Part shown: positions 1 through 64,000 of the stretch, one piece after another | How the letters are laid out: each line of letters starts with the position of its first letter | Numbering within the stretch: the stretch's first letter is position 1 | Program-made: the position numbers and the translations under genes | Assembly: GCA_002456975.1 (NCBI GenBank) | Contig: NTKA01000005.1 | Location: 7,062-71,061, forward strand | DNA from: Halieaceae bacterium MED-G27 | GTDB lineage: Bacteria > Pseudomonadota > Gammaproteobacteria > Pseudomonadales > Halieaceae | Length of the DNA: 64,000 nucleotides | Direction: 5' to 3' | The notes under the pieces: model-generated | The model's input: only the letters and a program-made list of their open reading frames with translations | Told to the model about the DNA's origin: nothing | Database searches by the model: none

Positions 1-2943
1 CAAAGCGGCTCGAAATTGCTCCTGAACACTTGGCCAGACCACGACATTGATATTGCCGGTTTCATCTTCGAGCGTTAAGAAAACGACGCCAGAGGCCGTT
101 CCAGGACGCTGCCGGCAAGTCACAATTCCGGCTGTTCTGACAAACCGACGATTACCCATCGTGATGAGCTCTGATTGTCGTCGACAGCGTTGAAAGGGAT
201 CCTGCGCTCGCAGCAGAGCCATGGGATGCTGTTTCAGCGACAGCCCTGTGCTCTGGTAGTCAAACAGTACATTGTCTATCGCAGACGGCGCCGAGATACT
301 ATCGCGTACAGAGTGCGCTTCATTACTCTCAGATAGCAACGGCGTAGAATCCTGAAGCGCCATAATGTCCCAATGCGATTGATAGCGATGGCCACTGAGT
401 TGGAAGAGACTATCGGCAGCAGAGAGCGCCTCTAAATCATCTCGGTCAAGGTGACAGCGTATCTTTAGATCTTTGAGCGAGCTAAAAGAGCGATGCTTAC
501 GGGCATCGACGATGCGCTCTGCACCGGTTCGACTCAACCGCTTGATAATTCTGAGCCCCAAGCGAATACAGCCTTTAGGCGTAGCGCTTTGAGCCAACAG
601 GCCGTGATCCCAGTCGCTGTGGTTGATATCCACAGGCAATACTTCAACGTGATGGCGACGGGCATCCTGGATCAGTTGTGAGGGGGTGTAGAAACCCATG
701 GGCTGGCTGTTGAGTAGCCCCACATAAAATGCCGCCGGGTGATGACATTTGAGCCATGCCGACACATAGGCGAGTAGTGCAAAACTTGCGGAATGAGACT
801 CGGGGAAACCGTAGCCTCCAAACCCCTTGATCTGACTAAAAAGTTGCTCGGCAAATTCAGCACTATAACCGCGAGCTAGCATGCCGGACTTGAGCTTATG
901 CTCAAAGGTCAGCAGTTTGCTGTTGCGCCCCCAGTTGGTGATCGCACGGCGCAGTGAGTCGGCTTCTCCACCACTGAATCCGGCAGCCACCATAGCAAGC
1001 CGAATCACCTGTTCTTGAAAAATAGGAACGCCCAGAGTGCTTTCGAGTACTGACTGGATCGCGGGGTCAGGATAACTAATCGGTTCGAGCCCGGCTCTTC
1101 TTCGGAGATAAGGATGAACCATATCCCCCTGAATAGGTCCTGGTCTGACGATGGCGATCTCGATGACTAAATCATAGAAACAAGCGGGTTTTAACCGAGG
1201 TAGCATCGACATTTGTGCCCGCGACTCAATTTGAAAGACGCCTAATGAATCGGCCTGTTGCAGCATCCGAAACGTCGCTTGATCTTCCTTGGGGATGTCC
1301 TGAATAGTTTTTATGCCAGGCTGGTCGCGTTGCACCAAGGCAAGTGTTTTCCGAATCGCAGATAACATACCTAAGGCGAGAATATCGACTTTCAGTAGTC
1401 CCAAGGCTTCAATATCTTCTTTGTCCCATTGGATGACAGTGCGATCGGGCATGCTTGCGTTTTCGACGGGTACCAATTGCGAAATCGGCCCTCGACTGAT
1501 GACAAAGCCGCCCACGTGTTGTGACAAGTGCCGAGGAAAGCCCAAAATTTCCTGTGTGATTTTCAGAAATAAGTCGGCTAGCTGATGCCCAGACTCGATG
1601 CCCTGCTCCTGAAATTTTGCCTTTAACTCGCGCTCCCGGTTCCACCAGGCGAGCGATTTGGCTAAGTCATCGACAAACACCGCGTCCATTCCCAGGGCTT
1701 TTCCAACATCGCGAACAGCGCTGCGGGAGCGATAAGTAATCACTGTTGCAGCAAGCGCGGCGCGGCGTCTCGAATATTTTTGATAGATGTATTGGATGAC
1801 CTCCTCACGACGTTCGTGTTCAAAATCGACATCAATATCAGGCGGCTCATCGCGCTCGCGTGATATGAATCTCTCAAATAGAAGAGAGACCTGCTCAGGC
1901 GATACCTCGGTGATATGAAGGCAATAACAGACGACCGAGTTGGCCGCTGAGCCGCGACCCTGACACAGAATCTGTCGATTTCTCGCGAAATTGACGATGT
2001 CGTAGACGGTGAGAAAGTAGTATTCATAGTTGAGCTCTGTAATGAGCTCAAGTTCACGATGGATCCGCTCCTGTATGGTATCTGGGACACCATTGGGCCA
2101 TCGCTGCGCTGCGCCAAGTGCGACTTGCTCGCGCAAATAACTATTGGCGGTATGACCCGAGGGAACCACTTCCTCGGGATATTCATAGCGCAACTCATCG
2201 AGATTGAACTGGCAGCGAGCCGTAATTTTCAAGGTTTCGGCTATAAGCTCAGTTGGATAAAGCGGTAGTAATTTATCGAGTCTTCGTAGGTGTTGTTGGC
2301 TATTACTGCATCGCTTATCACCCAGTTCTTGTACTGATGTATTGAAGCGGATGGCGGTCAGGACGTCGTGCAAGGGCTTTCGGTTGGCGCTGTGCATCCG
2401 CACATCACCGCAGGCGATCATCGGCACTTGCAACTGGTCAGCTAGCACCTGACATCGACTCAAACGCTCGTGGTCATCGTGTCGAAGTAATTGACTCACA
2501 CCGACCCAGAAACGATCGCGACAGCGTCTCGCCAGCTGTTGCGCATATTCATCCTCGTCATTCGACTGGCTGGGTAGCCAAATGATCAGGCATCGCTTCA
2601 GGTGAAAAAAAATATCGCGAAGATGGGTCAGGTAATGGCCTTTCTCGCTGCGACGTCGTGATCGGCTAATCAGTCCTGACAGTTCGGCATAGGCGTCGCG
2701 TGATGGTGCCAAAGCAATCAGCTTCAACCCTTCAGATACCGTAAATTCGCTACCGATAATGAGCTTGATAGCATGCTCTTTCGCCGCGACATGAGCTTTG
2801 ACAACACCTGCTAGCGAGCATTCATCGGTAATAGCGATACCGGAATAGCCGCGTTTAATCGCCATTTCAACCAACTCGTCGGGGTGCGATGCACCGCGTA
2901 AAAAACTGTAGTTACTCAGGCAGTGGAGCTCAGCGTAAGCCAT
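1..2943 (-). CDS. dnaE2: Error-prone DNA polymerase III alpha (DnaE2/ImuC); 3' end runs off the window
   Basis: Absent from the ORF track (no stop in window). ATG at 2943 reads MAYAELHCLSNYSFLRGASHPDE (PHP domain); later GRGSAANS and EPPDIDVDF polymerase motifs; lies near imuB/imuA. Confidence 0.96.
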   Translation of the reverse strand, partial: MAYAELHCLSNYSFLRGASHPDELVEMAIKRGYSGIAITDECSLAGVVKAHVAAKEHAIKLIIGSEFTVSEGLKLIALAPSRDAYAELSGLISRSRRRSEKGHYLTHLRDIFFHLKRCLIIWLPSQSNDEDEYAQQLARRCRDRFWVGVSQLLRHDDHERLSRCQVLADQLQVPMIACGDVRMHSANRKPLHDVLTAIRFNTSVQELGDKRCSNSQQHLRRLDKLLPLYPTELIAETLKITARCQFNLDELRYEYPEEVVPSGHTANSYLREQVALGAAQRWPNGVPDTIQERIHRELELITELNYEYYFLTVYDIVNFARNRQILCQGRGSAANSVVCYCLHITEVSPEQVSLLFERFISRERDEPPDIDVDFEHERREEVIQYIYQKYSRRRAALAATVITYRSRSAVRDVGKALGMDAVFVDDLAKSLAWWNRERELKAKFQEQGIESGHQLADLFLKITQEILGFPRHLSQHVGGFVISRGPISQLVPVENASMPDRTVIQWDKEDIEALGLLKVDILALGMLSAIRKTLALVQRDQPGIKTIQDIPKEDQATFRMLQQADSLGVFQIESRAQMSMLPRLKPACFYDLVIEIAIVRPGPIQGDMVHPYLRRRAGLEPISYPDPAIQSVLESTLGVPIFQEQVIRLAMVAAGFSGGEADSLRRAITNWGRNSKLLTFEHKLKSGMLARGYSAEFAEQLFSQIKGFGGYGFPESHSASFALLAYVSAWLKCHHPAAFYVGLLNSQPMGFYTPSQLIQDARRHHVEVLPVDINHSDWDHGLLAQSATPKGCIRLGLRIIKRLSRTGAERIVDARKHRSFSSLKDLKIRCHLDRDDLEALSAADSLFQLSGHRYQSHWDIMALQDSTPLLSESNEAHSVRDSISAPSAIDNVLFDYQSTGLSLKQHPMALLRAQDPFQRCRRQSELITMGNRRFVRTAGIVTCRQRPGTASGVVFLTLEDETGNINVVVWPSVQEQFRAAL

Positions 2944-2953
2944 AATCAATATA

Positions 2954-2969
2954 CTGTATTTTTATACAG
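2954..2969. promoter_or_regulatory. LexA (SOS) box upstream of dnaE2
   Basis: CTGTATTTTTATACAG (CTG-N10-CAG), 10 bp from the start codon, inside the palindrome CAATATACTGTAT-TTTT-ATACAGTATATTG (2947-2976). Confidence 0.93.
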
Positions 2970-3066
2970 TATATTGCCTTTGTTTAAGAAGCCCCACAAT
3001 GACAACATCGATTGATAGTGACAGGACAGCAAATACCGTCGTTACAGAGACGGCTGGAGAGAGACG

Positions 3067-3576
3067 ATGCGCTACCTATTTGTAGGATTACTCAGTTTAC
3101 TAGTGAGTTGCACGGGTTTACCTGATGGGGTGGAGCCAGTCACCGGTTTTGAAAAGCAGCGCTATTTGGGCACCTGGTATGAGATCGCGCGTTTGGATCA
3201 CAGTTTCGAGCGTGGTTTAGAGCAGGTGACTGCGACTTATGCAGTTCGCGATGATGGTGCTATCTCAGTCTTAAATCGTGGCTACGATATTGCGGATCAA
3301 GAATGGCGCCAAGCCGAGGGCGTGGCTAAGCCTGTTTCAAGCGAGGATGTGGCTCATTTGAAAGTATCGTTTTTTGGTCCTTTCTACGGTACGTATGCGG
3401 TTTTCGAGTTGGCGGATGACTACAGCTATGCCTTCGTTGCTGGCTTTAATACCGACTACCTGTGGTTGCTCGCTCGTGAATCCACCGTATCCGAAGCGGT
3501 ACGACAGCGCTTTGTTACCAGAGCCGATGAGCTCGGTTTCGATGTCGACGCGCTTATCTGGCTGGATGGCAGTTAG
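3067..3576 (+). CDS. blc: Bacterial lipocalin (outer-membrane lipoprotein)
   Basis: Lipobox LLVSC; lipocalin motif RYLGTWYEIARLDHSFERG; LKVSFFGPFYG; YLWLLAR; GGAG SD. Confidence 0.93.
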   Translation: MRYLFVGLLSLLVSCTGLPDGVEPVTGFEKQRYLGTWYEIARLDHSFERGLEQVTATYAVRDDGAISVLNRGYDIADQEWRQAEGVAKPVSSEDVAHLKVSFFGPFYGTYAVFELADDYSYAFVAGFNTDYLWLLARESTVSEAVRQRFVTRADELGFDVDALIWLDGS

Positions 3577-3582
3577 TGGATA

Positions 3583-3621
3583 CAAAAAGCGATCCAAACT
3601 GAGCGTTTGGATCGCTTTTTG
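3583..3621. terminator. Bidirectional intrinsic terminator
   Basis: CAAAAAGCGATCCAAAC-TGAGC-GTTTGGATCGCTTTTTG, a perfect 17-bp inverted repeat between convergent genes. Confidence 0.9.
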
Positions 3622-3637
3622 TTGCTATTAGTAGGTA

Positions 3638-3997
3638 CTAATTTTGGGTGTTTGCAGTCAGTAGAATCTCTGTATCGATCTGCAATAACCGCCAGCTCGT
3701 GCTCGAAGCTGTTTGCTGATAGGCGTACACCACCTGCGCCCCAACTGGCATATCGATACCAGAGTTTTGTATTTCAGCGCTGAATCGTTGTCGTTTGAAT
3801 TGCTTTCTCAGCCGACAGTTAGCAAGGTTGCCTTGTTCGATCCGGTGGAAGCGTACCTTTAAGAAATTATTGTGCGTATCGGCACTACGCATGACCTCAC
3901 CAGTCAATACACAATCTTGTTTTACTTCGGCAGTTGCAGCCAAGGGGAAGAGGCTTCCAACCGCACACAAGCATGCTGCAAGTATTTTTAGTTTCAT
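3638..3997 (-). CDS. Hypothetical secreted protein (119 aa)
   Basis: AGGAG SD; signal peptide ending ATA; two Cys in the mature part; followed by a terminator. Confidence 0.75.
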   Translation of the reverse strand: MKLKILAACLCAVGSLFPLAATAEVKQDCVLTGEVMRSADTHNNFLKVRFHRIEQGNLANCRLRKQFKRQRFSAEIQNSGIDMPVGAQVVYAYQQTASSTSWRLLQIDTEILLTANTQN

Positions 3998-4166
3998 TGT
4001 TTTATCTCCTTACGCCTCACGGCGTACTATCGCTTCACAGCGTTTTGTAGATAAAAATATCTACGTCTGGACTATCCAGAGTGATAGACCATATATGAAA
4101 TAAAAATGAAATAAAATAGAAACAAAAAAGAAATGTTTGGCGAGGTAGGAACTAAGTTACTGGTTA

Positions 4167-5600
4167 CTATGAAAAAATCCCATGCAAAAACCAGCATCGC
4201 GTATGCCTGTCCTGAAATATCCAGACCGGTTGGCCGCTTTTTGAACTGGCAATGTAGTAGTCACGGCTGGTTGGATGGCTCCACCAGCAGTCTTCTAAGC
4301 GCTCCGGACCCTGAATAATCTCCAAAGCATCAATCCAGAACAGCTGGTTGTTCCGCTGGCTAATGGGCTGGGGGGTATCGAGTAACCAAAAAGGACGTTT
4401 GAGTGTTTTGGTCGACGATGCCTCCGACTCAAACTCGTTGGAGTTTTCGTAGGAGCAGTGTTCTGGCAGATGCTCGGTACGAGAATAGACGCGGCTGACC
4501 GCTTGGAAGCCCAGTCGGCTGCGCAGGCGGTCGATCAGCTGCGTTAAAGGTTCCTGGTGTTTGGCTTCGAGAAACAGATCTTGCGTTGCATGGTGCCCTG
4601 CGCGTAACTCGCAGGCCTTAAGCTCGATACCCTCGATTAAGTCTGTGATTGGCAGATTACTCAGCTGCAGATCGGACTGCTCTAGCCAGCGCGTTACCTC
4701 GCTATGACAGTCACTGCTATGGATGTCGAGTGTTAAGTGTCGGCCTTGAGCGGGAAAAAGAGTCCATTCGATATGGGATGTTTCAAGTTGCGTGTTGCGA
4801 AGAAACTGGCAAAAGTGACTCAACAGATCACGCATGAATGGAATCAACTCGCTTTGATTGTTTGTACCGTAGCCAAGCCACAGCGTATCCGAGAACTCGG
4901 GTGCGGGTTTGAAATCAGCGAGAGCTTCGGTGGTTTTGGCGGTTAAACGATCCAACCAGTTACAGAACGCTTGACTGCAGCGTCGTCGCAATGCGCCCGA
5001 TGGCATTGTTAATACATTGCCGATGGTATGTATCCCCGCTTTAGCCAACGCTGTGATATCTCGCTCGAACTCATCGATGCTGAGCAGCGGTAATGACTCA
5101 AGTCGAGCTTCAATCGACACGCCTGGTAGGGGAATGGCATCCAGCCAATGTTGGTTCTGAGCTAATAGCCAGGCAGCTTCCCGGCTGGGCGCTATCCCAA
5201 CTTCACATTGGAAGCCGCGGCGATCGAGATCGCTGTGGACACGCTCTAGCAGAGTCTCTAAGCCACCATGCAAGAGTAGGCAACGGCCAATTTCCAGTTG
5301 CAGCGAATTGTCTTTCCACAGGGTGATTGTGGGTGTGATGGCGTAAGCCCATTGTTGTAAGCGGCTCAAGGTGGCCGCTTCGGCTCGCGGATCACGGGTC
5401 AGAAATTGGCTGCGGTGACCGTCGACCAGCGCCGTCGCGGTAGCATGTTTCTGCCCAGCTTTAACCCCTAAGGCCGCCGCATAGTCGTTACAGCAGAACA
5501 CCCGATGCGTCTCGATAACAATACGAGCGGTATCATCGGTAGATGACGGGGGCAGGGCATCGAGCGCCAGCCTAGGAAATCGAAGGCACAACCAGAGCAA
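4167..5600 (-). CDS. imuB: Y-family polymerase-like mutasome scaffold ImuB
   Basis: N-terminus MLWLCLRFPRLAL (TTG start); clamp-type motif QDLF; C-terminal RPFWLL and GPERLEDCWW..RDYY. Confidence 0.92.
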   Translation of the reverse strand: MLWLCLRFPRLALDALPPSSTDDTARIVIETHRVFCCNDYAAALGVKAGQKHATATALVDGHRSQFLTRDPRAEAATLSRLQQWAYAITPTITLWKDNSLQLEIGRCLLLHGGLETLLERVHSDLDRRGFQCEVGIAPSREAAWLLAQNQHWLDAIPLPGVSIEARLESLPLLSIDEFERDITALAKAGIHTIGNVLTMPSGALRRRCSQAFCNWLDRLTAKTTEALADFKPAPEFSDTLWLGYGTNNQSELIPFMRDLLSHFCQFLRNTQLETSHIEWTLFPAQGRHLTLDIHSSDCHSEVTRWLEQSDLQLSNLPITDLIEGIELKACELRAGHHATQDLFLEAKHQEPLTQLIDRLRSRLGFQAVSRVYSRTEHLPEHCSYENSNEFESEASSTKTLKRPFWLLDTPQPISQRNNQLFWIDALEIIQGPERLEDCWWSHPTSRDYYIASSKSGQPVWIFQDRHTRCWFLHGIFS

Positions 5601-5618
5601 AGCATTTATCTTTAGTTA

Positions 5619-5634
5619 CTGTATATATATACAG
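5619..5634. promoter_or_regulatory. LexA (SOS) box upstream of imuB
   Basis: CTGTATATATATACAG, the perfect gammaproteobacterial consensus, within a perfect 26-bp palindrome (5614-5639). Confidence 0.95.
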
Positions 5635-5638
5635 TAAC

Positions 5639-5658
5639 TGAGCGAAGCGCTTCGCTCA
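5639..5658. repeat. Perfect 20-bp palindrome abutting the imuB SOS box (possible terminator or operator)
   Basis: TGAGCGAAGCGCTTCGCTCA; no U-tract. Confidence 0.6.
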
Positions 5659-5679
5659 ATAGGTTGTGATGACTAAAAC

Positions 5680-7212
5680 TTACGCCTCGCGCAGGCCTCG
5701 GAGGATTGTTTTCCGACTGTCGATCGGATCGATCACCATGTCTATCTCGAGATAGGCAGCCGCCTCAGTGGCACGTCCTTTTTCATACAGTTCGCCAACC
5801 AGACGATTGAACAGGGCTTCTCGTTCGGTTTCATCGGCAATACTCGCTAATTCTTTTTGGTAGCCAAGTCGAACTGCTCCCTCGAGTCCCATGCCACCAA
5901 ACTCACCTTGCGGCCAACTCGCGGCAATTGTTGGAAAGGTAAATGAACCTCCAACCAATGCCATGGCGCCCAAGCCATAACCACGTCTTAAAAACAAAGC
6001 GATCCAGGGAGTGTCGACACTGGCAGCTGTATTAAATAACTCTGGCATGACTCTGGCGGCACCTTGTGCCTCGCTATCTGGACCCACCATGAACCCGGGC
6101 GTATCAACGAGGGAGACAATGGGTAGTTTCCAACGCTTCGCCAACTGCATCATGTCGGCTGCTTTGCAAGCCGCATCGACGTCGATAGCGCCGCCTAGAT
6201 ATCGGCAGTCACTCGCAATCACAGCGACCGGAATTCCTTCGATTCGAGCGAATGCTGTCACGACAGCGCGGCCATAAATGGGGCGTAGTTCTAAAACAGA
6301 CTGCTCATCGAACAGTGCTGTCATTATTTTCCGTACGTCGTAGGCTAAGCGCCTATTGGTGGGCAGTATCTCCCGCAATACCGATTGCTCAGGAGCTCGC
6401 CAGTCGCCCGTCCGACCTTGCGCGTAGGACAAAACACATTTTGCAATTGCCGTGGCATGTGCTTCGTCCTCGGCGAGTAGGTCGACGCTGCCATTGGCAC
6501 ACAGCGTCTGCGCTGGACCAATAGCATCGGGATGAAACTGGCCGAGACCGCCTCCCTCGATCATTGCAGGTCCCGCCATCCCTATGGATGATGTGCGAGT
6601 GGTAATTCGTATATCAGCGGCCCCAAACAGAGCTGCATTACCGGCAAAACAATAGCCATTATTGACTGCGATTCTTGGCACCTTGCCGGTCAGATGTCCC
6701 CATTGCATAAACGTAGTCACGTTGAGCCCTGCAATATTAACTTTCACATCGGTATCACCAGGTCGACCGCCGCCACCTTCGGTGTACATGACCACCGATA
6801 GTCGCTCGCGTTCTGCGATATCGAGGATACGGTCGAGCTTCTGATGGTGAAAAAAGCCTTGGGTTCCTGCGAGCACACTGTAGTCGTAGATCGCGACCGC
6901 GGTGTGCGCTTGCTGCTCACCGACGACAGCGGCATTGATCGTCGCCGTACCAGTGATGACACCATCGGCTGCTGTATCTACACGTAGGGTGTCGGCATCG
7001 CGCCGGTCGCGTTGTGCCGCTACAGCCAACTGTCCATATTCGACTAGACTTCCCTCATCGATGAGGTCATTCAGATTCTCGCGAGCAGTTCGGTACCCTT
7101 TGTTGCGCCGCTTGTCAGTCGCCTTTGGTCTTCCCACATCTGTGGTTTCATGCAATAACGCCGACAGGTGGCCTAGTGCGTCCGGGTCGGAGGTGTTGGT
7201 TGGATGTGTCAC
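5680..7212 (-). CDS. Acyl-CoA carboxylase carboxyltransferase-domain protein (stand-alone)
   Basis: DYSVLAGTQG, EGGGGRPGD, GMAGPAMIEGGG, VDTPGFMVGP, RRGYGLG motifs. Confidence 0.9.
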   Translation of the reverse strand: MTHPTNTSDPDALGHLSALLHETTDVGRPKATDKRRNKGYRTARENLNDLIDEGSLVEYGQLAVAAQRDRRDADTLRVDTAADGVITGTATINAAVVGEQQAHTAVAIYDYSVLAGTQGFFHHQKLDRILDIAERERLSVVMYTEGGGGRPGDTDVKVNIAGLNVTTFMQWGHLTGKVPRIAVNNGYCFAGNAALFGAADIRITTRTSSIGMAGPAMIEGGGLGQFHPDAIGPAQTLCANGSVDLLAEDEAHATAIAKCVLSYAQGRTGDWRAPEQSVLREILPTNRRLAYDVRKIMTALFDEQSVLELRPIYGRAVVTAFARIEGIPVAVIASDCRYLGGAIDVDAACKAADMMQLAKRWKLPIVSLVDTPGFMVGPDSEAQGAARVMPELFNTAASVDTPWIALFLRRGYGLGAMALVGGSFTFPTIAASWPQGEFGGMGLEGAVRLGYQKELASIADETEREALFNRLVGELYEKGRATEAAAYLEIDMVIDPIDSRKTILRGLREA

Positions 7213-7480
7213 TGAAAGCTCCTCACGCGAGCAGGTTCCACTCGAGCCCTAATGTACTGGTATCGATATCTAATAACACAGTAGATGGGCTGGTCGGTTC
7301 GCACAAGCCGGAGCTTAGTATTTGCTACTCTTGCGGGGCTAACGATTGTGATTGATCGATTTAATTCTCGAGGTTTTTAGATGGGTAGCCACATGTGCTC
7401 GGCAATTCGGGGTTTAATGCCGTGACGGTTTGCCCGGCAGTCGATCAGATTTAATTGGTGATAGCGAGTTGGGAGTAACA

Positions 7481-9313
7481 GTGATTAGAAAGATTTTAGT
7501 TCAGTCATGGGTGTGGATGGTCGTTCTTGGCCTGTCTGCGTGTGGTGAGTCAGAAAGCCAAGTTGCCGCGTTGGAAAGACCAGATGCGATGTCAGAGCAT
7601 GAACGACTGAATGCTTATTTGGCGGAGGTCTATGAAGAAAATTTAGCGCGTCGTCCATTTACAGCGAGTTACTTGGGTAGAAAGGACCGTCAGGGTGAGT
7701 GGGATTCTCAGTCAGAGGCGTTTCAAAATGAGGAGCGAGCGATTATCAATGAGCGTCTAGCGGAGCTGGATGGTTTTGATCGCGACGCGCTGCCACCTTC
7801 GGGGCAATTATCTCTGGATCTGTATCAGATATCGCTCGAGCGCGCGCAGATGATGGATGAGTTTAGACATCATCGATACGCGGTACATCAGTTCCGCGGA
7901 GCTCATACCTCGATTCCCAGCTCTTTGATCAACATTCACGGAATTCAGTCTGTCGCGGATGCAGAGGCCTACATCGATCGATTAAACAATGTCCGCACTG
8001 TGATGGACGAGATGATCGAACAATTGTCGATCCGTGAGGACAAAGGGCTGCAGTTGGTCGATTGGATGTATCCCAAGATCAAGGCGTCGGCTACTAATGT
8101 CATTACGGGGCGGCCTTTCGATGCTAGCGATGAGGAATCACCGGTTTGGTCAGACTTTCAAAATAAAGTAAGGGCGCTCGAGCTAGCGGAGTCGGAAGAG
8201 GCTCGTCTTATTAATGATGCACGCGATGCGCTTTTAGGATCATTCAAACCCGCCTATCTAGACTTCATCGCCACGGTGAACCAGTCTTCAGCCAAGGCCT
8301 CCACCGATGATGGTGTGTGGCGTTTTCCCGAGGGTGACGAATATTACCAGCGACTCCTAGAGTGGTTCACAACCACTGATTTAACCGCCGACGAAGTGCA
8401 TGAGTTGGGTCTTCAAAACGTCGCTCGTATTCACGGCGAGATGCGAGCTATTCAAGCACAGGTCGGTTTTGAGGGCTCGCTGCAAGAGTTCTTTGTTTTT
8501 GTCAGAGAAAATCAGGAGCTCCGCTATCCCAACACCGATGAAGGGAGAGCCGCTTACCTCGAGGCTGCGAGAGATGCCATAGCGAGAATGGAGGAGCGGT
8601 TACCTCAATACTTTGGAATCTTGCCCAAGGCCGAGATGGTGGTGAAGCGGGTGGAGCCGTTTCGTGAGCAAAATGCTGGCAAGGCGTTTTATCAAAGTCC
8701 GCCACCTGATGGCTCGAGGCCCGGTATTTACTACGCCAATCTTTACGATATGTCAGCGATGCCCAAGACCGACTTAGAGGCGCTCGCGTTTCACGAAGGG
8801 CTTCCCGGCCATCATTTGCAGCGAGCGATTACCGCTGAGTTGGAGGGAGTCCCTGATGTACAACGATACCTGAGTTTTACAGCCTTCTCTGAGGGTTGGG
8901 GTTTATACACCGAGCAACTAGCGTATGAGATGGGGTTTTATGAAGACCCGTATTCGCGCTTTGGACAGTTAGCGATGGAATTGTGGCGAGCAGCCCGATT
9001 GGTAGTTGATACCGGCATCCATCATAAGCGCTGGACTCGCGAAGAAGCGATTGACTATCTGGTTAGCAATACACCCAATGCCGAGTACGACTGCATAAAG
9101 GCAATTGAGCGATACATTGCCATGCCGGGTCAGGCGACCGCTTACATGATTGGCAAGCTCAAGATTCTTGAGCTGAGGGAAAGAGCTCGAGACGCTTTAG
9201 GTGACGACTTTGATATCCGGGTGTTCCACGACATCGTGCTGGGCAGTGGCCCGGTGCCGCTGTCAAAGCTAGCCGATAATATCGAAGCAATGATCGAGTC
9301 AGAGAAAGGGTAG
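7481..9313 (+). CDS. DUF885 family lipoprotein (putative metallopeptidase)
   Basis: GTG start after GGGAG; lipobox LSAC; HEGLPGHH, EGWGLY, RLVVDTGIH, PGQATAY motifs. Confidence 0.9.
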   Translation: MIRKILVQSWVWMVVLGLSACGESESQVAALERPDAMSEHERLNAYLAEVYEENLARRPFTASYLGRKDRQGEWDSQSEAFQNEERAIINERLAELDGFDRDALPPSGQLSLDLYQISLERAQMMDEFRHHRYAVHQFRGAHTSIPSSLINIHGIQSVADAEAYIDRLNNVRTVMDEMIEQLSIREDKGLQLVDWMYPKIKASATNVITGRPFDASDEESPVWSDFQNKVRALELAESEEARLINDARDALLGSFKPAYLDFIATVNQSSAKASTDDGVWRFPEGDEYYQRLLEWFTTTDLTADEVHELGLQNVARIHGEMRAIQAQVGFEGSLQEFFVFVRENQELRYPNTDEGRAAYLEAARDAIARMEERLPQYFGILPKAEMVVKRVEPFREQNAGKAFYQSPPPDGSRPGIYYANLYDMSAMPKTDLEALAFHEGLPGHHLQRAITAELEGVPDVQRYLSFTAFSEGWGLYTEQLAYEMGFYEDPYSRFGQLAMELWRAARLVVDTGIHHKRWTREEAIDYLVSNTPNAEYDCIKAIERYIAMPGQATAYMIGKLKILELRERARDALGDDFDIRVFHDIVLGSGPVPLSKLADNIEAMIESEKG

Positions 9314-9329
9314 ACGCTTGAGTAGTTGG

Positions 9330-10064
9330 CTATCGGGCAATCATCATGATCGCTAGCAACGTGAGTACTCCCTTCAGTATTAGTTGGAAGGTTGCCTCGG
9401 GGATTCGGCCGAGTAGCAGGAGTCCGAGGCGCGTCCCGATAAAACCGGCTCCAATCATGAGTGCTAGAGGTAAAACCCACTCGGTCCAGGTGAATCCCAA
9501 GCCGGTGAAGAGCACAATTCGGAAAAGATTCATCGTGCCGACACTGGCAGCCATGGTTCCCGCGAGCTCATGGCGCCCGTTGGTTTGGTGTCGCAGATAA
9601 GCGGCTACCAGCGGACCGGTAGCGCTCACAAAAACACCGAGAAAACTTAAACCCGCTCCGAAAATGATTTCGTTGCGAGGCTTTCGCTGTTGAATCACTG
9701 GCAGTGGCAACCAGGTGACGGTCAGAGTAAAGAGAGCAAGAAGTAAAGTGAGCTGATGCTCGGTTAGCCAAAAAGCCGACAGCGGTAACGCCATCACTGT
9801 CCCTACCGTTGTACCAAGTAACAGTCGGTTAAAAATGGGCTTTGAAATGTGGTGATAGGTCATCACAGCGCGGCCACTATTTGACCCCAGCTGGACCATG
9901 CTGTGGAGTGGAACAACTGCGGTGACTGGGACGACAATCACTAAGACGGCCAGCACCAATGTTCCACCACCCACACCAATAGCCGCGGTCCAAGCGGATG
10001 CGATAAAGCTGGTGGTAACCAGTAGCAACAGTGTGTCCTGACTAATGGGGAGCTCGGGTAGCAC
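9330..10064 (-). CDS. TauE/SafE (TSUP) family membrane exporter
   Basis: About 8 TM helices; GVGGG; VPLHSMVQLGSN; SATGP. Confidence 0.85.
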   Translation of the reverse strand: MLPELPISQDTLLLLVTTSFIASAWTAAIGVGGGTLVLAVLVIVVPVTAVVPLHSMVQLGSNSGRAVMTYHHISKPIFNRLLLGTTVGTVMALPLSAFWLTEHQLTLLLALFTLTVTWLPLPVIQQRKPRNEIIFGAGLSFLGVFVSATGPLVAAYLRHQTNGRHELAGTMAASVGTMNLFRIVLFTGLGFTWTEWVLPLALMIGAGFIGTRLGLLLLGRIPEATFQLILKGVLTLLAIMMIAR

Positions 10065-10149
10065 AGTAATGAGTATTTATTCGGTAATCGTCAGGCTAAA
10101 CGATAGCAGAGCGCTCGATAGGTGGGGTGCCGATGATTGAGGAAAGTGT

Positions 10150-10185
10150 GCCTCGGAGTGGACGGGGAGCGTACCGCTCCGAGGC
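10150..10185 (-). terminator. Hairpin just downstream of imuA (possible terminator)
   Basis: GCCTCGGAGTGG...CCGCTCCGAGGC stem starting 10 bp after the imuA stop. Confidence 0.5.
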
Positions 10186-10195
10186 TGGGGACTGG

Positions 10196-10939
10196 TTAAG
10201 CCACAGGGATAAGATAAGTCCCTGTTCGCGTGGCGGTGACTTTGGTTTTTTCTCGAGTGGTTACATTAGAGTCAAATAGCGGATTGTCAGGTAACCGTAT
10301 GGCAACTTCACTTTTCCCACCACGTTGCTTGATGACGCTGATTTCTCGATAGGCATCGATATGCACGCGAAGTGATACCGGCGTGGACTCGGCAAGTGCG
10401 TCACTGGACCTAAAGATAAATAACAATGTGTCACTGTCTGCCGCTGCTAGTTGTAGCTTTCTGAGTTCAGCGTAGCGGTAATGAGCTGAGCCGAGCCAAG
10501 CAAAAACCACACTACAGGTCGTGCTGCGAACGGCTTGCTCTGTGGCCCATAATAATTCCTCTCGAGTCTTTGGGTGCACCATTAGGACCTGTTCGCTGGG
10601 AATTCCCATAGCCTGAATGAGCGGTGCATAAGGCGTATGAGGCGCGCCGATAAATGCTTGCCAACGCTTTTCAGCGGATAGCGCTTGCATGGTGGGTAAA
10701 AATAGGCTCATGCACTCACTGTTGTCGTCGTTGCTTAGCACTTCAACAGCACCTTGCAACGGCCAGCCGCCCAGTTGGAGTTTGTTATCTAGGCTCGCAA
10801 AGCCAGTGCTGATACTGCGAGCTGTGGGCCAAGTGGTATTGGCTGATGGTGTATTTAAAATAAAATGCGATGCCTGATGACTCGACGTCCCACGCCAAGT
10901 GTCAGGACGACTTATAATATGTTCGATCGATTGGTTCAT
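10196..10939 (-). CDS. imuA: Translesion synthesis accessory protein ImuA (RecA/SulA-like)
   Basis: ATG at 10939 after GGAG; WRG..STGFASLD..GGWP; LWATEQAVRS; LRKLQLAA; KQRGG. Confidence 0.9.
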   Translation of the reverse strand: MNQSIEHIISRPDTWRGTSSHQASHFILNTPSANTTWPTARSISTGFASLDNKLQLGGWPLQGAVEVLSNDDNSECMSLFLPTMQALSAEKRWQAFIGAPHTPYAPLIQAMGIPSEQVLMVHPKTREELLWATEQAVRSTTCSVVFAWLGSAHYRYAELRKLQLAAADSDTLLFIFRSSDALAESTPVSLRVHIDAYREISVIKQRGGKSEVAIRLPDNPLFDSNVTTREKTKVTATRTGTYLIPVA

Positions 10940-11005
10940 ATTGGCTCCAAGACACTGTCTAATCACTTCACTCAATAGTGCTACTGAAGTGATACAGGTA
11001 AATTA

Positions 11006-11021
11006 CTGTATAAATAAACAG
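11006..11021. promoter_or_regulatory. LexA (SOS) box upstream of imuA
   Basis: TA-CTGTATAAATAAACAG-TA in the imuA/MFS divergent spacer. Confidence 0.92.
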
Positions 11022-11060
11022 TAGTTTGGTTGTGACTCAAAAGCAAGCGAGGGCGTATTA

Positions 11061-12281
11061 GTGTGTCGTGAAAAGCGACAGGTCAGGTCATCAGCGTTAT
11101 CCGCCCCTCTGTTTCGGCGTTATTACCCGGCGAGTTGGTTCTCCAGTTTAGGTGGTTGGATGCTGCGCTTTCTCCTTGGTTGGAGTGCTTGGGCGCTGAC
11201 AGAGTCGTCTTTCTGGGTTGGCATTGTCGGAGCGCTTATGCTGGCACCTGCGATCCTGTTATCCCCTTACTTTGGTGTGCAGTCCGATCGAGTCAATCCG
11301 CGCCATGGACTGATTATTTCGATGGCTGTTCACGCAGTCATTGGTCTGACCGGGGCAGTGACAACGGCGACGGATCTATTTGGGTTAAATACGTTGCTCT
11401 TGTTGGCAACCACCATGGGCGCGGTCACTGCGTTGCACAGCCCCATGCGCTTGGCGCTGGTCCCGCTATTGGTATCGCGCGAAGCGTTGCCAAGTGCGGT
11501 GGGGCTGACCGCCATGTCATTTAACATCGCCCGTATCCTTGGCCCGGCGATTTCAGCCGCCTTACTCGCATCGGTCGGTCTCGTATGGGCCTGGAGTCTT
11601 CCGGTCGCCATGTTTTTTATCTCTGCATTGTTACTCGCTGTGATTCGCGGCGTGGGCACGCGCGAGATTAAAGTGAAGAGTAGTGTCAATGCGGCGTTTC
11701 TTGAGGCTGGTCGCTATGCCTTGGCGCATTCTCAGATCACATTCATATTGATGATCACTGCGACTAACGGGCTGTTGGGGCGTAGCTTTATCGAGTTATT
11801 GCCCGCGATTTCTGGGCGTGTACTCAATGGTGATGCGACTGAATTAGCATGGCTGACTGCGGCGGCGGGCGCTGGTGCGGTAGCAGGCGGGCTAGTACTA
11901 ACGCAACAGCAGGCCAGGGTGAGTTCGCTGTTTCGATTGTTGTTGGGTGCGATGGTTATTGCTGTGTTGCTCCTCGCTTCGCTCAAATGGATGAACACCC
12001 TCACGTCCCTGATGATCTTGGTCGCGATTCTCAGTTCGGTAACAACCATTATGGGGACGAGTTGTCAGACCCTGACCCAACTGATCGTCACTGAGCAATA
12101 TCGTGGTCGGGTGCTCAGTCTCTGGTCGATGACTGCAATGGGTGCTCCCGCACTGGGTGCCGCATGGCAAGGCTGGATGGCTGAGTCTGTCGGCTTCGTC
12201 GATGTCTACTTAACCGCCGCTCTCGTCGGAGTGTTGGCGACGTTGTTTTTTTACCTGCGAGGTCGGCCGGCTTTCACCTGA
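11061..12281 (+). CDS. MFS transporter
   Basis: About 12 TM helices; GVQSDR motif A; FNIARILGPA; YRGRVLS; start uncertain. Confidence 0.85.
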   Translation: MCREKRQVRSSALSAPLFRRYYPASWFSSLGGWMLRFLLGWSAWALTESSFWVGIVGALMLAPAILLSPYFGVQSDRVNPRHGLIISMAVHAVIGLTGAVTTATDLFGLNTLLLLATTMGAVTALHSPMRLALVPLLVSREALPSAVGLTAMSFNIARILGPAISAALLASVGLVWAWSLPVAMFFISALLLAVIRGVGTREIKVKSSVNAAFLEAGRYALAHSQITFILMITATNGLLGRSFIELLPAISGRVLNGDATELAWLTAAAGAGAVAGGLVLTQQQARVSSLFRLLLGAMVIAVLLLASLKWMNTLTSLMILVAILSSVTTIMGTSCQTLTQLIVTEQYRGRVLSLWSMTAMGAPALGAAWQGWMAESVGFVDVYLTAALVGVLATLFFYLRGRPAFT

Positions 12282-13282
12282 TGCCCAATCGATAGTTTCA
12301 CGACCAGCGCCTCGAGGGCATCCCAGGCGTCACCCGATAAAAACCCCTTGGCACTGCCGTCGGCGGCGAATAGCAAGGTGAGGCAGTCGTTGAGGCTGTC
12401 GCGAGTATGTCGCTGCGCGGCGGCTTGCATCAGAGGTAGCCGACTTCGCCATACCCCGAGCTGATTGAGAGCATTGCCCACGGATTTGCCGTTTGCGCTC
12501 AGCGCGTGACAATCGATGAGAGTTCTAATCTCACGCGATAAGGTCCACAGGACGGGAGGCGGCTGATTGCCCTCAGCCCTGAGGCCTCTCAAGGCTCTTA
12601 ACGCACCTTTCGAATCACCGGCAAGAGCCGTATCGACCATGCCGAAGGTGTTATAGCGCGCACTCTCTCCGACAACCTCCGCGACAATCTCTGCAGTGAT
12701 TTGCATATCTTGCTTCAGTAGGGACAGCTTCTCGACTTCCTGTGCCGCAGCGAGCAAGTTGCCCTCAACTCGCTCTGCCAGCAGATTGATCGCCGCCCGA
12801 TCAGCGGTTAAGCCGCGCTGCTGGCAACGCCTCGCAATCCAGTCAGGCATCTCTCTTGGTGAAATCGGCCAGACCGTAACCACTACCCCCGATTGGTCGA
12901 GCGCGGAGAACCATTTGGCCCGCTGCGATTGTTTATCTATCTTGCCCGCGACGATCAGTAATACGTCCTCGGTGTCCAGTGACAGGTACTCTTGAATCGC
13001 TTTGCTACCCTCGGTTCCCGGCTTTCCGCTATCGAGCTGAATTTCGATGAGCTTGCGGTCCGCGAACAGAGACATAGCACCACCACTTTGAATAAGGGTC
13101 TGCCACGCATCTTTATCGGACGCATCAATGCGTTCACGTTCGGTGCATCCCGCAGCTCGCGCGGCGGCTCTGATGCTGTCGGCACACTCTTGCAATATCA
13201 GTGGCTCACTGCCTGTCAGGAGGTAGCTTTTCGCTACACCCTGTGACGTATGTTGAGCGACCTGCTCAGGACGGATTTGCAT
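12251..13282 (-). CDS. holA: DNA polymerase III delta subunit
   Basis: GSEPLILQE, MSLFADRK, EGNLLAAAQEVEKL; leuS-lptE-holA order. Confidence 0.95.
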   Translation of the reverse strand: MQIRPEQVAQHTSQGVAKSYLLTGSEPLILQECADSIRAAARAAGCTERERIDASDKDAWQTLIQSGGAMSLFADRKLIEIQLDSGKPGTEGSKAIQEYLSLDTEDVLLIVAGKIDKQSQRAKWFSALDQSGVVVTVWPISPREMPDWIARRCQQRGLTADRAAINLLAERVEGNLLAAAQEVEKLSLLKQDMQITAEIVAEVVGESARYNTFGMVDTALAGDSKGALRALRGLRAEGNQPPPVLWTLSREIRTLIDCHALSANGKSVGNALNQLGVWRSRLPLMQAAAQRHTRDSLNDCLTLLFAADGSAKGFLSGDAWDALEALVVKLSIGHQVKAGRPRR

Positions 13283-13814
13283 CGGGTACCGAGAGCCGAT
13301 AGTCGATACGACGCAACACTCTATCAGCCAATGAAGCTCGCATTTCTTCGCGTATCAGTCTGAGTTCTTCGCGCTTGCCGACGATATTGAGAGGGTCATT
13401 CAGCATTTGGTCGATGACAGTCAGCTGTTCGTCGGTGATCAACCACTCGTTGTCAGCTTGTAGTGAAAAACGGACCTTTAACATTAGTTCTAGTTCGGCG
13501 GCTCGCGCACGAGCCGTTAGGGATAGATCGCGCTGCTCGAACTGTTCAACAGCGAGATAGATGATCAGCTGCGCGTCTGACGGGGCAGTTAATGTCATGC
13601 CACGTAGCCGCAACCTCGACTGAAGAAGACTCGCAAGTTCGCTTCCGGGTGCTTCGCTGACTAGCGCTACGGTCTTACCCGCAAGTCGCGAGGAATCCTC
13701 AGCTTGCCCCCGCAGCTCAAAGCCACAGCCCGTTATTGCAAAAAATATTGAGAGCAGGATTGAAGCTCTAAAGAGTTCCCAAGTGATGGTATGCCGACTA
13801 GTTCGCAACCACAT
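13266..13814 (-). CDS. lptE: LPS assembly lipoprotein LptE
   Basis: Lipobox ITGC followed by GFELRG; position between leuS and holA; start uncertain. Confidence 0.88.
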
Positions 13815-16245
13815 TGACCAGTTTCCCAGGGACCACAATCACCTTCCTCACCGTGGCCTCAGCAATAAACCGCTGCACATTGTCTTGAGCCAGAGCGCTC
13901 GCTTCGACACTCGCTTTATCGGCATCAGCAGCGACGGTCATTTTAGCTCTTACCTTGCCGTTGACCTGCACAACGATTTCAACTTCATCCCGTGCCAAAG
14001 CGGCCTCATCAACCGCAGGCCAAGCCTCTGTGGTGATATCACTGCCAGTTAACGCTTTATACAAGGCTTCGGTAACGTGCGGGACGATTGGGCACAACAA
14101 TAATAAGGCGGCGGAGACGCCTTCATCGACGACTGCTTGGTCGATATCTGATTCAATCGTATGTCGGCCCAATTCGTTACACAGTTCCATCACTGCTGCC
14201 ACCGCGGTGTTAAATGTTTGGCGGCGCCCATAATCGTCGCTGACCTTGGCGATTGTTTCGTGGGTTTTGCGCCGCAGCGCCTTTTGCGCCTTGTTCAGCG
14301 CCGCAGTGTCGATCGTTACGGCCTCGCGATTACCGTCGCGCTCGGTGACCAGGCGCCAAAGCCGCTTGAGGAATCGATGCGCGCCTTCCACGCCGGCATC
14401 AGACCATTCCAGCGACTGCTCTGGCGGCGACGCGAACATGCTGAATAGACGCACGGTATCGGCACCGTAGCGATCGATTAATTCCTGTGGGTCAACGGTA
14501 TTGCCCTTGGACTTTGACATTTTGGCGCCATCTTTGAGCACCATGCCCTGTGTCAGCAGTCTTTTGAAGGGTTCGCTCGAGGTGATCAGCCCTTCGTCGC
14601 GCATTAATTTGTGGAAAAAGCGAGCGTATAGCAAATGGAGAATGGCATGCTCGATACCACCTACGTATTGATCGACTTCAAGCCAGTAGTCCGCCTCGTT
14701 CCCTAGCATTGCATTGTGAGTCGACGCGCTGGTGTAGCGCGCGTAATACCACGATGATTCCATAAAGGTGTCGAAGGTATCGGTTTCCCTCGTTGCGGCC
14801 TTGCCACATTGCGGGCAGCTGGTCTCAAAGAACTCTGGCATCGATTTGATTGGTGATGCCACACCATCGAAGGCAACGTCAGTGGGCAGCACAACGGGCA
14901 GATCTGCATCGGGTACTGTGACCGGCCCGCAATCACCGCAGTGGATGACAGGAATCGGCGCTCCCCAATAGCGTTGTCTCGAGACTCCCCAGTCTCTGAG
15001 CCGGAAGTTAACAGTTTTTTCACCAAGTCCCTTGGTTTCAAGCGCCTCGACGATAGCATCGAATCCAGCCTGAAATGCCATACCGTCAAAAGTACCCGAA
15101 TTCATCAAAGGTCCCTTCTCGGCATAGGCAGCCTCAGTCAGATCAACGGACTCGCCGCTTGCTGAGTCGACAACTTGAATAATCGGAAGCTCGTATTTAC
15201 TGGCAAACTCCCAATCGCGCTGATCATGCCCCGGAACTGACATCACAGCACCCGAGCCATAACTCATCAATACGAAGTTAGCAACCCAAATTGGTACGGC
15301 CTCGCCTGTGAGTGGGTGCGTGGCGCATAAGCCCGTATCGCAACCCAGCTTTTCCATGGTAGCGAGATCAGCCTCGGCCACTTTGGTTTGCTTCAATCCG
15401 TCGATGACGGCTGCTAGTTCTGGATCGGAAGCGGCTGCGCGCTGCGCGATGGGGTGTTGCGGCGCGACGGCAAGATAGCTCACTCCGAACAATGTATCGG
15501 GGCGGGTGGTGTAGACCTCAATCGTGTCATTTTCAAACGGAAAACGCACGTTGGCGCCTTCGGAGCGCCCAATCCAATTGCGCTGCATGGCGACCACTTG
15601 CTCGGGCCAGCCAGTCAGTGTGTCGAGGTCATCGAGCAACTCTTGGGCGTATTCGGTGATTTTGATAAACCATTGACTGATAGCGCGGCGTTCAACCGGC
15701 GTATCGCACCGCCAGCACCGGCCGTCGACCACCTGTTCATTGGCAAGCACCGTTTGATCGTTATCGCACCAATTTACCTCGCTCTCTTTCTTGTAGGCGA
15801 GTCCACGGTTCACCAGTCGCGTAAAAAACCACTGTTCCCAGCGGTAGTAGTCGGGATCACAGGTGCTGACTTCGCGATTCCAATCATAGGCAAAGCCCAA
15901 TCGCGACAATTGCTGTTTCATGTCAGCAATATTTTGTAGGGTCCAACTAGCGGGTGGGATGTTGTTCTGGATCGCAGCGTTCTCGGCAGGTAAGCCAAAC
16001 GCATCCCAACCCATTGGCTGGAGCACGTTTTTACCACACATGCGGTGGTAGCGGGCAATGACATCAGCGATGGTGTAATTGCGCACATGACCCATGTGTA
16101 ACTTGCCACTGGGGTAGGGCAACATCGCCAGGCAGTAAAACTTATCTTTGCTCTGATCCGCGACCGCGGCATAGGTTTGCTCCGCATCCCAGCGGGCCTG
16201 GATCTGAGTCTCTAGCGACTCTGGTTCATAGTCTTGGTATGTCAT
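13798..16245 (-). CDS. leuS: Leucine--tRNA ligase
   Basis: [17 protein letters not shown] editing domain, KMSKS. Confidence 0.98.
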
Positions 16246-16295
16246 GAAGCTCGTATCTGTTATCAGCAAACAACGCCGATCGTAGTCTATCAGTA

Positions 16296-17789
16296 TCAAC
16301 CCGTAGCGAGGTGGTCGCGACGCGCGATTAAGCCAAGAAAAAGCAATATTGCGACGAGAGTCAGAGTTGGCAGGCTGCCGACTCGGGCAAATGGTGTCAG
16401 GCCAGCTCGGGTGCTCAGCGATCCGGTTAAAACTCCTCGTTCAAATTGTGGCAGTGTAGATACCACAGTGCCCTTGTGATCGATGAATGCGGTGATACCG
16501 TTGTTGGTGCCTCTCAGTAATGGCTTAGCCATTTCTAACGCCCTGAAGCGGGCCATCTGGAAATGTTGGTGTGGTCCGATTGAACTCCCAAACCACGCGT
16601 CATTAGAAATTGTGATGAGCGCATTCGCTTGCCTCGAGCCCGCGGCAACAAAATCCGGGTAGACCACTTCGTAGCAAATCATGGGTGCTAGTGGCGTGTC
16701 ATTGATCAAGAGGGATTGGTATCCGCCATCGCCGCGCGAGAAATTCGACATCGGTAAGTCAAAGAAGCTGATAAGCCCTCGGAGCATTGATTCTAGAGGT
16801 ACAAATTCGCCAAAGGGGACAAGCTTTTGCTTGTCGTATTGGCCCTCGCCGTTACCAAGGGCAACGATACTGTTGTAGCGGTTGCCGGCACTTCGGGTGG
16901 GCAGGCCCGTAATAATGGTGGCGTTGTTTTGCTTGGCAATCCGATCAAGCGAGTCTAAGAAGTTGGGCGCTTGGTCTTTAAAAAAGGGGATGGCGCCCTC
17001 AGGCCACACAATGAGATCTACTAGCGGGCTCTGCGCTTCTGCGTTGCTCGCGTAGGTTTCCATAATGCGCTGCGTATTGCGTCTGTCCCAATGTTCATTC
17101 AATGAAATATTCGGCTGGAACATTGCCACGCTGATCGATTCATTTTGATCACGGGTCCAATCAACACCACCCAGAAACTCGCCTCCCAATAAAATCACCA
17201 ATAGAGCAGCGAGGGATCGCCACCATCGAGGTAGCGGTCGCTGTGAATAGTCACTCGCCACAATGGCTGCGAGACCACTCAACAACAGTGAGACACCGAA
17301 TACGCCCACCAGAGGTGCCCATCCAGCGATCATGGTGTCTAGGCTGGCATAGCCGAGGTAAAGCCAGGGGAAGCCGGTAAGCAACCAACTTCTAATCCAT
17401 TCGAAAAGCACCCAGAGACCCGTAAACCAGAGAATTTGAATGCGACCGTTAGCAGGCTCAAAGCGCGCATAAAGGTAGCCCATTAGGCCGCTGAGCAGGC
17501 CGAGACCACCGCAGAAAATGATGGTTAGCAGCGATGCAAGCGGCGGAGGCGCTTGCCCATACACATGGATACTGACATAAACCCACGAGACCCCTGAGCC
17601 GAAGAAACCAACACCGTAAAGCCAACCGATGAGGAGTCCTTCTGCCGGGCTTCGGCGCCTTAGGAGAATAGCCAGGGCCGCAACGCTGAGCACTGCGAGT
17701 GGCCAGATGTCGAATGGGCTTAAACCCAGGCTAAAGATTGCGCCGGCACCAATACTGAGGACAACCAGTTGGATCCTGGGCTTTGACAT
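16296..17789 (-). CDS. lnt: Apolipoprotein N-acyltransferase
   Basis: [16 protein letters not shown] catalytic triad; SNDAWFG. Confidence 0.96.
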
Positions 17790-17793
17790 ACGA

Positions 17794-18642
17794 TCAGTCG
17801 TTAGGGGTGATCGTCACCCGAAGGCTATTAAGTTTTCGCTGATCGGAGTTGATCACTTTGAATTCAAAGCCTTCTAGGTGGGCAGTTTCATTGCGGTTAG
17901 GGAGTCGCCCGAATGCATTCAGTACAAGCCCGCCAATAGTGTCGAACTCTTCATCACTAAATGCAGAGTCAAAGGCTTCATTGAAATCTTCGATCGGCGT
18001 TAACGCTTGCACGAAAAATGTCGATTCGGTGAGTTTTCGGATCTGTACCTCTTCATCGGCATCGGTCTCGTCCTCGATTTCGCCAACGATTTCCTCTAGC
18101 ACGTCCTCTATGGTCACGAGGCCGGCAACACCGCCGTATTCATCGATCACAATCGCCATGTGATTGCGTTGCTGGCGAAACTCTCTGAGCAGTACATTGA
18201 GGCGTTTACTCTCGGGAACGATCACAGCGGCGCGCATTAACGCGGCGATTTCGAAACTGCCTTCTGGCTCGAGGGCAAAGGGCAGCAGATCTTTCGCCAA
18301 TAAAATACCTTTAACGTCGTCGGTGCTGTCACCAACCACTGGGTAGCGTGAGTGTCCCGAGTGAATAATTTGGGGTAGCACTTCCTGCAGCGTCGCTGAT
18401 TCGCGAATAATAACCATCTGAGCGCGTGGGATCATTGCGTCCCGAGCCTGCATGTCACCTACCAGTAAAGCCCCTTCCATAATGGTTCTGGCGTCTTCAT
18501 CGATGACCTCATTATCAGCTGCCAGTTTTAACAGCCCTTCCAAATCTGATCGCGTGTACGGCGTACCGGTGACCATCTGTGTCAATCGATCTAACCAAGA
18601 TCGGTCGTCTGTTTCTGTGGGTCTGGGGTCGGTGGTGTTCAT
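17794..18642 (-). CDS. corC: CBS/CorC Mg-Co transport-associated protein
   Basis: HSRYPV; DEYGGVAGLVTIEDVLEEIVGEIEDE; conserved operon position. Confidence 0.93.
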   Translation of the reverse strand: MNTTDPRPTETDDRSWLDRLTQMVTGTPYTRSDLEGLLKLAADNEVIDEDARTIMEGALLVGDMQARDAMIPRAQMVIIRESATLQEVLPQIIHSGHSRYPVVGDSTDDVKGILLAKDLLPFALEPEGSFEIAALMRAAVIVPESKRLNVLLREFRQQRNHMAIVIDEYGGVAGLVTIEDVLEEIVGEIEDETDADEEVQIRKLTESTFFVQALTPIEDFNEAFDSAFSDEEFDTIGGLVLNAFGRLPNRNETAHLEGFEFKVINSDQRKLNSLRVTITPND

Positions 18643-18660
18643 AGTGATTATCAAGTCACG

Positions 18661-19122
18661 CTAGGCGTATGGGTTAGGAATGGTGAGTGAATTCAGTATT
18701 GCTATTTCAAGCGCTTCCATTTGCTGCGCCTGGTCGTCTTCGATGTGATCGAAGCCCAAAAGATGCAAAGTGCCATGGACGGTGAGGTGGGCCCAGTGAT
18801 GGCTTACGTCTTTACCTTGTCGCTCGGCCTCAGCGGTGACGACAGGAGCACAAATTAAGATGTCGCCGAGAAGCCCTGTTTTTTGGATCAGGTCAGGATC
18901 TACAGGAAAGGACAATACATTGGTGGCGCCTGTTTTTTGTCGAAACCGGCTGTTGGCCTCGGTCATCTCGTCGAGTTCAACGCAGCGGATCGACAGCTCG
19001 GGAGATATCTCGCTCGGCGTTGGCGCTGGGGTATGGTCGAATACGGCGCTAACCCAGAGCTCGAATGCTTCATCGGCAGGAGTGGCATCGGCATCTCGGT
19101 CGATGTGAACGGCGGCTGTCAT
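18661..19122 (-). CDS. ybeY: rRNA maturation endoribonuclease YbeY
   Basis: HGTLHLLGFDH; TNVLSFP. Confidence 0.96.
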   Translation of the reverse strand: MTAAVHIDRDADATPADEAFELWVSAVFDHTPAPTPSEISPELSIRCVELDEMTEANSRFRQKTGATNVLSFPVDPDLIQKTGLLGDILICAPVVTAEAERQGKDVSHHWAHLTVHGTLHLLGFDHIEDDQAQQMEALEIAILNSLTIPNPYA

Positions 19123-20171
19123 AGCAGAGGCTTCACATTGGATGAGCTTTCGGTTTGCTCCTGGGACTCATAGGCATCGACGACTCGCTGCACCAAGGGG
19201 TGTCGCACCACATCTTTTCGGTCGAAGTTAGTGAATGAAATGCCAGTCACCTCGCCCAAAATATCGCGCGCGTGGACCAAGCCAGAGGGTTGGCCTCGCG
19301 GTAGGTCGATTTGAGTCGTATCCCCAGTGATGACCGCTGTAGAGCCGAAGCCCAGTCGCGTTAAAAACATTTTCATCTGTTCGCGAGTGGTGTTCTGTGC
19401 CTCGTCGAGAATGATGAAAGCATTGTTCAGCGTTCGTCCGCGCATAAAAGCTAACGGAGCAACTTCGATGACATTGCGCTCGATCAATTTGGTCACGCTC
19501 TCCACGCCCAGCATTTCGAACAATGCGTCATACAACGGCCTGAGGTAGGGATCTACCTTCTGCGTTAAATCGCCTGGCAGAAAGCCTAGGCGCTCGCCGG
19601 CTTCAACCGCCGGTCGCACCAGCAGGATGCGTTTTACCTCTTCCTCAAGCAGCGCCTCGACAGCGCAGGCCACCGCGAGATAGGTTTTGCCAGTTCCTGC
19701 GGGACCTACACCAAAATTCAGGTCGTGGCGTCGAATGGCATCCACGTAGCTAATCTGGTTATATCCTCGCGGCTTGATGGTTCCGCGCTTGGTTTTTATA
19801 CCTCTCGCCTGACCGCCCGAGTTCGGTGGTGCCAGCGCTAATAGTTCGAGATCTGCTTGCTGTAATCGTAGGTGCAAACTCTCAACACTCAGACGGAGCC
19901 CCTCAGAAATCTCCCGATACAGCTGTCTGATAAGTGACTCGGCAATCGAGCAGATAGGCTCTGGACCACTCAAGCTGAACTGGTTGCCACGATTGCTAAC
20001 AGCTATCTCTAGTCGTTCGCTGATTAGTTTTAGATGCGTGTTGAGGTGCCCGCAAAGTACGGCAATGTGCTTCGCATCGTCGGGTTCGAGTAAGAAAGAG
20101 TATGAGGCGTAGCCGGACCGACTGTCGGGTTCCGGGGGTATGGGGTCAATGTCCAAGGACTGTTTGGCCAC
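19119..20171 (-). CDS. ybeZ: PhoH-family ATPase (YbeZ)
   Basis: GPAGTGKT, RPAVEAGE, RGRTL, DEAQN. Confidence 0.94.
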   Translation of the reverse strand: MAKQSLDIDPIPPEPDSRSGYASYSFLLEPDDAKHIAVLCGHLNTHLKLISERLEIAVSNRGNQFSLSGPEPICSIAESLIRQLYREISEGLRLSVESLHLRLQQADLELLALAPPNSGGQARGIKTKRGTIKPRGYNQISYVDAIRRHDLNFGVGPAGTGKTYLAVACAVEALLEEEVKRILLVRPAVEAGERLGFLPGDLTQKVDPYLRPLYDALFEMLGVESVTKLIERNVIEVAPLAFMRGRTLNNAFIILDEAQNTTREQMKMFLTRLGFGSTAVITGDTTQIDLPRGQPSGLVHARDILGEVTGISFTNFDRKDVVRHPLVQRVVDAYESQEQTESSSNVKPLL

Positions 20172-20192
20172 TCATGCTGTGTATGAACGCCG

Positions 20193-20220
20193 AAGATACC
20201 GCGCCGCGCGCCGATGTCAA
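20193..20220 (-). promoter_or_regulatory. Sigma70 promoter for the phoH-ybeY-corC-lnt operon
   Basis: TTGACA-16 bp-TATCTT, 21 bp upstream of the GTG start; the -35 contains the TGA stop of the miaB remnant. Confidence 0.7.
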
Positions 20221-20346
20221 CTGTCCAATACGCCCCGTAGCGGCTTTGGTCGTCTTTGTTCACCTCGACCGTGGCTAAGTTTTAGATCAAATCATGCTCA
20301 AGACACGAGAGGTTGGCCTATCGATGGTTGTCGGTCAGCACTGCCA
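20217..20346 (-). pseudogene. Decayed copy of the miaB 3' end
   Basis: Hand alignment to 23001-23131 gives about 100/131 identities, two in-frame stops (TAG, TAA) and a 1-nt deletion. Confidence 0.9.
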
Positions 20347-20597
20347 GAAGCGTCCGTGTGGCTACCTGCGTATCCTGGAGAGTGGAAACCGTTCGGGTGA
20401 TGCGGCGTCGTTTGTCACGCTCACGGAGGGTACACAAGTCGCGGCCGTAGGAGCGCAAATACACCTCCATGTGTGGCCGAGCATGCTGAGTAATGCCCGT
20501 CGTTTTTGCGTTCGTTCGAGAGGGTGTGTTGTGGCATATTGTTAGACCGTGCTAAAAGAAAGAACACTCGATTGACCGCACAATCTAGGGGGTTTGC

Positions 20598-22658
20598 ATG
20601 AGCTTACGTATTATTGCCGTTGTCATCGGCGTATGTATTTGTGGCATTGCCTATGCCGATGATCACGCTTCTGAATTTCTTGACGTCGGCGACTGGCTGG
20701 AAGCCGAGCGGGTCAGCGACGCGCGTATCTCGCCGGACGGCAGCAAGATCGTTTACACGCGTCGATACGTCGATAAGATCAATGATCGATTTGACTCGTC
20801 GTTGTGGATCATGGACAGCGACGGTGAACGTGAACGTTTCCTGATCAAGGGTTCGAATCCGCGCTGGTCGTCAGACGGTACGCGATTGCTGTTCACGGGT
20901 CCAGACAAGAATGGTAAGCCCCAAATATTCGTTCGGTGGATGGATGACGAGGGGGCGGTCTCACAGGTAACCAATGTCACTGTGACGCCGGCGTCGCCGA
21001 CCTGGTCACCCGACGGCGAGCATATTGCATTCGTTGCTATTATCCCGGCCAAGAACAAGTGGAATGTATCCATTCCCTCGCCACCCGAGGGCGCGAAGTG
21101 GACCGAGGGACCTCGTATCCTCGATCGTATTCACTACCGTCAGGATCGGGTTGGTTTTCGCGATCCGGGGTATTCCCATCTGTTCGTTGTGCCGGCGAGT
21201 TCGGGCACGGCCCGCCAGCTGACCTCAGGCGAATGGCACGTTGGTGCACAGTTCGACGGACTGTTCTTTGGGGCAGGTTTAAGCTGGACGCCCGACAGCA
21301 AGCGAATCTTGTTCGATGGACTCGATGATCCAAACAGTGATTTGATGTATCGGCGGTCGCATATCTACGCTATCGATGTCGCTACAGGCGAACGGGAGGT
21401 GCTGACTGACAGCATCGGCTACTGGACCGATCCGGTCGTGTCGCCTGATGGTAGGCGCGTTGTCTATTCCGGTTACCCGAAAGCGAAGGAAACCTACGAA
21501 ATGCCGCATCTCTTCGTCATGGATATCGACGGCGGCAACCCTAGCAACCTGACCGAAGACTTCGACCGGCCGGCGAACGCCGTGATCTGGGACGACAACA
21601 ACCGCCGGATCTATTTCACTGCCCAGGATCGCGGTTACGTCAATGTCTTCAAAAGCGATCTCAACGGAAAAGTGACTCCGGTAACCTCCGGGCAGCAGGT
21701 CGCAACACTGGTATCGGCCGACAAGGCGCGCACTGTTGGTGTCGGTCTTATCAGCAACTTTAGCGAGCCCGGCGACATCTACCGTTTCCCATTGGCTAGG
21801 CCCGGAGAGCCGACCCAGTTGACCGCGGTCAATGCCGATATGCTGGAGGGCAAGACGCTCGGTGAGCAGGAGGAAATCTGGTTCGAGGCGGAAGATGGAA
21901 GCATGGCACATGGCTGGATTGTCAGGCCACCAAATTTCGATCCCGAGAAAAAATACCCGATGATTTTCGAAATTCACGGTGGTCCGTTTGCCATGTACCA
22001 GGGCCGCTTTAATCTGACCTATCAGATCTACGCGGCGAACGGATTCGTCGTTCTCTATACCAATCCGCGTGGCAGCACGGGTTACGGCGAGGCATTTTCA
22101 CAGGCGATCAGCCGCGCGTATCCGAGCGTCGATCATCTCGATCTGATGGCGGGTGTCGACGCGGCACTCGAGACTGGTTATGTGGATGAAAAACGCCTTT
22201 ATGTCGGTGGCTGCAGCGGTGGTGGCGTACTATCCAGCTGGATGATCGGTCATACCGATCGTTTCGCAGCGGCGGCTGTCCGTTGCCCGGTCGTTAACTG
22301 GATGAGCATGATGGGAACCACCGATATTCCCTTTTTCACGCTGTCTTTCTTCGAGAAGCCCTTCTGGGAAGACCCGACCGATTGGTTGAAGCATTCATCG
22401 ATCATGTATGTCGACAAGGTGACCACTCCGACACTGGTCATGACGGGTGAAAAGGATCTGCGGACCCCGATGGCGCAATCAGAAGAGTACTATGCGGCCC
22501 TAAAGGTGCAGGGGGTACCAGCGCAGCTAATGCGCTTTAACGAAGAATATCACGGTACAAGCTCAAAGCCGTCAAACGCGATGCGCACCATGGCTTACAT
22601 GATGGCTTGGTACAACCAGTGGACCGAGGATGGTGAAGTCACTGACTCGGACGAGTAA
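20598..22658 (+). CDS. Secreted S9 family peptidase (beta-propeller plus alpha/beta hydrolase)
   Basis: Signal peptide; PD40-like SPDG repeats; IHGGP, NPRGSTGYG, GCSGGG (Ser), DLRTP (Asp), EYHG (His). Confidence 0.93.
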   Translation: MSLRIIAVVIGVCICGIAYADDHASEFLDVGDWLEAERVSDARISPDGSKIVYTRRYVDKINDRFDSSLWIMDSDGERERFLIKGSNPRWSSDGTRLLFTGPDKNGKPQIFVRWMDDEGAVSQVTNVTVTPASPTWSPDGEHIAFVAIIPAKNKWNVSIPSPPEGAKWTEGPRILDRIHYRQDRVGFRDPGYSHLFVVPASSGTARQLTSGEWHVGAQFDGLFFGAGLSWTPDSKRILFDGLDDPNSDLMYRRSHIYAIDVATGEREVLTDSIGYWTDPVVSPDGRRVVYSGYPKAKETYEMPHLFVMDIDGGNPSNLTEDFDRPANAVIWDDNNRRIYFTAQDRGYVNVFKSDLNGKVTPVTSGQQVATLVSADKARTVGVGLISNFSEPGDIYRFPLARPGEPTQLTAVNADMLEGKTLGEQEEIWFEAEDGSMAHGWIVRPPNFDPEKKYPMIFEIHGGPFAMYQGRFNLTYQIYAANGFVVLYTNPRGSTGYGEAFSQAISRAYPSVDHLDLMAGVDAALETGYVDEKRLYVGGCSGGGVLSSWMIGHTDRFAAAAVRCPVVNWMSMMGTTDIPFFTLSFFEKPFWEDPTDWLKHSSIMYVDKVTTPTLVMTGEKDLRTPMAQSEEYYAALKVQGVPAQLMRFNEEYHGTSSKPSNAMRTMAYMMAWYNQWTEDGEVTDSDE

Positions 22659-22670
22659 GTATGCTGCAGT

Positions 22671-22698
22671 CGTCCGGAGAGCCTTCGTTTTCCGGGCG
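22671..22698 (+). terminator. Probable terminator of the S9 peptidase
   Basis: CGTCCGGAGA...TTTCCGGGCG stem with G-U pairs, followed by GTTTGTT. Confidence 0.55.
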
Positions 22699-22739
22699 GT
22701 TTGTTACGATTCCGCCGTTGGTAACCGTACGCCTGTTTC

Positions 22740-22947
22740 GGTAGCCACGAGATGATCCTGCATCAGCTATGAGCGAAGGTTTGCGTCGTTCGTGTACACG
22801 CCGAGCCGGTCGTGATTGGGGCGTTAGTGCATTCGTTGCCGACTTTTCTAGGTCGCTGAATACGACTACGAGAACGGTGTGTGCGGCCCATGCGATACGG
22901 GTTCAGTGCTGGAGTCGGTGTTCCCAGTAGTACGCCAGATCGGCCGC
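22740..22947 (-). pseudogene. Probable heavily decayed copy of the phoH 5' end
   Basis: Collinear blocks shared with 19982-20124 (GGT.GCCACGA, CAGCTAT, GTCGTTCG, CGGGTTC, GCC.GA.CG.C.G), separated by insertions. Confidence 0.55.
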
Positions 22948-23000
22948 GAACACGCAGTAAGATAGTCAGGCAGTTGAGAGCTACCGCGCTCGCGCCGATA

Positions 23001-24341
23001 TTAAAGGTCTAATGCGCCCCGTAGCGAGTTCGGTAGTGCTTCGATCACCTCTACCGTGGCGAAGTTGCCGATTAAATCTTGATCAAGACATGAGAAGTTG
23101 ACCACTCGATTGTTCTCGGTCCGTCCCGCCAATTGCCCTGGGTCTTTTTTTGATACGCCCGTTACTAGGATGCGTTGTTTCGAGCCCACCATTCGTCGGC
23201 TGATGGCCTGCGCTTGTTGACTGATGCGCGATTGCAAGATGTGTAATCGCGTCTTTTTCACGTCATCTGGCGTGTTGTCCGCAAGCTCGGCGGCCGGTGT
23301 GCCAGGCCGGGCGCTGTAGATAAAGCTGAACGACGTATCGAAACCAACGTCATCAATGAGCTTCATCGTGGCGGCAAAGTCCGGTTCGGTCTCTCCGGGA
23401 AAGCCGATGATGAAGTCCGATGACAGTGAAATGTCGGGTCTGATGGCACGCAGCGCACGAATCTTGGACTTGTACTCGGTCGCTGTGTGGCCGCGTTTCA
23501 TTGCCATCAGTATGCGATCAGACCCGCTTTGTACCGGAAGGTGAAGATGGTTAACCAGTGCTGGCACTTCGCGGTAGCACTCGATGAGGCTGTCGCTGAA
23601 CTCTACAGGGTGAGACGTGGTGTAACGAATTCGCTCGATGCCGGGAACCATGTTGACCAGCGTAATGAGTTCAGCAAAGTCGACGATCTCGCCCAAATGG
23701 TTATGGCCGCGATAGGCGTTCACATTTTGCCCAAGCAGGTTTATCTCTTTTACACCACTGTCGGCGAGGTGGGCGACTTCGGCAATGACATCGTCAACCG
23801 GGCGGGAAACCTCCTCACCACGGGTGTAGGGAACGACACAAAACGTGCAGTACTTGCTGCATCCTTCCATGACCGACACAAAGGCAGTGGCGCTGTCGGT
23901 GCTTGGTTGCGGCAGCCGGTCAAATTTCTCAATCTCGGGAAACGAAATATCGACAACAGCGCTGCTACTCGATTCCCGGTCGTCGAGCATCTCAGGCAGT
24001 CTATGAAGTGTTTGGGGGCCAAAAATGAGATCGACGTAGGGTGCTCGCTCGCTGATTGCCTCACCCTCTTGGCTGGCAACGCAGCCGCCGACCCCAATGA
24101 CAACATCGGGTCGCTTCGCTTTGATTGCTTTCCATCGCCCCAGCTGATGAAAAACCTTTTCCTGCGCCTTCTCTCGAATAGAGCAGGTGTTCAGCAATAG
24201 GACATCAGCCTCCTCAGCATCGTGAGTCTGCTCCATGCCATGGCTCTCTTTGAGTAAGTCACCCATTCGAGCCGAGTCGTATTCATTCATCTGACAACCG
24301 TGGGTCTGAATGAAAACCTTTGATCGCTTGGCGTCTGTCAA
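23001..24341 (-). CDS. miaB: tRNA (i6A37) methylthiotransferase
   Basis: GCQMNEYDS; radical [11 protein letters not shown]; C-terminal TRAM domain. Confidence 0.97.
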
Positions 24342-24467
24342 AGTTGCTGATCTCTGATAACGGAAAGCCGCGAAGTATACCGCTTATAGTGACAAACTCA
24401 GCAACACTAATGCTCGTTTTGGTTAAAAGTGCTAGCATCGCGACCCCATTTGAACGACAGCTACACT

Positions 24468-24809
24468 ATGGCGGCGCAACCCGTTTACAAAATCATTTTT
24501 CACAATGGCAAGCAGGTCTTTGAGATCTTTGCTAAGCAGATCTACCAGAGTGATATGTGGGGGTTTATAGAAATCGAAGAAATGCTGTTCGGTGAGCGAT
24601 CGCAAATTGTTGTCGACCCGAGCGAGGAGAAACTGAAGTCAGAGTTTTCCGGCGTCAAACGCAGCTACATCCCGATGCAGTCGATCATCCGCATCGATGA
24701 AGTTGAGAAGCAAGGCGCGGCCAAGATCAGCGAGGGCGGCGAGGGTAGCAAGATCGCAACCTTCCCAATGGCACCGGGGGGTGCCAGTTCGGTCGGTTCA
24801 GATGATTAG
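24468..24809 (+). CDS. DUF1820 family protein
   Basis: YKIIFHN...VVDPSEEKLKSEF..VKRSYIPM..IRIDEV; divergent from miaB. Confidence 0.85.
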   Translation: MAAQPVYKIIFHNGKQVFEIFAKQIYQSDMWGFIEIEEMLFGERSQIVVDPSEEKLKSEFSGVKRSYIPMQSIIRIDEVEKQGAAKISEGGEGSKIATFPMAPGGASSVGSDD

Positions 24810-24823
24810 CAACCAACCAATGA

Positions 24824-25816
24824 TTAACCCAGTTTGACGGCGCTCAGAATTGCGCGTTGCGGCGCCGAGTGACCTTCGATTGTTTTTTGTGAGTCGTCCG
24901 GATCAAGGAAGTCTGACAGTGAGTGAAAGGTCATCCACGACGTGGATCGCTGCTCGGCAGTGCTGGTTTGGTTGATATCGACTAGTTCAACATCGACAAA
25001 TCCGAGTTTTTTGAGCCAACTTCCCAGCGCCGGCGCGCTTGGCAGAAACCAAACATTCCCCATTCGCGCATAGCGATCTGGCGGCATAAAAACGGTCTGA
25101 GCGTCACCCTCAACCACCAGTGTTTCCAGAATGAGTTGACCACCCGGGGCGAGACATTCTCGTAGCCGAGACAAATGATCGATCGGCGATTTCCGGTGAT
25201 AGAGCACGCCCATCGAAAATACGGTATCAAAGGCCTCTAGCTTTGCTGGTAGATGCTCTAGCGCGAGTGGCAAAACGTGAATGTTTGGGCACTGCAGGTA
25301 ATGTTGCAGGGCCTTGAATTGAAGGACAAACAATGGCGTGGGGTCGATGCCAATCACTTCATCGGCGCCCTGACCCAGCATGCGCCAACAGTGGTAGCCA
25401 TTCCCACAGCCGACGTCGAGTACGCGTTTTCCGGCCAGTGGACGAAGCGCGGGCTGCAGGCGATCCCATTTGAAGTCAGATCGCCACTCGGTATCGATAG
25501 TCACGTCGAACAAAGAGAAGGGACCTTTTCGCCATGGGTGCAAGCCTCGCAATGCGCGCTCGAGTTCGCTGCTTGACGCTTGGCTAATATCACCGGAGCA
25601 ACCAACTGCTGATTGATTCAGTAATGTTGCGTCGGCGTTTAGCTGGGGAAGTGCTGCCAGCGCATCGCGCCAACGTGGCAGATCGCCGTAGCGTTTTTCG
25701 GACATTCTGTGCGCAATATCGCCCGGCAGTTGCTCAAGCCAGTTGACCAGCGACGGTAACTCCCAGCGTTGGTTGAACTGTTCTAAGTCGAAGGCTAGTT
25801 CGGTCGGCTGATCCAC
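24824..25816 (-). CDS. cmoB: tRNA U34 carboxymethyltransferase
   Basis: PWRKGPF, IDTEWRSDFKW, DVGCGNGYH, MGVLYHR. Confidence 0.96.
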   Translation of the reverse strand: MDQPTELAFDLEQFNQRWELPSLVNWLEQLPGDIAHRMSEKRYGDLPRWRDALAALPQLNADATLLNQSAVGCSGDISQASSSELERALRGLHPWRKGPFSLFDVTIDTEWRSDFKWDRLQPALRPLAGKRVLDVGCGNGYHCWRMLGQGADEVIGIDPTPLFVLQFKALQHYLQCPNIHVLPLALEHLPAKLEAFDTVFSMGVLYHRKSPIDHLSRLRECLAPGGQLILETLVVEGDAQTVFMPPDRYARMGNVWFLPSAPALGSWLKKLGFVDVELVDINQTSTAEQRSTSWMTFHSLSDFLDPDDSQKTIEGHSAPQRAILSAVKLG

Positions 25817-25829
25817 AATAATCGGTTCC

Positions 25830-26555
25830 CTAGGCGATTGCGATCAGCGATGCGAAATTCAGGCATTGAAACCAGACCTCGGATCGGCTGAAGCCGGCTG
25901 CCTTTAGCCTCGCTCTGTGGTCATCGGCTGTCTCGGGTATCAGCACCGTCTCGAGTGACGACCGCTTTTGGGCGATTTCCAAGTCGCTGTAACCCTGAGC
26001 TCGCTTGAAATCATGGTGCATATCGATCAGCAAGTGGTCCATGGTAGGGTCGTCCATCGCGAGTTTCTCAGAGAGAATCAACAATCCTCCGGGCACTAAT
26101 GCCTCCCGGATACGGCTCAGCAGTGCGAGGCGCTGATCGACAGGTATAAACTGTAAGGTGAAGTTGAGTATCACAACACTACTGGGTTCTAATTTCACAG
26201 CCGTGATATCGGCTAACTGCCAGTCTATGCGTGATGCGTTGGAAAATTGCAGCTGCGCGCGGTTGATCATGGCCTCCGAGTTATCGATACCAACGAGCTT
26301 GCAGCTGTTGCTTGGGATCGCAGCTTCTGCTGCTCGGAGCGACTCGCCCAGCGAGCAACCTAGGTCATAGATGGCGGTTTCTGGCACAGCGTGGCGTTGT
26401 GCCAGCAACCCGGTCATAGCGACGATCGTAGAGTAGCCTGGGACCGAGCGTTTGATCATATCGGGAAAGACCTCAACCACCTCTTCGTTAAAGGTAAAAA
26501 GAGAGGGGTCGGCCAACACCTCGCTGAATAGGCGATCGCGTTTTGATTCCGTCAT
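25830..26555 (-). CDS. cmoA: Carboxy-SAM synthase
   Basis: VFPDMIKRSVPGY, YDLGCSLG, NFTLQF, WFQCLNF. Confidence 0.96.
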   Translation of the reverse strand: MTESKRDRLFSEVLADPSLFTFNEEVVEVFPDMIKRSVPGYSTIVAMTGLLAQRHAVPETAIYDLGCSLGESLRAAEAAIPSNSCKLVGIDNSEAMINRAQLQFSNASRIDWQLADITAVKLEPSSVVILNFTLQFIPVDQRLALLSRIREALVPGGLLILSEKLAMDDPTMDHLLIDMHHDFKRAQGYSDLEIAQKRSSLETVLIPETADDHRARLKAAGFSRSEVWFQCLNFASLIAIA

Positions 26556-26654
26556 GAAGCGCTACTTTCAATCTCAATATCTAATGCCAATTATGATAAC
26601 AGGCGTTCCGGCACCAACATGGTTCCCGTATACTCCGGCGTGTTTCACTGTTAG

Positions 26655-27851
26655 ATGAGAGTCCAGATGCTGAGCACGCTTTCGGTATTACCGCCCGACC
26701 CCATTTTAGGCCTCGCTGCGACTTGTCGCGCCGACACCAATCCCGACAAGATTGATCTGACGGTAGGCATATATATGGATGAGAACGGTATCTGCCCTGT
26801 CTTCGAGGCTGTTCAAATGGCGCAGCGGGCGCTGATAGCGGAGGAAGTCACCAAGGCCTATCTTCCTGCTGCGGGTGATCAGATGTTTTTGGATCAAATG
26901 AAAGGGCTGGTTTTTGGCGATGAGCTTGTTGGTGACGGCCAACACATTACCGCTATTCAGACACCCGGTGGTTGCGGCGCTATCCGAATCGCTTCTGAAG
27001 TGCTCGCTGAGGCGTCTCCCGATGCCACCGTCTGGGTGAGCAATCCGACTTGGCCTGTTCACATCCCTTTACTCGGCTCGGTGGGGCTTAAATTTGCCAC
27101 TTACCGCTACTACGACCCAGCCAGCCATGGCGTCGATTTCGAGGTTATGGTTGACGATCTAAAAGGAGCCAGGGCTGGTGATATCGTTTTGTTGCACGGT
27201 TGTTGTCACAATCCCTCGGGTGCTGATCTGACGTTAGACCAGTGGTCAGCGATCGCAGATCTTGCTGAGTCACAGGGTTTTACCGTACTGATTGATCTCG
27301 CTTACTTGGGGATGGGAAAGGACCTTGAAGTTGATGCGGCGGGTTTGCGATTGATGGCGAGCCGTTTGGGAGAAGTGATTGTGGCGGCATCCTGCTCGAA
27401 AAATCTTGGTTTATACCGGGAGCGAACCGGTACTGCTCTGTTTTTTGGCCGCAATTCACAAACAGCGGCAGCGACCCAAAGCCACGGTCTGGGTGCCGCG
27501 AGACGGGTTTACTCAATGCCGCCAGCTCACGGTGCGCTGCTAGCTGGCCGAGTGCTCAGTGACCCAGAGCTCAGGGCATCTTGGGAGGCCGAGTTGGCGG
27601 GTATCTGTGCAAGGATGAACCTGCTACGAAATACCTTTAGTGAGCGACTGACGGCACGTACTGATCGAGACTTTGCATTTATCTCGCGTGAGAACGGGAT
27701 GTTCTCGTTCTTGGGCTTGTCTGTTGAACAGGCGCAGTCATTGAGGGCATCCCGAGGTCTGTATATGCTGGACTCGTCACGGATCAATGTGGCGGCGCTC
27801 AATGACCACAATATGGACCTTGTGGTCGAGGCTGTTGCATCGGTTCTGTAG
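26655..27851 (+). CDS. Aspartate/aromatic amino acid aminotransferase (AspC/TyrB family)
   Basis: PPDPILGL, HGCCHNPSG, SCSKNLGLYRER (PLP Lys), SRINVA; start may be 26667. Confidence 0.93.
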   Translation: MRVQMLSTLSVLPPDPILGLAATCRADTNPDKIDLTVGIYMDENGICPVFEAVQMAQRALIAEEVTKAYLPAAGDQMFLDQMKGLVFGDELVGDGQHITAIQTPGGCGAIRIASEVLAEASPDATVWVSNPTWPVHIPLLGSVGLKFATYRYYDPASHGVDFEVMVDDLKGARAGDIVLLHGCCHNPSGADLTLDQWSAIADLAESQGFTVLIDLAYLGMGKDLEVDAAGLRLMASRLGEVIVAASCSKNLGLYRERTGTALFFGRNSQTAAATQSHGLGAARRVYSMPPAHGALLAGRVLSDPELRASWEAELAGICARMNLLRNTFSERLTARTDRDFAFISRENGMFSFLGLSVEQAQSLRASRGLYMLDSSRINVAALNDHNMDLVVEAVASVL

Positions 27852-27906
27852 TTCTGTCGCTCTGTAGTTCTGGAGCTACGTAGCGGTCAGCGAAGGCGTC
27901 AGATCG

Positions 27907-29808
27907 CTACGACGTGCTGTCCTCGAGTTCGATCAAACGCTCGAGCGCGACATCCAATTGCTCACCGGCTCTGGCAAGTTCTGTCAGCGTTTCATTAACC
28001 TCATGGCTGTCCCGGGTATAAAAATCCGGAGTCTCAGTTAGCACCATCAGGCGAAGATGGTCAGCCTCGAGGGCTTCTATTTGTGCGGGTAACTGATCGA
28101 GTTCTCGTTGTTCCTTATAGCTAAGTTTGCGAGCGGAGCGCTCTTGGTTTTGCTTTGCTGGTTTTTGATCAGTCGTTGATGACGGTGCAGCTGCACCACG
28201 ATTCTCGACAGACGAGCGTTGGAAACCACCACCCCGAGCCTCCCAGTCAGAAAAGCCCCCGGCTTGCTCATCAACAACACCGTGGTCGTCGATGACCAAT
28301 AAGCTGGTGACGACCTTGTCCATGAAATCCCGATCGTGGCTGACCAATAGCACGGTGCCGGTGTAGTCGAGCAAGACCTCCTCGAGTAATTCTAGAGTCT
28401 CAATGTCGAGGTCATTGGTAGGTTCATCGAGCACTAGCAGATTGGCAGGCTGTGTAAACAGCTTTGCCAAAATAGCCCGGTTGCGCTCGCCACCCGACAA
28501 GGCCTTGGCGGGAGCTCGGACACGATCGGGCGAAAACAGAAAATCACCCAGATAGCCGATTGCGTGCCGCTTCTTGCCACCAACCTCGATAAACTCCTGA
28601 CCGCCGCAAATGTTATCGATCAGATTCTGATCGGGGTTGAGGTTTGCCCGTAATTGGTCAGAGTAAGCAGTTTCAAGTTTTGATCCCAATTTCACGCTGC
28701 CTGCAGTGGGGGTCAGCTTGCCGAGAATCAGATTGATCAGTGTGGTTTTACCGGCACCGTTTTTCCCAACGATACCAACACGATCTCCCCTTTGAATCAC
28801 ACTGTTGAGGGCCGTTAGGACGGGTTTGTCGCCATATTGAAAATCTACATCGGTAAGCTCGGCCACTAGCTTGCCGGATAACACCGAGTTATCTAATTGA
28901 ATGTTGGCACGGCCCTCTCGATGTCGTCGACTCGCTCGCTCCTCTCGCATCGTCTCGAGACGTCTTACTCGTCCCTCGTTTCGCGTTCGACGCGCTTTTA
29001 TTCCCTGCCTGATCCAGACTTCTTCCTGTGCAAGTCGCTTGTCGAACAATGCATCGGCTTTGGCTTCGGCCTCGAGCGCGTCATTTCGATGGCGCATAAA
29101 GTCGCGATAACTGCCGGTCCAGAGCGATAGCTTGCCTCGATCAAGCTCGCCGATTCGATTGGCAACGGCCTGCAGAAATCGGCGATCGTGGGTGATTACA
29201 ACCAATGCGCCGTTGTATTGTGCGAGCTGTGCTTCGAGCCACTCGATGGTTGGAATGTCGAGGTGGTTGGTGGGCTCATCGAGTAGCAGTAAATCGGGCT
29301 TCGACACCAAGGCTCTCGCCAAGGCAACGCGTCTACGCCATCCCCCTGAGAGGTCTTTGAGAAAACGATCACCATCAAGGCCTAGTTGGGTGAGCGTGGT
29401 TTCGACCTGCGTTCGCATTCGCCAACCGTCATTTGCCTCAATCGCTTGCTGGATGCGAGCCATTTCTGCGAGCTCGCTATCACTGTTGGCGTTCACCAGG
29501 GCTTCGTATTGTCGAAAGAGGTCGCCGATATCGGTGAGACCGCCGGATACCCAGTCAAAAACGCGTGTATCGCCCTCGATGGGCAGCTCCTGCTCGAGCC
29601 GCGCAAGGCGGATGGCGGGATCGATCCAGCGACTGCCATCGTCCAACGGGTGTTCGCCACTGAGCACTCGAAATAAGGTGGTTTTACCGACGCCATTGCG
29701 GCCGAGTAGGCCAATTCGATCCCCCTTTTCGATGACGAAGTCGACCCCATCCAGTATGGCATGCGAGCCAAAGTGCAGTTCTGCATTGCTCAATCGCATT
29801 ATTGCCAT
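27907..29808 (-). CDS. uup: ABC-F ATPase Uup
   Basis: Two ABC cassettes; QEEVWIRQGIKARRTRNEGR linker; KLSYKEQREL C-terminal domain. Confidence 0.93.
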   Translation of the reverse strand: MAIMRLSNAELHFGSHAILDGVDFVIEKGDRIGLLGRNGVGKTTLFRVLSGEHPLDDGSRWIDPAIRLARLEQELPIEGDTRVFDWVSGGLTDIGDLFRQYEALVNANSDSELAEMARIQQAIEANDGWRMRTQVETTLTQLGLDGDRFLKDLSGGWRRRVALARALVSKPDLLLLDEPTNHLDIPTIEWLEAQLAQYNGALVVITHDRRFLQAVANRIGELDRGKLSLWTGSYRDFMRHRNDALEAEAKADALFDKRLAQEEVWIRQGIKARRTRNEGRVRRLETMREERASRRHREGRANIQLDNSVLSGKLVAELTDVDFQYGDKPVLTALNSVIQRGDRVGIVGKNGAGKTTLINLILGKLTPTAGSVKLGSKLETAYSDQLRANLNPDQNLIDNICGGQEFIEVGGKKRHAIGYLGDFLFSPDRVRAPAKALSGGERNRAILAKLFTQPANLLVLDEPTNDLDIETLELLEEVLLDYTGTVLLVSHDRDFMDKVVTSLLVIDDHGVVDEQAGGFSDWEARGGGFQRSSVENRGAAAPSSTTDQKPAKQNQERSARKLSYKEQRELDQLPAQIEALEADHLRLMVLTETPDFYTRDSHEVNETLTELARAGEQLDVALERLIELEDSTS

Positions 29809-29897
29809 CAAAAAATTCTCCTTTTCCCCCTATGGAGTCTACGCAAGCCGGTGATTGACCGATGGATTTTGTTAAAATGGGTGCTCTGGGGGAGAGC

Positions 29898-30935
29898 ATG
29901 ACACAGCAAAATGAACGTTACGACGACCGTATGGTGGCTATTTGGCTCCTGATCTGTGCGGCCACTATTTTCGGTATGATTTTATTGGGCGGGGTCACGC
30001 GTCTGACGGATTCTGGCTTATCAATGGTCGATTGGCGGCCCATCATGGGGGTTGTGCCGCCGCTCTCTGGTAGCGACTGGGTAGCGCTCTTCGATGAATA
30101 CAAGCGCTTCCCCGAGTACCAGTTAATCAACCAGTCGATGACATTGGCTGAGTTCAAGGTCATTTTTTACTACGAGTATCTACATCGCATGCTCGGTCGA
30201 CTCATTGGTCTCTTATTTTTCATTCCACTTGTTGTCTTGTGGTTAAAAGGGCGGATCCGACCAGAGTTAATGCCGCGTCTTTTATTCCTGCTCGCGCTGG
30301 GTGGGGCGCAAGGCTTGATGGGTTGGTATATGGTTCAAAGCGGTTTGGTTGATCGACCCGATGTTTCTCAATACCGACTCACTGCGCATTTGGGACTTGC
30401 TATCACCATTTATGGACTGATTGTCTGGCAAATCACTAGCTTGCTGTCCGACGGTCGAACCTACCGCATGGGTGCTGGGATGGGGCCGGTCTACCTCATA
30501 GGGTTGGTCTATATAATGATTCTCAGTGGCGGCTTCGTCGCTGGCACTGATGCGGGGTTGTCATTCCCCACCTGGCCACTGATGGGGGACTCCTTCATCC
30601 CCACAGCACTCTATCGCGATGGTTGGATATCGGCTTTTGAGCAAGTCACTACCATCCACTTTAACCATCGTATGCTCGCCTACTTAACCGCCTTAATTGT
30701 AGTGACTGTCGCAGCGCGATCCCTTGCTAAGACCGCCGATTCAAGAGTGCGGATAGCGAGCTGGCTATTGCTGTTGATTCTCGCTTGTCAGGTACTTCTT
30801 GGTATCTCCACGGTGCTTACTCATGTGGCGATTCCAATCGCTGCCGCACATCAAAGCGGTGCTGTTCTACTGCTGACGGCGACTGTCTTTTGGGTTCACT
30901 CAAAGCAAACCGAAAATTTGAGATCGGATTTTTGA
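29898..30935 (+). CDS. ctaA: Heme A synthase (COX15/CtaA type 2)
   Basis: GGVTRLTDSGLSM, EYLHRMLGR, YRLTAHL, HFNHR, AAHQ. Confidence 0.93.
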   Translation: MTQQNERYDDRMVAIWLLICAATIFGMILLGGVTRLTDSGLSMVDWRPIMGVVPPLSGSDWVALFDEYKRFPEYQLINQSMTLAEFKVIFYYEYLHRMLGRLIGLLFFIPLVVLWLKGRIRPELMPRLLFLLALGGAQGLMGWYMVQSGLVDRPDVSQYRLTAHLGLAITIYGLIVWQITSLLSDGRTYRMGAGMGPVYLIGLVYIMILSGGFVAGTDAGLSFPTWPLMGDSFIPTALYRDGWISAFEQVTTIHFNHRMLAYLTALIVVTVAARSLAKTADSRVRIASWLLLLILACQVLLGISTVLTHVAIPIAAAHQSGAVLLLTATVFWVHSKQTENLRSDF

Positions 30936-31080
30936 GCCGCCCCTTGCCCGTTGGGGATTTTACCGTTTGTAAAACAGGGCAGACGCCTGTATATCAGAGG
31001 TAATGGGGCGGGTTTAAGCGGGGGATAGCGTTGCCCGAAGCATGTGAAAAAAAGAGCAATTCGGCAGAAAATGTTGTAAA

Positions 31081-31251
31081 CAAAGACCCGACAAGCCGGC
31101 GCTAACCCACGAGCAAGCGATGTGGATTGTTTTAGAAAGCGATGGACGGACAAAGCCCGAGCATTTTCGTCCCGATGTGCTCAAGGCTTTTGAGTTGGCG
31201 CAGCTTGAGATGTGTCGAATATTTGAATCTTTCAAAGACGCAGAGCAGTGA
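31081..31251 (+). pseudogene. C-terminal remnant of an HD-GYP phosphodiesterase
   Basis: Frame reads QRPDKPALTHEQAMWIVLESDGRTKPEHFRPDVLKAF...IFESFKDAEQ*, matching the RPYK..H..A..I...DGR..P.HFDP.V..AF tail; in-frame TGA at 31045 and no start codon before the motif. Confidence 0.75.
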
Positions 31252-31282
31252 GTGCTAAGCAGATGATGGCTGGGGTCGAGAC

Positions 31283-32659
31283 ATGAGAGCACTGATCGTT
31301 GAAGACAGTCCGACGCTTTGCTCGATTTATGAGGCTTATCTCGCTGGTCTGGGCTTGTCAATTTCGGTTGCTGAAACCTTCGCGGGAGCCGAGAGCCTTA
31401 TCGAGAGCAACAAGCCAGATTTGATTTTGCTTGATATTGAACTGCCCGACGGCAACGGGTTGGACCTCCTTCCTAAAATACGGGCACTCAAACCAGCACC
31501 GGTATCGATTGTAATGACAGGGCACGGAACCGAGTTTGCTGAAAAGGCCTTGGATGCGGGCGCTGCTGATTTTCTCGCCAAACCTTTTGACGCGGTCCGT
31601 TTGCGAGTCACTGTTGAAAATGCCATGCAACGCAAGGAACTGTCGACTCGCATAGATCAATTGTCTGCCAAGCGCGACCAGTTAGGCGCGCTGCAGGGAT
31701 CGTCAGCTGTGATGCGGGCCGTTTACGATGTGGTAGAGCGGCTTGCCGTCAGTTCAGAAACTGTTCTGATTACAGGCGAAAGCGGCACCGGTAAAGAATT
31801 GACGGCGAGAGCCATACACGACTGGTCAGCGCGCGCTCCCGAACCATTTGCTGTCGTTGACTGCGCTAGATTACCCACGGAGATGGGGGAGCGCGAACTA
31901 TTCGGTGTAAACGAGTCGTCTGATTCGGGGTGGATTCGACGTGGGTTGGTACCGCGCGCGGAGGGTGGAACACTATTCCTCGATGAGGTGTCGGAGTTGA
32001 GCTATGAACTCCAGTCGATCCTCTTGCGCTTTTTGGAAACTGGCATTTACATGCCGGTTGGTGCACAGCGTGAAAGCGAGGCCAATGTTCGGATTATTGC
32101 CTCTACCAACAGAGACCCCTTGGAAGAGGTAAGAGCTGGCCGCTTGCGTGAGGATTTATTTTATCGACTCCATGTATTGCCTGTGCGGATGCCTCCGCTT
32201 CGGGAGCGTCTTGAGGACGTGCCAGCCCTCGCTGAGGACATGCTGTTTCGCCTAGCACGCCAAGCTGGTAGACAGTTCGAACCTCTGTCGCAGGAGGCTA
32301 GGGTTCGACTACAACAATACGCTTGGCCGGGTAACGTCCGTCAGCTTGAGAATATGATGCGCTGGTTGGCCACGATGCTGGTGGGTAGGCAGGTATCGGT
32401 CGATGCGATCGACGATGCCATCAAGCAGTTTGATCAAGATCAGGTGGTATCAGAGCCCGCATCGCCAGTCGAGGTGGAGATGAGCCCCCCCGGCGAAGGG
32501 AAGGTAGAGCCGCTCTGGATCACTGAGAAGCATGCGATTGAGCGCGCCATCAAGCAGTGCGATGGCAATATCCATAAAGCAGCAGCGCTTCTCGAGGTCG
32601 CTCCTTCCACAATTTACCGAAAAATGCAGAGCTGGAAGTCAGCCAATTCGCGTCGCTAA
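31283..32659 (+). CDS. LuxO/NtrC-like response regulator (REC-AAA+-Fis HTH) lacking GAFTGA
   Basis: REC with LLDIELPDG; GESGTGKE; FLDE; WPGNVRQLEN; LuxO-like tail PLWITEK..IE.AI..CDGNI.KAA.LLEVAPSTIYRK. Confidence 0.9.
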   Translation: MRALIVEDSPTLCSIYEAYLAGLGLSISVAETFAGAESLIESNKPDLILLDIELPDGNGLDLLPKIRALKPAPVSIVMTGHGTEFAEKALDAGAADFLAKPFDAVRLRVTVENAMQRKELSTRIDQLSAKRDQLGALQGSSAVMRAVYDVVERLAVSSETVLITGESGTGKELTARAIHDWSARAPEPFAVVDCARLPTEMGERELFGVNESSDSGWIRRGLVPRAEGGTLFLDEVSELSYELQSILLRFLETGIYMPVGAQRESEANVRIIASTNRDPLEEVRAGRLREDLFYRLHVLPVRMPPLRERLEDVPALAEDMLFRLARQAGRQFEPLSQEARVRLQQYAWPGNVRQLENMMRWLATMLVGRQVSVDAIDDAIKQFDQDQVVSEPASPVEVEMSPPGEGKVEPLWITEKHAIERAIKQCDGNIHKAAALLEVAPSTIYRKMQSWKSANSRR

Positions 32660-32677
32660 AACGAAGAGGAGAGGACC

Positions 32678-33232
32678 ATTTACGGTGTCATCAATAAATC
32701 TTTGAAAGAGATGGTGGTTGAGGGCTTTGGCGAGGACACATGGAACTCGGTTATGGCAAAGGCGGGTGTTCCCAGTGACAGCTTTTTGGCAATGCGCAGC
32801 TACGATGATGAGATCACCTTTCGCCTAGCGGTGGCCTCCTCGGACGTTTTGGGCATTGAGGTCGACGCTGCATTGAATGCCTTTGGTCATCATTGGGTGA
32901 AACATACCCTGGCTAGGGATTACGATGCTCTCGCACGCTCAACCGGAAGCACCATGCTTGAGTTCCTGGGGAATCTGAACGCACTGCATGACCGAATTAC
33001 AACGACATTTCTAGACTATCAACCCCCTGAGTTCAATGTCAGTGAGCTCGTAAACAACCGCATGGAGGTCGAATACATTAGTCACCGCGAAGGCTTGGTT
33101 GCTTTTGTGGCGGGTCTATTGGAGGCGTTGAGCGATCGATTCAACGAGCCCATGGAGATTGAGTCTATCGAGGATTTATCACCGGAACCCGGCACGCATA
33201 CAAAATTTAAGTTGCTGATGACGGGAGCATAG
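32678..33232 (+). CDS. hnoX: H-NOX heme NO-sensor (ATT start proposed)
   Basis: ATT-TAC-GGT-GTC-ATC-AAT reads (M)YGVINKSL; proximal His in LNALHDRI; PPEF; YxSxR (YISHR); AGGAG 6 nt upstream of the ATT. Confidence 0.92.
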   Translation: MYGVINKSLKEMVVEGFGEDTWNSVMAKAGVPSDSFLAMRSYDDEITFRLAVASSDVLGIEVDAALNAFGHHWVKHTLARDYDALARSTGSTMLEFLGNLNALHDRITTTFLDYQPPEFNVSELVNNRMEVEYISHREGLVAFVAGLLEALSDRFNEPMEIESIEDLSPEPGTHTKFKLLMTGA

Positions 33233-33237
33233 TTCTG

Positions 33238-35256
33238 GTGGCAAGCCAGTGGGAAACTCTCTGCAGTCTCTTCACCATCGTTATCGAGATCGATGCGGCG
33301 GGAGACGTTGTCAGATCCAGTTCCTTGGTTGAAGAGCGCTTTTCGCGTGTAACAGATACCACTAACAACTTTTTCGAGGTATTTACCTTCAAGCGCCCCG
33401 TTCACTTCAAAGGTGGCGTGAAGGGTGCTTTGGCGGTCGACTCGCGGCTGTTTTTGGGTTACTCGGATGAGCTACAGCTAGCGATTAGGGGACAGATTAT
33501 CGCATCGGATACGCAGTCCGATGGCTGTATTTTCGCCGGCGTGCCCTGGCTAGGTTGGACTAGGGAACGCTATGGCGAAGCCTCTTTGAGTGCCGCGGCA
33601 TTTCCCGCGCATGACTCTCAAATGGATCAGGTGCTCTTTATGTCAACCCAGCAGCGAATGGTTGACGATCTGCAAGAGTTAAATGAGGAGCTAACCCAGG
33701 CGAAAGAGCGAGTTGAACTACTGGGCGATAGCAGACAAGACTTTTTCAACCGAATCAGTCACGAAGTTCGCACGCCCCTGACCGGGATTGCGAGCGCACT
33801 CACATTGCTTGCGGATCTGCGACTAGGCGATCAAGCGTCGGAATTAATTGCGCTAGCAGAATCAAGCGTGGAGCGCGCAGTGGAAGTGACCAGCTTCGCC
33901 TTAGATTCCGCAGCCAGTGGCTCCAACGATATTAGCGGATTGGCCACCAGTGTTGACCTGCAACACCTGATTAGCAGAAGTCAACACATGTTCATACCAA
34001 CGGCGAGAGCCAAAGGTATTGAATTGGTATCGAAGCTTGATCCCGACTTGTCAGTGAATTACTGGTGCAATCAGCAGTTGATTCGCGAGGTTTTGATCAA
34101 TCTTTTGAGCAATGCGGTGAAGTTTACCGATGTGGGAACGGTGTCCCTGTCATTGTCTGTTGGTCCATCGGATGACCCAAATATCGATGTCTTAACTTTT
34201 TCGGTCGCGGACTCTGGCCCCGGTGTGCCTAAAGACACTAGAGATCGAATTTTCGAGCCATTCGAAACGGGGTTGACGGTGGCGACCCGTGATAAGAAGG
34301 GCACTGGATTGGGGCTAAGTACAACACTCAAACATGTCAGAGCCCTTGAATCGGAGATGACTGTCGCTACCTCTGAATTTGGAGGGGCTCTATTTTCTTT
34401 TTCGATCAGAGCGCGGCCCGACGCCACCAAAATACTGAAGGTGGAAGAGCCCCACACTGAGCAAGCACCGCTCAGGTTTGATCAGCATTGTTTGCTACTC
34501 GATGATTCGGCGACTAATTTGGCCCTCAATGCACAGCTACTTAGGACCATGGGGTTCACCGTGACCGAGGTCAAGACGGGTGAGGAAGCTATCCGTACCT
34601 GTCGATCGTTTGAGCAGGAATTTGATTTAGCTCTTCTCGATATCAATCTACCTGACATATCTGGTTATCAAGTCGCTTCCGCGTTGAGGCAATTACCTCA
34701 GTGTCAGCGCACTACTTTGATCGCGCTGAGTGCCTACTCTCAGGATGAAGAAATACAACGAGCCAAAGATGTAGGTATGGCCGGCTTTATCAAAAAACCT
34801 TTCCGCCGCGATGACATAGGGCCTGTACTCGCCGCTTTGCTAGCAAACGACGAGCAGCAGATGGCTGTGGACGCTGACGCCGGCGATACAAAAACTAATG
34901 TCGTCGCCGAGGGTTTTGATCATGATGCATTTTCAAGCATGGTCGACGCCTTGGGAATTGAGTCGGTGTCGATGATTGCGGAAGGATTGGTACGCGAGGG
35001 GCGCGATAACCTGAAAGAGCTGAGCTCTGGCGTTGATACGAACGATATTGAATCGGCTGAGCGAGCAGCTCATACACTGGCTAGCAGTTGTCAGTCGCTC
35101 GGCATGATGGCGAGTGGGCACTATATTCGTGAGCTAGAGCACGGTTTTAGATCGGGTAACAAGATAGATCAATCAATGCTTACGACAGCCAATGACTTGT
35201 TTGAGGCTGATCTGACGCAGTTGCAATCTGCTGTCAAAGCCCTGAGTTATGCCTGA
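33238..35256 (+). CDS. H-NOX-associated hybrid histidine kinase (HNOBA-like/HisKA/HATPase/REC/Hpt)
   Basis: FPAHD; SHEVRTPL; NLLSNAVKFT; DSGPG; GTGLGL; REC LLDINLPD; Hpt AHTLASS; no TM segments. Confidence 0.9.
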   Translation: MASQWETLCSLFTIVIEIDAAGDVVRSSSLVEERFSRVTDTTNNFFEVFTFKRPVHFKGGVKGALAVDSRLFLGYSDELQLAIRGQIIASDTQSDGCIFAGVPWLGWTRERYGEASLSAAAFPAHDSQMDQVLFMSTQQRMVDDLQELNEELTQAKERVELLGDSRQDFFNRISHEVRTPLTGIASALTLLADLRLGDQASELIALAESSVERAVEVTSFALDSAASGSNDISGLATSVDLQHLISRSQHMFIPTARAKGIELVSKLDPDLSVNYWCNQQLIREVLINLLSNAVKFTDVGTVSLSLSVGPSDDPNIDVLTFSVADSGPGVPKDTRDRIFEPFETGLTVATRDKKGTGLGLSTTLKHVRALESEMTVATSEFGGALFSFSIRARPDATKILKVEEPHTEQAPLRFDQHCLLLDDSATNLALNAQLLRTMGFTVTEVKTGEEAIRTCRSFEQEFDLALLDINLPDISGYQVASALRQLPQCQRTTLIALSAYSQDEEIQRAKDVGMAGFIKKPFRRDDIGPVLAALLANDEQQMAVDADAGDTKTNVVAEGFDHDAFSSMVDALGIESVSMIAEGLVREGRDNLKELSSGVDTNDIESAERAAHTLASSCQSLGMMASGHYIRELEHGFRSGNKIDQSMLTTANDLFEADLTQLQSAVKALSYA

Positions 35257-35280
35257 TCTGAGCCTGAATCCGAACGACTG

Positions 35281-35565
35281 CTACGGCCATCCGTAGCGCT
35301 TCATATTGATTTTAGTGTTTACCAGCTCGATGCCCTCGCTAGTTAAGCGACTGATGGCGAGTTGAGTCTGGGGACACGTGACCCTGCCATCGTGCCCTAC
35401 CACCCGATGCCAAGGTATGGATGAATCTGGTGGAAGTTGACTCAGCACCTGACCTACCCAGCGTGCGCGGCCGGGTAAGCCCGCAGCGCTAGCAATGGCT
35501 CCGAACGACGCTACGCGACCTTCGGGAATCGCCGCGACAACCGAATAGATCTGCTCTTTACTCAC
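35281..35565 (-). CDS. atl: Alkyltransferase-like protein (ATL/YbaZ, MGMT family)
   Basis: IPEGRVASFG, ARWVG, PWHRVV (Trp in place of the catalytic Cys). Confidence 0.88.
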   Translation of the reverse strand: MSKEQIYSVVAAIPEGRVASFGAIASAAGLPGRARWVGQVLSQLPPDSSIPWHRVVGHDGRVTCPQTQLAISRLTSEGIELVNTKINMKRYGWP

Positions 35566-35591
35566 TGATCTTATTTCTCTTTATTGGCCAC

Positions 35592-35617
35592 AAAAAAGGG
35601 GAGCTGAGCTCCCCTTT
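35592..35617 (-). terminator. Intrinsic terminator of hppA
   Basis: GGGGAGC/GCTCCCC stem followed by T6 on the minus strand. Confidence 0.85.
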
Positions 35618-35633
35618 CTATCATCAGTTTTGA

Positions 35634-37631
35634 TTAAAGAAGTGGCGCTATCACAAGACTGACAATCGCCATTACATTAATCAGGATGTTCATTGATGGA
35701 CCCGAGGTGTCCTTGAAGGGATCGCCAACAGTATCGCCAACTACAACTGCTGAGTGGGTATCAGAGCCCTTACCACCGAGGTTGCCTTTTTCGACATACT
35801 TCTTAGCGTTATCCCAAGCACCGCCTGCATTAGCCATCATCAGAGCCATGAGTACACAGCCGAGAAGGGCACCACCAAGCATGCCACCCAAAGCTGCCGC
35901 ACCGAGGACAAAACCTACAACGACGGGCGAGGCCACTGCGATAACGCCAGGTAGGACCATGCGCTTGAGTGCTGCTGTTGTAGCGATATCAACACAGCGC
36001 GCAGTGTCAGGCTCGGCCTTGCCCTCGAGCAGACCTGGTATCTCCTTAAACTGTCGTCGGATCTCGTTGATCATATCGAATGCGGCCTCGCCCACAGCCG
36101 TCATGGTGATGGCTGAGATGAGGAATGGGATGGTGCCGCCGATAAACATACCGACTAATACGGTCGGATTCGATAGTTCGAGTGAGAAGCCAGCGTTGTT
36201 GGCCGAAACAGTCTCAACGAAGGCTGCGATAATTGCCAAGGCAGCAAGCGCTGCAGCACCGATCGCAAAGCCTTTGCCGATAGCAGCCGTTGTGTTTCCG
36301 ACCTCGTCGAGACCATCTGTAATTTCGCGGGTTTCTTCGCCCATGCCAGCCATTTCAGCGATACCGCCAGCGTTGTCAGCAACAGGACCATAGGCATCGA
36401 TGGCCATGGTAATGCCCACAGTAGCCAGCATGCCAACAGCAGCGATACCGACGCCGTAAAGACCAGCGAGTTGCGTTGATACAAAAATGATCGCAGCGAG
36501 GAACAGTACAGGAAGCACAACAGACTGCATACCAACGGCGAGACCGGTGATCATTACAGTTGCCGGGCCAGTTTCACCCGAACCCGCAATTTTTCTGACA
36601 GGTGCACCACCGGTGTAGTACTCGGTGATTAGGCCGATGGCAACGCCACCGACTGCGCCTGACAGAACAGCGAACCATATGTTATTGCTGAGGCCGAGGT
36701 GTTGGATCAGGAAGTAAGCCATTGCCACGAAAATGATGGGGGCCGCAAATGTACCGTAGCGAAGTGCAGTAGCGGGTGCTGACGCTGACCGTGACCGAAC
36801 GATGAGAATACCAACTACAGACGAAAGCAGACCGACACTGGCGAGTGCTAGCGGCAAAAACATCATACCTGCCATCTCTTCTTGCGCGATTGCCATGGTG
36901 GATGCAATCGCCATGCAGGCAATCATCGAGCCACAGTAGCTTTCAAAAATATCGGAGCCCATACCGGCGATATCGCCGACATTGTCACCCACGTTATCGG
37001 CGATAACGCCTGGGTTGCGGGGATCATCTTCTGGAATACCAGCCTCGACCTTACCCACCAGGTCTGCGCCCACATCAGCACTTTTGGTGTAAATACCACC
37101 GCCAACACGCGAGAACAAGGCAACAACTGAACCACCCATACCGAAACCATGGATCGCGTGCGCCGCTTTTGGATCGCCACCGAAGTAAAAGTAGAGGCTA
37201 CCGAGACCAATAAGACCCAGCGATGCCACACAAAGCCCCATGATTGAGCCGCCATAGAAAGCAACACTCAGGGCGGCTGGCGCACCTTCTGTGTTAGCCG
37301 CGATGGCAGTGCGCACGTTGGCCTTGGTCGCTGCGTACATACCCAGCCAACCCGCCAGTGCTGATGATGAGGCTCCGACGACAAATGAGAGCGCAGTATC
37401 GTTGTCTAGGTCAGATATTAGGATCAATACCAGCAACACTGCAGCAAACGCAGCCAGGTAGGTGTACTCACGCTTCATGAACACCATGGCTCCAAGGTGA
37501 ATTTGATCACCAATCTTTTTGACGTTGCCCTCCGGGACTTCGCGGCGCGACATCACTGTGTAAATAAAAAACGCAATAGCTAAGCCCGCAAGGCCCAAGA
37601 TGGGCGGCGCGGCGTAGAGTTGTTCAAGCAT
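35634..37631 (-). CDS. hppA: Membrane-integral ion-pumping pyrophosphatase, K+-dependent (probably Na+)
   Basis: [36 protein letters not shown]; GGGAG SD. Confidence 0.95.
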
Positions 37632-37781
37632 TGAATTGTCTCCCCAGATTACAGTCGGCACGGATACGGCCTTATTAGGTTTTTTTATAGCGCCGGAAGT
37701 ATCCGGCACGAGTCAGCGACCGGTCAAGGTTTCGCGCGGGCTTAGCCCGAATCCTGCTGATAATTCACGCCAATAGTGGGC

Positions 37782-39050
37782 TCAATCGAAGATTTTGACG
37801 CGCCCTATGCGGTTCGAGCTACTCTGATGAATCAGGAGGTCGCCGTCGCGGGTTTCCCAGGTGTGTCGAATAATCCCGATACCCGACGGAACAGGCCAAC
37901 TTTGGAAACGTTCAGCGCTGGGGTCAAAGCGCACCAAAACGTCAGGTCGCATGCCGCTCTCGTTATACCAGACGATATCGTCGATCACCGTCATTGAATA
38001 GGGGTGTGAGGTGGGGCCACTGGGCGAATCCCACTGGGTCACGGTGCCTGAGTCCACGTCTAGGTGGCCGATCTTTCCCATGGAAGAGTTTACGAACCAG
38101 ACATTTCCCTGACTGTCGATATCGAGTCGTCGAATCCGCGTGCGCTCGTCGGGTACGGGATAGTAGATGACCTCCATAGAGTTTGGATCCAATCTGCCAA
38201 TGGTGTTAGTACCGTTGTAGGCGATGAACAGGTCATTATCTAGACCAACCTTTATCCCGTAAGGTTTTTTGCGTGTTGGAATCTCGGTGATATCGCCCGT
38301 TCGCGGATCTAACCGGCCTAGGACATTCGAGTGCTGCGCCGTGAAGTACAGATTGCCGTTGGGATGGAATGTCCCCGTATGCGGATCGCGGGCCTCTGTT
38401 TGGTATTCGGTGATATCACCGGAGCCTGGATCGAGTTTTCCGATGGTGCTGTTACTGTTGCCCGTGTACCAGATAAAACCCTCGGCATCAGGAATAATGG
38501 AGTGGGGACGCGCGCTTGGTGGTAGCGGATACTCACGCATCTCGCCCGTCTTCGGGTCGAGTCGGCCCACGAGAGACGCCCACATACCAGTCCACCAAAT
38601 ACTGCCATCGGGCGCTTCTATAGGGTCACGCGAGCGCTGTCCCAACGAAGGTACGACCCATTCCTCTATCTGAATTTGTGTGGAACCACCGACTATACGT
38701 GGTGCTTTTCCTGGCTTGTGGGGGTAATGCTTAGCTAGATATTCGCTGATTCGCGATTTTTGATCGGGCGCAAGATCGATCATGCTCTCAATGAGATGCT
38801 GCCATTCCTCTGGTGTGTCATAGCCTTGCGCTCGATCGAGGTAGAAAAGGCCATGGCAGGTAGAGCATAGCGCCTCTACTTCGGCTTTTGCTGACTGTTG
38901 AGGAACCTGTGCATTGACGGCGTGAGGGATCCAGCTAAAGGCCAGTAATACTGCACCCCAGCCCGTGAGTAGGTGCTTGAATCGACCGCGTGTGGTCACC
39001 ACACGTTGAGCTAATAGGTCCTCCAACAGAGCGATCTTGAGTAGAGCCAT
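37782..39050 (-). CDS. Secreted cytochrome c / Vgb-like beta-propeller fusion
   Basis: Signal-like segment ending VNA; CSTCH heme motif; repeated G.IW.T...IG.LDP.TG...EY blades; start uncertain. Confidence 0.8.
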   Translation of the reverse strand: MALLKIALLEDLLAQRVVTTRGRFKHLLTGWGAVLLAFSWIPHAVNAQVPQQSAKAEVEALCSTCHGLFYLDRAQGYDTPEEWQHLIESMIDLAPDQKSRISEYLAKHYPHKPGKAPRIVGGSTQIQIEEWVVPSLGQRSRDPIEAPDGSIWWTGMWASLVGRLDPKTGEMREYPLPPSARPHSIIPDAEGFIWYTGNSNSTIGKLDPGSGDITEYQTEARDPHTGTFHPNGNLYFTAQHSNVLGRLDPRTGDITEIPTRKKPYGIKVGLDNDLFIAYNGTNTIGRLDPNSMEVIYYPVPDERTRIRRLDIDSQGNVWFVNSSMGKIGHLDVDSGTVTQWDSPSGPTSHPYSMTVIDDIVWYNESGMRPDVLVRFDPSAERFQSWPVPSGIGIIRHTWETRDGDLLIHQSSSNRIGRVKIFD

Positions 39051-39376
39051 GAGAAAATCTCCGCACACGCTGATTAGCATTAAGCTAAGCGCCAATCGCC
39101 CGGCCAGTCAACTTGTTCAGGTCCAAAGGATGATAGGTAGACATTTAAACAGCGCCAACGGCGCCTCGTCTTTACGGTGCTATTCAGGTGGCTTTAGGTT
39201 TGGAATTTTAAGCCGCATTCCTGGCCTTACGCTGACCCTGAGACGCACAGGTAAAAGTCGGATTCACTTGTTAACAGCGAGATCCCGATCAATAAAGCTG
39301 CGGAGGGAGTCAGTCTCATTGGCTTGGCAGACGGCTCCTTACAGTGACCTCAGCCAAACCATGAGCATCTACCGCC

Positions 39377-41503
39377 CTATATTCGCGCTCGAAGTGTGAC
39401 GGGTACGCCGTTCACGGCGGCGTTGCCAGAGAGCTGATCGACGAACTGCTCATCGGTAATATCATTACAGCTGACGCCCGCGTACTGATTGGCCACCCCC
39501 GAGCGGGTGCCCGCTAGTCCGTGTCCATAGCCATGAGGCAGGCTCACGACTCCCGGCATCATTTCGTCTGAGAGCTTAATTTCACTCTCGACAGTCCCGA
39601 CTCGGCTTTGAATGGTCACCGTGGTGCCGTTGTTCCAGCCTTCGCGTTCCGCGTCGTCAGGGTGAATCAGTAATTGGCAGCGGGCTTTGCCTTTCATCAG
39701 CCGATGGGAGTTGTGCATCCAGGAATTATTGTCCCTGACATGGCGTCGCCCGATGAGTCGATAGGGTGCATCCTCAGTGTCGGTAGCCTCAACAAAGCGA
39801 GTGATGTCATTGAGTACCTCTGGAATCGAGAGACGGATTCGCTTGCCTGGCGTTTTTAAACGGTTAGGACACGAGGGCTCCAAGGCCCCTAGGTCGACCC
39901 CCGAGGGGTTGGCTTTTAGTTTGTCGATGGAGAGTTGCCACTCGCTGTCACTGCCGTAGGGGCCAGCTTTGAGAGCGGCGTCAACAAGCTTATGCGGTGC
40001 GTGGTGAGGCACCGGATCGAGGTCCAATCGCTGCGCTAAGCGATCACCGAGTTCAGCAAAAATTTCCCAGTCGTGAAGCGAGTCCTCCGGGTTATCGAAA
40101 ATCGCCGGGTTATACCGCGCGGTATTTCTGATTGCCAGATTGTGAAAGCCGATGTCGTAGTGATCATGTTCTAGTGGTGAGGTTGGTGGCAGAATCACGT
40201 CGGCATGGCGCGTGGTTTCGTTGAGCGCGGGATCGACCGAAATCATGAAATCGATTGTCTCTAAGGCTCCATCGAGAGCACGGCCATTGGGAGTCGATAA
40301 TACCGGGTTGCCGGCACCGGTGAACATGAGGCGGATTTGCCCCTCGCCTGGGGTGGTTATCTCCTCCACCATCGTTGCAGCCGGCAATTCATAGTTAAAC
40401 TCAGGCAGTCCCCGGCCACGACTCCGAAAACGATCGAAGCCTCCGGGGCTACTATTAACGATCTGATCCATCGCCGGTTTGGTGAATAGACTACCGCCCG
40501 ATTTATCGAAATTGCCGGTAATGACATTGATGACTTGGATGGCCCATTGGCAAAGCGCACCGTAAGCCTGAGTACTGACGCCCATGCGGCCGTAACAGAT
40601 CGCGGTTTCAGCATCGGCAAGCTCGTGTGCGATGCGTTCAATATCGGAAGCCTCTATCCCTGTAGCCTTGCTTGCCCACTGGGGCGATAGCGGCTGTACC
40701 GCATTGTGCACATCCTCCAGCCCATCCGTGAATTCGGCGAGTTTTCCTGGAGCGACTCGATTATCGCGGAACAATACGTGGATGAGCGCAAGCAAAAATG
40801 CGGCGTCGGATCCGGGTTTGATAAACAGATGCTCGCTTGCCAGTTCGGCAGTTTCGGTTCGCCTAGGATCAACCACTACCAGTTTGCCGCCTCGCGCAGT
40901 CAGTGCTTTCAGGCGCCGGCGCACATCGGGTACTGTCCAAATCGAGCCATTGGACGCTATGGGATTTGCGCCCAGCATCAAGAAGTAGTGCGTTCGGTCA
41001 ACGTCTGGAATTGGGTGCAACAGCATATGCCCGAAACACCACATGGAGATAAGGTGATGGGGAAGCTGATCGACCGAGGTGGCGGAGAATCGATTTCGGG
41101 TTCTGATGTGACGAAAGAGGTTCTTCTGATGGGTCAGCATCCCGTAGTTATGGACCGATGGGTTACCGAAGTAGGCGCCAACCGCATCGACACCGTGTGT
41201 CTGTATTGTTTTGGCGAGGGCATCGGCCGCTAGATCGAGCGCTTCAGACCACTCGATTTCGACGTGTTCATAGTGACCCGCTTTCGATCGTATTCGCTTG
41301 AGGGGTTTGCGTAATCGATCCGGGTCCTCATGGATGTCCTTGAGCGCTACCGATTTGGGACAGACGTGTCCTCGACTCAAGGGGTCATTTTTGTCGCCGC
41401 GGATATCGACGACGGTATCGCCCTCGGTCTTGATCACTAAGCCGCACATGGCCTCACACAGGTGGCAGACACGATGATGAGTAGTGATCTCTGGTTTAGT
41501 CAT
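39377..41503 (-). CDS. Molybdopterin oxidoreductase (4Fe-4S, bis-MGD family)
   Basis: CHLCEAMC..C; GANP; VVDPRRT; GAGNP; NSWMHN; HPDDA; LPHGYG; no TAT signal. Confidence 0.92.
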   Translation of the reverse strand: MTKPEITTHHRVCHLCEAMCGLVIKTEGDTVVDIRGDKNDPLSRGHVCPKSVALKDIHEDPDRLRKPLKRIRSKAGHYEHVEIEWSEALDLAADALAKTIQTHGVDAVGAYFGNPSVHNYGMLTHQKNLFRHIRTRNRFSATSVDQLPHHLISMWCFGHMLLHPIPDVDRTHYFLMLGANPIASNGSIWTVPDVRRRLKALTARGGKLVVVDPRRTETAELASEHLFIKPGSDAAFLLALIHVLFRDNRVAPGKLAEFTDGLEDVHNAVQPLSPQWASKATGIEASDIERIAHELADAETAICYGRMGVSTQAYGALCQWAIQVINVITGNFDKSGGSLFTKPAMDQIVNSSPGGFDRFRSRGRGLPEFNYELPAATMVEEITTPGEGQIRLMFTGAGNPVLSTPNGRALDGALETIDFMISVDPALNETTRHADVILPPTSPLEHDHYDIGFHNLAIRNTARYNPAIFDNPEDSLHDWEIFAELGDRLAQRLDLDPVPHHAPHKLVDAALKAGPYGSDSEWQLSIDKLKANPSGVDLGALEPSCPNRLKTPGKRIRLSIPEVLNDITRFVEATDTEDAPYRLIGRRHVRDNNSWMHNSHRLMKGKARCQLLIHPDDAEREGWNNGTTVTIQSRVGTVESEIKLSDEMMPGVVSLPHGYGHGLAGTRSGVANQYAGVSCNDITDEQFVDQLSGNAAVNGVPVTLRARI

Positions 41504-41654
41504 GCTGAATGCGCCTCCGTTTCCATCTATTATCAGGTACGTGGCTGAATCAGGGAAGGATGAGGCTGCGCTTAACGTGGATTGGGCATTCGATTAGTCG
41601 CGGTTAGGTCGACTTAATTCAACAACTCACGAATGAGTAGAGGCAAGGTGAGGC

Positions 41655-41837
41655 ATGCGAGGTTTTGCGGAGTTAACGACTGAGGAGTTGCTGCAACTGC
41701 TACTGCTCACTCTCGTGTTGTGGGTGCTCGTTGGTACGAGATTTCGCAGTTTTCGATTTTGGTCCGCTAAGAAAAAGGCAGACTATTCTCCGAGAGACGA
41801 GCGCGACGATCAGAAAAGAGTCAAACGAGGGAATTAG
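41655..41837 (+). CDS. Small single-pass membrane protein (60 aa)
   Basis: Purine-rich upstream region; one hydrophobic helix then a charged tail; hairpin plus T-run directly after the stop. Confidence 0.5.
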   Translation: MRGFAELTTEELLQLLLLTLVLWVLVGTRFRSFRFWSAKKKADYSPRDERDDQKRVKRGN

Positions 41838-41920
41838 CTGGGGGCGGTACCGCTCGTTTTCATCAGATGCCGCTCGGCTAGGATCACAGAACATCGGACG
41901 GTGTCTGCTACTGTCAAGGG

Positions 41921-43261
41921 CTAGGGTGTTGGCGCCTCTTCCTCTACTCCAATCCAACGCTGGGTCATCGTGCCCGCAGTTATGGACCCACTTACGTTGA
42001 GTGCTGTTCGTGCCATATCAATCAATGGCTCGATCGAAATCAGTAGCGCAACCAAGGTAACTGGTAACCCCATGGTTGGTAACACGACGAGGGCAGCAAA
42101 AGTCGCACCGCCGCCAACACCCGCGATACCAAATGAGCTCAATGTCACCACCAAAAGCAGCATCAAGAAAAACGAAGGTGCTAGGGGGTCTATACCCACA
42201 GTGGGTGCGATCATTACTGCGAGCATTGCTGGATAAATGCCAGCACACCCGTTTTGACCTATGGTGGCTCCGAAGCTTGCAGCAAAGCTCGCGATACTAG
42301 GATGATTACCGAGCTCCTTAACCTGAGTATCGATACTCATCGGTATCGCCGCCGCTGATGAACGGGAGGTGAAGGAGAAGATGAGCACGGGGAGGATTCG
42401 TTTGAAATAGTTGATGGGAGACATACCACTAAGCGATATCAGCAGGGCATGGACACCGATCATAATAAAAATAGCCGCGTATGAGACCACAATAAACTCA
42501 AATAAATTGAGTATGTCAGCACTGTCCGATGTGGCCGCCATCTTTGTCATCAACGCGAGTACACCGTAAGGTGTCAGCGATATTACCAGCTTCACGAGGT
42601 GCATAATCCACTCCTCGGCAAGCTCAACACCTCCTTTGAGCGCTGCGCCATGCTCGGGTGATAATGCATTCAGACGAAGCCCGGCGACTCCAAGGAAAAT
42701 TGAGAAAATGACGACTGCTATCACTGATGTCGAACGCGAGCCCGAGAGATCGGCAAATATGTTGGTCGGCAGAAAACTCAGTAACAGTGACGGAACACTT
42801 AAGTCAGCGATTTGATTTTGCTTTTCAGCGACCGCCATGGCGCGCGCAAGTTCACGCTCACCCTCGACCAACCCCTCGGCAGACAGGTTAAAGCCTGCCG
42901 CCAATCCTGCACCGATCGCGGCGGCTATTGTGGTCGTGATCAGCAATATGCCTATGATGCTCCCGCCCAGTCGGCCAAGTGCTGCCAGTTGCTCTAAACG
43001 CAACACAGCTGCAGTCATGACCACAATGATGAGCGGCATAATGATCATTTTGAGAAGGCTGACGTACGCCGAGCCAATTAAATTGACCCAGTCGACAACC
43101 GTTGTCAGCGTTTCCGCTGCTAACAGCCACTGAAGTCCGGATCCAAAAACGATACCCAATCCTAAGCCAATGAAGACCCTGCTCGATAGGGACATGTCTT
43201 TTCTCGATAAGGACGCAAGTCCTGCGAGAAGCGCGACAAAAATAAGCAGTGAAAACAACAC
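41921..43261 (-). CDS. tcyP: DAACS family symporter, L-cystine transporter TcyP-like
   Basis: FTSRSSAA, ATIGQNGCAG, GVGGGATFA, EPLIDMARTALNV. Confidence 0.88.
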   Translation of the reverse strand: MLFSLLIFVALLAGLASLSRKDMSLSSRVFIGLGLGIVFGSGLQWLLAAETLTTVVDWVNLIGSAYVSLLKMIIMPLIIVVMTAAVLRLEQLAALGRLGGSIIGILLITTTIAAAIGAGLAAGFNLSAEGLVEGERELARAMAVAEKQNQIADLSVPSLLLSFLPTNIFADLSGSRSTSVIAVVIFSIFLGVAGLRLNALSPEHGAALKGGVELAEEWIMHLVKLVISLTPYGVLALMTKMAATSDSADILNLFEFIVVSYAAIFIMIGVHALLISLSGMSPINYFKRILPVLIFSFTSRSSAAAIPMSIDTQVKELGNHPSIASFAASFGATIGQNGCAGIYPAMLAVMIAPTVGIDPLAPSFFLMLLLVVTLSSFGIAGVGGGATFAALVVLPTMGLPVTLVALLISIEPLIDMARTALNVSGSITAGTMTQRWIGVEEEAPTP

Positions 43262-43523
43262 GTTAAATCTCCCCAGAGAATTAGTCTTCTACAGTGGGTT
43301 GGTGTGGAGTCAGTAAAGGCAGGCCTAGGCAAAGCCGCATCTCTTCTCCTTCGATGTGGTGTTATTGTATCAACTCTGCTACGCCAACATAAGCGCAGCG
43401 AAGCCGATAAGCGTCGAAACAATGAGCAAAACACGATCAGACGGCTTTGTTACCAACTACGGACAGGTGTTTTACTAGCTAGCGGCTCGCGTTTGGTACG
43501 ATGTGCATTGCGAAAAAGGTGGG

Positions 43524-43600
43524 TGGTAGCTACGGGTGGACTTGAACCACCGACCCCAGCATTATGAATGCTGTGCTCTAACCAGCTGAGCTACGTAGCC
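43524..43600 (-). tRNA. tRNA-Met (CAT), elongator type
   Basis: GGCTACGTAGCTCAGCTGGTTAGAGCACAGCATTCATAATGCTGGGGTCGGTGGTTCAAGTCCACCCGTAGCTACCA, 77 nt. Confidence 0.96.
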
Positions 43601-43612
43601 ACAAGGGCGCGT

Positions 43613-43641
43613 AGTTTGTCGGGAATCGTGATTTAGGTCAA
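43613..43641 (-). promoter_or_regulatory. Probable sigma70 promoter of tRNA-Met
   Basis: TTGACC-17 bp-CAAACT followed by a GC-rich discriminator. Confidence 0.55.
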
Positions 43642-43715
43642 CGGTCAGTTGCTGTCTTTAAGGGCTTTTTCCCACTAGTCTTTACCCATGCCCTGTATCG
43701 GTGTGTGCGCTGAGA

Positions 43716-45005
43716 ATGTTCGCGAGTGTAAGACGACTATTTGCCGCTTCTAAGCTTAAGCCTTCCGTTTCTGACGTTAGGAAGCATAAGGATTTCTCGC
43801 ACCTGTCAGACGTCCAATTGGCGAAGTTAGTGCGCTTAGCAAAACTCAGGAAACTGGCAGTTGGTGAGGTTATTACTATGTCGACTGCGGGAGACGCGAG
43901 GCGTTATCTCTTTAAGGGCAAAGTCAGAGTTCGCTCGGCCAAGCATGAATTTATTTTGGATATTCAAGGTGCATCAGAAGGTCTGCCCTCCCTAGACGAA
44001 TTATTGGCAGAATCGGTTCGTATAGAGTGCCTGACACCCGCGTTCGTACCTGCCATGCCAACTGCTCTCATTGGTGTCTCTCATGAGGTGGGGTTAGATG
44101 ACTGGGTAGAGACGCCTGATGAGCTGGCTGTGGATGATCTCAGCCTGGATTTAGTGAGTGAGCTCCAAGGTTCACTGGCTCGCGAGATTATGCGTGATGT
44201 TAAGGAGGAGCGGCTGAACCTGCCCACCATGCCAGAGTTGGGGTTGGCCGTTCGTCGAAAGGCTATGGATCCAAATTCGTCTGCAATTGATTTGACTCGG
44301 ATAATTCAGGTCGATGTCACCATCGCCGCCAAGGTTATACAGATCGCTAATTCGCCTGTTTATGCGGGTTATGAGTCGACCAAAACCCTGAATGAAGCGA
44401 TAGCGAGGATGGGCATGATGGCTGTCCAGGATGTCGTTACCGCCTTAACTATCAAGCAGTTATTCGTCACAAAACAGCCGAGACTTCGACGAAGAATGCG
44501 AAATTTATGGGAGCACAGTACTCGGGTTGCGGCCGGAGCCTCGGTTCTAGCGCGCCACGCCGGCACGGTTGATCCGGAGCAGGCGCTGCTGGCAGGTCTT
44601 GTTCACGATATTGGTGAGCTCGCGATTATTCAGTACGCCAACCAGTCCAATCTTTCTTCTATATCTGATGCTGATCTTGATGTGGCAGTGAAACATCTCA
44701 AGGGCCCACTGGGAGCCATGCTGTTGCGACATTGGGGGCTCGGCGAGGAGTTTGTGGTCGCGGCTCGCTTTGCAGATGAATTCGATAAGCAGACGCCAAA
44801 TGAAATACTGCTATTGGACCTCGTTCAGGTCTCCCAACTCCATGCACAGGCGGGAACCTCGATGGCGCTGTCGCTTCAGGACATAACGCAGATCCCCGCT
44901 ATTAAAAAATTGGGGCTGGCAACCGAGGGGCCTGAGAAGAGTATTTCGCTATTAAGAGAAGCTCGCGCTGAAATCGAGACGGTTCGATTGGCGCTAGCAC
45001 TCTAG
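43716..45005 (+). CDS. HDOD-domain protein with degenerate cNMP-binding-like N-terminus
   Basis: LPTMPE, IQVD..IAAKVIQIANSP.Y, LWEHS, LAGLVHDIG; start uncertain. Confidence 0.85.
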   Translation: MFASVRRLFAASKLKPSVSDVRKHKDFSHLSDVQLAKLVRLAKLRKLAVGEVITMSTAGDARRYLFKGKVRVRSAKHEFILDIQGASEGLPSLDELLAESVRIECLTPAFVPAMPTALIGVSHEVGLDDWVETPDELAVDDLSLDLVSELQGSLAREIMRDVKEERLNLPTMPELGLAVRRKAMDPNSSAIDLTRIIQVDVTIAAKVIQIANSPVYAGYESTKTLNEAIARMGMMAVQDVVTALTIKQLFVTKQPRLRRRMRNLWEHSTRVAAGASVLARHAGTVDPEQALLAGLVHDIGELAIIQYANQSNLSSISDADLDVAVKHLKGPLGAMLLRHWGLGEEFVVAARFADEFDKQTPNEILLLDLVQVSQLHAQAGTSMALSLQDITQIPAIKKLGLATEGPEKSISLLREARAEIETVRLALAL

Positions 45006-45014
45006 TCTTCTAAG

Positions 45015-46109
45015 TTAAACGTTGAATCGGAAGTGGATGACATCACCATCAGCCACGACGTAGTCTTTTCCCTCGAGACGCCATTTGCCGGCATCTTTGG
45101 CACCTGACTCGCCGCGATATTCAATGTAGTGGTCGTAACTAATCACCTCAGCGCGGATGAAGCCTTTCTGGAAGTCAGTGTGAATCACGCCAGCGGCTTC
45201 GGGTGCTGTTGCCCCCACTTTGATAGTCCAGGCGCGGACTTCCTTTGGGCCTGCTGTGAAGTATGTCTGTAAGTTGAGCAGCGCGTAGCCGGCGCGGATG
45301 GTTCGGTCCAGTCCCGACTCCTCGAGTCCTAGATCAGCTAAGAACTCTAATTTCTCATCATCCTCGAGTTCGGCGATTTCAGACTCGAGCTTGTTACAGA
45401 TAGGCACTACCCCAGCGCCCTCAGCACTTGCAGATGCAGCGACGGCATCGAGGTGAGGATTATTTTCAAAGCCATCTTCCGCAACATTCGCGATGTACAT
45501 GGTCGGCTTGATCGTGAGCAAATGAAGGGTTTTTACGATGGCGAGTTCATTGTCATCGAAGTCAAGAGACCGCGCGGGTTTCGCCTCGTTGAGATGGGGT
45601 AGCAATTTATCCTCAAGCAATGCTTTGGTCGCAACAGCCAGCTTGTCGCCGCTCTTGGCTGTACGAACTACTTTTTGCAATTGCTTCTCGCAGCTTTCCA
45701 GATCGGCCAGGGCCAGTTCGGTATTGATGGTATCGATATCGGCAAGCGGGTCGATCTGGTTGGCGACGTGAATGACATTCGGATCATCAAAACAGCGCAC
45801 AACGTGAGCGATGGCGTCTGTCTCTCTGATATTGGCCAGGAATTGGTTGCCCAAGCCCTCGCCTTTGGAGGCACCGGCAACAAGACCTGCAATGTCGACG
45901 AACTCCATCGTTGCAGGGATGAGCTTCTCAGGATTAGCCAAGGCCGCGATGTCTTCTTGTCTCGGGTCAGGGACCGAGACCACGCCAGCGTTAGGCTCAA
46001 TCGTGCAGAACGGGAAGTTTTCCGCGTCGATGCCCGCTTTAGTTAGTGCATTAAAAAGTGTCGATTTACCAACGTTGGGTAAACCGACAATGCCGCATTT
46101 GATACCCAT
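45015..46109 (-). CDS. ychF: Redox-regulated ATPase YchF
   Basis: [29 protein letters not shown]. Confidence 0.98.
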
Positions 46110-46112
46110 AGT

Positions 46113-46718
46113 TTAAAGTCCGTCCGCAGGCGCTTGCGTCCTGTCGCTGCTGTGTAATTGAGTCATTGCCTTGATGCCGTCCCCGGCGAGTAGCAGTTCT
46201 GAGGCTAATATTGCCTCGTCAATCGAATAATCAATCAGTGCCTGTTCGTTTTTACCGGCTTTACTCAGTACCCATCGAGATACTTGTTTTGCAGATCCCG
46301 GGTGCCCGATACCGATCCGCAGGCGCCAGAAGTCGGCAGTTCCCAGTGCGGGGATGATATCTCGCAAGCCATTGTGGCCACCGTGCCCACCACCATCTTT
46401 AAATCGCGAGCTACCCGGAGGGATGTCGAGTTCGTCGTGCGCGATCAGCAACGATGCTGCCTCAATATCGAAGTAACGGCTAGCAAGTGCCACAGAGCGT
46501 CCACTGTTATTCATGTAGGTGTCTGGTACCAGCAAACGCACGTCTTGCCCAAATACTTGTCCACGCCCAAGCCGCCCAGCGACCTTCTTCTCGGGCGCTA
46601 GGGTGATGTTGTGTCGTGTGGCAAGCGTATCAACAAAGTCGGCACCCGCGTTGTGACGGGTGCCGACGTATTCAGGACCAGGATTGCCCAGACCGACAAT
46701 TAGCCGAATGCTGGGCAT
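46113..46718 (-). CDS. pth: Peptidyl-tRNA hydrolase
   Basis: GLGNPG..TRHN, HDELD, GHGGHNGL. Confidence 0.97.
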   Translation of the reverse strand: MPSIRLIVGLGNPGPEYVGTRHNAGADFVDTLATRHNITLAPEKKVAGRLGRGQVFGQDVRLLVPDTYMNNSGRSVALASRYFDIEAASLLIAHDELDIPPGSSRFKDGGGHGGHNGLRDIIPALGTADFWRLRIGIGHPGSAKQVSRWVLSKAGKNEQALIDYSIDEAILASELLLAGDGIKAMTQLHSSDRTQAPADGL

Positions 46719-46724
46719 GACTGC

Positions 46725-47396
46725 TTATTCGTCGTCTGAAGACTCAGAGTCCGAATCGCCAGCGTCGCTCTCGGATTCGTCAGTCGAGTCTGCATCCGAT
46801 CCCTGCGCTCCGCCCCGCGGTGCTAATACTTGAGCCACGCCGTCATCGCGGTCGCTACCCAATGCTAGCGCGGTCGAACTCACGCCTTCGGGGAATGGCA
46901 GATCTGAGATGTGGACAATCTGCCCGACCTCGATCGCACCCATATCCACTTCGATGTAATCCGGCAGATCCTTTGGCAGGCTTAATACCTCAACTTCGTT
47001 TAGAAGGTGCTGGATTCGACCGCCACCCAACTTGACACCCACGCAGGTCTCTTCATTGGTGAAGTGAATAGGAATTGATACCTTGATTGGCTTATTCGCC
47101 TGCACTCGGAAGAAATCAGCATGCATCGGGTAGTCTTTGGCAGGGTGACGTTGCAGATCCTTGAGAATGGCTTGGTCTTCCTTGCCGTCGTAATTGACCG
47201 TGATAATCGCTGAGTAAAACGCTTCAGATTCCAACTGCTTCTCTAGATCTTTACGGATCAGTGAAAGGCTGACAGGTGGTTGGTCTCCGCCATAAATAAT
47301 GGCGGGTATTTTTGCTTCGAGTCGACGGAGGCGGCGGCTCGCACCTTTCCCTTCATCACTACGAAGCTCGGCTTCTACTACAAAAGTGTCAGACAT
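46725..47396 (-). CDS. rplY: 50S ribosomal protein L25/Ctc
   Basis: GKGASRRLR, PAIIYGG, QRHP..HADF; long form with acidic tail; AAGGAG SD. Confidence 0.96.
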   Translation of the reverse strand: MSDTFVVEAELRSDEGKGASRRLRRLEAKIPAIIYGGDQPPVSLSLIRKDLEKQLESEAFYSAIITVNYDGKEDQAILKDLQRHPAKDYPMHADFFRVQANKPIKVSIPIHFTNEETCVGVKLGGGRIQHLLNEVEVLSLPKDLPDYIEVDMGAIEVGQIVHISDLPFPEGVSSTALALGSDRDDGVAQVLAPRGGAQGSDADSTDESESDAGDSDSESSDDE

Positions 47397-47415
47397 AGTC
47401 TGTCTCCTTTGAAAA

Positions 47416-47452
47416 ACACCCATAGACTTGCGACCGGCCTACAGGTGGGTGG
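47416..47452 (-). promoter_or_regulatory. Putative L25 autoregulatory leader hairpin
   Basis: Minus strand ACCCA..TAGGC-CGGTCGCAA-GTCTA.TGGGT just before the rplY SD; a GGUCGC loop is typical of gammaproteobacterial rplY leaders. Confidence 0.55.
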
Positions 47453-47465
47453 GTTATGCCCTGAA

Positions 47466-48416
47466 TTAACTATCAAACAGGGCGCTAATGGATTCTTCGT
47501 TACTGACGCGCCTGATGGATTCCGCCAGCAAATCAGCAATGGTTAGTTGCCTGATCTTAGAAATGCTTTGAGCTTCTTGAGACAGTGGGATGGTATCGGT
47601 CACCACCAGCTCGTCGAGTTCGGATTGTCTGATATTCTCGAGCGCCTTACCTGACAAGACTGCGTGCGTGCTGTATGCAACAACTTTCTTGGCACCGCGC
47701 TCTTTCAGCGCATTCGCGGCGGCGCAGAGAGTGCCCGCCGTATCCACCATGTCATCGACTAGCAAGGCTGTTCGCCCTTCAACATCGCCGATCAGATTCA
47801 TGACTTCGGATTCATTGGCGCGCGGTCTACGTTTATCAACGATTGCTAGCTCGGCATCGTCTAATTGCTTTGCAATGGCGCGTGCTCGGACAACGCCCCC
47901 AATATCGGGAGATACCACAATGACGTCGTCGTACTTCGCTTGCTCTATCCCGGCATTGAGGACTGGCGATGCGTAGACGTTGTCCACAGGACAGGTAAAA
48001 AAACCTTGGATCTGCTCCGCATGCAGATCGACAGTGAGGACACGGTCAACCCCAACACTAACCATCATGTCAGCCACTACCTTGGCAGAAATAGGAACCC
48101 GGGCTGAGCGGACACGCCTGTCCTGACGCGAGTACCCAAAATATGGCACCACTGCGGTGATGCGCGCTGCTGAGGCGCGGCGGAGAGAATCAATAATCAG
48201 GAGCAACTCCATGAGATTATCGTTGGTTGGTTCGCAGGTACTCTGGAGTACAAAGACGTCCTTACCACGGACGTTTTCATTGAGCTCGACAGTAATTTCG
48301 CCATCAGAAAACTTACCGACATTGGCGCTACCCAGACCCAAATAAAGGCGATCTGCTACTTTGCGCGCTAGCTCCGGGTTTGAGTTGCCCGTGAAAACCA
48401 TCATTTTGGAGGACAT
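47466..48416 (-). CDS. prs: Ribose-phosphate pyrophosphokinase
   Basis: [33 protein letters not shown]. Confidence 0.98.
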
Positions 48417-48441
48417 GAATGGGCCCTGCCTTATATAAAGG

Positions 48442-48516
48442 TGGCTGGGGCGGGAGGATTCGAACCTCCGAATGGCGGGATCAAAACCCGCTGCCTTGCC
48501 GCTTGGCGACGCCCCA
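48442..48516 (-). tRNA. tRNA-Gln (TTG)
   Basis: TGGGGCGTCGCCAAGCGGCAAGGCAGCGGGTTTTGATCCCGCCATTCGGAGGTTCGAATCCTCCCGCCCCAGCCA, 75 nt, in the ispE-prs slot. Confidence 0.96.
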
Positions 48517-48520
48517 ATAA

Positions 48521-49348
48521 TTAGTGATGCACCATGCCGGGGTGCTTGTTAATTCCTTTTGCCACAAAGGCGCTTACCGTCTCCGGCGCCAACCTGGCAA
48601 TTCGCTCTGCTTCGCTTTGCGACTCATAGCTCGCAAAGACACAAGCGCCGCTACCCGTCATCATCGCACTTCCGTGTTTACGAAGCCATTTAAGCGCGTG
48701 TCGGACCTCCGGATACCGCGATTCGACCGCCGCTTGAAGATCGTTCTTCACGTGCCCCGCGAAAAAGGCCGACACTGTAATTGGCGCGGTATTGCGTGTC
48801 AATTCTGGGGCACGAAAGATTTCAGCTGTGGCGACGTGACAGTTGGGTTTCAGGATGACAAACCATCGCGACGGAAGCGCTATCGGGGTTATTTCCTCGC
48901 CGATACCCTCTGCCCAGCAGGAGTATCCACGAACGAAGACCGGTACGTCGGCTCCAAGCGTCTCACCAAGCTTGGCGAGTGTGTCGATATCGTGATCGAG
49001 CTTCCATAGTTTGTTTAAGGCCAATAAGGTCATTGCTGCGTTGCTGCTACCACCCCCTAACCCGCCGCCCATTGGTATCTGCTTGAACAGATCGATGGTC
49101 GCTCCAAATTGCTGCTCTGGATCAAGTGCCCTCGCCGCTTTTATTATGAGATTGTCGTCGTTTGGAACGTCTTCTAACGCTGTTGTCAGCAAAATTCCCG
49201 GCGATGCTTGGACTTCAAAACTCAATCGATCGCCCCAGTCGAGTAACTGAAAAACGGTCTGAAGCGTGTGATATCCATCATCACGCTGCCCGGTCACGTG
49301 CAGAAAAAGATTGAGTTTTGCGGGACTCAAAACCTCAATGCTACTCAT
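48521..49348 (-). CDS. ispE: 4-diphosphocytidyl-2-C-methyl-D-erythritol kinase
   Basis: [33 protein letters not shown]. Confidence 0.96.
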
Positions 49349-49958
49349 TGTCGCCATCCCTAGAGTGCATAAGTTGCCATCGGGATATCGCAATTTTTAA
49401 GGTGGTATTACCGATGGTTGCGTCGATTCTTCTGGGTACAGTGGACTCGCCGATGGTCTGCCATTGGGCCACCTGTAAGACGATGCCGGGGGAGTTAGCG
49501 ACTTGCCCGCTGAGCATTTGATACCAGAGGCTCGCAGGGGTTTGACTCGCAAGCGCTGTAAAGCTCGAGGCATTTGAGTTCGGCGCTATTGTCAGTGATT
49601 GACCCGTTGATTCGTCCAGCAATTGATCCTTGAGACGAATAACAGCGGTCGCTCCGAGGTTCAGTGGTCCACTCAATAGGACTCGGTCCTCGTCGGTGTT
49701 GATATGCTCCCAGGTGAATCTAAGTGTCGTAGAGTCGGTCGGGGTTTTTATAAACAAGCGCCCGGTTGCCGTCCAGGGAGCTTCGATGGTGCTGTGGTCT
49801 GTTGCTCCCTGATAGGTATCGTTTTTTTGCTCAAAATCTACCGTTGTACAACCGATCAGTAGGCAAGTGATTATGAAAACGCCAGCTCGAAAAGCGATGC
49901 TAGCCCTGGTGATGATCCTGTTAAGGGAGAGGGATATCAAGACGGGCCGCCGTGTCAA
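49341..49958 (-). CDS. lolB: Outer-membrane lipoprotein insertion protein LolB (divergent)
   Basis: Lipobox LIGC; W..GR..F.W..LSGPL; position between the TPR gene and ispE; start uncertain. Confidence 0.75.
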   Translation of the reverse strand: MTRRPVLISLSLNRIITRASIAFRAGVFIITCLLIGCTTVDFEQKNDTYQGATDHSTIEAPWTATGRLFIKTPTDSTTLRFTWEHINTDEDRVLLSGPLNLGATAVIRLKDQLLDESTGQSLTIAPNSNASSFTALASQTPASLWYQMLSGQVANSPGIVLQVAQWQTIGESTVPRRIDATIGNTTLKIAISRWQLMHSRDGDNE

Positions 49959-51651
49959 CTAAATGCGGATTGTTGGGCGATTTCTCCCACTCGGCATCGA
50001 TAAGGTCGGACGCTTCTAATCGTCGACCTTGCGACCAGAGTAATTCCAACAGGTGTGCCGCCACCTCGGGATCGGGGAAGCTCTGATAGGCTTGTCTCAG
50101 AAGTATTTCAGCTTCGTTAAATCGTCCAAGCTTAAAATAAGCCCAACCAAGGCTGTCGATAATGGCTGGATTTTGAGGCTCTTGTTTAAATGCGGCTTCG
50201 ATTAAGGCAGCTGCTTCTGCGTAGCGATCCGTGTTATTGGTCATCAAGTAGCCCAGCGCGTTAAGCGCTGTAGGATCATTTGGTTTTAACTCGAGTACAT
50301 AGCGGAAATCCCTCTCCGCTGACTCAAAGTCGCCCACTATTTCATAGACGGTAGCTCGCGAGTAAAGCATTCGCTCGGAATTTGGCAGTGCTTCAAGCCC
50401 CTTGTTAAGAGTGAGAATTGCTTGGTCAGGTGCGTCCGTCTGGAGTGCGCTGGCCTCCAATAGAAACAGCAACTCACTCTGAGCAGGATGTCGATTTCGT
50501 TGTTCCTGAAAGAGCGTTTTGATGGCCGTCGGCGTCTTTATCGCGGTGGCAAGATTGGCAGCACTTTGCATCGCCTGTGAGTAGTACCTAGATGGCGATA
50601 CCGATAAATAGGTGTCGAGCGATCGTGCCGACTGCTCAGAGCGCTCCAAGGCCACAGCCAGATAGAAACGGGCTTCGTCCAATCGTTGGCCAAGATTAGC
50701 CGCAGTTTCAAGTAGACTGACAGCCGTATCTAATTCGTCGAGCTCGAGCTTTATCATGCCTGCGGCCAACAGATAATCACTGTTGCGAGGCGCTTGGCTA
50801 ACCAGTTGATCAAACTGAGCTGAGGCAGCCATTAGGTCGCCATCATTCACTAGGAAGCGCGCGTATTGATACCTTAGCAGCTGACTGTCCGTCTCATCGA
50901 TGGCGCTACGAAGCCGAATAAGAGCATCCTGATCTTCGCGGGCAATCGCTATCTCGGTCCACAGGAGGATTGCTCGCTCGTGAACCGGGGTCTCGGCGAA
51001 CGTTGCCAGCACCGCTCGACTCGCATCACCATCGCCGAGGCGCCAGAGCATCAGCGCCTTAGCAAATCGGATGTCGGGATCATCGATTTGCTCGCTGAGT
51101 CTGTTAATTGTCGCTTCAAGCGTTTCTCTCACCTTCGCGTCTTGAGCATTAAAGTCATTGAGAAGGGCAGCAATATTGAGATCTGATCCCGCAAGTAGTG
51201 CCCGCTCTGCATATTGCGCGGCGGCAAGAATATCGCCTGACTCGATGGCAAGTGCGGCCGCTAAAGCCGAGGCTTCGGCATCGCTCGGGTCCAAATCGGA
51301 TACTCTGCCGGCGGCAATCAATGTCGCGTCTGCTTGGCGAGTGAACTGCGCGAGTCTGAGCATCCGACGCGCTAGCTCTGGATCGGGGATTGTTTCGACT
51401 TGGGGCTGCAGGCGTTGCAGCGCAAAATCGTAATCGCGCGCTCTGATAGCAAATTCAGCTTCCAGTAGGGAAAGTAAGCTCTCGGAGTCCAGGTCGACTG
51501 CTTCTGGTATTGCCACCATTTCTTCTACAGCATTAGTCGCGACCGGAGGGGCTGATGTTGACGTGTCAACATCGACCACCTCTGGGGTAGAGGCGCAGCC
51601 ATAGGCGGCCAGCAGGGTTGCAGTGATATGAAGACGGAGGAGCCTGTGCAT
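49921..51651 (-). CDS. TPR lipoprotein
   Basis: Lipobox-like AYGC; ALNALGY, IDSLGWAYF, PDPEVAAH; conserved divergent position from hemA. Confidence 0.88.
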   Translation of the reverse strand: MHRLLRLHITATLLAAYGCASTPEVVDVDTSTSAPPVATNAVEEMVAIPEAVDLDSESLLSLLEAEFAIRARDYDFALQRLQPQVETIPDPELARRMLRLAQFTRQADATLIAAGRVSDLDPSDAEASALAAALAIESGDILAAAQYAERALLAGSDLNIAALLNDFNAQDAKVRETLEATINRLSEQIDDPDIRFAKALMLWRLGDGDASRAVLATFAETPVHERAILLWTEIAIAREDQDALIRLRSAIDETDSQLLRYQYARFLVNDGDLMAASAQFDQLVSQAPRNSDYLLAAGMIKLELDELDTAVSLLETAANLGQRLDEARFYLAVALERSEQSARSLDTYLSVSPSRYYSQAMQSAANLATAIKTPTAIKTLFQEQRNRHPAQSELLFLLEASALQTDAPDQAILTLNKGLEALPNSERMLYSRATVYEIVGDFESAERDFRYVLELKPNDPTALNALGYLMTNNTDRYAEAAALIEAAFKQEPQNPAIIDSLGWAYFKLGRFNEAEILLRQAYQSFPDPEVAAHLLELLWSQGRRLEASDLIDAEWEKSPNNPHLVDTAARLDIPLP

Positions 51652-51750
51652 GGCGCGAATGATGACATATGACACCCCCATAGCCCAAGATCGAAACTTA
51701 GTCGGATAGTTTGCTACCATTTCGGTGCTTGTATTTGTATATTGACAATT

Positions 51751-53058
51751 ATGCCGTCCAATTTTCTTGTCATTGGGGTCAATCATGATTCGGCGACCGT
51801 CGAGGTTAGGGAGCGCGTGGCGTTTGCGCCTGAGAGCGTTCCCGACGCTCTGACAGGGCTTCTGGCCGCTTCATCGTTCACCGAAGCTGTTATTTTAAGC
51901 ACCTGCAACCGAACTGAAATATATGGTTGGCTTGCGGATGAGCAGAATGTCGCGGAGGCGGGAGATGCCGTTGTCAGTTGGATTTGCGATTTTCACTCAC
52001 TCGCAGAGACCGACTTGAATACCTGTATCTATCGAAACCATGGGTTGTTGGCGCTTAAGCATTTGATCCGGGTCTCCGCGGGCCTTAATTCGATGGTGCT
52101 TGGAGAGCCGCAAATTTTTGGGCAAATCAAGTCAGCTTATGCAGTCGCTCAGGAGACGGGCGTCATCGGAGATTCCTTAGGCAAGTTGTTTCCCGAGGCA
52201 TTCCATGTCGCGAAACGAGTAAGAACGGACACAGCAATTGGGGAGAACCCGGTATCAGTGGCCTACGCGGCTGTTGATTTGGCGGGACAGATTTTTACCA
52301 ATTTATCGGAGCAAACAGCGCTTTTATTGGGGGCTGGTGAAACAATTGAATTGGTGGCGAAGCATCTCCATGAAGCCAATCTGGGTCGATTGATTGTTGC
52401 GAATCGAACCTTGGAGCGAGCAGAGTTGCTCGCTGAGCAGTTTGATGCCGAAGCAATATTGCTAGCCGATGTCACTGACCGACTGCCAGAGGCCGACATT
52501 GTCATTAGTTCGACTGCGAGTCAGCTCCCGATTCTGGGTAAAGGTGCAGTTGAGGAGGCAGTACGCGCGCGACGTTACCGAGCGATGCTGATGATCGACC
52601 TTGCTGTACCCAGAGATATCGAACCTCAGGTGGCATCGTTGTCAGATATTTATCTGTACACCGTTGATGATCTTCGCGAGGTGGTGCAGGAAAACGTCAA
52701 AGCGAGGGCATCGGAAGCCAGCAAAGCAGACCAAATCGTTGAGGCCGGCGTTGTTGAGGTTGAGGCTAATTGGCTCCAAAGAGCATCGGCCGATGTGGTT
52801 CGCCATTACAGAGCGGCGGCCATGTCAATCCAAGCCGCGGAACTTGAGCGGGCGTTAAAGGCCTTAGATAACGGTAAGGCGCCCGGCGAAGTGATACAGC
52901 GGCTAGCGCGCGACCTTACTAATAAATTGATTCACGCACCGACTACCGGTTTAAAACAAATCGCAAAAGAGGGCGATCGTGGTAATGTCTCTCGCGCGGC
53001 AGAGTTGCTTGGTGTATCGTCTACTACGATGCCAGATGGAACCTCGACGCTGCAGTAA
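51751..53058 (+). CDS. hemA: Glutamyl-tRNA reductase
   Basis: LSTCNRTE, SMVLGEPQIFGQ, GAGET, DLAVPRDIE. Confidence 0.97.
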   Translation: MPSNFLVIGVNHDSATVEVRERVAFAPESVPDALTGLLAASSFTEAVILSTCNRTEIYGWLADEQNVAEAGDAVVSWICDFHSLAETDLNTCIYRNHGLLALKHLIRVSAGLNSMVLGEPQIFGQIKSAYAVAQETGVIGDSLGKLFPEAFHVAKRVRTDTAIGENPVSVAYAAVDLAGQIFTNLSEQTALLLGAGETIELVAKHLHEANLGRLIVANRTLERAELLAEQFDAEAILLADVTDRLPEADIVISSTASQLPILGKGAVEEAVRARRYRAMLMIDLAVPRDIEPQVASLSDIYLYTVDDLREVVQENVKARASEASKADQIVEAGVVEVEANWLQRASADVVRHYRAAAMSIQAAELERALKALDNGKAPGEVIQRLARDLTNKLIHAPTTGLKQIAKEGDRGNVSRAAELLGVSSTTMPDGTSTLQ

Positions 53059-53079
53059 CCCATCCTCTGGTGAGCCGTT

Positions 53080-54165
53080 GTGAAAACGTCGCTATTTCAA
53101 AAGTTAGAATCTTTACAAGATCGTCACGAAGAAGTGGCGGCCTTATTATCGGATGCTGATACCGCGGCGAATCCCGAACGCTTCCGATTGTTGTCTCAGG
53201 AGTACTCTCAACTCGACAGTGTGGTGTCGGTTTACGCGGCTTACCTCGCTGCAAAAGAGGACTTGGATACGGCTGAGTTAATGCTTGACGATAGCGATCA
53301 GGAACTGCGGGATCTCGCTGCAGAGGAAATCGCGACGGCGAAAGCCGTGATGGAAGCGCAGGAGTCTGAATTGCAGATCCTCATGCTCCCGAAAGATCCA
53401 CACGACGGTAGTAATGTATTCCTTGAAATCCGCGCGGGTACAGGGGGTGATGAGGCTGCCATATTTTCCGGTGATTTGTTCCGTATGTATTCCAAATACG
53501 CTGAGACAAAGCGCTGGCAAGTCGAAGTCGTTTCGGAGCGTCCGGGCGATCACGGCGGCTTCAAAGAGATCATCACGCGAGTCTCCGGTGATTCGGTTTA
53601 CGCCAATCTCAAATTTGAATCGGGCGCTCATAGAGTGCAACGTGTTCCTGAGACGGAATCACAAGGGCGGATTCATACCTCCGCTTGTACCGTGGCTGTT
53701 ATGGCCGAGCCGGATGAGGTGGAAGAAGTCGAGATTCGGAAAGAGGATTTGAGGATCGATACCTTCCGGTCCTCCGGTGCCGGGGGGCAGCACGTCAACA
53801 CGACTGATTCCGCGGTTCGGCTGACACACCTGCCCACGGGCATCGTTGTGGAATGTCAGGACGAGCGTTCACAGCATAAGAATCGAGCTCGGGCCATGTC
53901 ATTGCTCCAAGCCAAACTTGTATCGGCCTCAGAACAGCAATTAGCCCAAGAACAGGCCGAGGAGCGGCGAAACCTAGTGGGTACTGGTGACCGTTCAGAT
54001 CGGATAAGAACTTATAATTTTCCGCAAGGCCGAGTGACTGATCATCGAATTAATCTGACGTTGTACAAGCTCGATGAGGTGGTGCAGGGCGAATTAGATG
54101 CTGTTATTCAACCATTGCGACAAGAGCATCAAGCAGATTTGTTGGCGACTCTGGGCGAGGAATGA
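53080..54165 (+). CDS. prfA: Peptide chain release factor 1
   Basis: PET anticodon mimic; GAGGQ. Confidence 0.98.
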
Positions 54166-54977
54166 GCATTGATGAACTGCTAGCACAGGCCGGCTGCGAT
54201 CGAAGAGACGCCGAGATTTTGATGCTGTCGGTCTGTGGCCAACAGGATCGAAGTTGGCTTTTTGCCCACGGAGGCGAGACTGTCGATAGCGGCCAAGCAC
54301 AACAATTTATCGATCTTTGCGAGCGCAGATGCGCGGGAGCTCCTGTCGCGTATCTACTGGGGAGAAGAGGCTTTTGGTCATTTGAGCTCGAGGTGACCCC
54401 CCAGGTTTTAATTCCGCGACCAGAGACTGAAACCTTGGTGGAGTGGGCCATCGAGTTAATTGACGCTCATGGTTTGGCATCTGTTATTGATCTCGGAACC
54501 GGCAGTGGTGCCATCGCGCTTGCGATCAAGAGCGAACGCCCGAAGGTCACTGTTGTGGCATCGGACAGATCTGCTGACGCACTTGATGTGGCGTGCAAAA
54601 ATGCAACTAGGCTAGGGTTGGATGTTGAGTTTTACCTTAGCGATTGGTATTCCCAATTGTCGGCCCTGCCATCGCAGGCTTTGATTGTCGCTAACCCCCC
54701 ATACGTTGCTGCTGGTGACCCTCATTTGTCGATGGGTGACCTCCCGGCAGAGCCACTCGATGCGCTCACTGATCATGGGGACGGCTACGCCGCTATCGGA
54801 CGGATAGTCGAGGGCGCGAAGGGTGTTTTGCAGTCGGGCGGTTGGCTTTTACTGGAGCATGGTTTCGAGCAAGCTCCCAGGGTGGAGTTGATGTTACAAG
54901 GTGCTGGTTTTCAATCGCCGCAGATGCGTCGCGACCTGTCCGGAATGCCGAGAGTTAGCGGCGGTCAATGGTTGTGA
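54162..54977 (+). CDS. prmC: Release factor glutamine methyltransferase
   Basis: [19 protein letters not shown]. Confidence 0.96.
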
Positions 54978-55744
54978 TTACAGACGGGGAATTAGATCGA
55001 TACTCGCGTCAGATTCTGGTGTCTAAGCTGGATCTGGAGGGGCAAGTTCGCTTGTCACAAAGTTCGGTTTCGATCATTGGTTGTGGCGGCTTGGGGTGCC
55101 TCATCGCACTGTACCTAGCGGGCGCCGGGGTAGGGCGCATCGAGCTCATTGATGATGATACGGTCGAATTGAGTAACTTACATCGTCAGATTGCCTTCAA
55201 AGGAACGGACTTAGGCATCCCTAAAGCCGAGGCATTGGCGACTAACTGCCGCCAGCTTAATGACACCATCGAGATTATCGCGAGCGAGCGACGCTTCGGT
55301 ATTGACGGAGTGGCTGATCACGCCTCGGTCACAGCATCGGACTTGATAGTGGATGCCTCCGATTCTGCAGTAACCCGCATGGTCATAGAGAGACTGACTC
55401 GGAGTTTAGGTAAACCTTGGGTCATGGCGTCAGCGGCACAGCTTGCCGGTCAGTGGGTCGCATTCGATGCCGACCGGGCAGGCGCCTGTTATCGCTGTAT
55501 TGTGCCAGCGCCAGATGCTGAGCCGATGGGGGATTGCGAGCGTCATGGCGTGCTTGGACCGGTAGCAGGGATGATCGCCTCGATGTCGGCGCTTCAGACG
55601 ATCGAAATTCTTGGACAAATGCAGCCGGTTCCTTGGGGTGTGCTTCGTTACTTTGATGCGGAGTCCATGGATTTGAGGTCTATGCCTCTAGCGCGCGCCC
55701 CGAATTGTCCAGCTTGCCACCCTGTTACCGATGGTTACGCCTAA
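54968..55744 (+). CDS. moeB: MoeB/ThiF family adenylyltransferase
   Basis: RYSRQ, GCGGLG, SNLHRQ, two CxxC pairs; follows prmC. Confidence 0.85.
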   Translation: MVVITDGELDRYSRQILVSKLDLEGQVRLSQSSVSIIGCGGLGCLIALYLAGAGVGRIELIDDDTVELSNLHRQIAFKGTDLGIPKAEALATNCRQLNDTIEIIASERRFGIDGVADHASVTASDLIVDASDSAVTRMVIERLTRSLGKPWVMASAAQLAGQWVAFDADRAGACYRCIVPAPDAEPMGDCERHGVLGPVAGMIASMSALQTIEILGQMQPVPWGVLRYFDAESMDLRSMPLARAPNCPACHPVTDGYA

Positions 55745-57129
55745 CGCTCGGGCATTGCCTCAAAGTCTTTGGGCAGGGGTTGTCGCAACAACATAATGAC
55801 TCTCACAGCCACCATAATTGTGGCCACAAAAACCCCTAGGATTATTGCTATCCAAAAGCCTGCGGCGCCATCGGAGGCATTGGTGGCGCGAACGAGACCC
55901 AAATAATAGCCTAAAGGAAGCGCGATCCCCCAATAGGCGACCATGCTGGCAATGAAGGGGAACCGGGTCTTCTTATAGGCCCGCATAGCGAAGGACCCAA
56001 CGATCTGGATCGCATCAATAATGACAAATAACGCCGCAAACGTGAGTAAGCGTGCGGCCAATACTTTCATCGCCGGTGATTCCGAATAGACACCGACAAT
56101 GGTGTCAGGGAATGAGAGCAGGATGACCATGGTTATCAAGCTCACGGTAATCGAGCAAAGTAAGCCGGCTCTTAGCGCCATATAGACCCCAGGCTTGTCC
56201 TGCGCACCAATAGCATGTCCCATTCGGGTTGCCATCGCCGCACCGATTGAAAGCATTGGAATGTAAAACATATCCCAGACATTGAACGCTATCTGGTGAG
56301 CGCCGATAGCAACGTCGCCGAGGGACGACACCATAAGGGCAATCACCGCAAATACCCCGGTTTCCATAAACATGGTGGCGCCAACCGGTGCGCCCAGCAA
56401 AAGAATTTCCTTGATGGCCACGGGGTTAGGTGCAACTGGCCTCCAGGGGGGAAGGTATTGTTGTATCGATGGTTTGGTCAGTACATAGATGCTGATAATG
56501 ATGGCCGACAGCCACATCGAAATGGCTGTCGCGATACCGCAGCCCTGTGCACCCATTGCAGGGATATCACCCAAGCCAAAAATGAACATGTAATTGAGAG
56601 GGATATTGGCGATGAATCCAATCACCGACGCGACTGCAAACGGCGAGGTGATTCCCACCCCCTGCGTGTGATAACGCAGTGCCATAAAAATACCGATGGC
56701 GGGGAAGCCAAAGGCTACCATGCGGATGTACTCACTCGCTTTTTCTGCGGTCGCAGCATCGATTCCGATGTAATGCAACCCGACATAGCTGAAATAACAG
56801 ATCGGTGCGACGACGCAGCTCAGCAAAACGGACACCCAAAGAGTTTGCGGAAGCTGATCTCGAATCCGCTGCAGTCGGCCGGCACCAAAGTCTTGGGCAA
56901 TGATGGCCGCGGATGCAAACATGACACCCAACACGAGCAGGTAGAGGGGGAGCCAGATATTAAAGCCGATTGCGATGGCCGCTAGGTCTTTGTCACCAAA
57001 GCGTGCAGCCATAATGGTATCGACAACGCCCGTGCCCATCTGTGCTGTCTGAGCGATTAGCAAAGGCCATCCGATACGCCAAAAATGGCGTAATTCCTGT
57101 GATAAATTGGATGCGCTCTGATGGTTCAC
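55741..57129 (-). CDS. MATE family efflux transporter (NorM-like)
   Basis: VDTIMA, NIPLNY.FIFG, GCGIAT, AHQIA; GTG start after GAGGA. Confidence 0.92.
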   Translation of the reverse strand: MNHQSASNLSQELRHFWRIGWPLLIAQTAQMGTGVVDTIMAARFGDKDLAAIAIGFNIWLPLYLLVLGVMFASAAIIAQDFGAGRLQRIRDQLPQTLWVSVLLSCVVAPICYFSYVGLHYIGIDAATAEKASEYIRMVAFGFPAIGIFMALRYHTQGVGITSPFAVASVIGFIANIPLNYMFIFGLGDIPAMGAQGCGIATAISMWLSAIIISIYVLTKPSIQQYLPPWRPVAPNPVAIKEILLLGAPVGATMFMETGVFAVIALMVSSLGDVAIGAHQIAFNVWDMFYIPMLSIGAAMATRMGHAIGAQDKPGVYMALRAGLLCSITVSLITMVILLSFPDTIVGVYSESPAMKVLAARLLTFAALFVIIDAIQIVGSFAMRAYKKTRFPFIASMVAYWGIALPLGYYLGLVRATNASDGAAGFWIAIILGVFVATIMVAVRVIMLLRQPLPKDFEAMPER

Positions 57130-57236
57130 GGGTGGTCCTCTCAAGACCGGCGACTCTATCACGTAGGAGATGTTATCGCCGCTCTTTTCCACGGCTGTGC
57201 TAGACTCGCCGCGCCTACGTCACCGGATAGAGAGCT

Positions 57237-58442
57237 TTGACCGAACAGACAGCTACATCGCAATTCGCCACCACGATTTCGAGTGACACCCGCTTCGCCG
57301 ATCTTGATCTTGATTTATCCCTCATGAAGGGCATTGAAGCGCTTGGCTTCGAGTCGTGTTCACCCATTCAAGCGAAAATTCTGCCCTATACCCTCGAGGG
57401 GCACGATGCGATTGGTAAAGCGCAGACGGGGACCGGTAAGACAGCGGCATTTCTTATTACGCTCTTTAATGATCTGCTTGCTAACCCTGTTGAAGGGGAG
57501 CGATATCTGGCCGAGCCGAGGGCGGTGGTGATTGCACCAACCCGAGAGCTAGTCATGCAGATCGCCGAAGATGCCCGCCATTTGGGTCGCTTTACTGGGC
57601 TTTCAACGGTGACCCTGATCGGCGGCATGGATTACGCCAAGCAGTTGCAAAAGGTCAACCAGCGTCCAACCGATATTGTAGTAGCGACACCCGGCCGGTT
57701 GATCGATTTCTTGCAGCGTGGGGACATCCAGCTAGACAGGGTCGAATCACTGGTTCTCGACGAGGCGGATCGGATGCTAGATATGGGCTTCATCCCGCAG
57801 GTGAAACGAATTGTTCGGACAACCCCAAGGAAAGAAGATCGACAGACATTGTTGTTCTCAGCAACGTTCAGCTACGACATCATGAATCTAGCGAAGCAGT
57901 GGACCTTTGATCCGATTACGGTCGAGATCGAGCCTGAGCGGGTAGCGACCGAGACCGTTGATCAGCGGGTATACCTTCTAGAGAGCCGTGACCGGCTGAG
58001 CGTGCTGCAAAATATTCTCAATTCGCCTGAGGCTAAGAGTGTCATTGTCTTCGCCAATCGGCGCGATCACGTCAGGAAGGTGTATGAGCGTTTGCAGAAG
58101 AAGGGCATCGAATGCGGCATCCTGTCTGGCGAAGTGACCCAGGCGAAGCGAACCAAAACGCTGGAGCACTTTAAGTCAGGAAAGATACGAGTCTTGGTGG
58201 CAACGGATGTCGCAGGCCGGGGAATTCACGTTGATGGCGTCAGTCACGTCGTAAATTATGATTTACCAGAAGACCCAGAGGATTACGTACACCGCATAGG
58301 ACGCACTGGCCGCGCTGGTACCACGGGCATCTCAATTAGCTTTGCGAGTGAGGATAATGCCTTTTTACTTCCTGATATCGAGGCGCTTCTAGGTTTACCG
58401 CTGAAATGTACCCAGGTCCCGGAAGGACTCATCAACTCCTAA
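57237..58442 (+). CDS. rhlB: DEAD-box RNA helicase (RhlB-like)
   Basis: [29 protein letters not shown]. Confidence 0.85.
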
Positions 58443-58595
58443 CAGTTTCTCCAGAGTGATGATGCACCCCGTTTCACGCAGGTTACCACCGCGTGCGGGA
58501 TCAGCCCGTTATAGCGACGGCGATGCGATCGCTAAGGCCTCCTCGAATCCTCATCGCTCAAGGGTTTGCTCGAGTGCTAATTACTAACCCCAATA

Positions 58596-59333
58596 TCAGG
58601 TGTCACGGTGCTGCCTTAAATGCTCACACCAAAACAATGTGGCGCCCGCAACGGCGGCAGGTATCAAAATAAGATTGACTATCGGAATACCCGATACGAA
58701 TGCTACCGATGCGCCGAAACTAAGAGATGTTGTTCGCTTTGCCGCACAAGCAGCGCGCACCTCCCGGAATGGAAGTCGATGGTTGTCCATCGGATAGTCG
58801 ACGAATTGCAGGCTCATCATCCAGGCGCCGAGTAAAATCCATAAAAACGGTGATATCGCATTGATGCCCGGGACGATGCTGATGATCAATACTGCTATCG
58901 CCATTGGTAGGTAGTGCGCGAGTTTCTGGATTTCTCGTAGCAGCGCACGTGGCACCGATAGGGCGATTGCCAAGGGGCGTGTGTCCATCTGAACGGTCTC
59001 GCCAGTGATCAATTCCTCTGCTTTCTCGGCCAATAAGCCATGGAACGGTGATGTCAAAATAAGCACGATTAAGACTGACACGTACCCTGATAGCATCGTG
59101 GCTACCAACAGCATCAAGGGTCCGACCAACCAGGTTATGAATTGCCATCCATCGGCCAACTCACCGGTCACTGTGATATACCAGTCTGACAAGGTGAAGT
59201 AGAGAAAGCTGGCTGTGAGAAAAAAAACAATAATGTTTGCCGTTAGAGGTATCACAGCAAACTGCCTAAGCCCTGGCTGCGCCACAAGATGCGCGCCTCG
59301 GATCAGGTAGCCAATACCGTTGACGATTCCCAT
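58596..59333 (-). CDS. cysZ: Sulfate transporter CysZ (EI24 domain)
   Basis: SPFHGLLAEKAE, REIQKL, QFVDYPMDNH, PAAVAGAT. Confidence 0.92.
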   Translation of the reverse strand: MGIVNGIGYLIRGAHLVAQPGLRQFAVIPLTANIIVFFLTASFLYFTLSDWYITVTGELADGWQFITWLVGPLMLLVATMLSGYVSVLIVLILTSPFHGLLAEKAEELITGETVQMDTRPLAIALSVPRALLREIQKLAHYLPMAIAVLIISIVPGINAISPFLWILLGAWMMSLQFVDYPMDNHRLPFREVRAACAAKRTTSLSFGASVAFVSGIPIVNLILIPAAVAGATLFWCEHLRQHRDT

Positions 59334-59431
59334 TCTATTAAACTGCCTTTGTCCTAGTTTGTTGGATCACTCGTACCATGCGGCGCGAGCCTCGGCTTAT
59401 ACTATCCATAATTGAGAACGAGTTGTCAGTC

Positions 59432-60022
59432 ATGAACGATGATGAATTGTTCGGCGCCGAGATGTCCGACGTGGAGCCCTTAAATCGAGAGCCCAGAGAG
59501 CGCATCGTAAAAGCATCGGTGGTTGATTATGCGGTGCGTCGCGCGGCGGCTGTTGATTCCGTGGTTAGTCGTGATAGCAATGCTCTAGTAGACGACGGTG
59601 TAGAGCCGTTGGATGCCCGGTACGTACTCGATTTTAAGCGCGCTGGGATACAGAACGGTGTCTATCGGAAACTCAGATTGGGCCACTATGATATCGAGGC
59701 TCGCCTCGATCTGCATAGAATGACCGTCGCGGAGTCGAGAACAGAAGTTTGGAGCTTTTTTCAGGAGAGTCGGCGCTTGGGCTTGCGGACGGTGCTGATC
59801 ACCCACGGCAAGGGGTTGGGCAACAAGGAGCGGCAAGGCGCGGGTATTCTCAAGGGTTACGTTAACCGATGGTTGCGCGAAATCGAAGACGTGCAAGCCT
59901 TCCATTCCGCAACCGCCCAGCACGGCGGAACGGGCGCAGTGTATGTGCTACTTCGCAAGAGTGAAGAAAAAAAGCGAGAGAATCGAGAGCGCTTCAGTAA
60001 AGGTCGCACTCAGGACGTTTAA
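59432..60022 (+). CDS. Smr-domain endonuclease (SmrA-like)
   Basis: GIQNGVYRKLRLG.Y, LDLH, HGKG, HGGTGAVYVLL. Confidence 0.9.
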   Translation: MNDDELFGAEMSDVEPLNREPRERIVKASVVDYAVRRAAAVDSVVSRDSNALVDDGVEPLDARYVLDFKRAGIQNGVYRKLRLGHYDIEARLDLHRMTVAESRTEVWSFFQESRRLGLRTVLITHGKGLGNKERQGAGILKGYVNRWLREIEDVQAFHSATAQHGGTGAVYVLLRKSEEKKRENRERFSKGRTQDV

Positions 60023-61458
60023 AGCTTTTTTCGGAGTATCTCGTTGATCACCTGCGGATTGGCCTGTCCTTTTGTCGCTTTCATGGCTTGCCCAACGAAA
60101 TAGCCGATTAATTTTTTCTGTTTATCAGGATCAGCTGCCCGATACTGAGCTACTTGCGCGGGGCTGTTGGCAATTAGCTCATCAACCATCGCTTCGAGTT
60201 CGCCCGTGTCACTCACTTGCTGGAGCCCCCGAGCCTCAATAATCGGATCGACGTCGCCTTCCTCCTGCCACAGACCTTCAAAAACAGCTTTCGCCATTTT
60301 ACTCGACAGTGTTCCGTCATCGATTCGATTCACCAAAAGGGCTAGTTGCGCGGGCGTGACGACGACATCGCGAATTGCCAGTCCATCGCGATTCATTGCC
60401 GCCGCCAGATCGCCAAGCATCCAGTTAGCGAGGGCCTTTGGATTGTTGTGGTGCTCGAGTGACGATTCAAAGTAATCGGCGGTTGCTCTGTCCTGCGTCA
60501 GCAGGCTGGCGTCGTAAGCAGAGAGCTCGAGCTGTGACTGATAGCGCTCTCGCTTTACGGTGGGTAGTTCGGGTAGCTGGCTCCGGATGTTGTCGATAAC
60601 AGAGTCGTCTATGACGACAGGTAGCAGATCTGGATCTGGAAAGTATCGATAGTCGTTTGCCACCTCTTTAGAGCGCATAGACCTAGTTTCATCGAGTTCT
60701 GGGTCAAACAGCCGGGTTTCTTGGGTGACTGTTCTACCGTCCTCAAGGAGATCCTGTTGCCGTTCCGCCTCGACTTGAATTGCGCGTTCAATGAACTTAA
60801 AGGAGTTGAGATTTTTCAACTCTGTTCGCGTGCCCAGCTTAACCGTGTCTGTGGGACGTAATGAAATGTTGACGTCACATCGCATGGACCCCTCGGCCAT
60901 ATTGCCGTCGGAAATGCCCAAGTAGGTCACCAGACCATGGAGCGCTTTGAGGTAGGCGACCACTTGCTCGGCAGTGCGGAAATCTGGCTCAGTAACGACC
61001 TCTAGTAGCGGGGTCCCCGCTCGATTTAAATCAATAGCAGTTTGATTCGGGAGGGCATCGTGCACGGATTTGCCCGCGTCTTCCTCGAGGTGCGCGCGGA
61101 GTATCCGCACCGGAAAAACCGATCCATCCGGTAGCGGGATATCAAACACACCGTCGCTGACGATCGGCGCAAAAAACTGACTAATTTGGTAGCCCTTTGG
61201 TAAGTCTGGGTAGAAGTAATTCTTTCGATCAAACCGCGATACCTTATTGATGGTGGCGCCAACGCCCAGACCAAACACGATCGCCTGTCTGACAGCGGCT
61301 TCGTTCAGCACCGGCAGTGTTCCGGGGAGTGCGACATCCAGGGGGTTCGTCTGTTCATTCGGAGCTGCACCAAAGGCTGTCTTGGACGATGAAAATATCT
61401 TTGACACTGTAGCCAGCTGAAGATGCACCTCCAGTCCCATCACCATTTCCCACTTCAT
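60019..61458 (-). CDS. gatB: Asp/Glu-tRNA amidotransferase subunit B
   Basis: [28 protein letters not shown]. Confidence 0.97.
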
Positions 61459-62933
61459 GATGCGAACTCCGCAATGCGGCTGACCTGTCTGTGCCAATCG
61501 GTTTGCAGTTGGAATTGATGACCCACACGCAGAACGGTGGCTTCATCGAAAGATCTGCCAATCAATTGCATCCCCACCGGAAGTCCTTCGACTATTCCAG
61601 CGGGTATCGACATAGCGGGCAAGCCTGCGAGGTTACACCCGACTGTGAATACGTCCTCCATATACATGTCGGTGATGCTTTTACTCGCATCATTAAGCGG
61701 GAAGGCTGTATTGGGTGCAGATGGCCCAGCGATGACATCGACATTGGCCAATACCTCATCGTACTCGTTAGCAATCATTCGCCGCACTTGCTGTGCTTTC
61801 ATGAAGTACTGATCGTAGGATGCTGCCGATAGCGTGAACGTTCCCACTAAAATTCGGCGTTTTACTTCCTCGCCAAAACCTTCAGTCCGAGATCTTACGT
61901 AGAGATCCTCTAGGTTTTGTGGAGCCTCACAGCGATAGCCAAACCGGACTCCATCATACCGAGCCAAATTCGCCGAAGCCTCGGCTGGTGCGATTACGTA
62001 ATAGGTCGAAACGCCCAGGGGCGTCGATGGCAACTTAACGTCGACAAGAGTCGCCCCCATTGCTTCTAGTTGGCGCAGTGCAGTGTGGATCGCATCGGCG
62101 ACGGCAGGCGACAGTTGTTTATCAAAAAACTCTTGCGGGACACCGATTCTCAGACCGGCTACTGGTCGTTCTATTTCAGTCGCGTAGTCGGGGACCGCGA
62201 GTTTCGCTGAGGTCGAGTCCAGGGGATCATGCCCAGCCATCGCCGATAGCAGCTGGGCACAGTCCGCGGCCGATTTCGCCATGGGCCCCGCCTGATCCAT
62301 GGATGACGCAAAGGCGATCATGCCGTAGCGGGAGACCCTGCCATAACTAGGCTTCAACCCTGTTATGCCGCACAAAGCAGCGGGTTGTCGGATCGATCCG
62401 CCGGTGTCGGTACCCGTTGCACAGGGGGCGAGACCTGCGGCAACCGCCGATGCAGACCCCCCGGAGCTACCACCGGGTACACGGCTTAAGTCCCATGGGT
62501 TTTTTACGGCGCCAAAGTGACTAGTTTCATTAGACGAGCCCATGGCAAATTCGTCCATGTTCGTCTTGCCCAAGGTGATAGCGCCTGATTTCGCGAGCGC
62601 GCTGACCACAGTCGCATCATAAGGCGATACAAAGTCAGCGAGCATTTTTGATGCGCATGTTGTTTTTACACCCTCAGTGCAGAAAATATCCTTGTGTAAT
62701 ATCGGGATACCTAGCAGCGCGGAGTCGTCACCATGGGCTATTCGCTGGTCGGCCTGTTTAGCTTGCTTCAGCGCTAAGTCCATTGTTGGTGTAATGACTG
62801 AATTAAGCTGCGGGTCGAGTAGTTTGATGCGATCGACAAAAAATTGGGTGAGCTCAACCGAGGAAATTTGCTTGTTTTCGAGGCTTTCTCGCAGTTCGTG
62901 TAGCGAGCAGGCTCTTAGATCGATGTCACTCAT
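61455..62933 (-). CDS. gatA: Asp/Glu-tRNA amidotransferase subunit A
   Basis: [27 protein letters not shown]. Confidence 0.97.
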
Positions 62934-63217
62934 TAATCGATCACTCTCGGAACGGTGAAATAGTTCTCCTCTTGGGCGGGTGCGTTTTGCATAAGCTCTG
63001 CGCGTTCCACCAGTGTCTCGTCGGTGTCTACTCGAAGCACCTGATGGCGGTCTCCCGGGCTGACTAGAGGCTCTATTCCATTGGTATCCACTCGAGTGAG
63101 CTCCTCGAACAGTTTGAGTGTGGATTCAAAATTTTCTTTGACCTGCGAAAAGCTCTGATCCGAGATTGCCAGTTTTGCTAGCGCTGCAATCGGAGTTACA
63201 TCGGTGGAGGCTGCCAC
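62933..63217 (-). CDS. gatC: Asp/Glu-tRNA amidotransferase subunit C
   Basis: [28 protein letters not shown]. Confidence 0.92.
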
Positions 63218-63267
63218 GGGGATGGTCCTTTAAAACATTGAGCCGCGCAAACTAACACACTTCGTGC

Positions 63268-63296
63268 TTGCTCAAAAATCGCGTCATTGTTACATT
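63268..63296 (+). promoter_or_regulatory. Probable sigma70 promoter of mreB
   Basis: TTGCTC-17 bp-TACATT with a TGn extension. Confidence 0.5.
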
Positions 63297-63380
63297 TCCG
63301 AGCGTTGTCCAAATCATCTCGCGTTATCTGAGACCAGTCTGATGCGAGCCTGAGTGAGACAGGTCAATCATCACTCATAA

Positions 63381-64000
<620 letters not shown>

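Follow-up and report, generated by a model that had tools for sequence, protein, structure and literature searches.

In Escherichia coli, e14 and phage 21 insert at the 3' end of icd and supply a replacement tail, and CIMEs are integrase-less derivatives flanked by attachment sites. WHO elements encode an endonuclease that drives their insertion, and build serial clusters (2020, PMC7282813). In Streptococcus pneumoniae, transformation triggers tandem duplication through alternative pairing across sister chromatids (Johnston et al. 2013, PMC3784515). During natural transformation, homology-facilitated and double illegitimate recombination can capture foreign DNA in a chromosome with no integrase (de Vries and Wackernagel 2002; Hulter and Wackernagel 2008; both cited through PMC8116780 and PMC12359135).

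How small marine genomes that carry few mobile elements gain genes is poorly explained. A target-duplicating insertion is one way for a foreign gene to enter a junction free of spare DNA, with both neighbours remaining functional. Such a structure occurs in the window, by which we mean the whole 64,000-nucleotide stretch that was analysed, where direct repeats of the 3' end of the target gene, miaB, are present at both ends of an insert (20194-20346 and 22979-23131).

The insertion between miaB and phoH

Across relatives, miaB adjoins phoH directly at 27 of 29 loci. Here the two genes are separated by a 2.6-kb insert, bracketed by both copies of the miaB tail and comprising a single S9 peptidase open reading frame and two spacers:

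19119-20171, minus strand: phoH, ybeZ-type (NCBIfam PhoH match, 1.3e-62), the downstream neighbour at the ancestral miaB-phoH junction
20193-20220, minus strand: promoter-like site for phoH, TTGACA-16-TATCTT, within the remnant (10/12 consensus matches)
20194-20346, minus strand: decayed copy of the miaB 3' end (the remnant), the original junction copy (77% over 154 nt to 22979-23131)
20351-20495, unstranded: left spacer, common to sister lineage L060 only
20496-22790, plus strand: promoter-to-terminator cassette with the S9 family peptidase reading frame at 20598-22658 (Pfam Peptidase_S9, PD40, DPPIV_N)
22791-22980, unstranded: right spacer, of which 22806-22980 is common to L060 only
22979-23131, minus strand: functional copy of the duplicated segment, being the live miaB 3' end and ~24 nt downstream
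23001-24341, minus strand: miaB, intact (TIGR01574 match, 5.7e-180)

The original prediction had singled this junction out as its one firm case of integrase-free gene insertion, and the repeat bears this out: the same-strand match between the two tails, at 77% identity over 154 nt, has a raw score of 76, against a best of 18 among 100 dinucleotide shuffles. The duplicated segment consists of the last ~44 codons of miaB and ~24 nt past its stop. The remnant precedes the phoH start by 25 nt, contains two in-frame stops and aligns by tblastn to miaB residues 388-432 (E 6.5e-6), with a weaker protein-level trace of miaB extending to ~20413. When all called proteins were compared with the two intergenic regions flanking the cassette, only this miaB tail rose above chance. 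The suggestion that 22740-23000 is a decayed 5' end of phoH had to be dropped (score 9, against 9.9 +- 1.3 for shuffles). The right spacer contains neither miaB-like nor phoH-like sequence, matches nothing among 60 congeners and does not match the phoH 5' end; the left spacer has no match elsewhere in the genome.

The source genome is metagenome-assembled, 75% complete and in 68 contigs, and its samples also contain related lineages at 86-90% identity, both of which would favour reading the insertion as an artefact of assembly. However, contigs from other studies and from another assembler bridge both junctions at a minimum of 99.8% identity, with 0-3 mismatches, a JGI contig from the sister lineage has the same layout, and copies that are 77% identical cannot mislead an assembler. 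An artefact therefore retains next to no probability, and is refuted for this locus: a single peptidase gene lies between miaB and phoH. The only joint omitting the insert (20230 to 23015) was found in contigs with miaB at only 86% identity, which hence belong to a relative. For the same strain, the contigs examined, from which rare variants are dropped, showed no empty site and no excision joint. Runs X17-X20 were rejected as evidence of variants of the locus, with 23-38% of words, X17 and X20 representing mostly the G001-type cassette and relatives.

The cassette shares ~89-90% DNA identity with congener G001 and four metagenome loci, all of which carry it at a different locus, and between G000 and G001 the cassette is ~90% identical, compared with 76% for miaB, 69% for phoH and 65% for cmoB. 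Hence the cassette is foreign. Terminator-like hairpins follow the peptidase stop codon, and the left flank of L060 aligns from 20358, that of G001-type loci only from 20496 or 20510. The second locus of the cassette, in G001, has no flanking duplication. A peptidase tree gave no direction of transfer (bootstrap support 56-59%); the contexts of the 557-member peptidase cluster come from the related-loci search only.

Sister lineage L060 (87% DNA identity) carries the same insert, and its visible remnant, within which the L060 contig terminates, reaches 113 nt further into miaB than the remnant here. The duplicated miaB segment was probably at least 267 nt originally, of which the present genome retains 154 nt. 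The L060 remnant is 92% identical to its own miaB, whereas the remnant here is 77% identical to its own, meaning gene conversion or a second event is needed. The insertion is old.

Origin of the repeats and the insert

The two copies of the miaB tail are nearest to each other, with 76% mutual identity compared with 59-69% to congeners; the miaB protein is 87% identical in amino acids to its closest congeners. Thirteen derived sites are common to both, so it is the lineage's own sequence that was duplicated, and of the polarised differences between the copies 20 are assigned to the remnant and 11 to the live copy. Hence both repeats derive from the DNA of the recipient lineage, and to this extent the host-sequence duplication that had been proposed stands. 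Alignment to relatives places the duplicated segment as contiguous in the ancestral sequence, with the insert located at the joint; the joints themselves are too decayed to reveal microhomology.

The same alignments show how tightly the ancestral junction was packed. The remnant stays homologous to relatives across the spacer into the phoH promoter and start, and its TGA stop lies inside the -35 hexamer of the promoter-like site; the motif GTTGACA...GGTATC(T/G)T is kept in all close relatives, again with the miaB stop codon within the hexamer. The homology of the live copy to relatives ends inside the -10 box, and within this copy the -35-like motif has decayed to TTTAATA. With no spare sequence at the ancestral junction, DNA inserted without a duplication would have interrupted one or the other, the end of miaB or the promoter of phoH, and a duplicating insertion was perhaps the only kind tolerable there.

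We tentatively favour, with confidence somewhat below even, a single event in which a local duplication trapped foreign DNA at its junction. One local duplication, through template switching or unequal exchange between sister strands, would have captured exogenous DNA at the new joint. Between the copies lie the foreign peptidase cassette and ~0.4 kb of extra flank. The upstream copy completes a working miaB; the downstream copy has decayed but retains the native phoH promoter, with the miaB stop codon in its -35 box.

The steps could instead have been separated, with the miaB tail first duplicated in simple tandem, as at pepN or folB, to give dispensable DNA between miaB and the phoH promoter, into which the cassette landed later by illegitimate recombination. 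Cargo-free tail duplications do occur in the same genome, and the ancestral junction offered no neutral space, but the cargo lies at the duplication joint rather than within the remnant, no miaB-like sequence is found past the end of the live copy, and no cargo-free miaB duplication was seen among the relatives' loci. We consider this sequence of events very improbable.

It is possible, if rather unlikely, that a small circle bearing the cassette and part of the miaB 3' end entered miaB through a single homologous crossover, thereby duplicating the shared segment. Both repeat copies come from the host lineage, the cargo sits exactly between them, no site-specific enzyme was seen, and the genome has ComEC and DprA for DNA uptake. 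Once formed, such repeats would also let the insert loop out and return by homologous recombination, and its spread within the species could be explained in this way. However, foreign DNA must already have been joined to a piece of miaB, so that the problem is shifted and not solved; cargo-free and filler-type duplications of 3' ends are not predicted; the other locus of the cassette is without a flanking repeat; and neither an empty site nor an excision joint was found in the same strain, given that the joint skipping the insert comes from a relative. Integration of a circle, the mechanism originally put forward, fits the geometry, but the final structure is topologically that of a single-crossover product, and in sequence alone this looks the same as DNA captured at the joint of a local duplication. 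Nothing in the analysis favours gene transfer agents, which had been offered as a source of the DNA.

The arrangement also has the geometry of an attL and an attR site bordering an insertion at a gene's 3' end, as expected of an integrase element that targeted miaB, brought a replacement tail and later lost its integrase in the manner of a CIME. Repeats of two tRNA 3' ends flank integrase-less cargo in the same genome, making such loss from islands plausible in this lineage. Yet no recombinase gene or fragment occurs in the 2.6-kb insert, either here or in L060, only ~0.4 kb lies outside the cassette, and the cassette is found elsewhere without such repeats. The 13 lineage-specific sites shared by both tails further argue that no unrelated tail was brought in by an element. 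Hence we regard a decayed site-specific island as improbable and, as far as can be seen, the miaB event involved no integrase, as had been proposed.

A six-frame search of the genome with PF00589 found tyrosine recombinases only at C66:39037 and C21:283, no Ku was found in the genome, and no reverse transcriptase was present in the assembly (no PF00078 match). Three further element classes were rejected. Firstly, a transposon, insertion sequence or miniature inverted-repeat element was set aside as there are no terminal inverted repeats, with no inverted repeat linking the insert ends, and the duplication is at least 154 nt. Secondly, a diversity-generating retroelement was discounted, there being no reverse transcriptase near the repeats, whose targets are housekeeping genes. 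Thirdly, a WHO-type homing element was rejected, as the cargo is an S9 peptidase only and there is one remnant, rather than serial stranded tails.

Copies of gene ends elsewhere in the genome

Genome-wide, 31 same-strand matches were found within 10 kb, against 0.2 expected, with one match on the opposite strand. Local same-strand copies are enriched ~100-fold over the far-density and opposite-strand controls, as the original prediction expected; where it fell short was in the nature of these copies, most of which do not flank lineage-specific genes. Tandem duplicates of gene 3' ends without cargo, together with plain intergenic tandem repeats, make up most of the excess. On contigs C10, C12, C18 and C68 of this assembly, pepN, folB and a gene for a SpoU-type methylase each show a plain tandem copy of the 3' end, and that of dinB lies behind ~30-47 nt of unrelated filler, the source of which was searched for without success. 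The same lineage contains structures like that at miaB with little or nothing at the joint. None of these gene-end copies were found in 1.6 Mb of two near-complete congeners. The cargo-free tandem copies may be a slippage phenomenon unrelated to insertion.

Besides miaB, cargo is flanked only by a queC fragment and by repeats of the 3' ends of tRNA-Ala (51 nt, 98% identical) and tRNA-Leu (62 nt, 92% identical), the cargo between the latter being without integrases. The queC fragment is nearest to the genome's own queC type (66%, compared with 44-47%), so its interpretation as a displaced, genus-typical queC was rejected. Other candidates were also discarded. Weak protein-level cargo candidates on C39 (E 0.22) and C23 (E 0.45) match the chance number of near hits; what looked like a duplicate at C68:40968-42515 is a full-length paralogue overlooked in gene calling, with the same paralogue pair in G015; the repeat on C19 comprises two tRNA-Thr genes; and the 89-nt repeat on C11 looks like two small paralogous coding pieces.

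Three more insertions in the window had been tentatively assigned to the same route as miaB, and their intergenic regions were scored locally against +-10 kb and compared with shuffles. Those beside ctaA and a regulator (30936-31282), around a symporter gene (41504-41920 and 43262-43523) and, for the ychF/tRNA-Met case, between tRNA-Met and an HDOD gene (43601-43700) all scored within 11-15, below shuffle maxima of 16-19, and gave no tblastn match to any neighbour's end. Nor do duplicates flank the genes that split the imu cassette, which had been thought to fit the process. With these named cases at chance, and the second locus of the peptidase cassette, in G001, lacking a duplication, the data point only weakly to a recurring mode of gene gain in this lineage. 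What they contain is one event, at miaB, and one candidate, at queC, and not a demonstrated general route.

It is doubtful that the lineage has an active, enzyme-independent process duplicating gene 3' ends, which occasionally traps foreign cassettes complete from promoter to terminator. If true, this would let genes enter tightly packed operon junctions with neither neighbour damaged, and if the link to tandem 3'-end copies holds, it would constitute a testable mutational route to gene gain.

Comparison with known systems

The locus shares parts of its structure with several described systems. Like icd-type elements and CIMEs, it presents an intact gene followed by cargo and by a stranded direct copy of the gene's tail, with repeats of the order of 150 nt. 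It differs from them in having no integrase or integrase remnant, only one housekeeping-type cassette in 2.6 kb, and in both tails coming from the same lineage rather than one from a foreign element. The product is identical to that of Campbell-type single-crossover integration, in which the homologous segment is directly duplicated on both sides of the insert, although here no circle, plasmid origin or vector-like sequence was seen. WHO elements likewise insert a new gene tail together with cargo and leave the old tail downstream (PMC7282813), but the cargo here is a peptidase and the remnant is single. Homology-facilitated and double illegitimate recombination also bring foreign DNA into the chromosome without an integrase; however, we would expect strand replacement from a one-sided anchor to delete the target, not duplicate it. 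The duplications of S. pneumoniae span 100-900 kb and need pre-existing repeats, whereas that at miaB spans 0.15-0.3 kb with none known, yet both combine a tandem duplication with donor DNA at the new joint, and both do so without the enzymes of mobile elements (PMC3784515).

The duplicated miaB end beside phoH

The window (contig C45:7062-71061) lies in a metagenome-assembled genome of 2.02 Mb in 68 contigs, 75%-complete and with 53% G+C, and its gene content is typical of a gammaproteobacterium, including:

19119-20171, minus strand: phoH
20598-22658, plus strand: S9 peptidase gene
23001-24341, minus strand: miaB, followed by a DUF1820 gene, cmoB, cmoA, an aromatic aminotransferase gene and uup
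29862-30935, plus strand: ctaA, followed by genes for a sigma-54 response regulator, an H-NOX protein and a hybrid kinase, then a membrane pyrophosphatase, a Vgb-like propeller protein and a molybdopterin oxidoreductase
41921-43261, minus strand: dicarboxylate/amino-acid symporter gene
43524-43600, minus strand: tRNA-Met
43701-45005, plus strand: HDOD protein gene, followed by ychF, pth and the gene for ribosomal protein L25

The firmest case of the original prediction, a decayed miaB end lying beside phoH, was borne out. Positions 20194-20346 (the remnant) are a same-strand copy of 22979-23131 (the live copy), 77% identical over 154 nt, with a raw score of 76, whereas 100 dinucleotide shuffles of the intergenic region reached no more than 18. 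The remnant comprises the last ~44 codons of miaB, with two in-frame stops, and ~24 nt beyond the gene's own stop. As phoH directly follows miaB in 27 of 29 relatives' loci, the 2.8 kb separating them here is an insertion. Two loci from other families, L023 (G025:C3:100115-104440) and L029 (G029:C239:1-3180), lack phoH in the 1.5 kb downstream of miaB, and may reflect independent changes at this junction.

In alignments, the remnant's homology to relatives runs on through the spacer to the start of phoH, and the remnant is the original miaB-phoH junction. A promoter-like motif, TTGACA-16-TATCTT, is conserved at this junction, and the live copy's homology ends within its -10 box, ~24 nt past the stop. 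The -35 hexamer of the motif includes the miaB TGA stop, both in relatives and in the remnant, hence the ancestral junction contained no dispensable DNA. The remnant and live copy are 76% identical to one another, but each is only 59-69% identical to the sequences of the six closest congeners, none of which has the 13 states that the two copies share; of the differences that can be polarised, 20 are assigned to the remnant and 11 to the live copy. This pattern fits one ancestral sequence having been duplicated within this lineage, whereas a foreign miaB tail borne by an element does not fit the shared states and mutual closeness of the copies. Nor is the structure an assembly artefact, as both junctions are bridged by other studies' contigs with 0-3 mismatches; the stretch is present in 16 runs from about nine studies. 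The sole joint skipping the insert (20230 to 23015) occurs in contigs with an 86% identical miaB part, which come from a relative whose site is empty rather than from excision within one strain. The miaB duplication is both true and old.

A sister lineage, represented by a metagenome contig (L060) 87-91% identical over miaB, the DUF1820 gene and cmoB, carries the same cassette and spacers in the same position. The contig ends inside the remnant, of which 115 nt are visible, 92% identical to its own miaB and equivalent to window positions 23131-23245. This is deeper into miaB than the MED-G27 remnant extends, and therefore the original duplication probably spanned at least 267 nt. The repeats were remodelled later, through deletion in MED-G27 and through conversion or a second event in the sister lineage. 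Between the latter's fresh-looking miaB fragment and the common spacer are 33 unmatched nt (L060:116-148), which hint that this joint underwent a second event.

The peptidase cassette

The same cassette occurs at another locus in a congener (G001) and four metagenome loci, at ~90% DNA identity, while the housekeeping genes of MED-G27 and G001 are only 65-76% identical. The shared DNA is confined to about 20496-22790, reaching from promoter to terminator hairpins, and the cargo is a discrete, horizontally exchanged cassette. Third codon positions of the peptidase gene are 75-84% identical, against 95-98% for first and second positions, hence the gene is under purifying selection; its tree gives no direction of transfer. 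No flanking duplication was detectable at the G001-type locus, and no inverted ends of the insert were found. Neither flanking spacer matched elsewhere in the genome, nor the right spacer in 60 congeners. A genome-wide search for PF00589 placed tyrosine recombinases only at contigs C66 and C21, and searches for reverse transcriptase and Ku found neither; ComEC and DprA are present.

Local copies in the window and genome

The tentative cases at ctaA, ychF/tRNA-Met and the symporter did not hold: of 13 intergenic regions across 19000-46500, only that of miaB/phoH exceeded its shuffles, and neighbours' proteins gave no match to these regions. Downstream of miaB, the supposed remains of a phoH 5' end scored no better than chance. 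The window's only other local match (score 16-18) was a ~20-nt palindromic motif common to 2952-2979, 5617-5636 and 10996-11023, preceding three genes of the split imu region and consistent with the SOS-type boxes noted originally. In seven loci of relatives (G001, G004, G010, G026, G027, G028 and G031) ychF adjoins tRNA-Met, whereas an HDOD gene separates the two here (43601-45014) and, at 57% and 41% identity, in G012 and G006. Synteny shows this gene to be a variable insert, at a site beside the tRNA that varies without a repeat scar. The regulator adjoining ctaA does so likewise in G012, G003, G008 and G011. Both cases are ordinary gene-content differences without a duplication scar.

Genome-wide, 1733 called genes and the 519 intergenic regions 100 nt or longer were searched for hits with a raw score of at least 30 within 10 kb, with expectations taken from the density of far hits. 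There were 31 near hits on the same strand against 0.2 expected, and one on the opposite strand against 0.3. Hence the predicted enrichment of local same-strand copies is real, but mostly not around cargo: the loci comprised six plain tandem repeats within intergenic regions, four robust and two weaker (dcd, cytochrome b561) cargo-free copies of a gene's own 3' end, one missed paralogue, and five repeats flanking intact genes (miaB and the last four below):

C10:16687-17135 (L046:2188-2636): pepN, four tandem in-frame 117-nt units straddling the stop, each TGA-ended, 80-89% identical; not found in 30 relatives
folB: tandem 3' end copy, 140-nt unit
C18:24908-25115 (L048:1909-2116): dinB, 3' end (79-100 nt) repeated
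C68:33547-33832 (L049:548-833): SpoU-type methylase gene, 3' region copied downstream, with (CCCGTCTG)5, a sign of slippage, immediately before the copy
C51:4966-5226 (L054:1967-2227): queC fragment, residues 39-132, 83% DNA identity
C36:7358-10913 (L044:2359-5914): tRNA-Ala, 51 nt of its 3' end repeated at 98% identity beyond a pyruvate-phosphate-dikinase-like gene (864 aa); no integrase present
C30:6170-15351 (L045:2171-11352): tRNA-Leu, 62 nt of its 3' end repeated at 92% identity 9 kb away; the 9 kb hold signalling and redox genes, and the 1.2 kb next to the tRNA are non-coding; no integrase match
C11: 89-nt repeat, coding-like

Downstream of the queC fragment, after ~400 nt, comes a GcvT-family gene and then intact queC. 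In congener G009 the fragment is absent and three more genes separate the GcvT-family gene from queC; the two genomes' queC genes are 92% identical, against only 56-65% for other queC-bearing congeners. The same pipeline found no gene-end copies in 800 kb each of the near-complete congeners G012 and G015, where 4.75 were expected at the MED-G27 rate (P of finding none ~0.009).

Origin of the insertion and known systems

The dinB locus has the miaB geometry in miniature: ~30-47 nt of unrelated filler separate the live 3' end from its decayed copy, and the native terminator-like hairpin comes after that copy. The filler thus ranges from none (pepN, folB) through tens of nt (dinB) to 2.6 kb (miaB), and on this series we tentatively rank a local duplication that would capture DNA at its joint above the integration of a circle carrying junction homology. 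Both end in the same final structure, but circle integration presupposes an earlier joining event, and cargo-free copies of gene tails are not among its predictions. It is also possible that the locus is a decayed integrase island: elements duplicating gene tails of this length are known, and this genome has tRNA-tail repeats around cargo lacking an integrase.

The original prediction stands in part, in its observation at miaB and some of its interpretation; these cases do not establish a recurring route of gene gain. At miaB/phoH, one insertion is well supported: it is ancient and integrase-free, duplicated its target and brought in a single cassette. One further candidate is queC. The surplus of tandem gene-tail copies, specific to this lineage, may have arisen by a mechanism related to that of the miaB event. 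The geometry of the miaB locus is that of the attachment-site repeats of elements inserting in gene 3' ends, of Campbell-type integration, and of gene-tail replacement by yeast WHO elements (PMC7282813). Tandem duplication triggered by transformation is known at a far larger scale than the miaB repeat (PMC3784515). None of these systems is matched in full by the locus.

Follow-up and report, generated by a model that had tools for sequence, protein, structure and literature searches.

We describe a clean natural gene capture in the genome of Halieaceae bacterium MED-G27, made without a visible mobile-element gene: a module of ~2.2 kb carrying a single peptidase gene lies between miaB and phoH, with recipient DNA directly duplicated on either side of it. 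We think it probable that the module came in by a duplicative insertion that needed no integrase, and that the two copies of the duplicated segment later divided coding and promoter roles between them. The case does not represent a new kind of molecular system.

The window is the whole 64,000-nt stretch of DNA analyzed (assembly GCA_002456975.1, contig NTKA01000005.1, positions 7,062-71,061 of the forward strand), and all coordinates are window positions unless another contig is named (Table 1). We refer to the MED-G27 genome, a MAG of 68 contigs that is 75% complete, as G000, and to an independent metagenome contig carrying the same arrangement as L048.

Table 1. Features of the miaB-phoH locus, in window positions
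Feature	Position	Strand	Evidence or remark
phoH (ybeZ), first gene of the phoH-ybeY-corC-lnt run	19119..20171	-	PF02562 PhoH, E=4.8e-96; directly downstream of miaB in all informative relatives
Predicted sigma70-like phoH promoter, TTGACA-16-TATCTT, inside the dead miaB copy	20193..20220	-	best site in 20000-23200
Decayed miaB-tail copy: last 40 codons + 22 nt spacer	20194..20336	-	2 stops, 1 frameshift
Filler X, neutral evolution	20337..20493	.	66.5% identity to L048
Acquired module, upstream non-coding part (presumed peptidase promoter and leader)	20494..20597	+	collinear with donor-clade sequence; profile E=1.1e-10
S9-family serine peptidase, 686 aa	20598..22658	+	PF00326, PD40, DPPIV_N
Downstream hairpin of the module, terminator-like	22659..22702	+	common to donor clade
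Filler Y, neutral evolution	22703..22978	.	62.8% identity to L048, with indels
Live repeat copy: 22 nt ex-spacer + last 40 miaB codons	22979..23121	-	alignment to decayed copy
miaB, intact	23001..24341	-	UPF0004, radical SAM and TRAM domains

Duplication of the miaB Tail

The genes run leuS, lnt, corC, ybeY, phoH, peptidase, miaB, the order that the original prediction had given, with a single peptidase between two copies of the miaB tail; the small ORFs of fillers X and Y have no Pfam match, leaving the peptidase as the only domain-bearing ORF between the repeats. Local alignment of the two copies gives 77-80% identity with one indel and a score of 129, against a mean of 22.2 (sd 2.5, maximum 32; z=43) in 300 dinucleotide shuffles, and blastn reports 77% identity over 154 nt (E=3e-31), so that the direct repeat is real and far above shuffled controls. 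A repeat search divides it into two blocks offset by one base (20254-20346/23039-23131, 77%; 20207-20253/22991-23037, 79%). The decay described for the phoH-side copy is likewise confirmed, as two in-frame stops and a 1-nt deletion that shifts the frame. The fainter similarity said to extend to about 20420 does not stand: its score is reached by 237 of 500 shuffles as DNA and by 100 of 500 as protein.

The intact tail, the remnant, and the L048 tail have derived bases in common and form one clade (support 99/97), to which neither the peptidase-donor clade nor any other relative belongs. Within this clade, where only 143 nt are aligned, the three copies branch as a trichotomy, with the remnant on a long branch (0.21 vs 0.09-0.10). 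Since both copies thus group with the recipient lineage, what was duplicated is target DNA rather than an imported 3' end, which speaks against one of the routes first proposed, replacement of the miaB 3' end. The tree together with the alignment supports a direct duplication of recipient DNA of at least 143 nt in G000, and bears out the earlier view of a gene capture that duplicated its target over far more than the length of a transposon target-site duplication.

The L048 contig is collinear with window positions 20353-24988 at 85.6% identity, both fillers included, and the X-peptidase-Y-miaB order is identical; miaB differs between the two by a dN of 0.015 and a dS of 0.67. The left junction, from phoH through the remnant to X, is present in one MAG contig only. 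At its end L048 repeats the segment that corresponds to 23131-23243, with four nonsynonymous changes, from which the original duplication was probably at least 265 nt long, about 265-287 nt; the figure of at least 265 nt rests on the last 115 nt of L048, and the 3' half of this end copy is nearly identical to the miaB of L048 itself, through gene conversion or as an artefact of the contig end. The duplicated stretch begins at approximately miaB codon 366, crosses the stop, and ends halfway through the phoH -10 box.

The expectation that miaB and phoH are normally contiguous is well founded, as the two genes adjoin in all informative genomes searched, ~85 from the genus and ~135 from the family, and the gap between them is 38-90 nt in all 28 fully measured genus loci. 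The S9 peptidase lies between them in G000 and L048 only, and no island occupies the junction in any relative searched, including the integrase-bearing island at miaB that the original prediction had named as its refutation. The two genes seem to be separated in G060, G164, G179, G016, G233, and G177, but only because a contig ends between them; the ends in G164 and G179 share an overlap of 109 nt with 100% identity. In G120, from another genus, miaB and phoH are rearranged, with no integrase within 3.6 kb.

The Peptidase and the Origin of the Module

The peptidase matches PF00326 with E=4.5e-48 and 164 bits (cut-off 22.6), and PD40 and DPPIV_N also score above their cut-offs. A hydrophobic N-terminus, which by eye resembles a signal peptide, precedes the beta-propeller and the catalytic domain, and the GxSxGG nucleophile motif reads GCSGGG at residues 538-543; catalytic domain, N-terminal propeller, and motif place the protein in the S9 (prolyl oligopeptidase) family. 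Its homologue cluster comprises 557 sequences, in which 79% and 70-72% homologues exist. The dN/dS ratio is ~0.07 both against G001, a genome of the donor clade, and against L048, and the gene appears to have stayed under purifying selection. It had been described as GC-richer than its neighbours; the difference is marginal (55.6% vs 50.8-54.8%; GC3 0.651 vs 0.547-0.649) and too weak to use as a marker of foreignness.

The module comprises this gene, ~100 nt of its own upstream region, and the downstream hairpin, and its DNA is 88-90% identical to that of eight species of the genus and several metagenome contigs, where the order is TonB-dependent receptor, peptidase, SnoaL. Between G000 and G001, dS is 0.43 for the peptidase, compared with 2.1 for ybeY, 3.7 for corC, and values not computable through saturation for miaB and phoH. 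In the miaB tree, G000 and L048 group together (support 100) and are not sister to the carrier clade, to which the path length is 0.81, as against 0.12 in the peptidase tree. Furthermore, a peptidase orthologue is found in only 8 of the 95 other genus genomes, the best match elsewhere being 64% (G078) or ~40% or less. The low dS relative to flanking core genes, the tree conflict, and the patchy distribution together show by comparison that the module was acquired horizontally, and the same comparisons identify as its source a sister clade within the same Halieaceae genus or a source common to that clade. The peptidase tree itself is a polytomy and gives no direction of transfer.

Mobility Signatures and Fillers

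As originally noted, there is no integrase or transposase: domain searches find none in 13.8-27.9 kb and none on the contig, and the two tyrosine-recombinase (PF00589) matches in the whole 75%-complete genome both lie on other contigs. We find neither terminal inverted repeats nor a short target duplication at the ends of the insert. By eye, the module ends also lack the GTTRRRY core of an integron attC site, and the module differs from an integron cassette in carrying ~100 nt of upstream region. The genome encodes ComEC and DprA, so that DNA uptake is possible though not demonstrated, and Ku has no match in the 75%-complete genome.

The module is separated from the repeats by fillers of 157 nt (X) and 276 nt (Y). 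Neither has a source in its own genome, in 96 genus genomes, or in donor-clade loci searched to ~8-10 kb, and neither matches plasmid or phage collections or Rfam at E<=1; X has no match in Pfam either. A profile search shows that in L048 the first ~46 nt of Y are still donor sequence. We rejected several candidate origins: X as what is left of the receptor gene (its similarity to the C-terminus of the TonB-dependent receptor is not significant), Y as the remains of SnoaL (likewise not significant), and Y as a decayed phoH 5' end, for which the scores are reached by 154 and 492 of 500 shuffles as DNA and by 393 and 301 of 400 as protein. With no source matched for X and most of Y, junction microhomologies are unreadable, and a larger element may since have been deleted.

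Coding and Predicted Promoter Signals in the Two Copies

The promoter-like site in the remnant matches 10 of 12 consensus positions, and its -35 box overlaps the remnant's TGA stop. All 28 aligned genus relatives keep the pair TTGAC...GTATC, placed at the miaB stop or within the spacer, and we infer that the remnant site acts as the phoH promoter. In the live copy the motifs are degenerate (TTTAAT...TAGCTC); the L048 equivalent of the live copy still reads TTGACA, and the duplication ended within the -10 box. Because the -35 box overlaps the miaB stop, any clean insertion at this point would damage one of the two functions.

Mechanism and Alternatives

Under the duplicative insertion that we favour, the insertion would have occurred independently of an integrase or transposase by one of two routes. 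Foreign DNA may have been captured at a staggered or unequal break, with fill-in or sister-strand joining duplicating the target, or a circularised hybrid fragment may have integrated by single crossover. Both leave an identical scar, the footprint of a single crossover being that of a one-step duplicative illegitimate insertion; the circle fits the topology exactly and needs a hybrid molecule already joining the native miaB tail to foreign DNA. Thereafter, the copy joined to miaB would have preserved the coding frame while its promoter boxes were lost, and the phoH-side copy would have lost the frame and kept TTGACA-16-TATCTT, through which the phoH-ybeY-corC-lnt run would have retained a promoter. 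A later deletion in G000 would have removed at least ~113 nt from the inner side of the remnant.

Both routes resemble known events. A Campbell-type single crossover, as with a suicide vector, also leaves a full gene, an insert, and a 5'-truncated copy, the length of the duplication being that of the cloned homology; it needs a pre-formed circle in which a native miaB tail is joined to foreign DNA, and we see here neither such a molecule nor a vector backbone. Homology-facilitated or double illegitimate recombination in Acinetobacter baylyi likewise brings in foreign chromosomal DNA as gene-size inserts without an integrase. Such events are reported mostly to remove or substitute recipient DNA at microhomologies of 3-10 bp, and a target duplication of 143-287 nt is said not to be their usual product. 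On natural transformation of A. baylyi, PMC8116780 cites de Vries & Wackernagel 2002 and Hulter & Wackernagel 2008. A transposon also flanks itself with a direct repeat of target DNA, but its duplications are of 2-14 bp and it brings terminal inverted repeats and a transposase, none of which is present at this insert.

Among the alternatives, we regard as unlikely that the insert is what remains of a site-specific integrative element like e14 in icd, whose attP carried a mimic of the miaB tail. Its integration would have made miaB complete and displaced the native tail, and its integrase and other genes would later have been deleted, with the peptidase, X, and Y left behind. The elements e14 and phage 21 in Escherichia coli icd show a complete gene, the insert, and then a 5'-truncated tail, which is the topology at miaB. 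In icd prophages and dusA islands alike, a gene-end direct repeat flanks the insert, one copy completing the gene and the other truncated, and the housekeeping gene is functional, as here, although flanking direct repeats are not peculiar to such elements; for dusA, there are documented islands that restore the gene end (PMC4482086). The unexplained fillers could be remains of such an element, whose deletion the small genomes of the genus would favour. In those systems, however, the repeat is an att site with one copy borne by the element and a tyrosine integrase at the edge, whereas insert and contig here have no recombinase, both tail copies group with the recipient lineage, and the cargo consists of one chromosomal gene, in a sister-clade module with native flanks. 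The site is also not reused in ~220 relatives, and in the literature searched on integrase use of miaB as attB, the only target named is the MiaB-like gene rimO.

We give little credence to the module being a discrete cassette, mobile without an integrase and carried in trans or by some unknown route, that landed independently behind the receptor gene of the G001 clade and between miaB and phoH in G000 and L048. It would account for the module behaving as an indel within the carrier clade: in G076 the receptor terminator is followed directly by SnoaL, G001 has 2.3 kb more at that point (L043 9897-12213), and G012 carries an unrelated small ORF at the site. Moreover, the left end of homology with G000 and L048 (~L043 9887) falls within ~10-40 nt of the indel boundary. 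An equally good explanation of the indel, however, is that G076 lost the module when it recombined with an empty allele, and the right ends differ (12105-12151 vs about 12195-12213 of L043). The module in G001 has no convincing terminal inverted repeats (62 of 500 shuffles reach the score) and only a borderline 12-nt direct repeat (18 of 500). By eye, the G076-G001 match runs ~30 nt beyond the blastn report, which would place sequence of the G001 context within the G000 copy, as for a fragment of donor chromosome. Were the cassette reading true, at least two unrelated sites would have been used in the genus, one of them, behind the receptor terminator, still empty in G076, and the miaB-phoH route would duplicate hundreds of target bases.

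Least credible are vertical inheritance with intragenomic relocation, rejected by the dS contrast (0.43 vs saturated) and the tree conflict, and an assembly chimera, which the fragmentary MAG might invite but which is contradicted by the same gene order in the independent L048 assembly and cannot create a decayed miaB tail with a conserved phoH promoter at the right distance from phoH.

Significance

The locus offers a phylogenetically bracketed gain of one working gene, with the empty site in ~220 relatives, the occupied site in two lineages, and the donor-type context in eight species. Those marine Halieaceae that have small genomes carry few mobile elements, and single-gene gain is therefore poorly documented in them. 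The scar is unusually informative in that duplication let each copy keep one of two overlapping functions; it shows that overlapping coding and regulatory signals are separable by duplication, and makes the locus a natural target for testing integrase-independent duplicative integration. For the organism, the peptidase probably adds to periplasmic or secreted peptide scavenging.

A peptidase gene between two copies of the miaB tail

The window lies on contig C45 of a MAG of 2.02 Mb in 68 contigs, 75% complete. Pfam assignments give the order leuS, lnt, corC, ybeY, and phoH, all on the minus strand, followed by an S9 peptidase on the plus strand and miaB on the minus strand, confirming the single opposite-strand peptidase expected between the repeat copies. 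The direct repeat at the end of miaB, originally placed at 20197-20346 and 22982-23131, is also real: a repeat search returned two blocks with a one-base offset, and the local alignment joining them scores 129 against 22.2 ± 2.5 for dinucleotide shuffles (z = 43). It spans the final 40 miaB codons and the 22 nt that follow the stop. The phoH-side copy (the remnant) carries a 1-nt deletion and two in-frame stops, in agreement with the predicted frameshift and two stops. Two other parts of the original prediction fell away: fainter similarity out to about 20420 does not rise above shuffles (its score was reached by 237 of 500 for DNA and 100 of 500 for protein), and the peptidase, described as GC-richer than its neighbors, has a GC content barely beyond their range. 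The phoH start is apparently a GTG at 20171 (window 20171-20176); the ATG that aligns with the start in relatives is two bases upstream, out of frame, and meets a stop after nine codons.

Features of the miaB-phoH region (window coordinates)
Feature	Position	Strand	Basis
Direct repeat, remnant beside phoH	20194-20336		local alignment
Promoter-like motif in remnant	20220-20193	-	
Filler X, non-coding	20337-20493		
Module homologous to carrier-clade loci	20494/6-22702		DNA homology
S9 peptidase	20598-22658	+	Pfam
Filler Y, non-coding	22703-22978		
Direct repeat, live tail of miaB	22979-23121		local alignment
miaB	23001-24341	-	Pfam
DUF1820 gene	24429-24809	+	

The insertion is derived and occurs in a second lineage

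We surveyed adjacency using gene coordinates from searches of the whole genus (96 genomes) and of 140 sampled family genomes. Wherever both genes share a contig, miaB and phoH are adjacent with a gap below ~400 nt, and in 28 measured genus loci phoH follows miaB after 38-90 nt. Because adjacency holds throughout the informative relatives, the insertion is a derived state, and the miaB-phoH position of the peptidase is the derived one. Apparent separations in six genomes (G060, G016, G233, G177, G164, and G179) were rejected as contig breaks, the contig ends overlapping by 109 nt at 100% identity in the last two. No island, integrase-bearing or otherwise, was found at the junction among the relatives examined, which was the outcome of the check for an ordinary island relic. 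G120, from another Halieaceae genus, is rearranged at miaB/phoH, with no integrase nearby. The DUF1820 gene, which is conserved and lies divergently upstream of miaB in the window (in a stretch 89.6% identical to metagenome contig L048, Ga0213858_10000744), there abuts phoH directly (L115:2921-3268), and the sole miaB-like gene, at 57% identity, is on a different contig, which suggests that miaB was lost from, or replaced at, this locus.

The independent metagenome contig L048 aligns collinearly to window 20353-24988 with 85.6% identity, through filler X, the peptidase, filler Y, miaB, and beyond, which argues against an assembly chimera in the window. Its miaB is sister to that of G000, the genome containing the window (support 100, dS 0.67), and the two peptidases differ by dS 0.49. 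Coding sequence is ~89% identical between the two and non-coding sequence 63-72%, so the fillers drift neutrally and the insertion is older than the G000/L048 split. The terminal 115 nt of L048, which lie upstream of X, repeat the miaB segment corresponding to 23131-23243; this second copy is 92% identical to the contig's own miaB and has four nonsynonymous changes. Taken at face value, this sequence would make the original duplication at least 265 nt long, starting near codon 366 and ending 22 nt beyond the miaB stop, with the inner part lost later in G000. The differences in L048:1-115 lie mainly in the 5' half, where all four nonsynonymous changes fall, and the 3' 60 nt are almost identical to the live copy; given that near-identity, gene conversion between copies, or a contig-end artefact, may be involved.

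Horizontal transfer of the peptidase module

Of the 95 other genus genomes, 8 carry an orthologue of the peptidase, with 88-94% protein identity. In the rest of the genus the best hit reaches 64% in G078 and otherwise about 40% or less. In these eight species and several metagenome contigs the order is TonB-dependent receptor, peptidase, SnoaL-like, and alpha/beta-hydrolase genes. DNA homology of the window to the loci of this carrier clade is limited to a module comprising the peptidase CDS with ~100 nt of upstream sequence and a downstream 44-nt hairpin, at 88-90% identity; core genes beside the peptidase reach only 67-73% between G000 and G001, a carrier-clade genome. By the Nei-Gojobori method, dS between these two genomes is 0.43 for the peptidase (dN 0.031), 2.1 for ybeY, and 3.7 for corC, and is not computable for miaB and phoH. 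In the miaB tree the carrier clade does not have G000 as its sister, two peptidase-less groups being nearer to that clade, and the path from G000 to the carrier clade is 0.81 substitutions per site, compared with 0.12 in the peptidase tree. These comparisons show that the module was horizontally transferred; the peptidase tree gives no direction, since it joins G000, L048, and the carrier clade in a polytomy.

Probable native origin of the duplicated tail and a predicted promoter

The live tail, the remnant, and the L048 live tail form a clade (support 99/97; a trichotomy over 143 nt) separate from all sampled relatives, including the carrier clade, with the remnant's branch about twice as long (0.21 vs. 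0.09-0.10 for the other tails). Because the tails fall in one clade and have derived bases in common, the repeat is most likely the recipient's own DNA, and the earlier suggestion that the miaB 3' end was replaced, here by imported sequence, is not supported.

In each of the 28 aligned relatives, TTGAC(A/T) stands at the miaB stop or shortly behind it, followed after 16-17 nt by a conserved GTATC(T/G)T; in the closer relatives the first motif contains the TGA stop. The G000 remnant retains TTGACA-16-TATCTT, the top sigma70-like match within 20000-23200, and the corresponding site behind live miaB reads TTTAAT...TAGCTC. In L048 the copy behind live miaB keeps TTGACA intact, but the duplicated stretch stops within the -10 box. 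The duplication would thus have split two overlapping functions, the miaB C terminus (TRAM domain) and the predicted phoH promoter, each copy then probably retaining one.

Mechanism of insertion

As anticipated for the interval between the copies, no integrase or transposase is present; neither the insert nor the window's contig encodes a recombinase gene. Terminal inverted repeats were not found for the insert, and it had no match in plasmid, phage, or Rfam searches. Neither X (157 nt) nor most of Y (276 nt) has a match in any sequence set searched, so junction microhomologies are unreadable; Y as a decayed phoH 5' end failed its tests. The footprint order (complete gene, insert, 5'-truncated copy) fits two routes alike: foreign DNA may have been captured in one step where a break was staggered or unequal and then filled in, or a circle in which a native miaB tail was already linked to the foreign module may have integrated by single crossover, which would require an additional illegitimate joining step. 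The 75% complete genome contains ComEC and DprA, and a search for Ku was negative, results that bear on the route as permissive only.

The e14 element leaves a duplicated gene end in icd. The dusA islands do likewise (PMC4482086), and together these are the nearest known pattern to the miaB scar. Defining features of such elements include a recombinase and repeated use of the att site, and we found neither at miaB-phoH. A relic of an integrase-borne element is unlikely and lacks positive support: there is no recombinase, the insertion site does not recur in relatives, the repeat is most likely native to the recipient, and the cargo is a chromosomal module with native flanks. In our literature search miaB was not reported as an attachment site; the one target named was rimO, a MiaB-like gene.

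The module is also present or absent within the carrier clade. In G076 the receptor terminator is followed directly by the SnoaL gene, whereas G001 carries an extra 2.3 kb at that point (L116:3640-3800 vs. L043:9830-12260), and at the same spot G012 has a spacer of ~600 nt holding an unrelated small ORF (L117:880-1520); this position after the receptor gene seems to act as a local gene-turnover hot spot. That the module is a discrete mobile cassette is very improbable, for although the left end of the G000/L048 homology lies within ~10-40 nt of the G076/G001 indel boundary, the right ends do not coincide, and breakpoints near the terminator hairpin plus loss via recombination with an empty allele could explain the indel more simply. 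In G000 itself, C53:3595-7800 corresponds to the carrier-clade peptidase neighborhood (L043:2700-13800); receptor gene and peptidase are both absent, and the region is rearranged, with the SnoaL-like gene on the opposite side of a GH17-like gene.

The event is a horizontal gene capture with target duplication, a well-documented variant of a known event type. The miaB-phoH capture is distinguished by having no mobility genes, by a duplication that is long and most likely native, and by the way its two copies appear to have shared out the coding and promoter roles.
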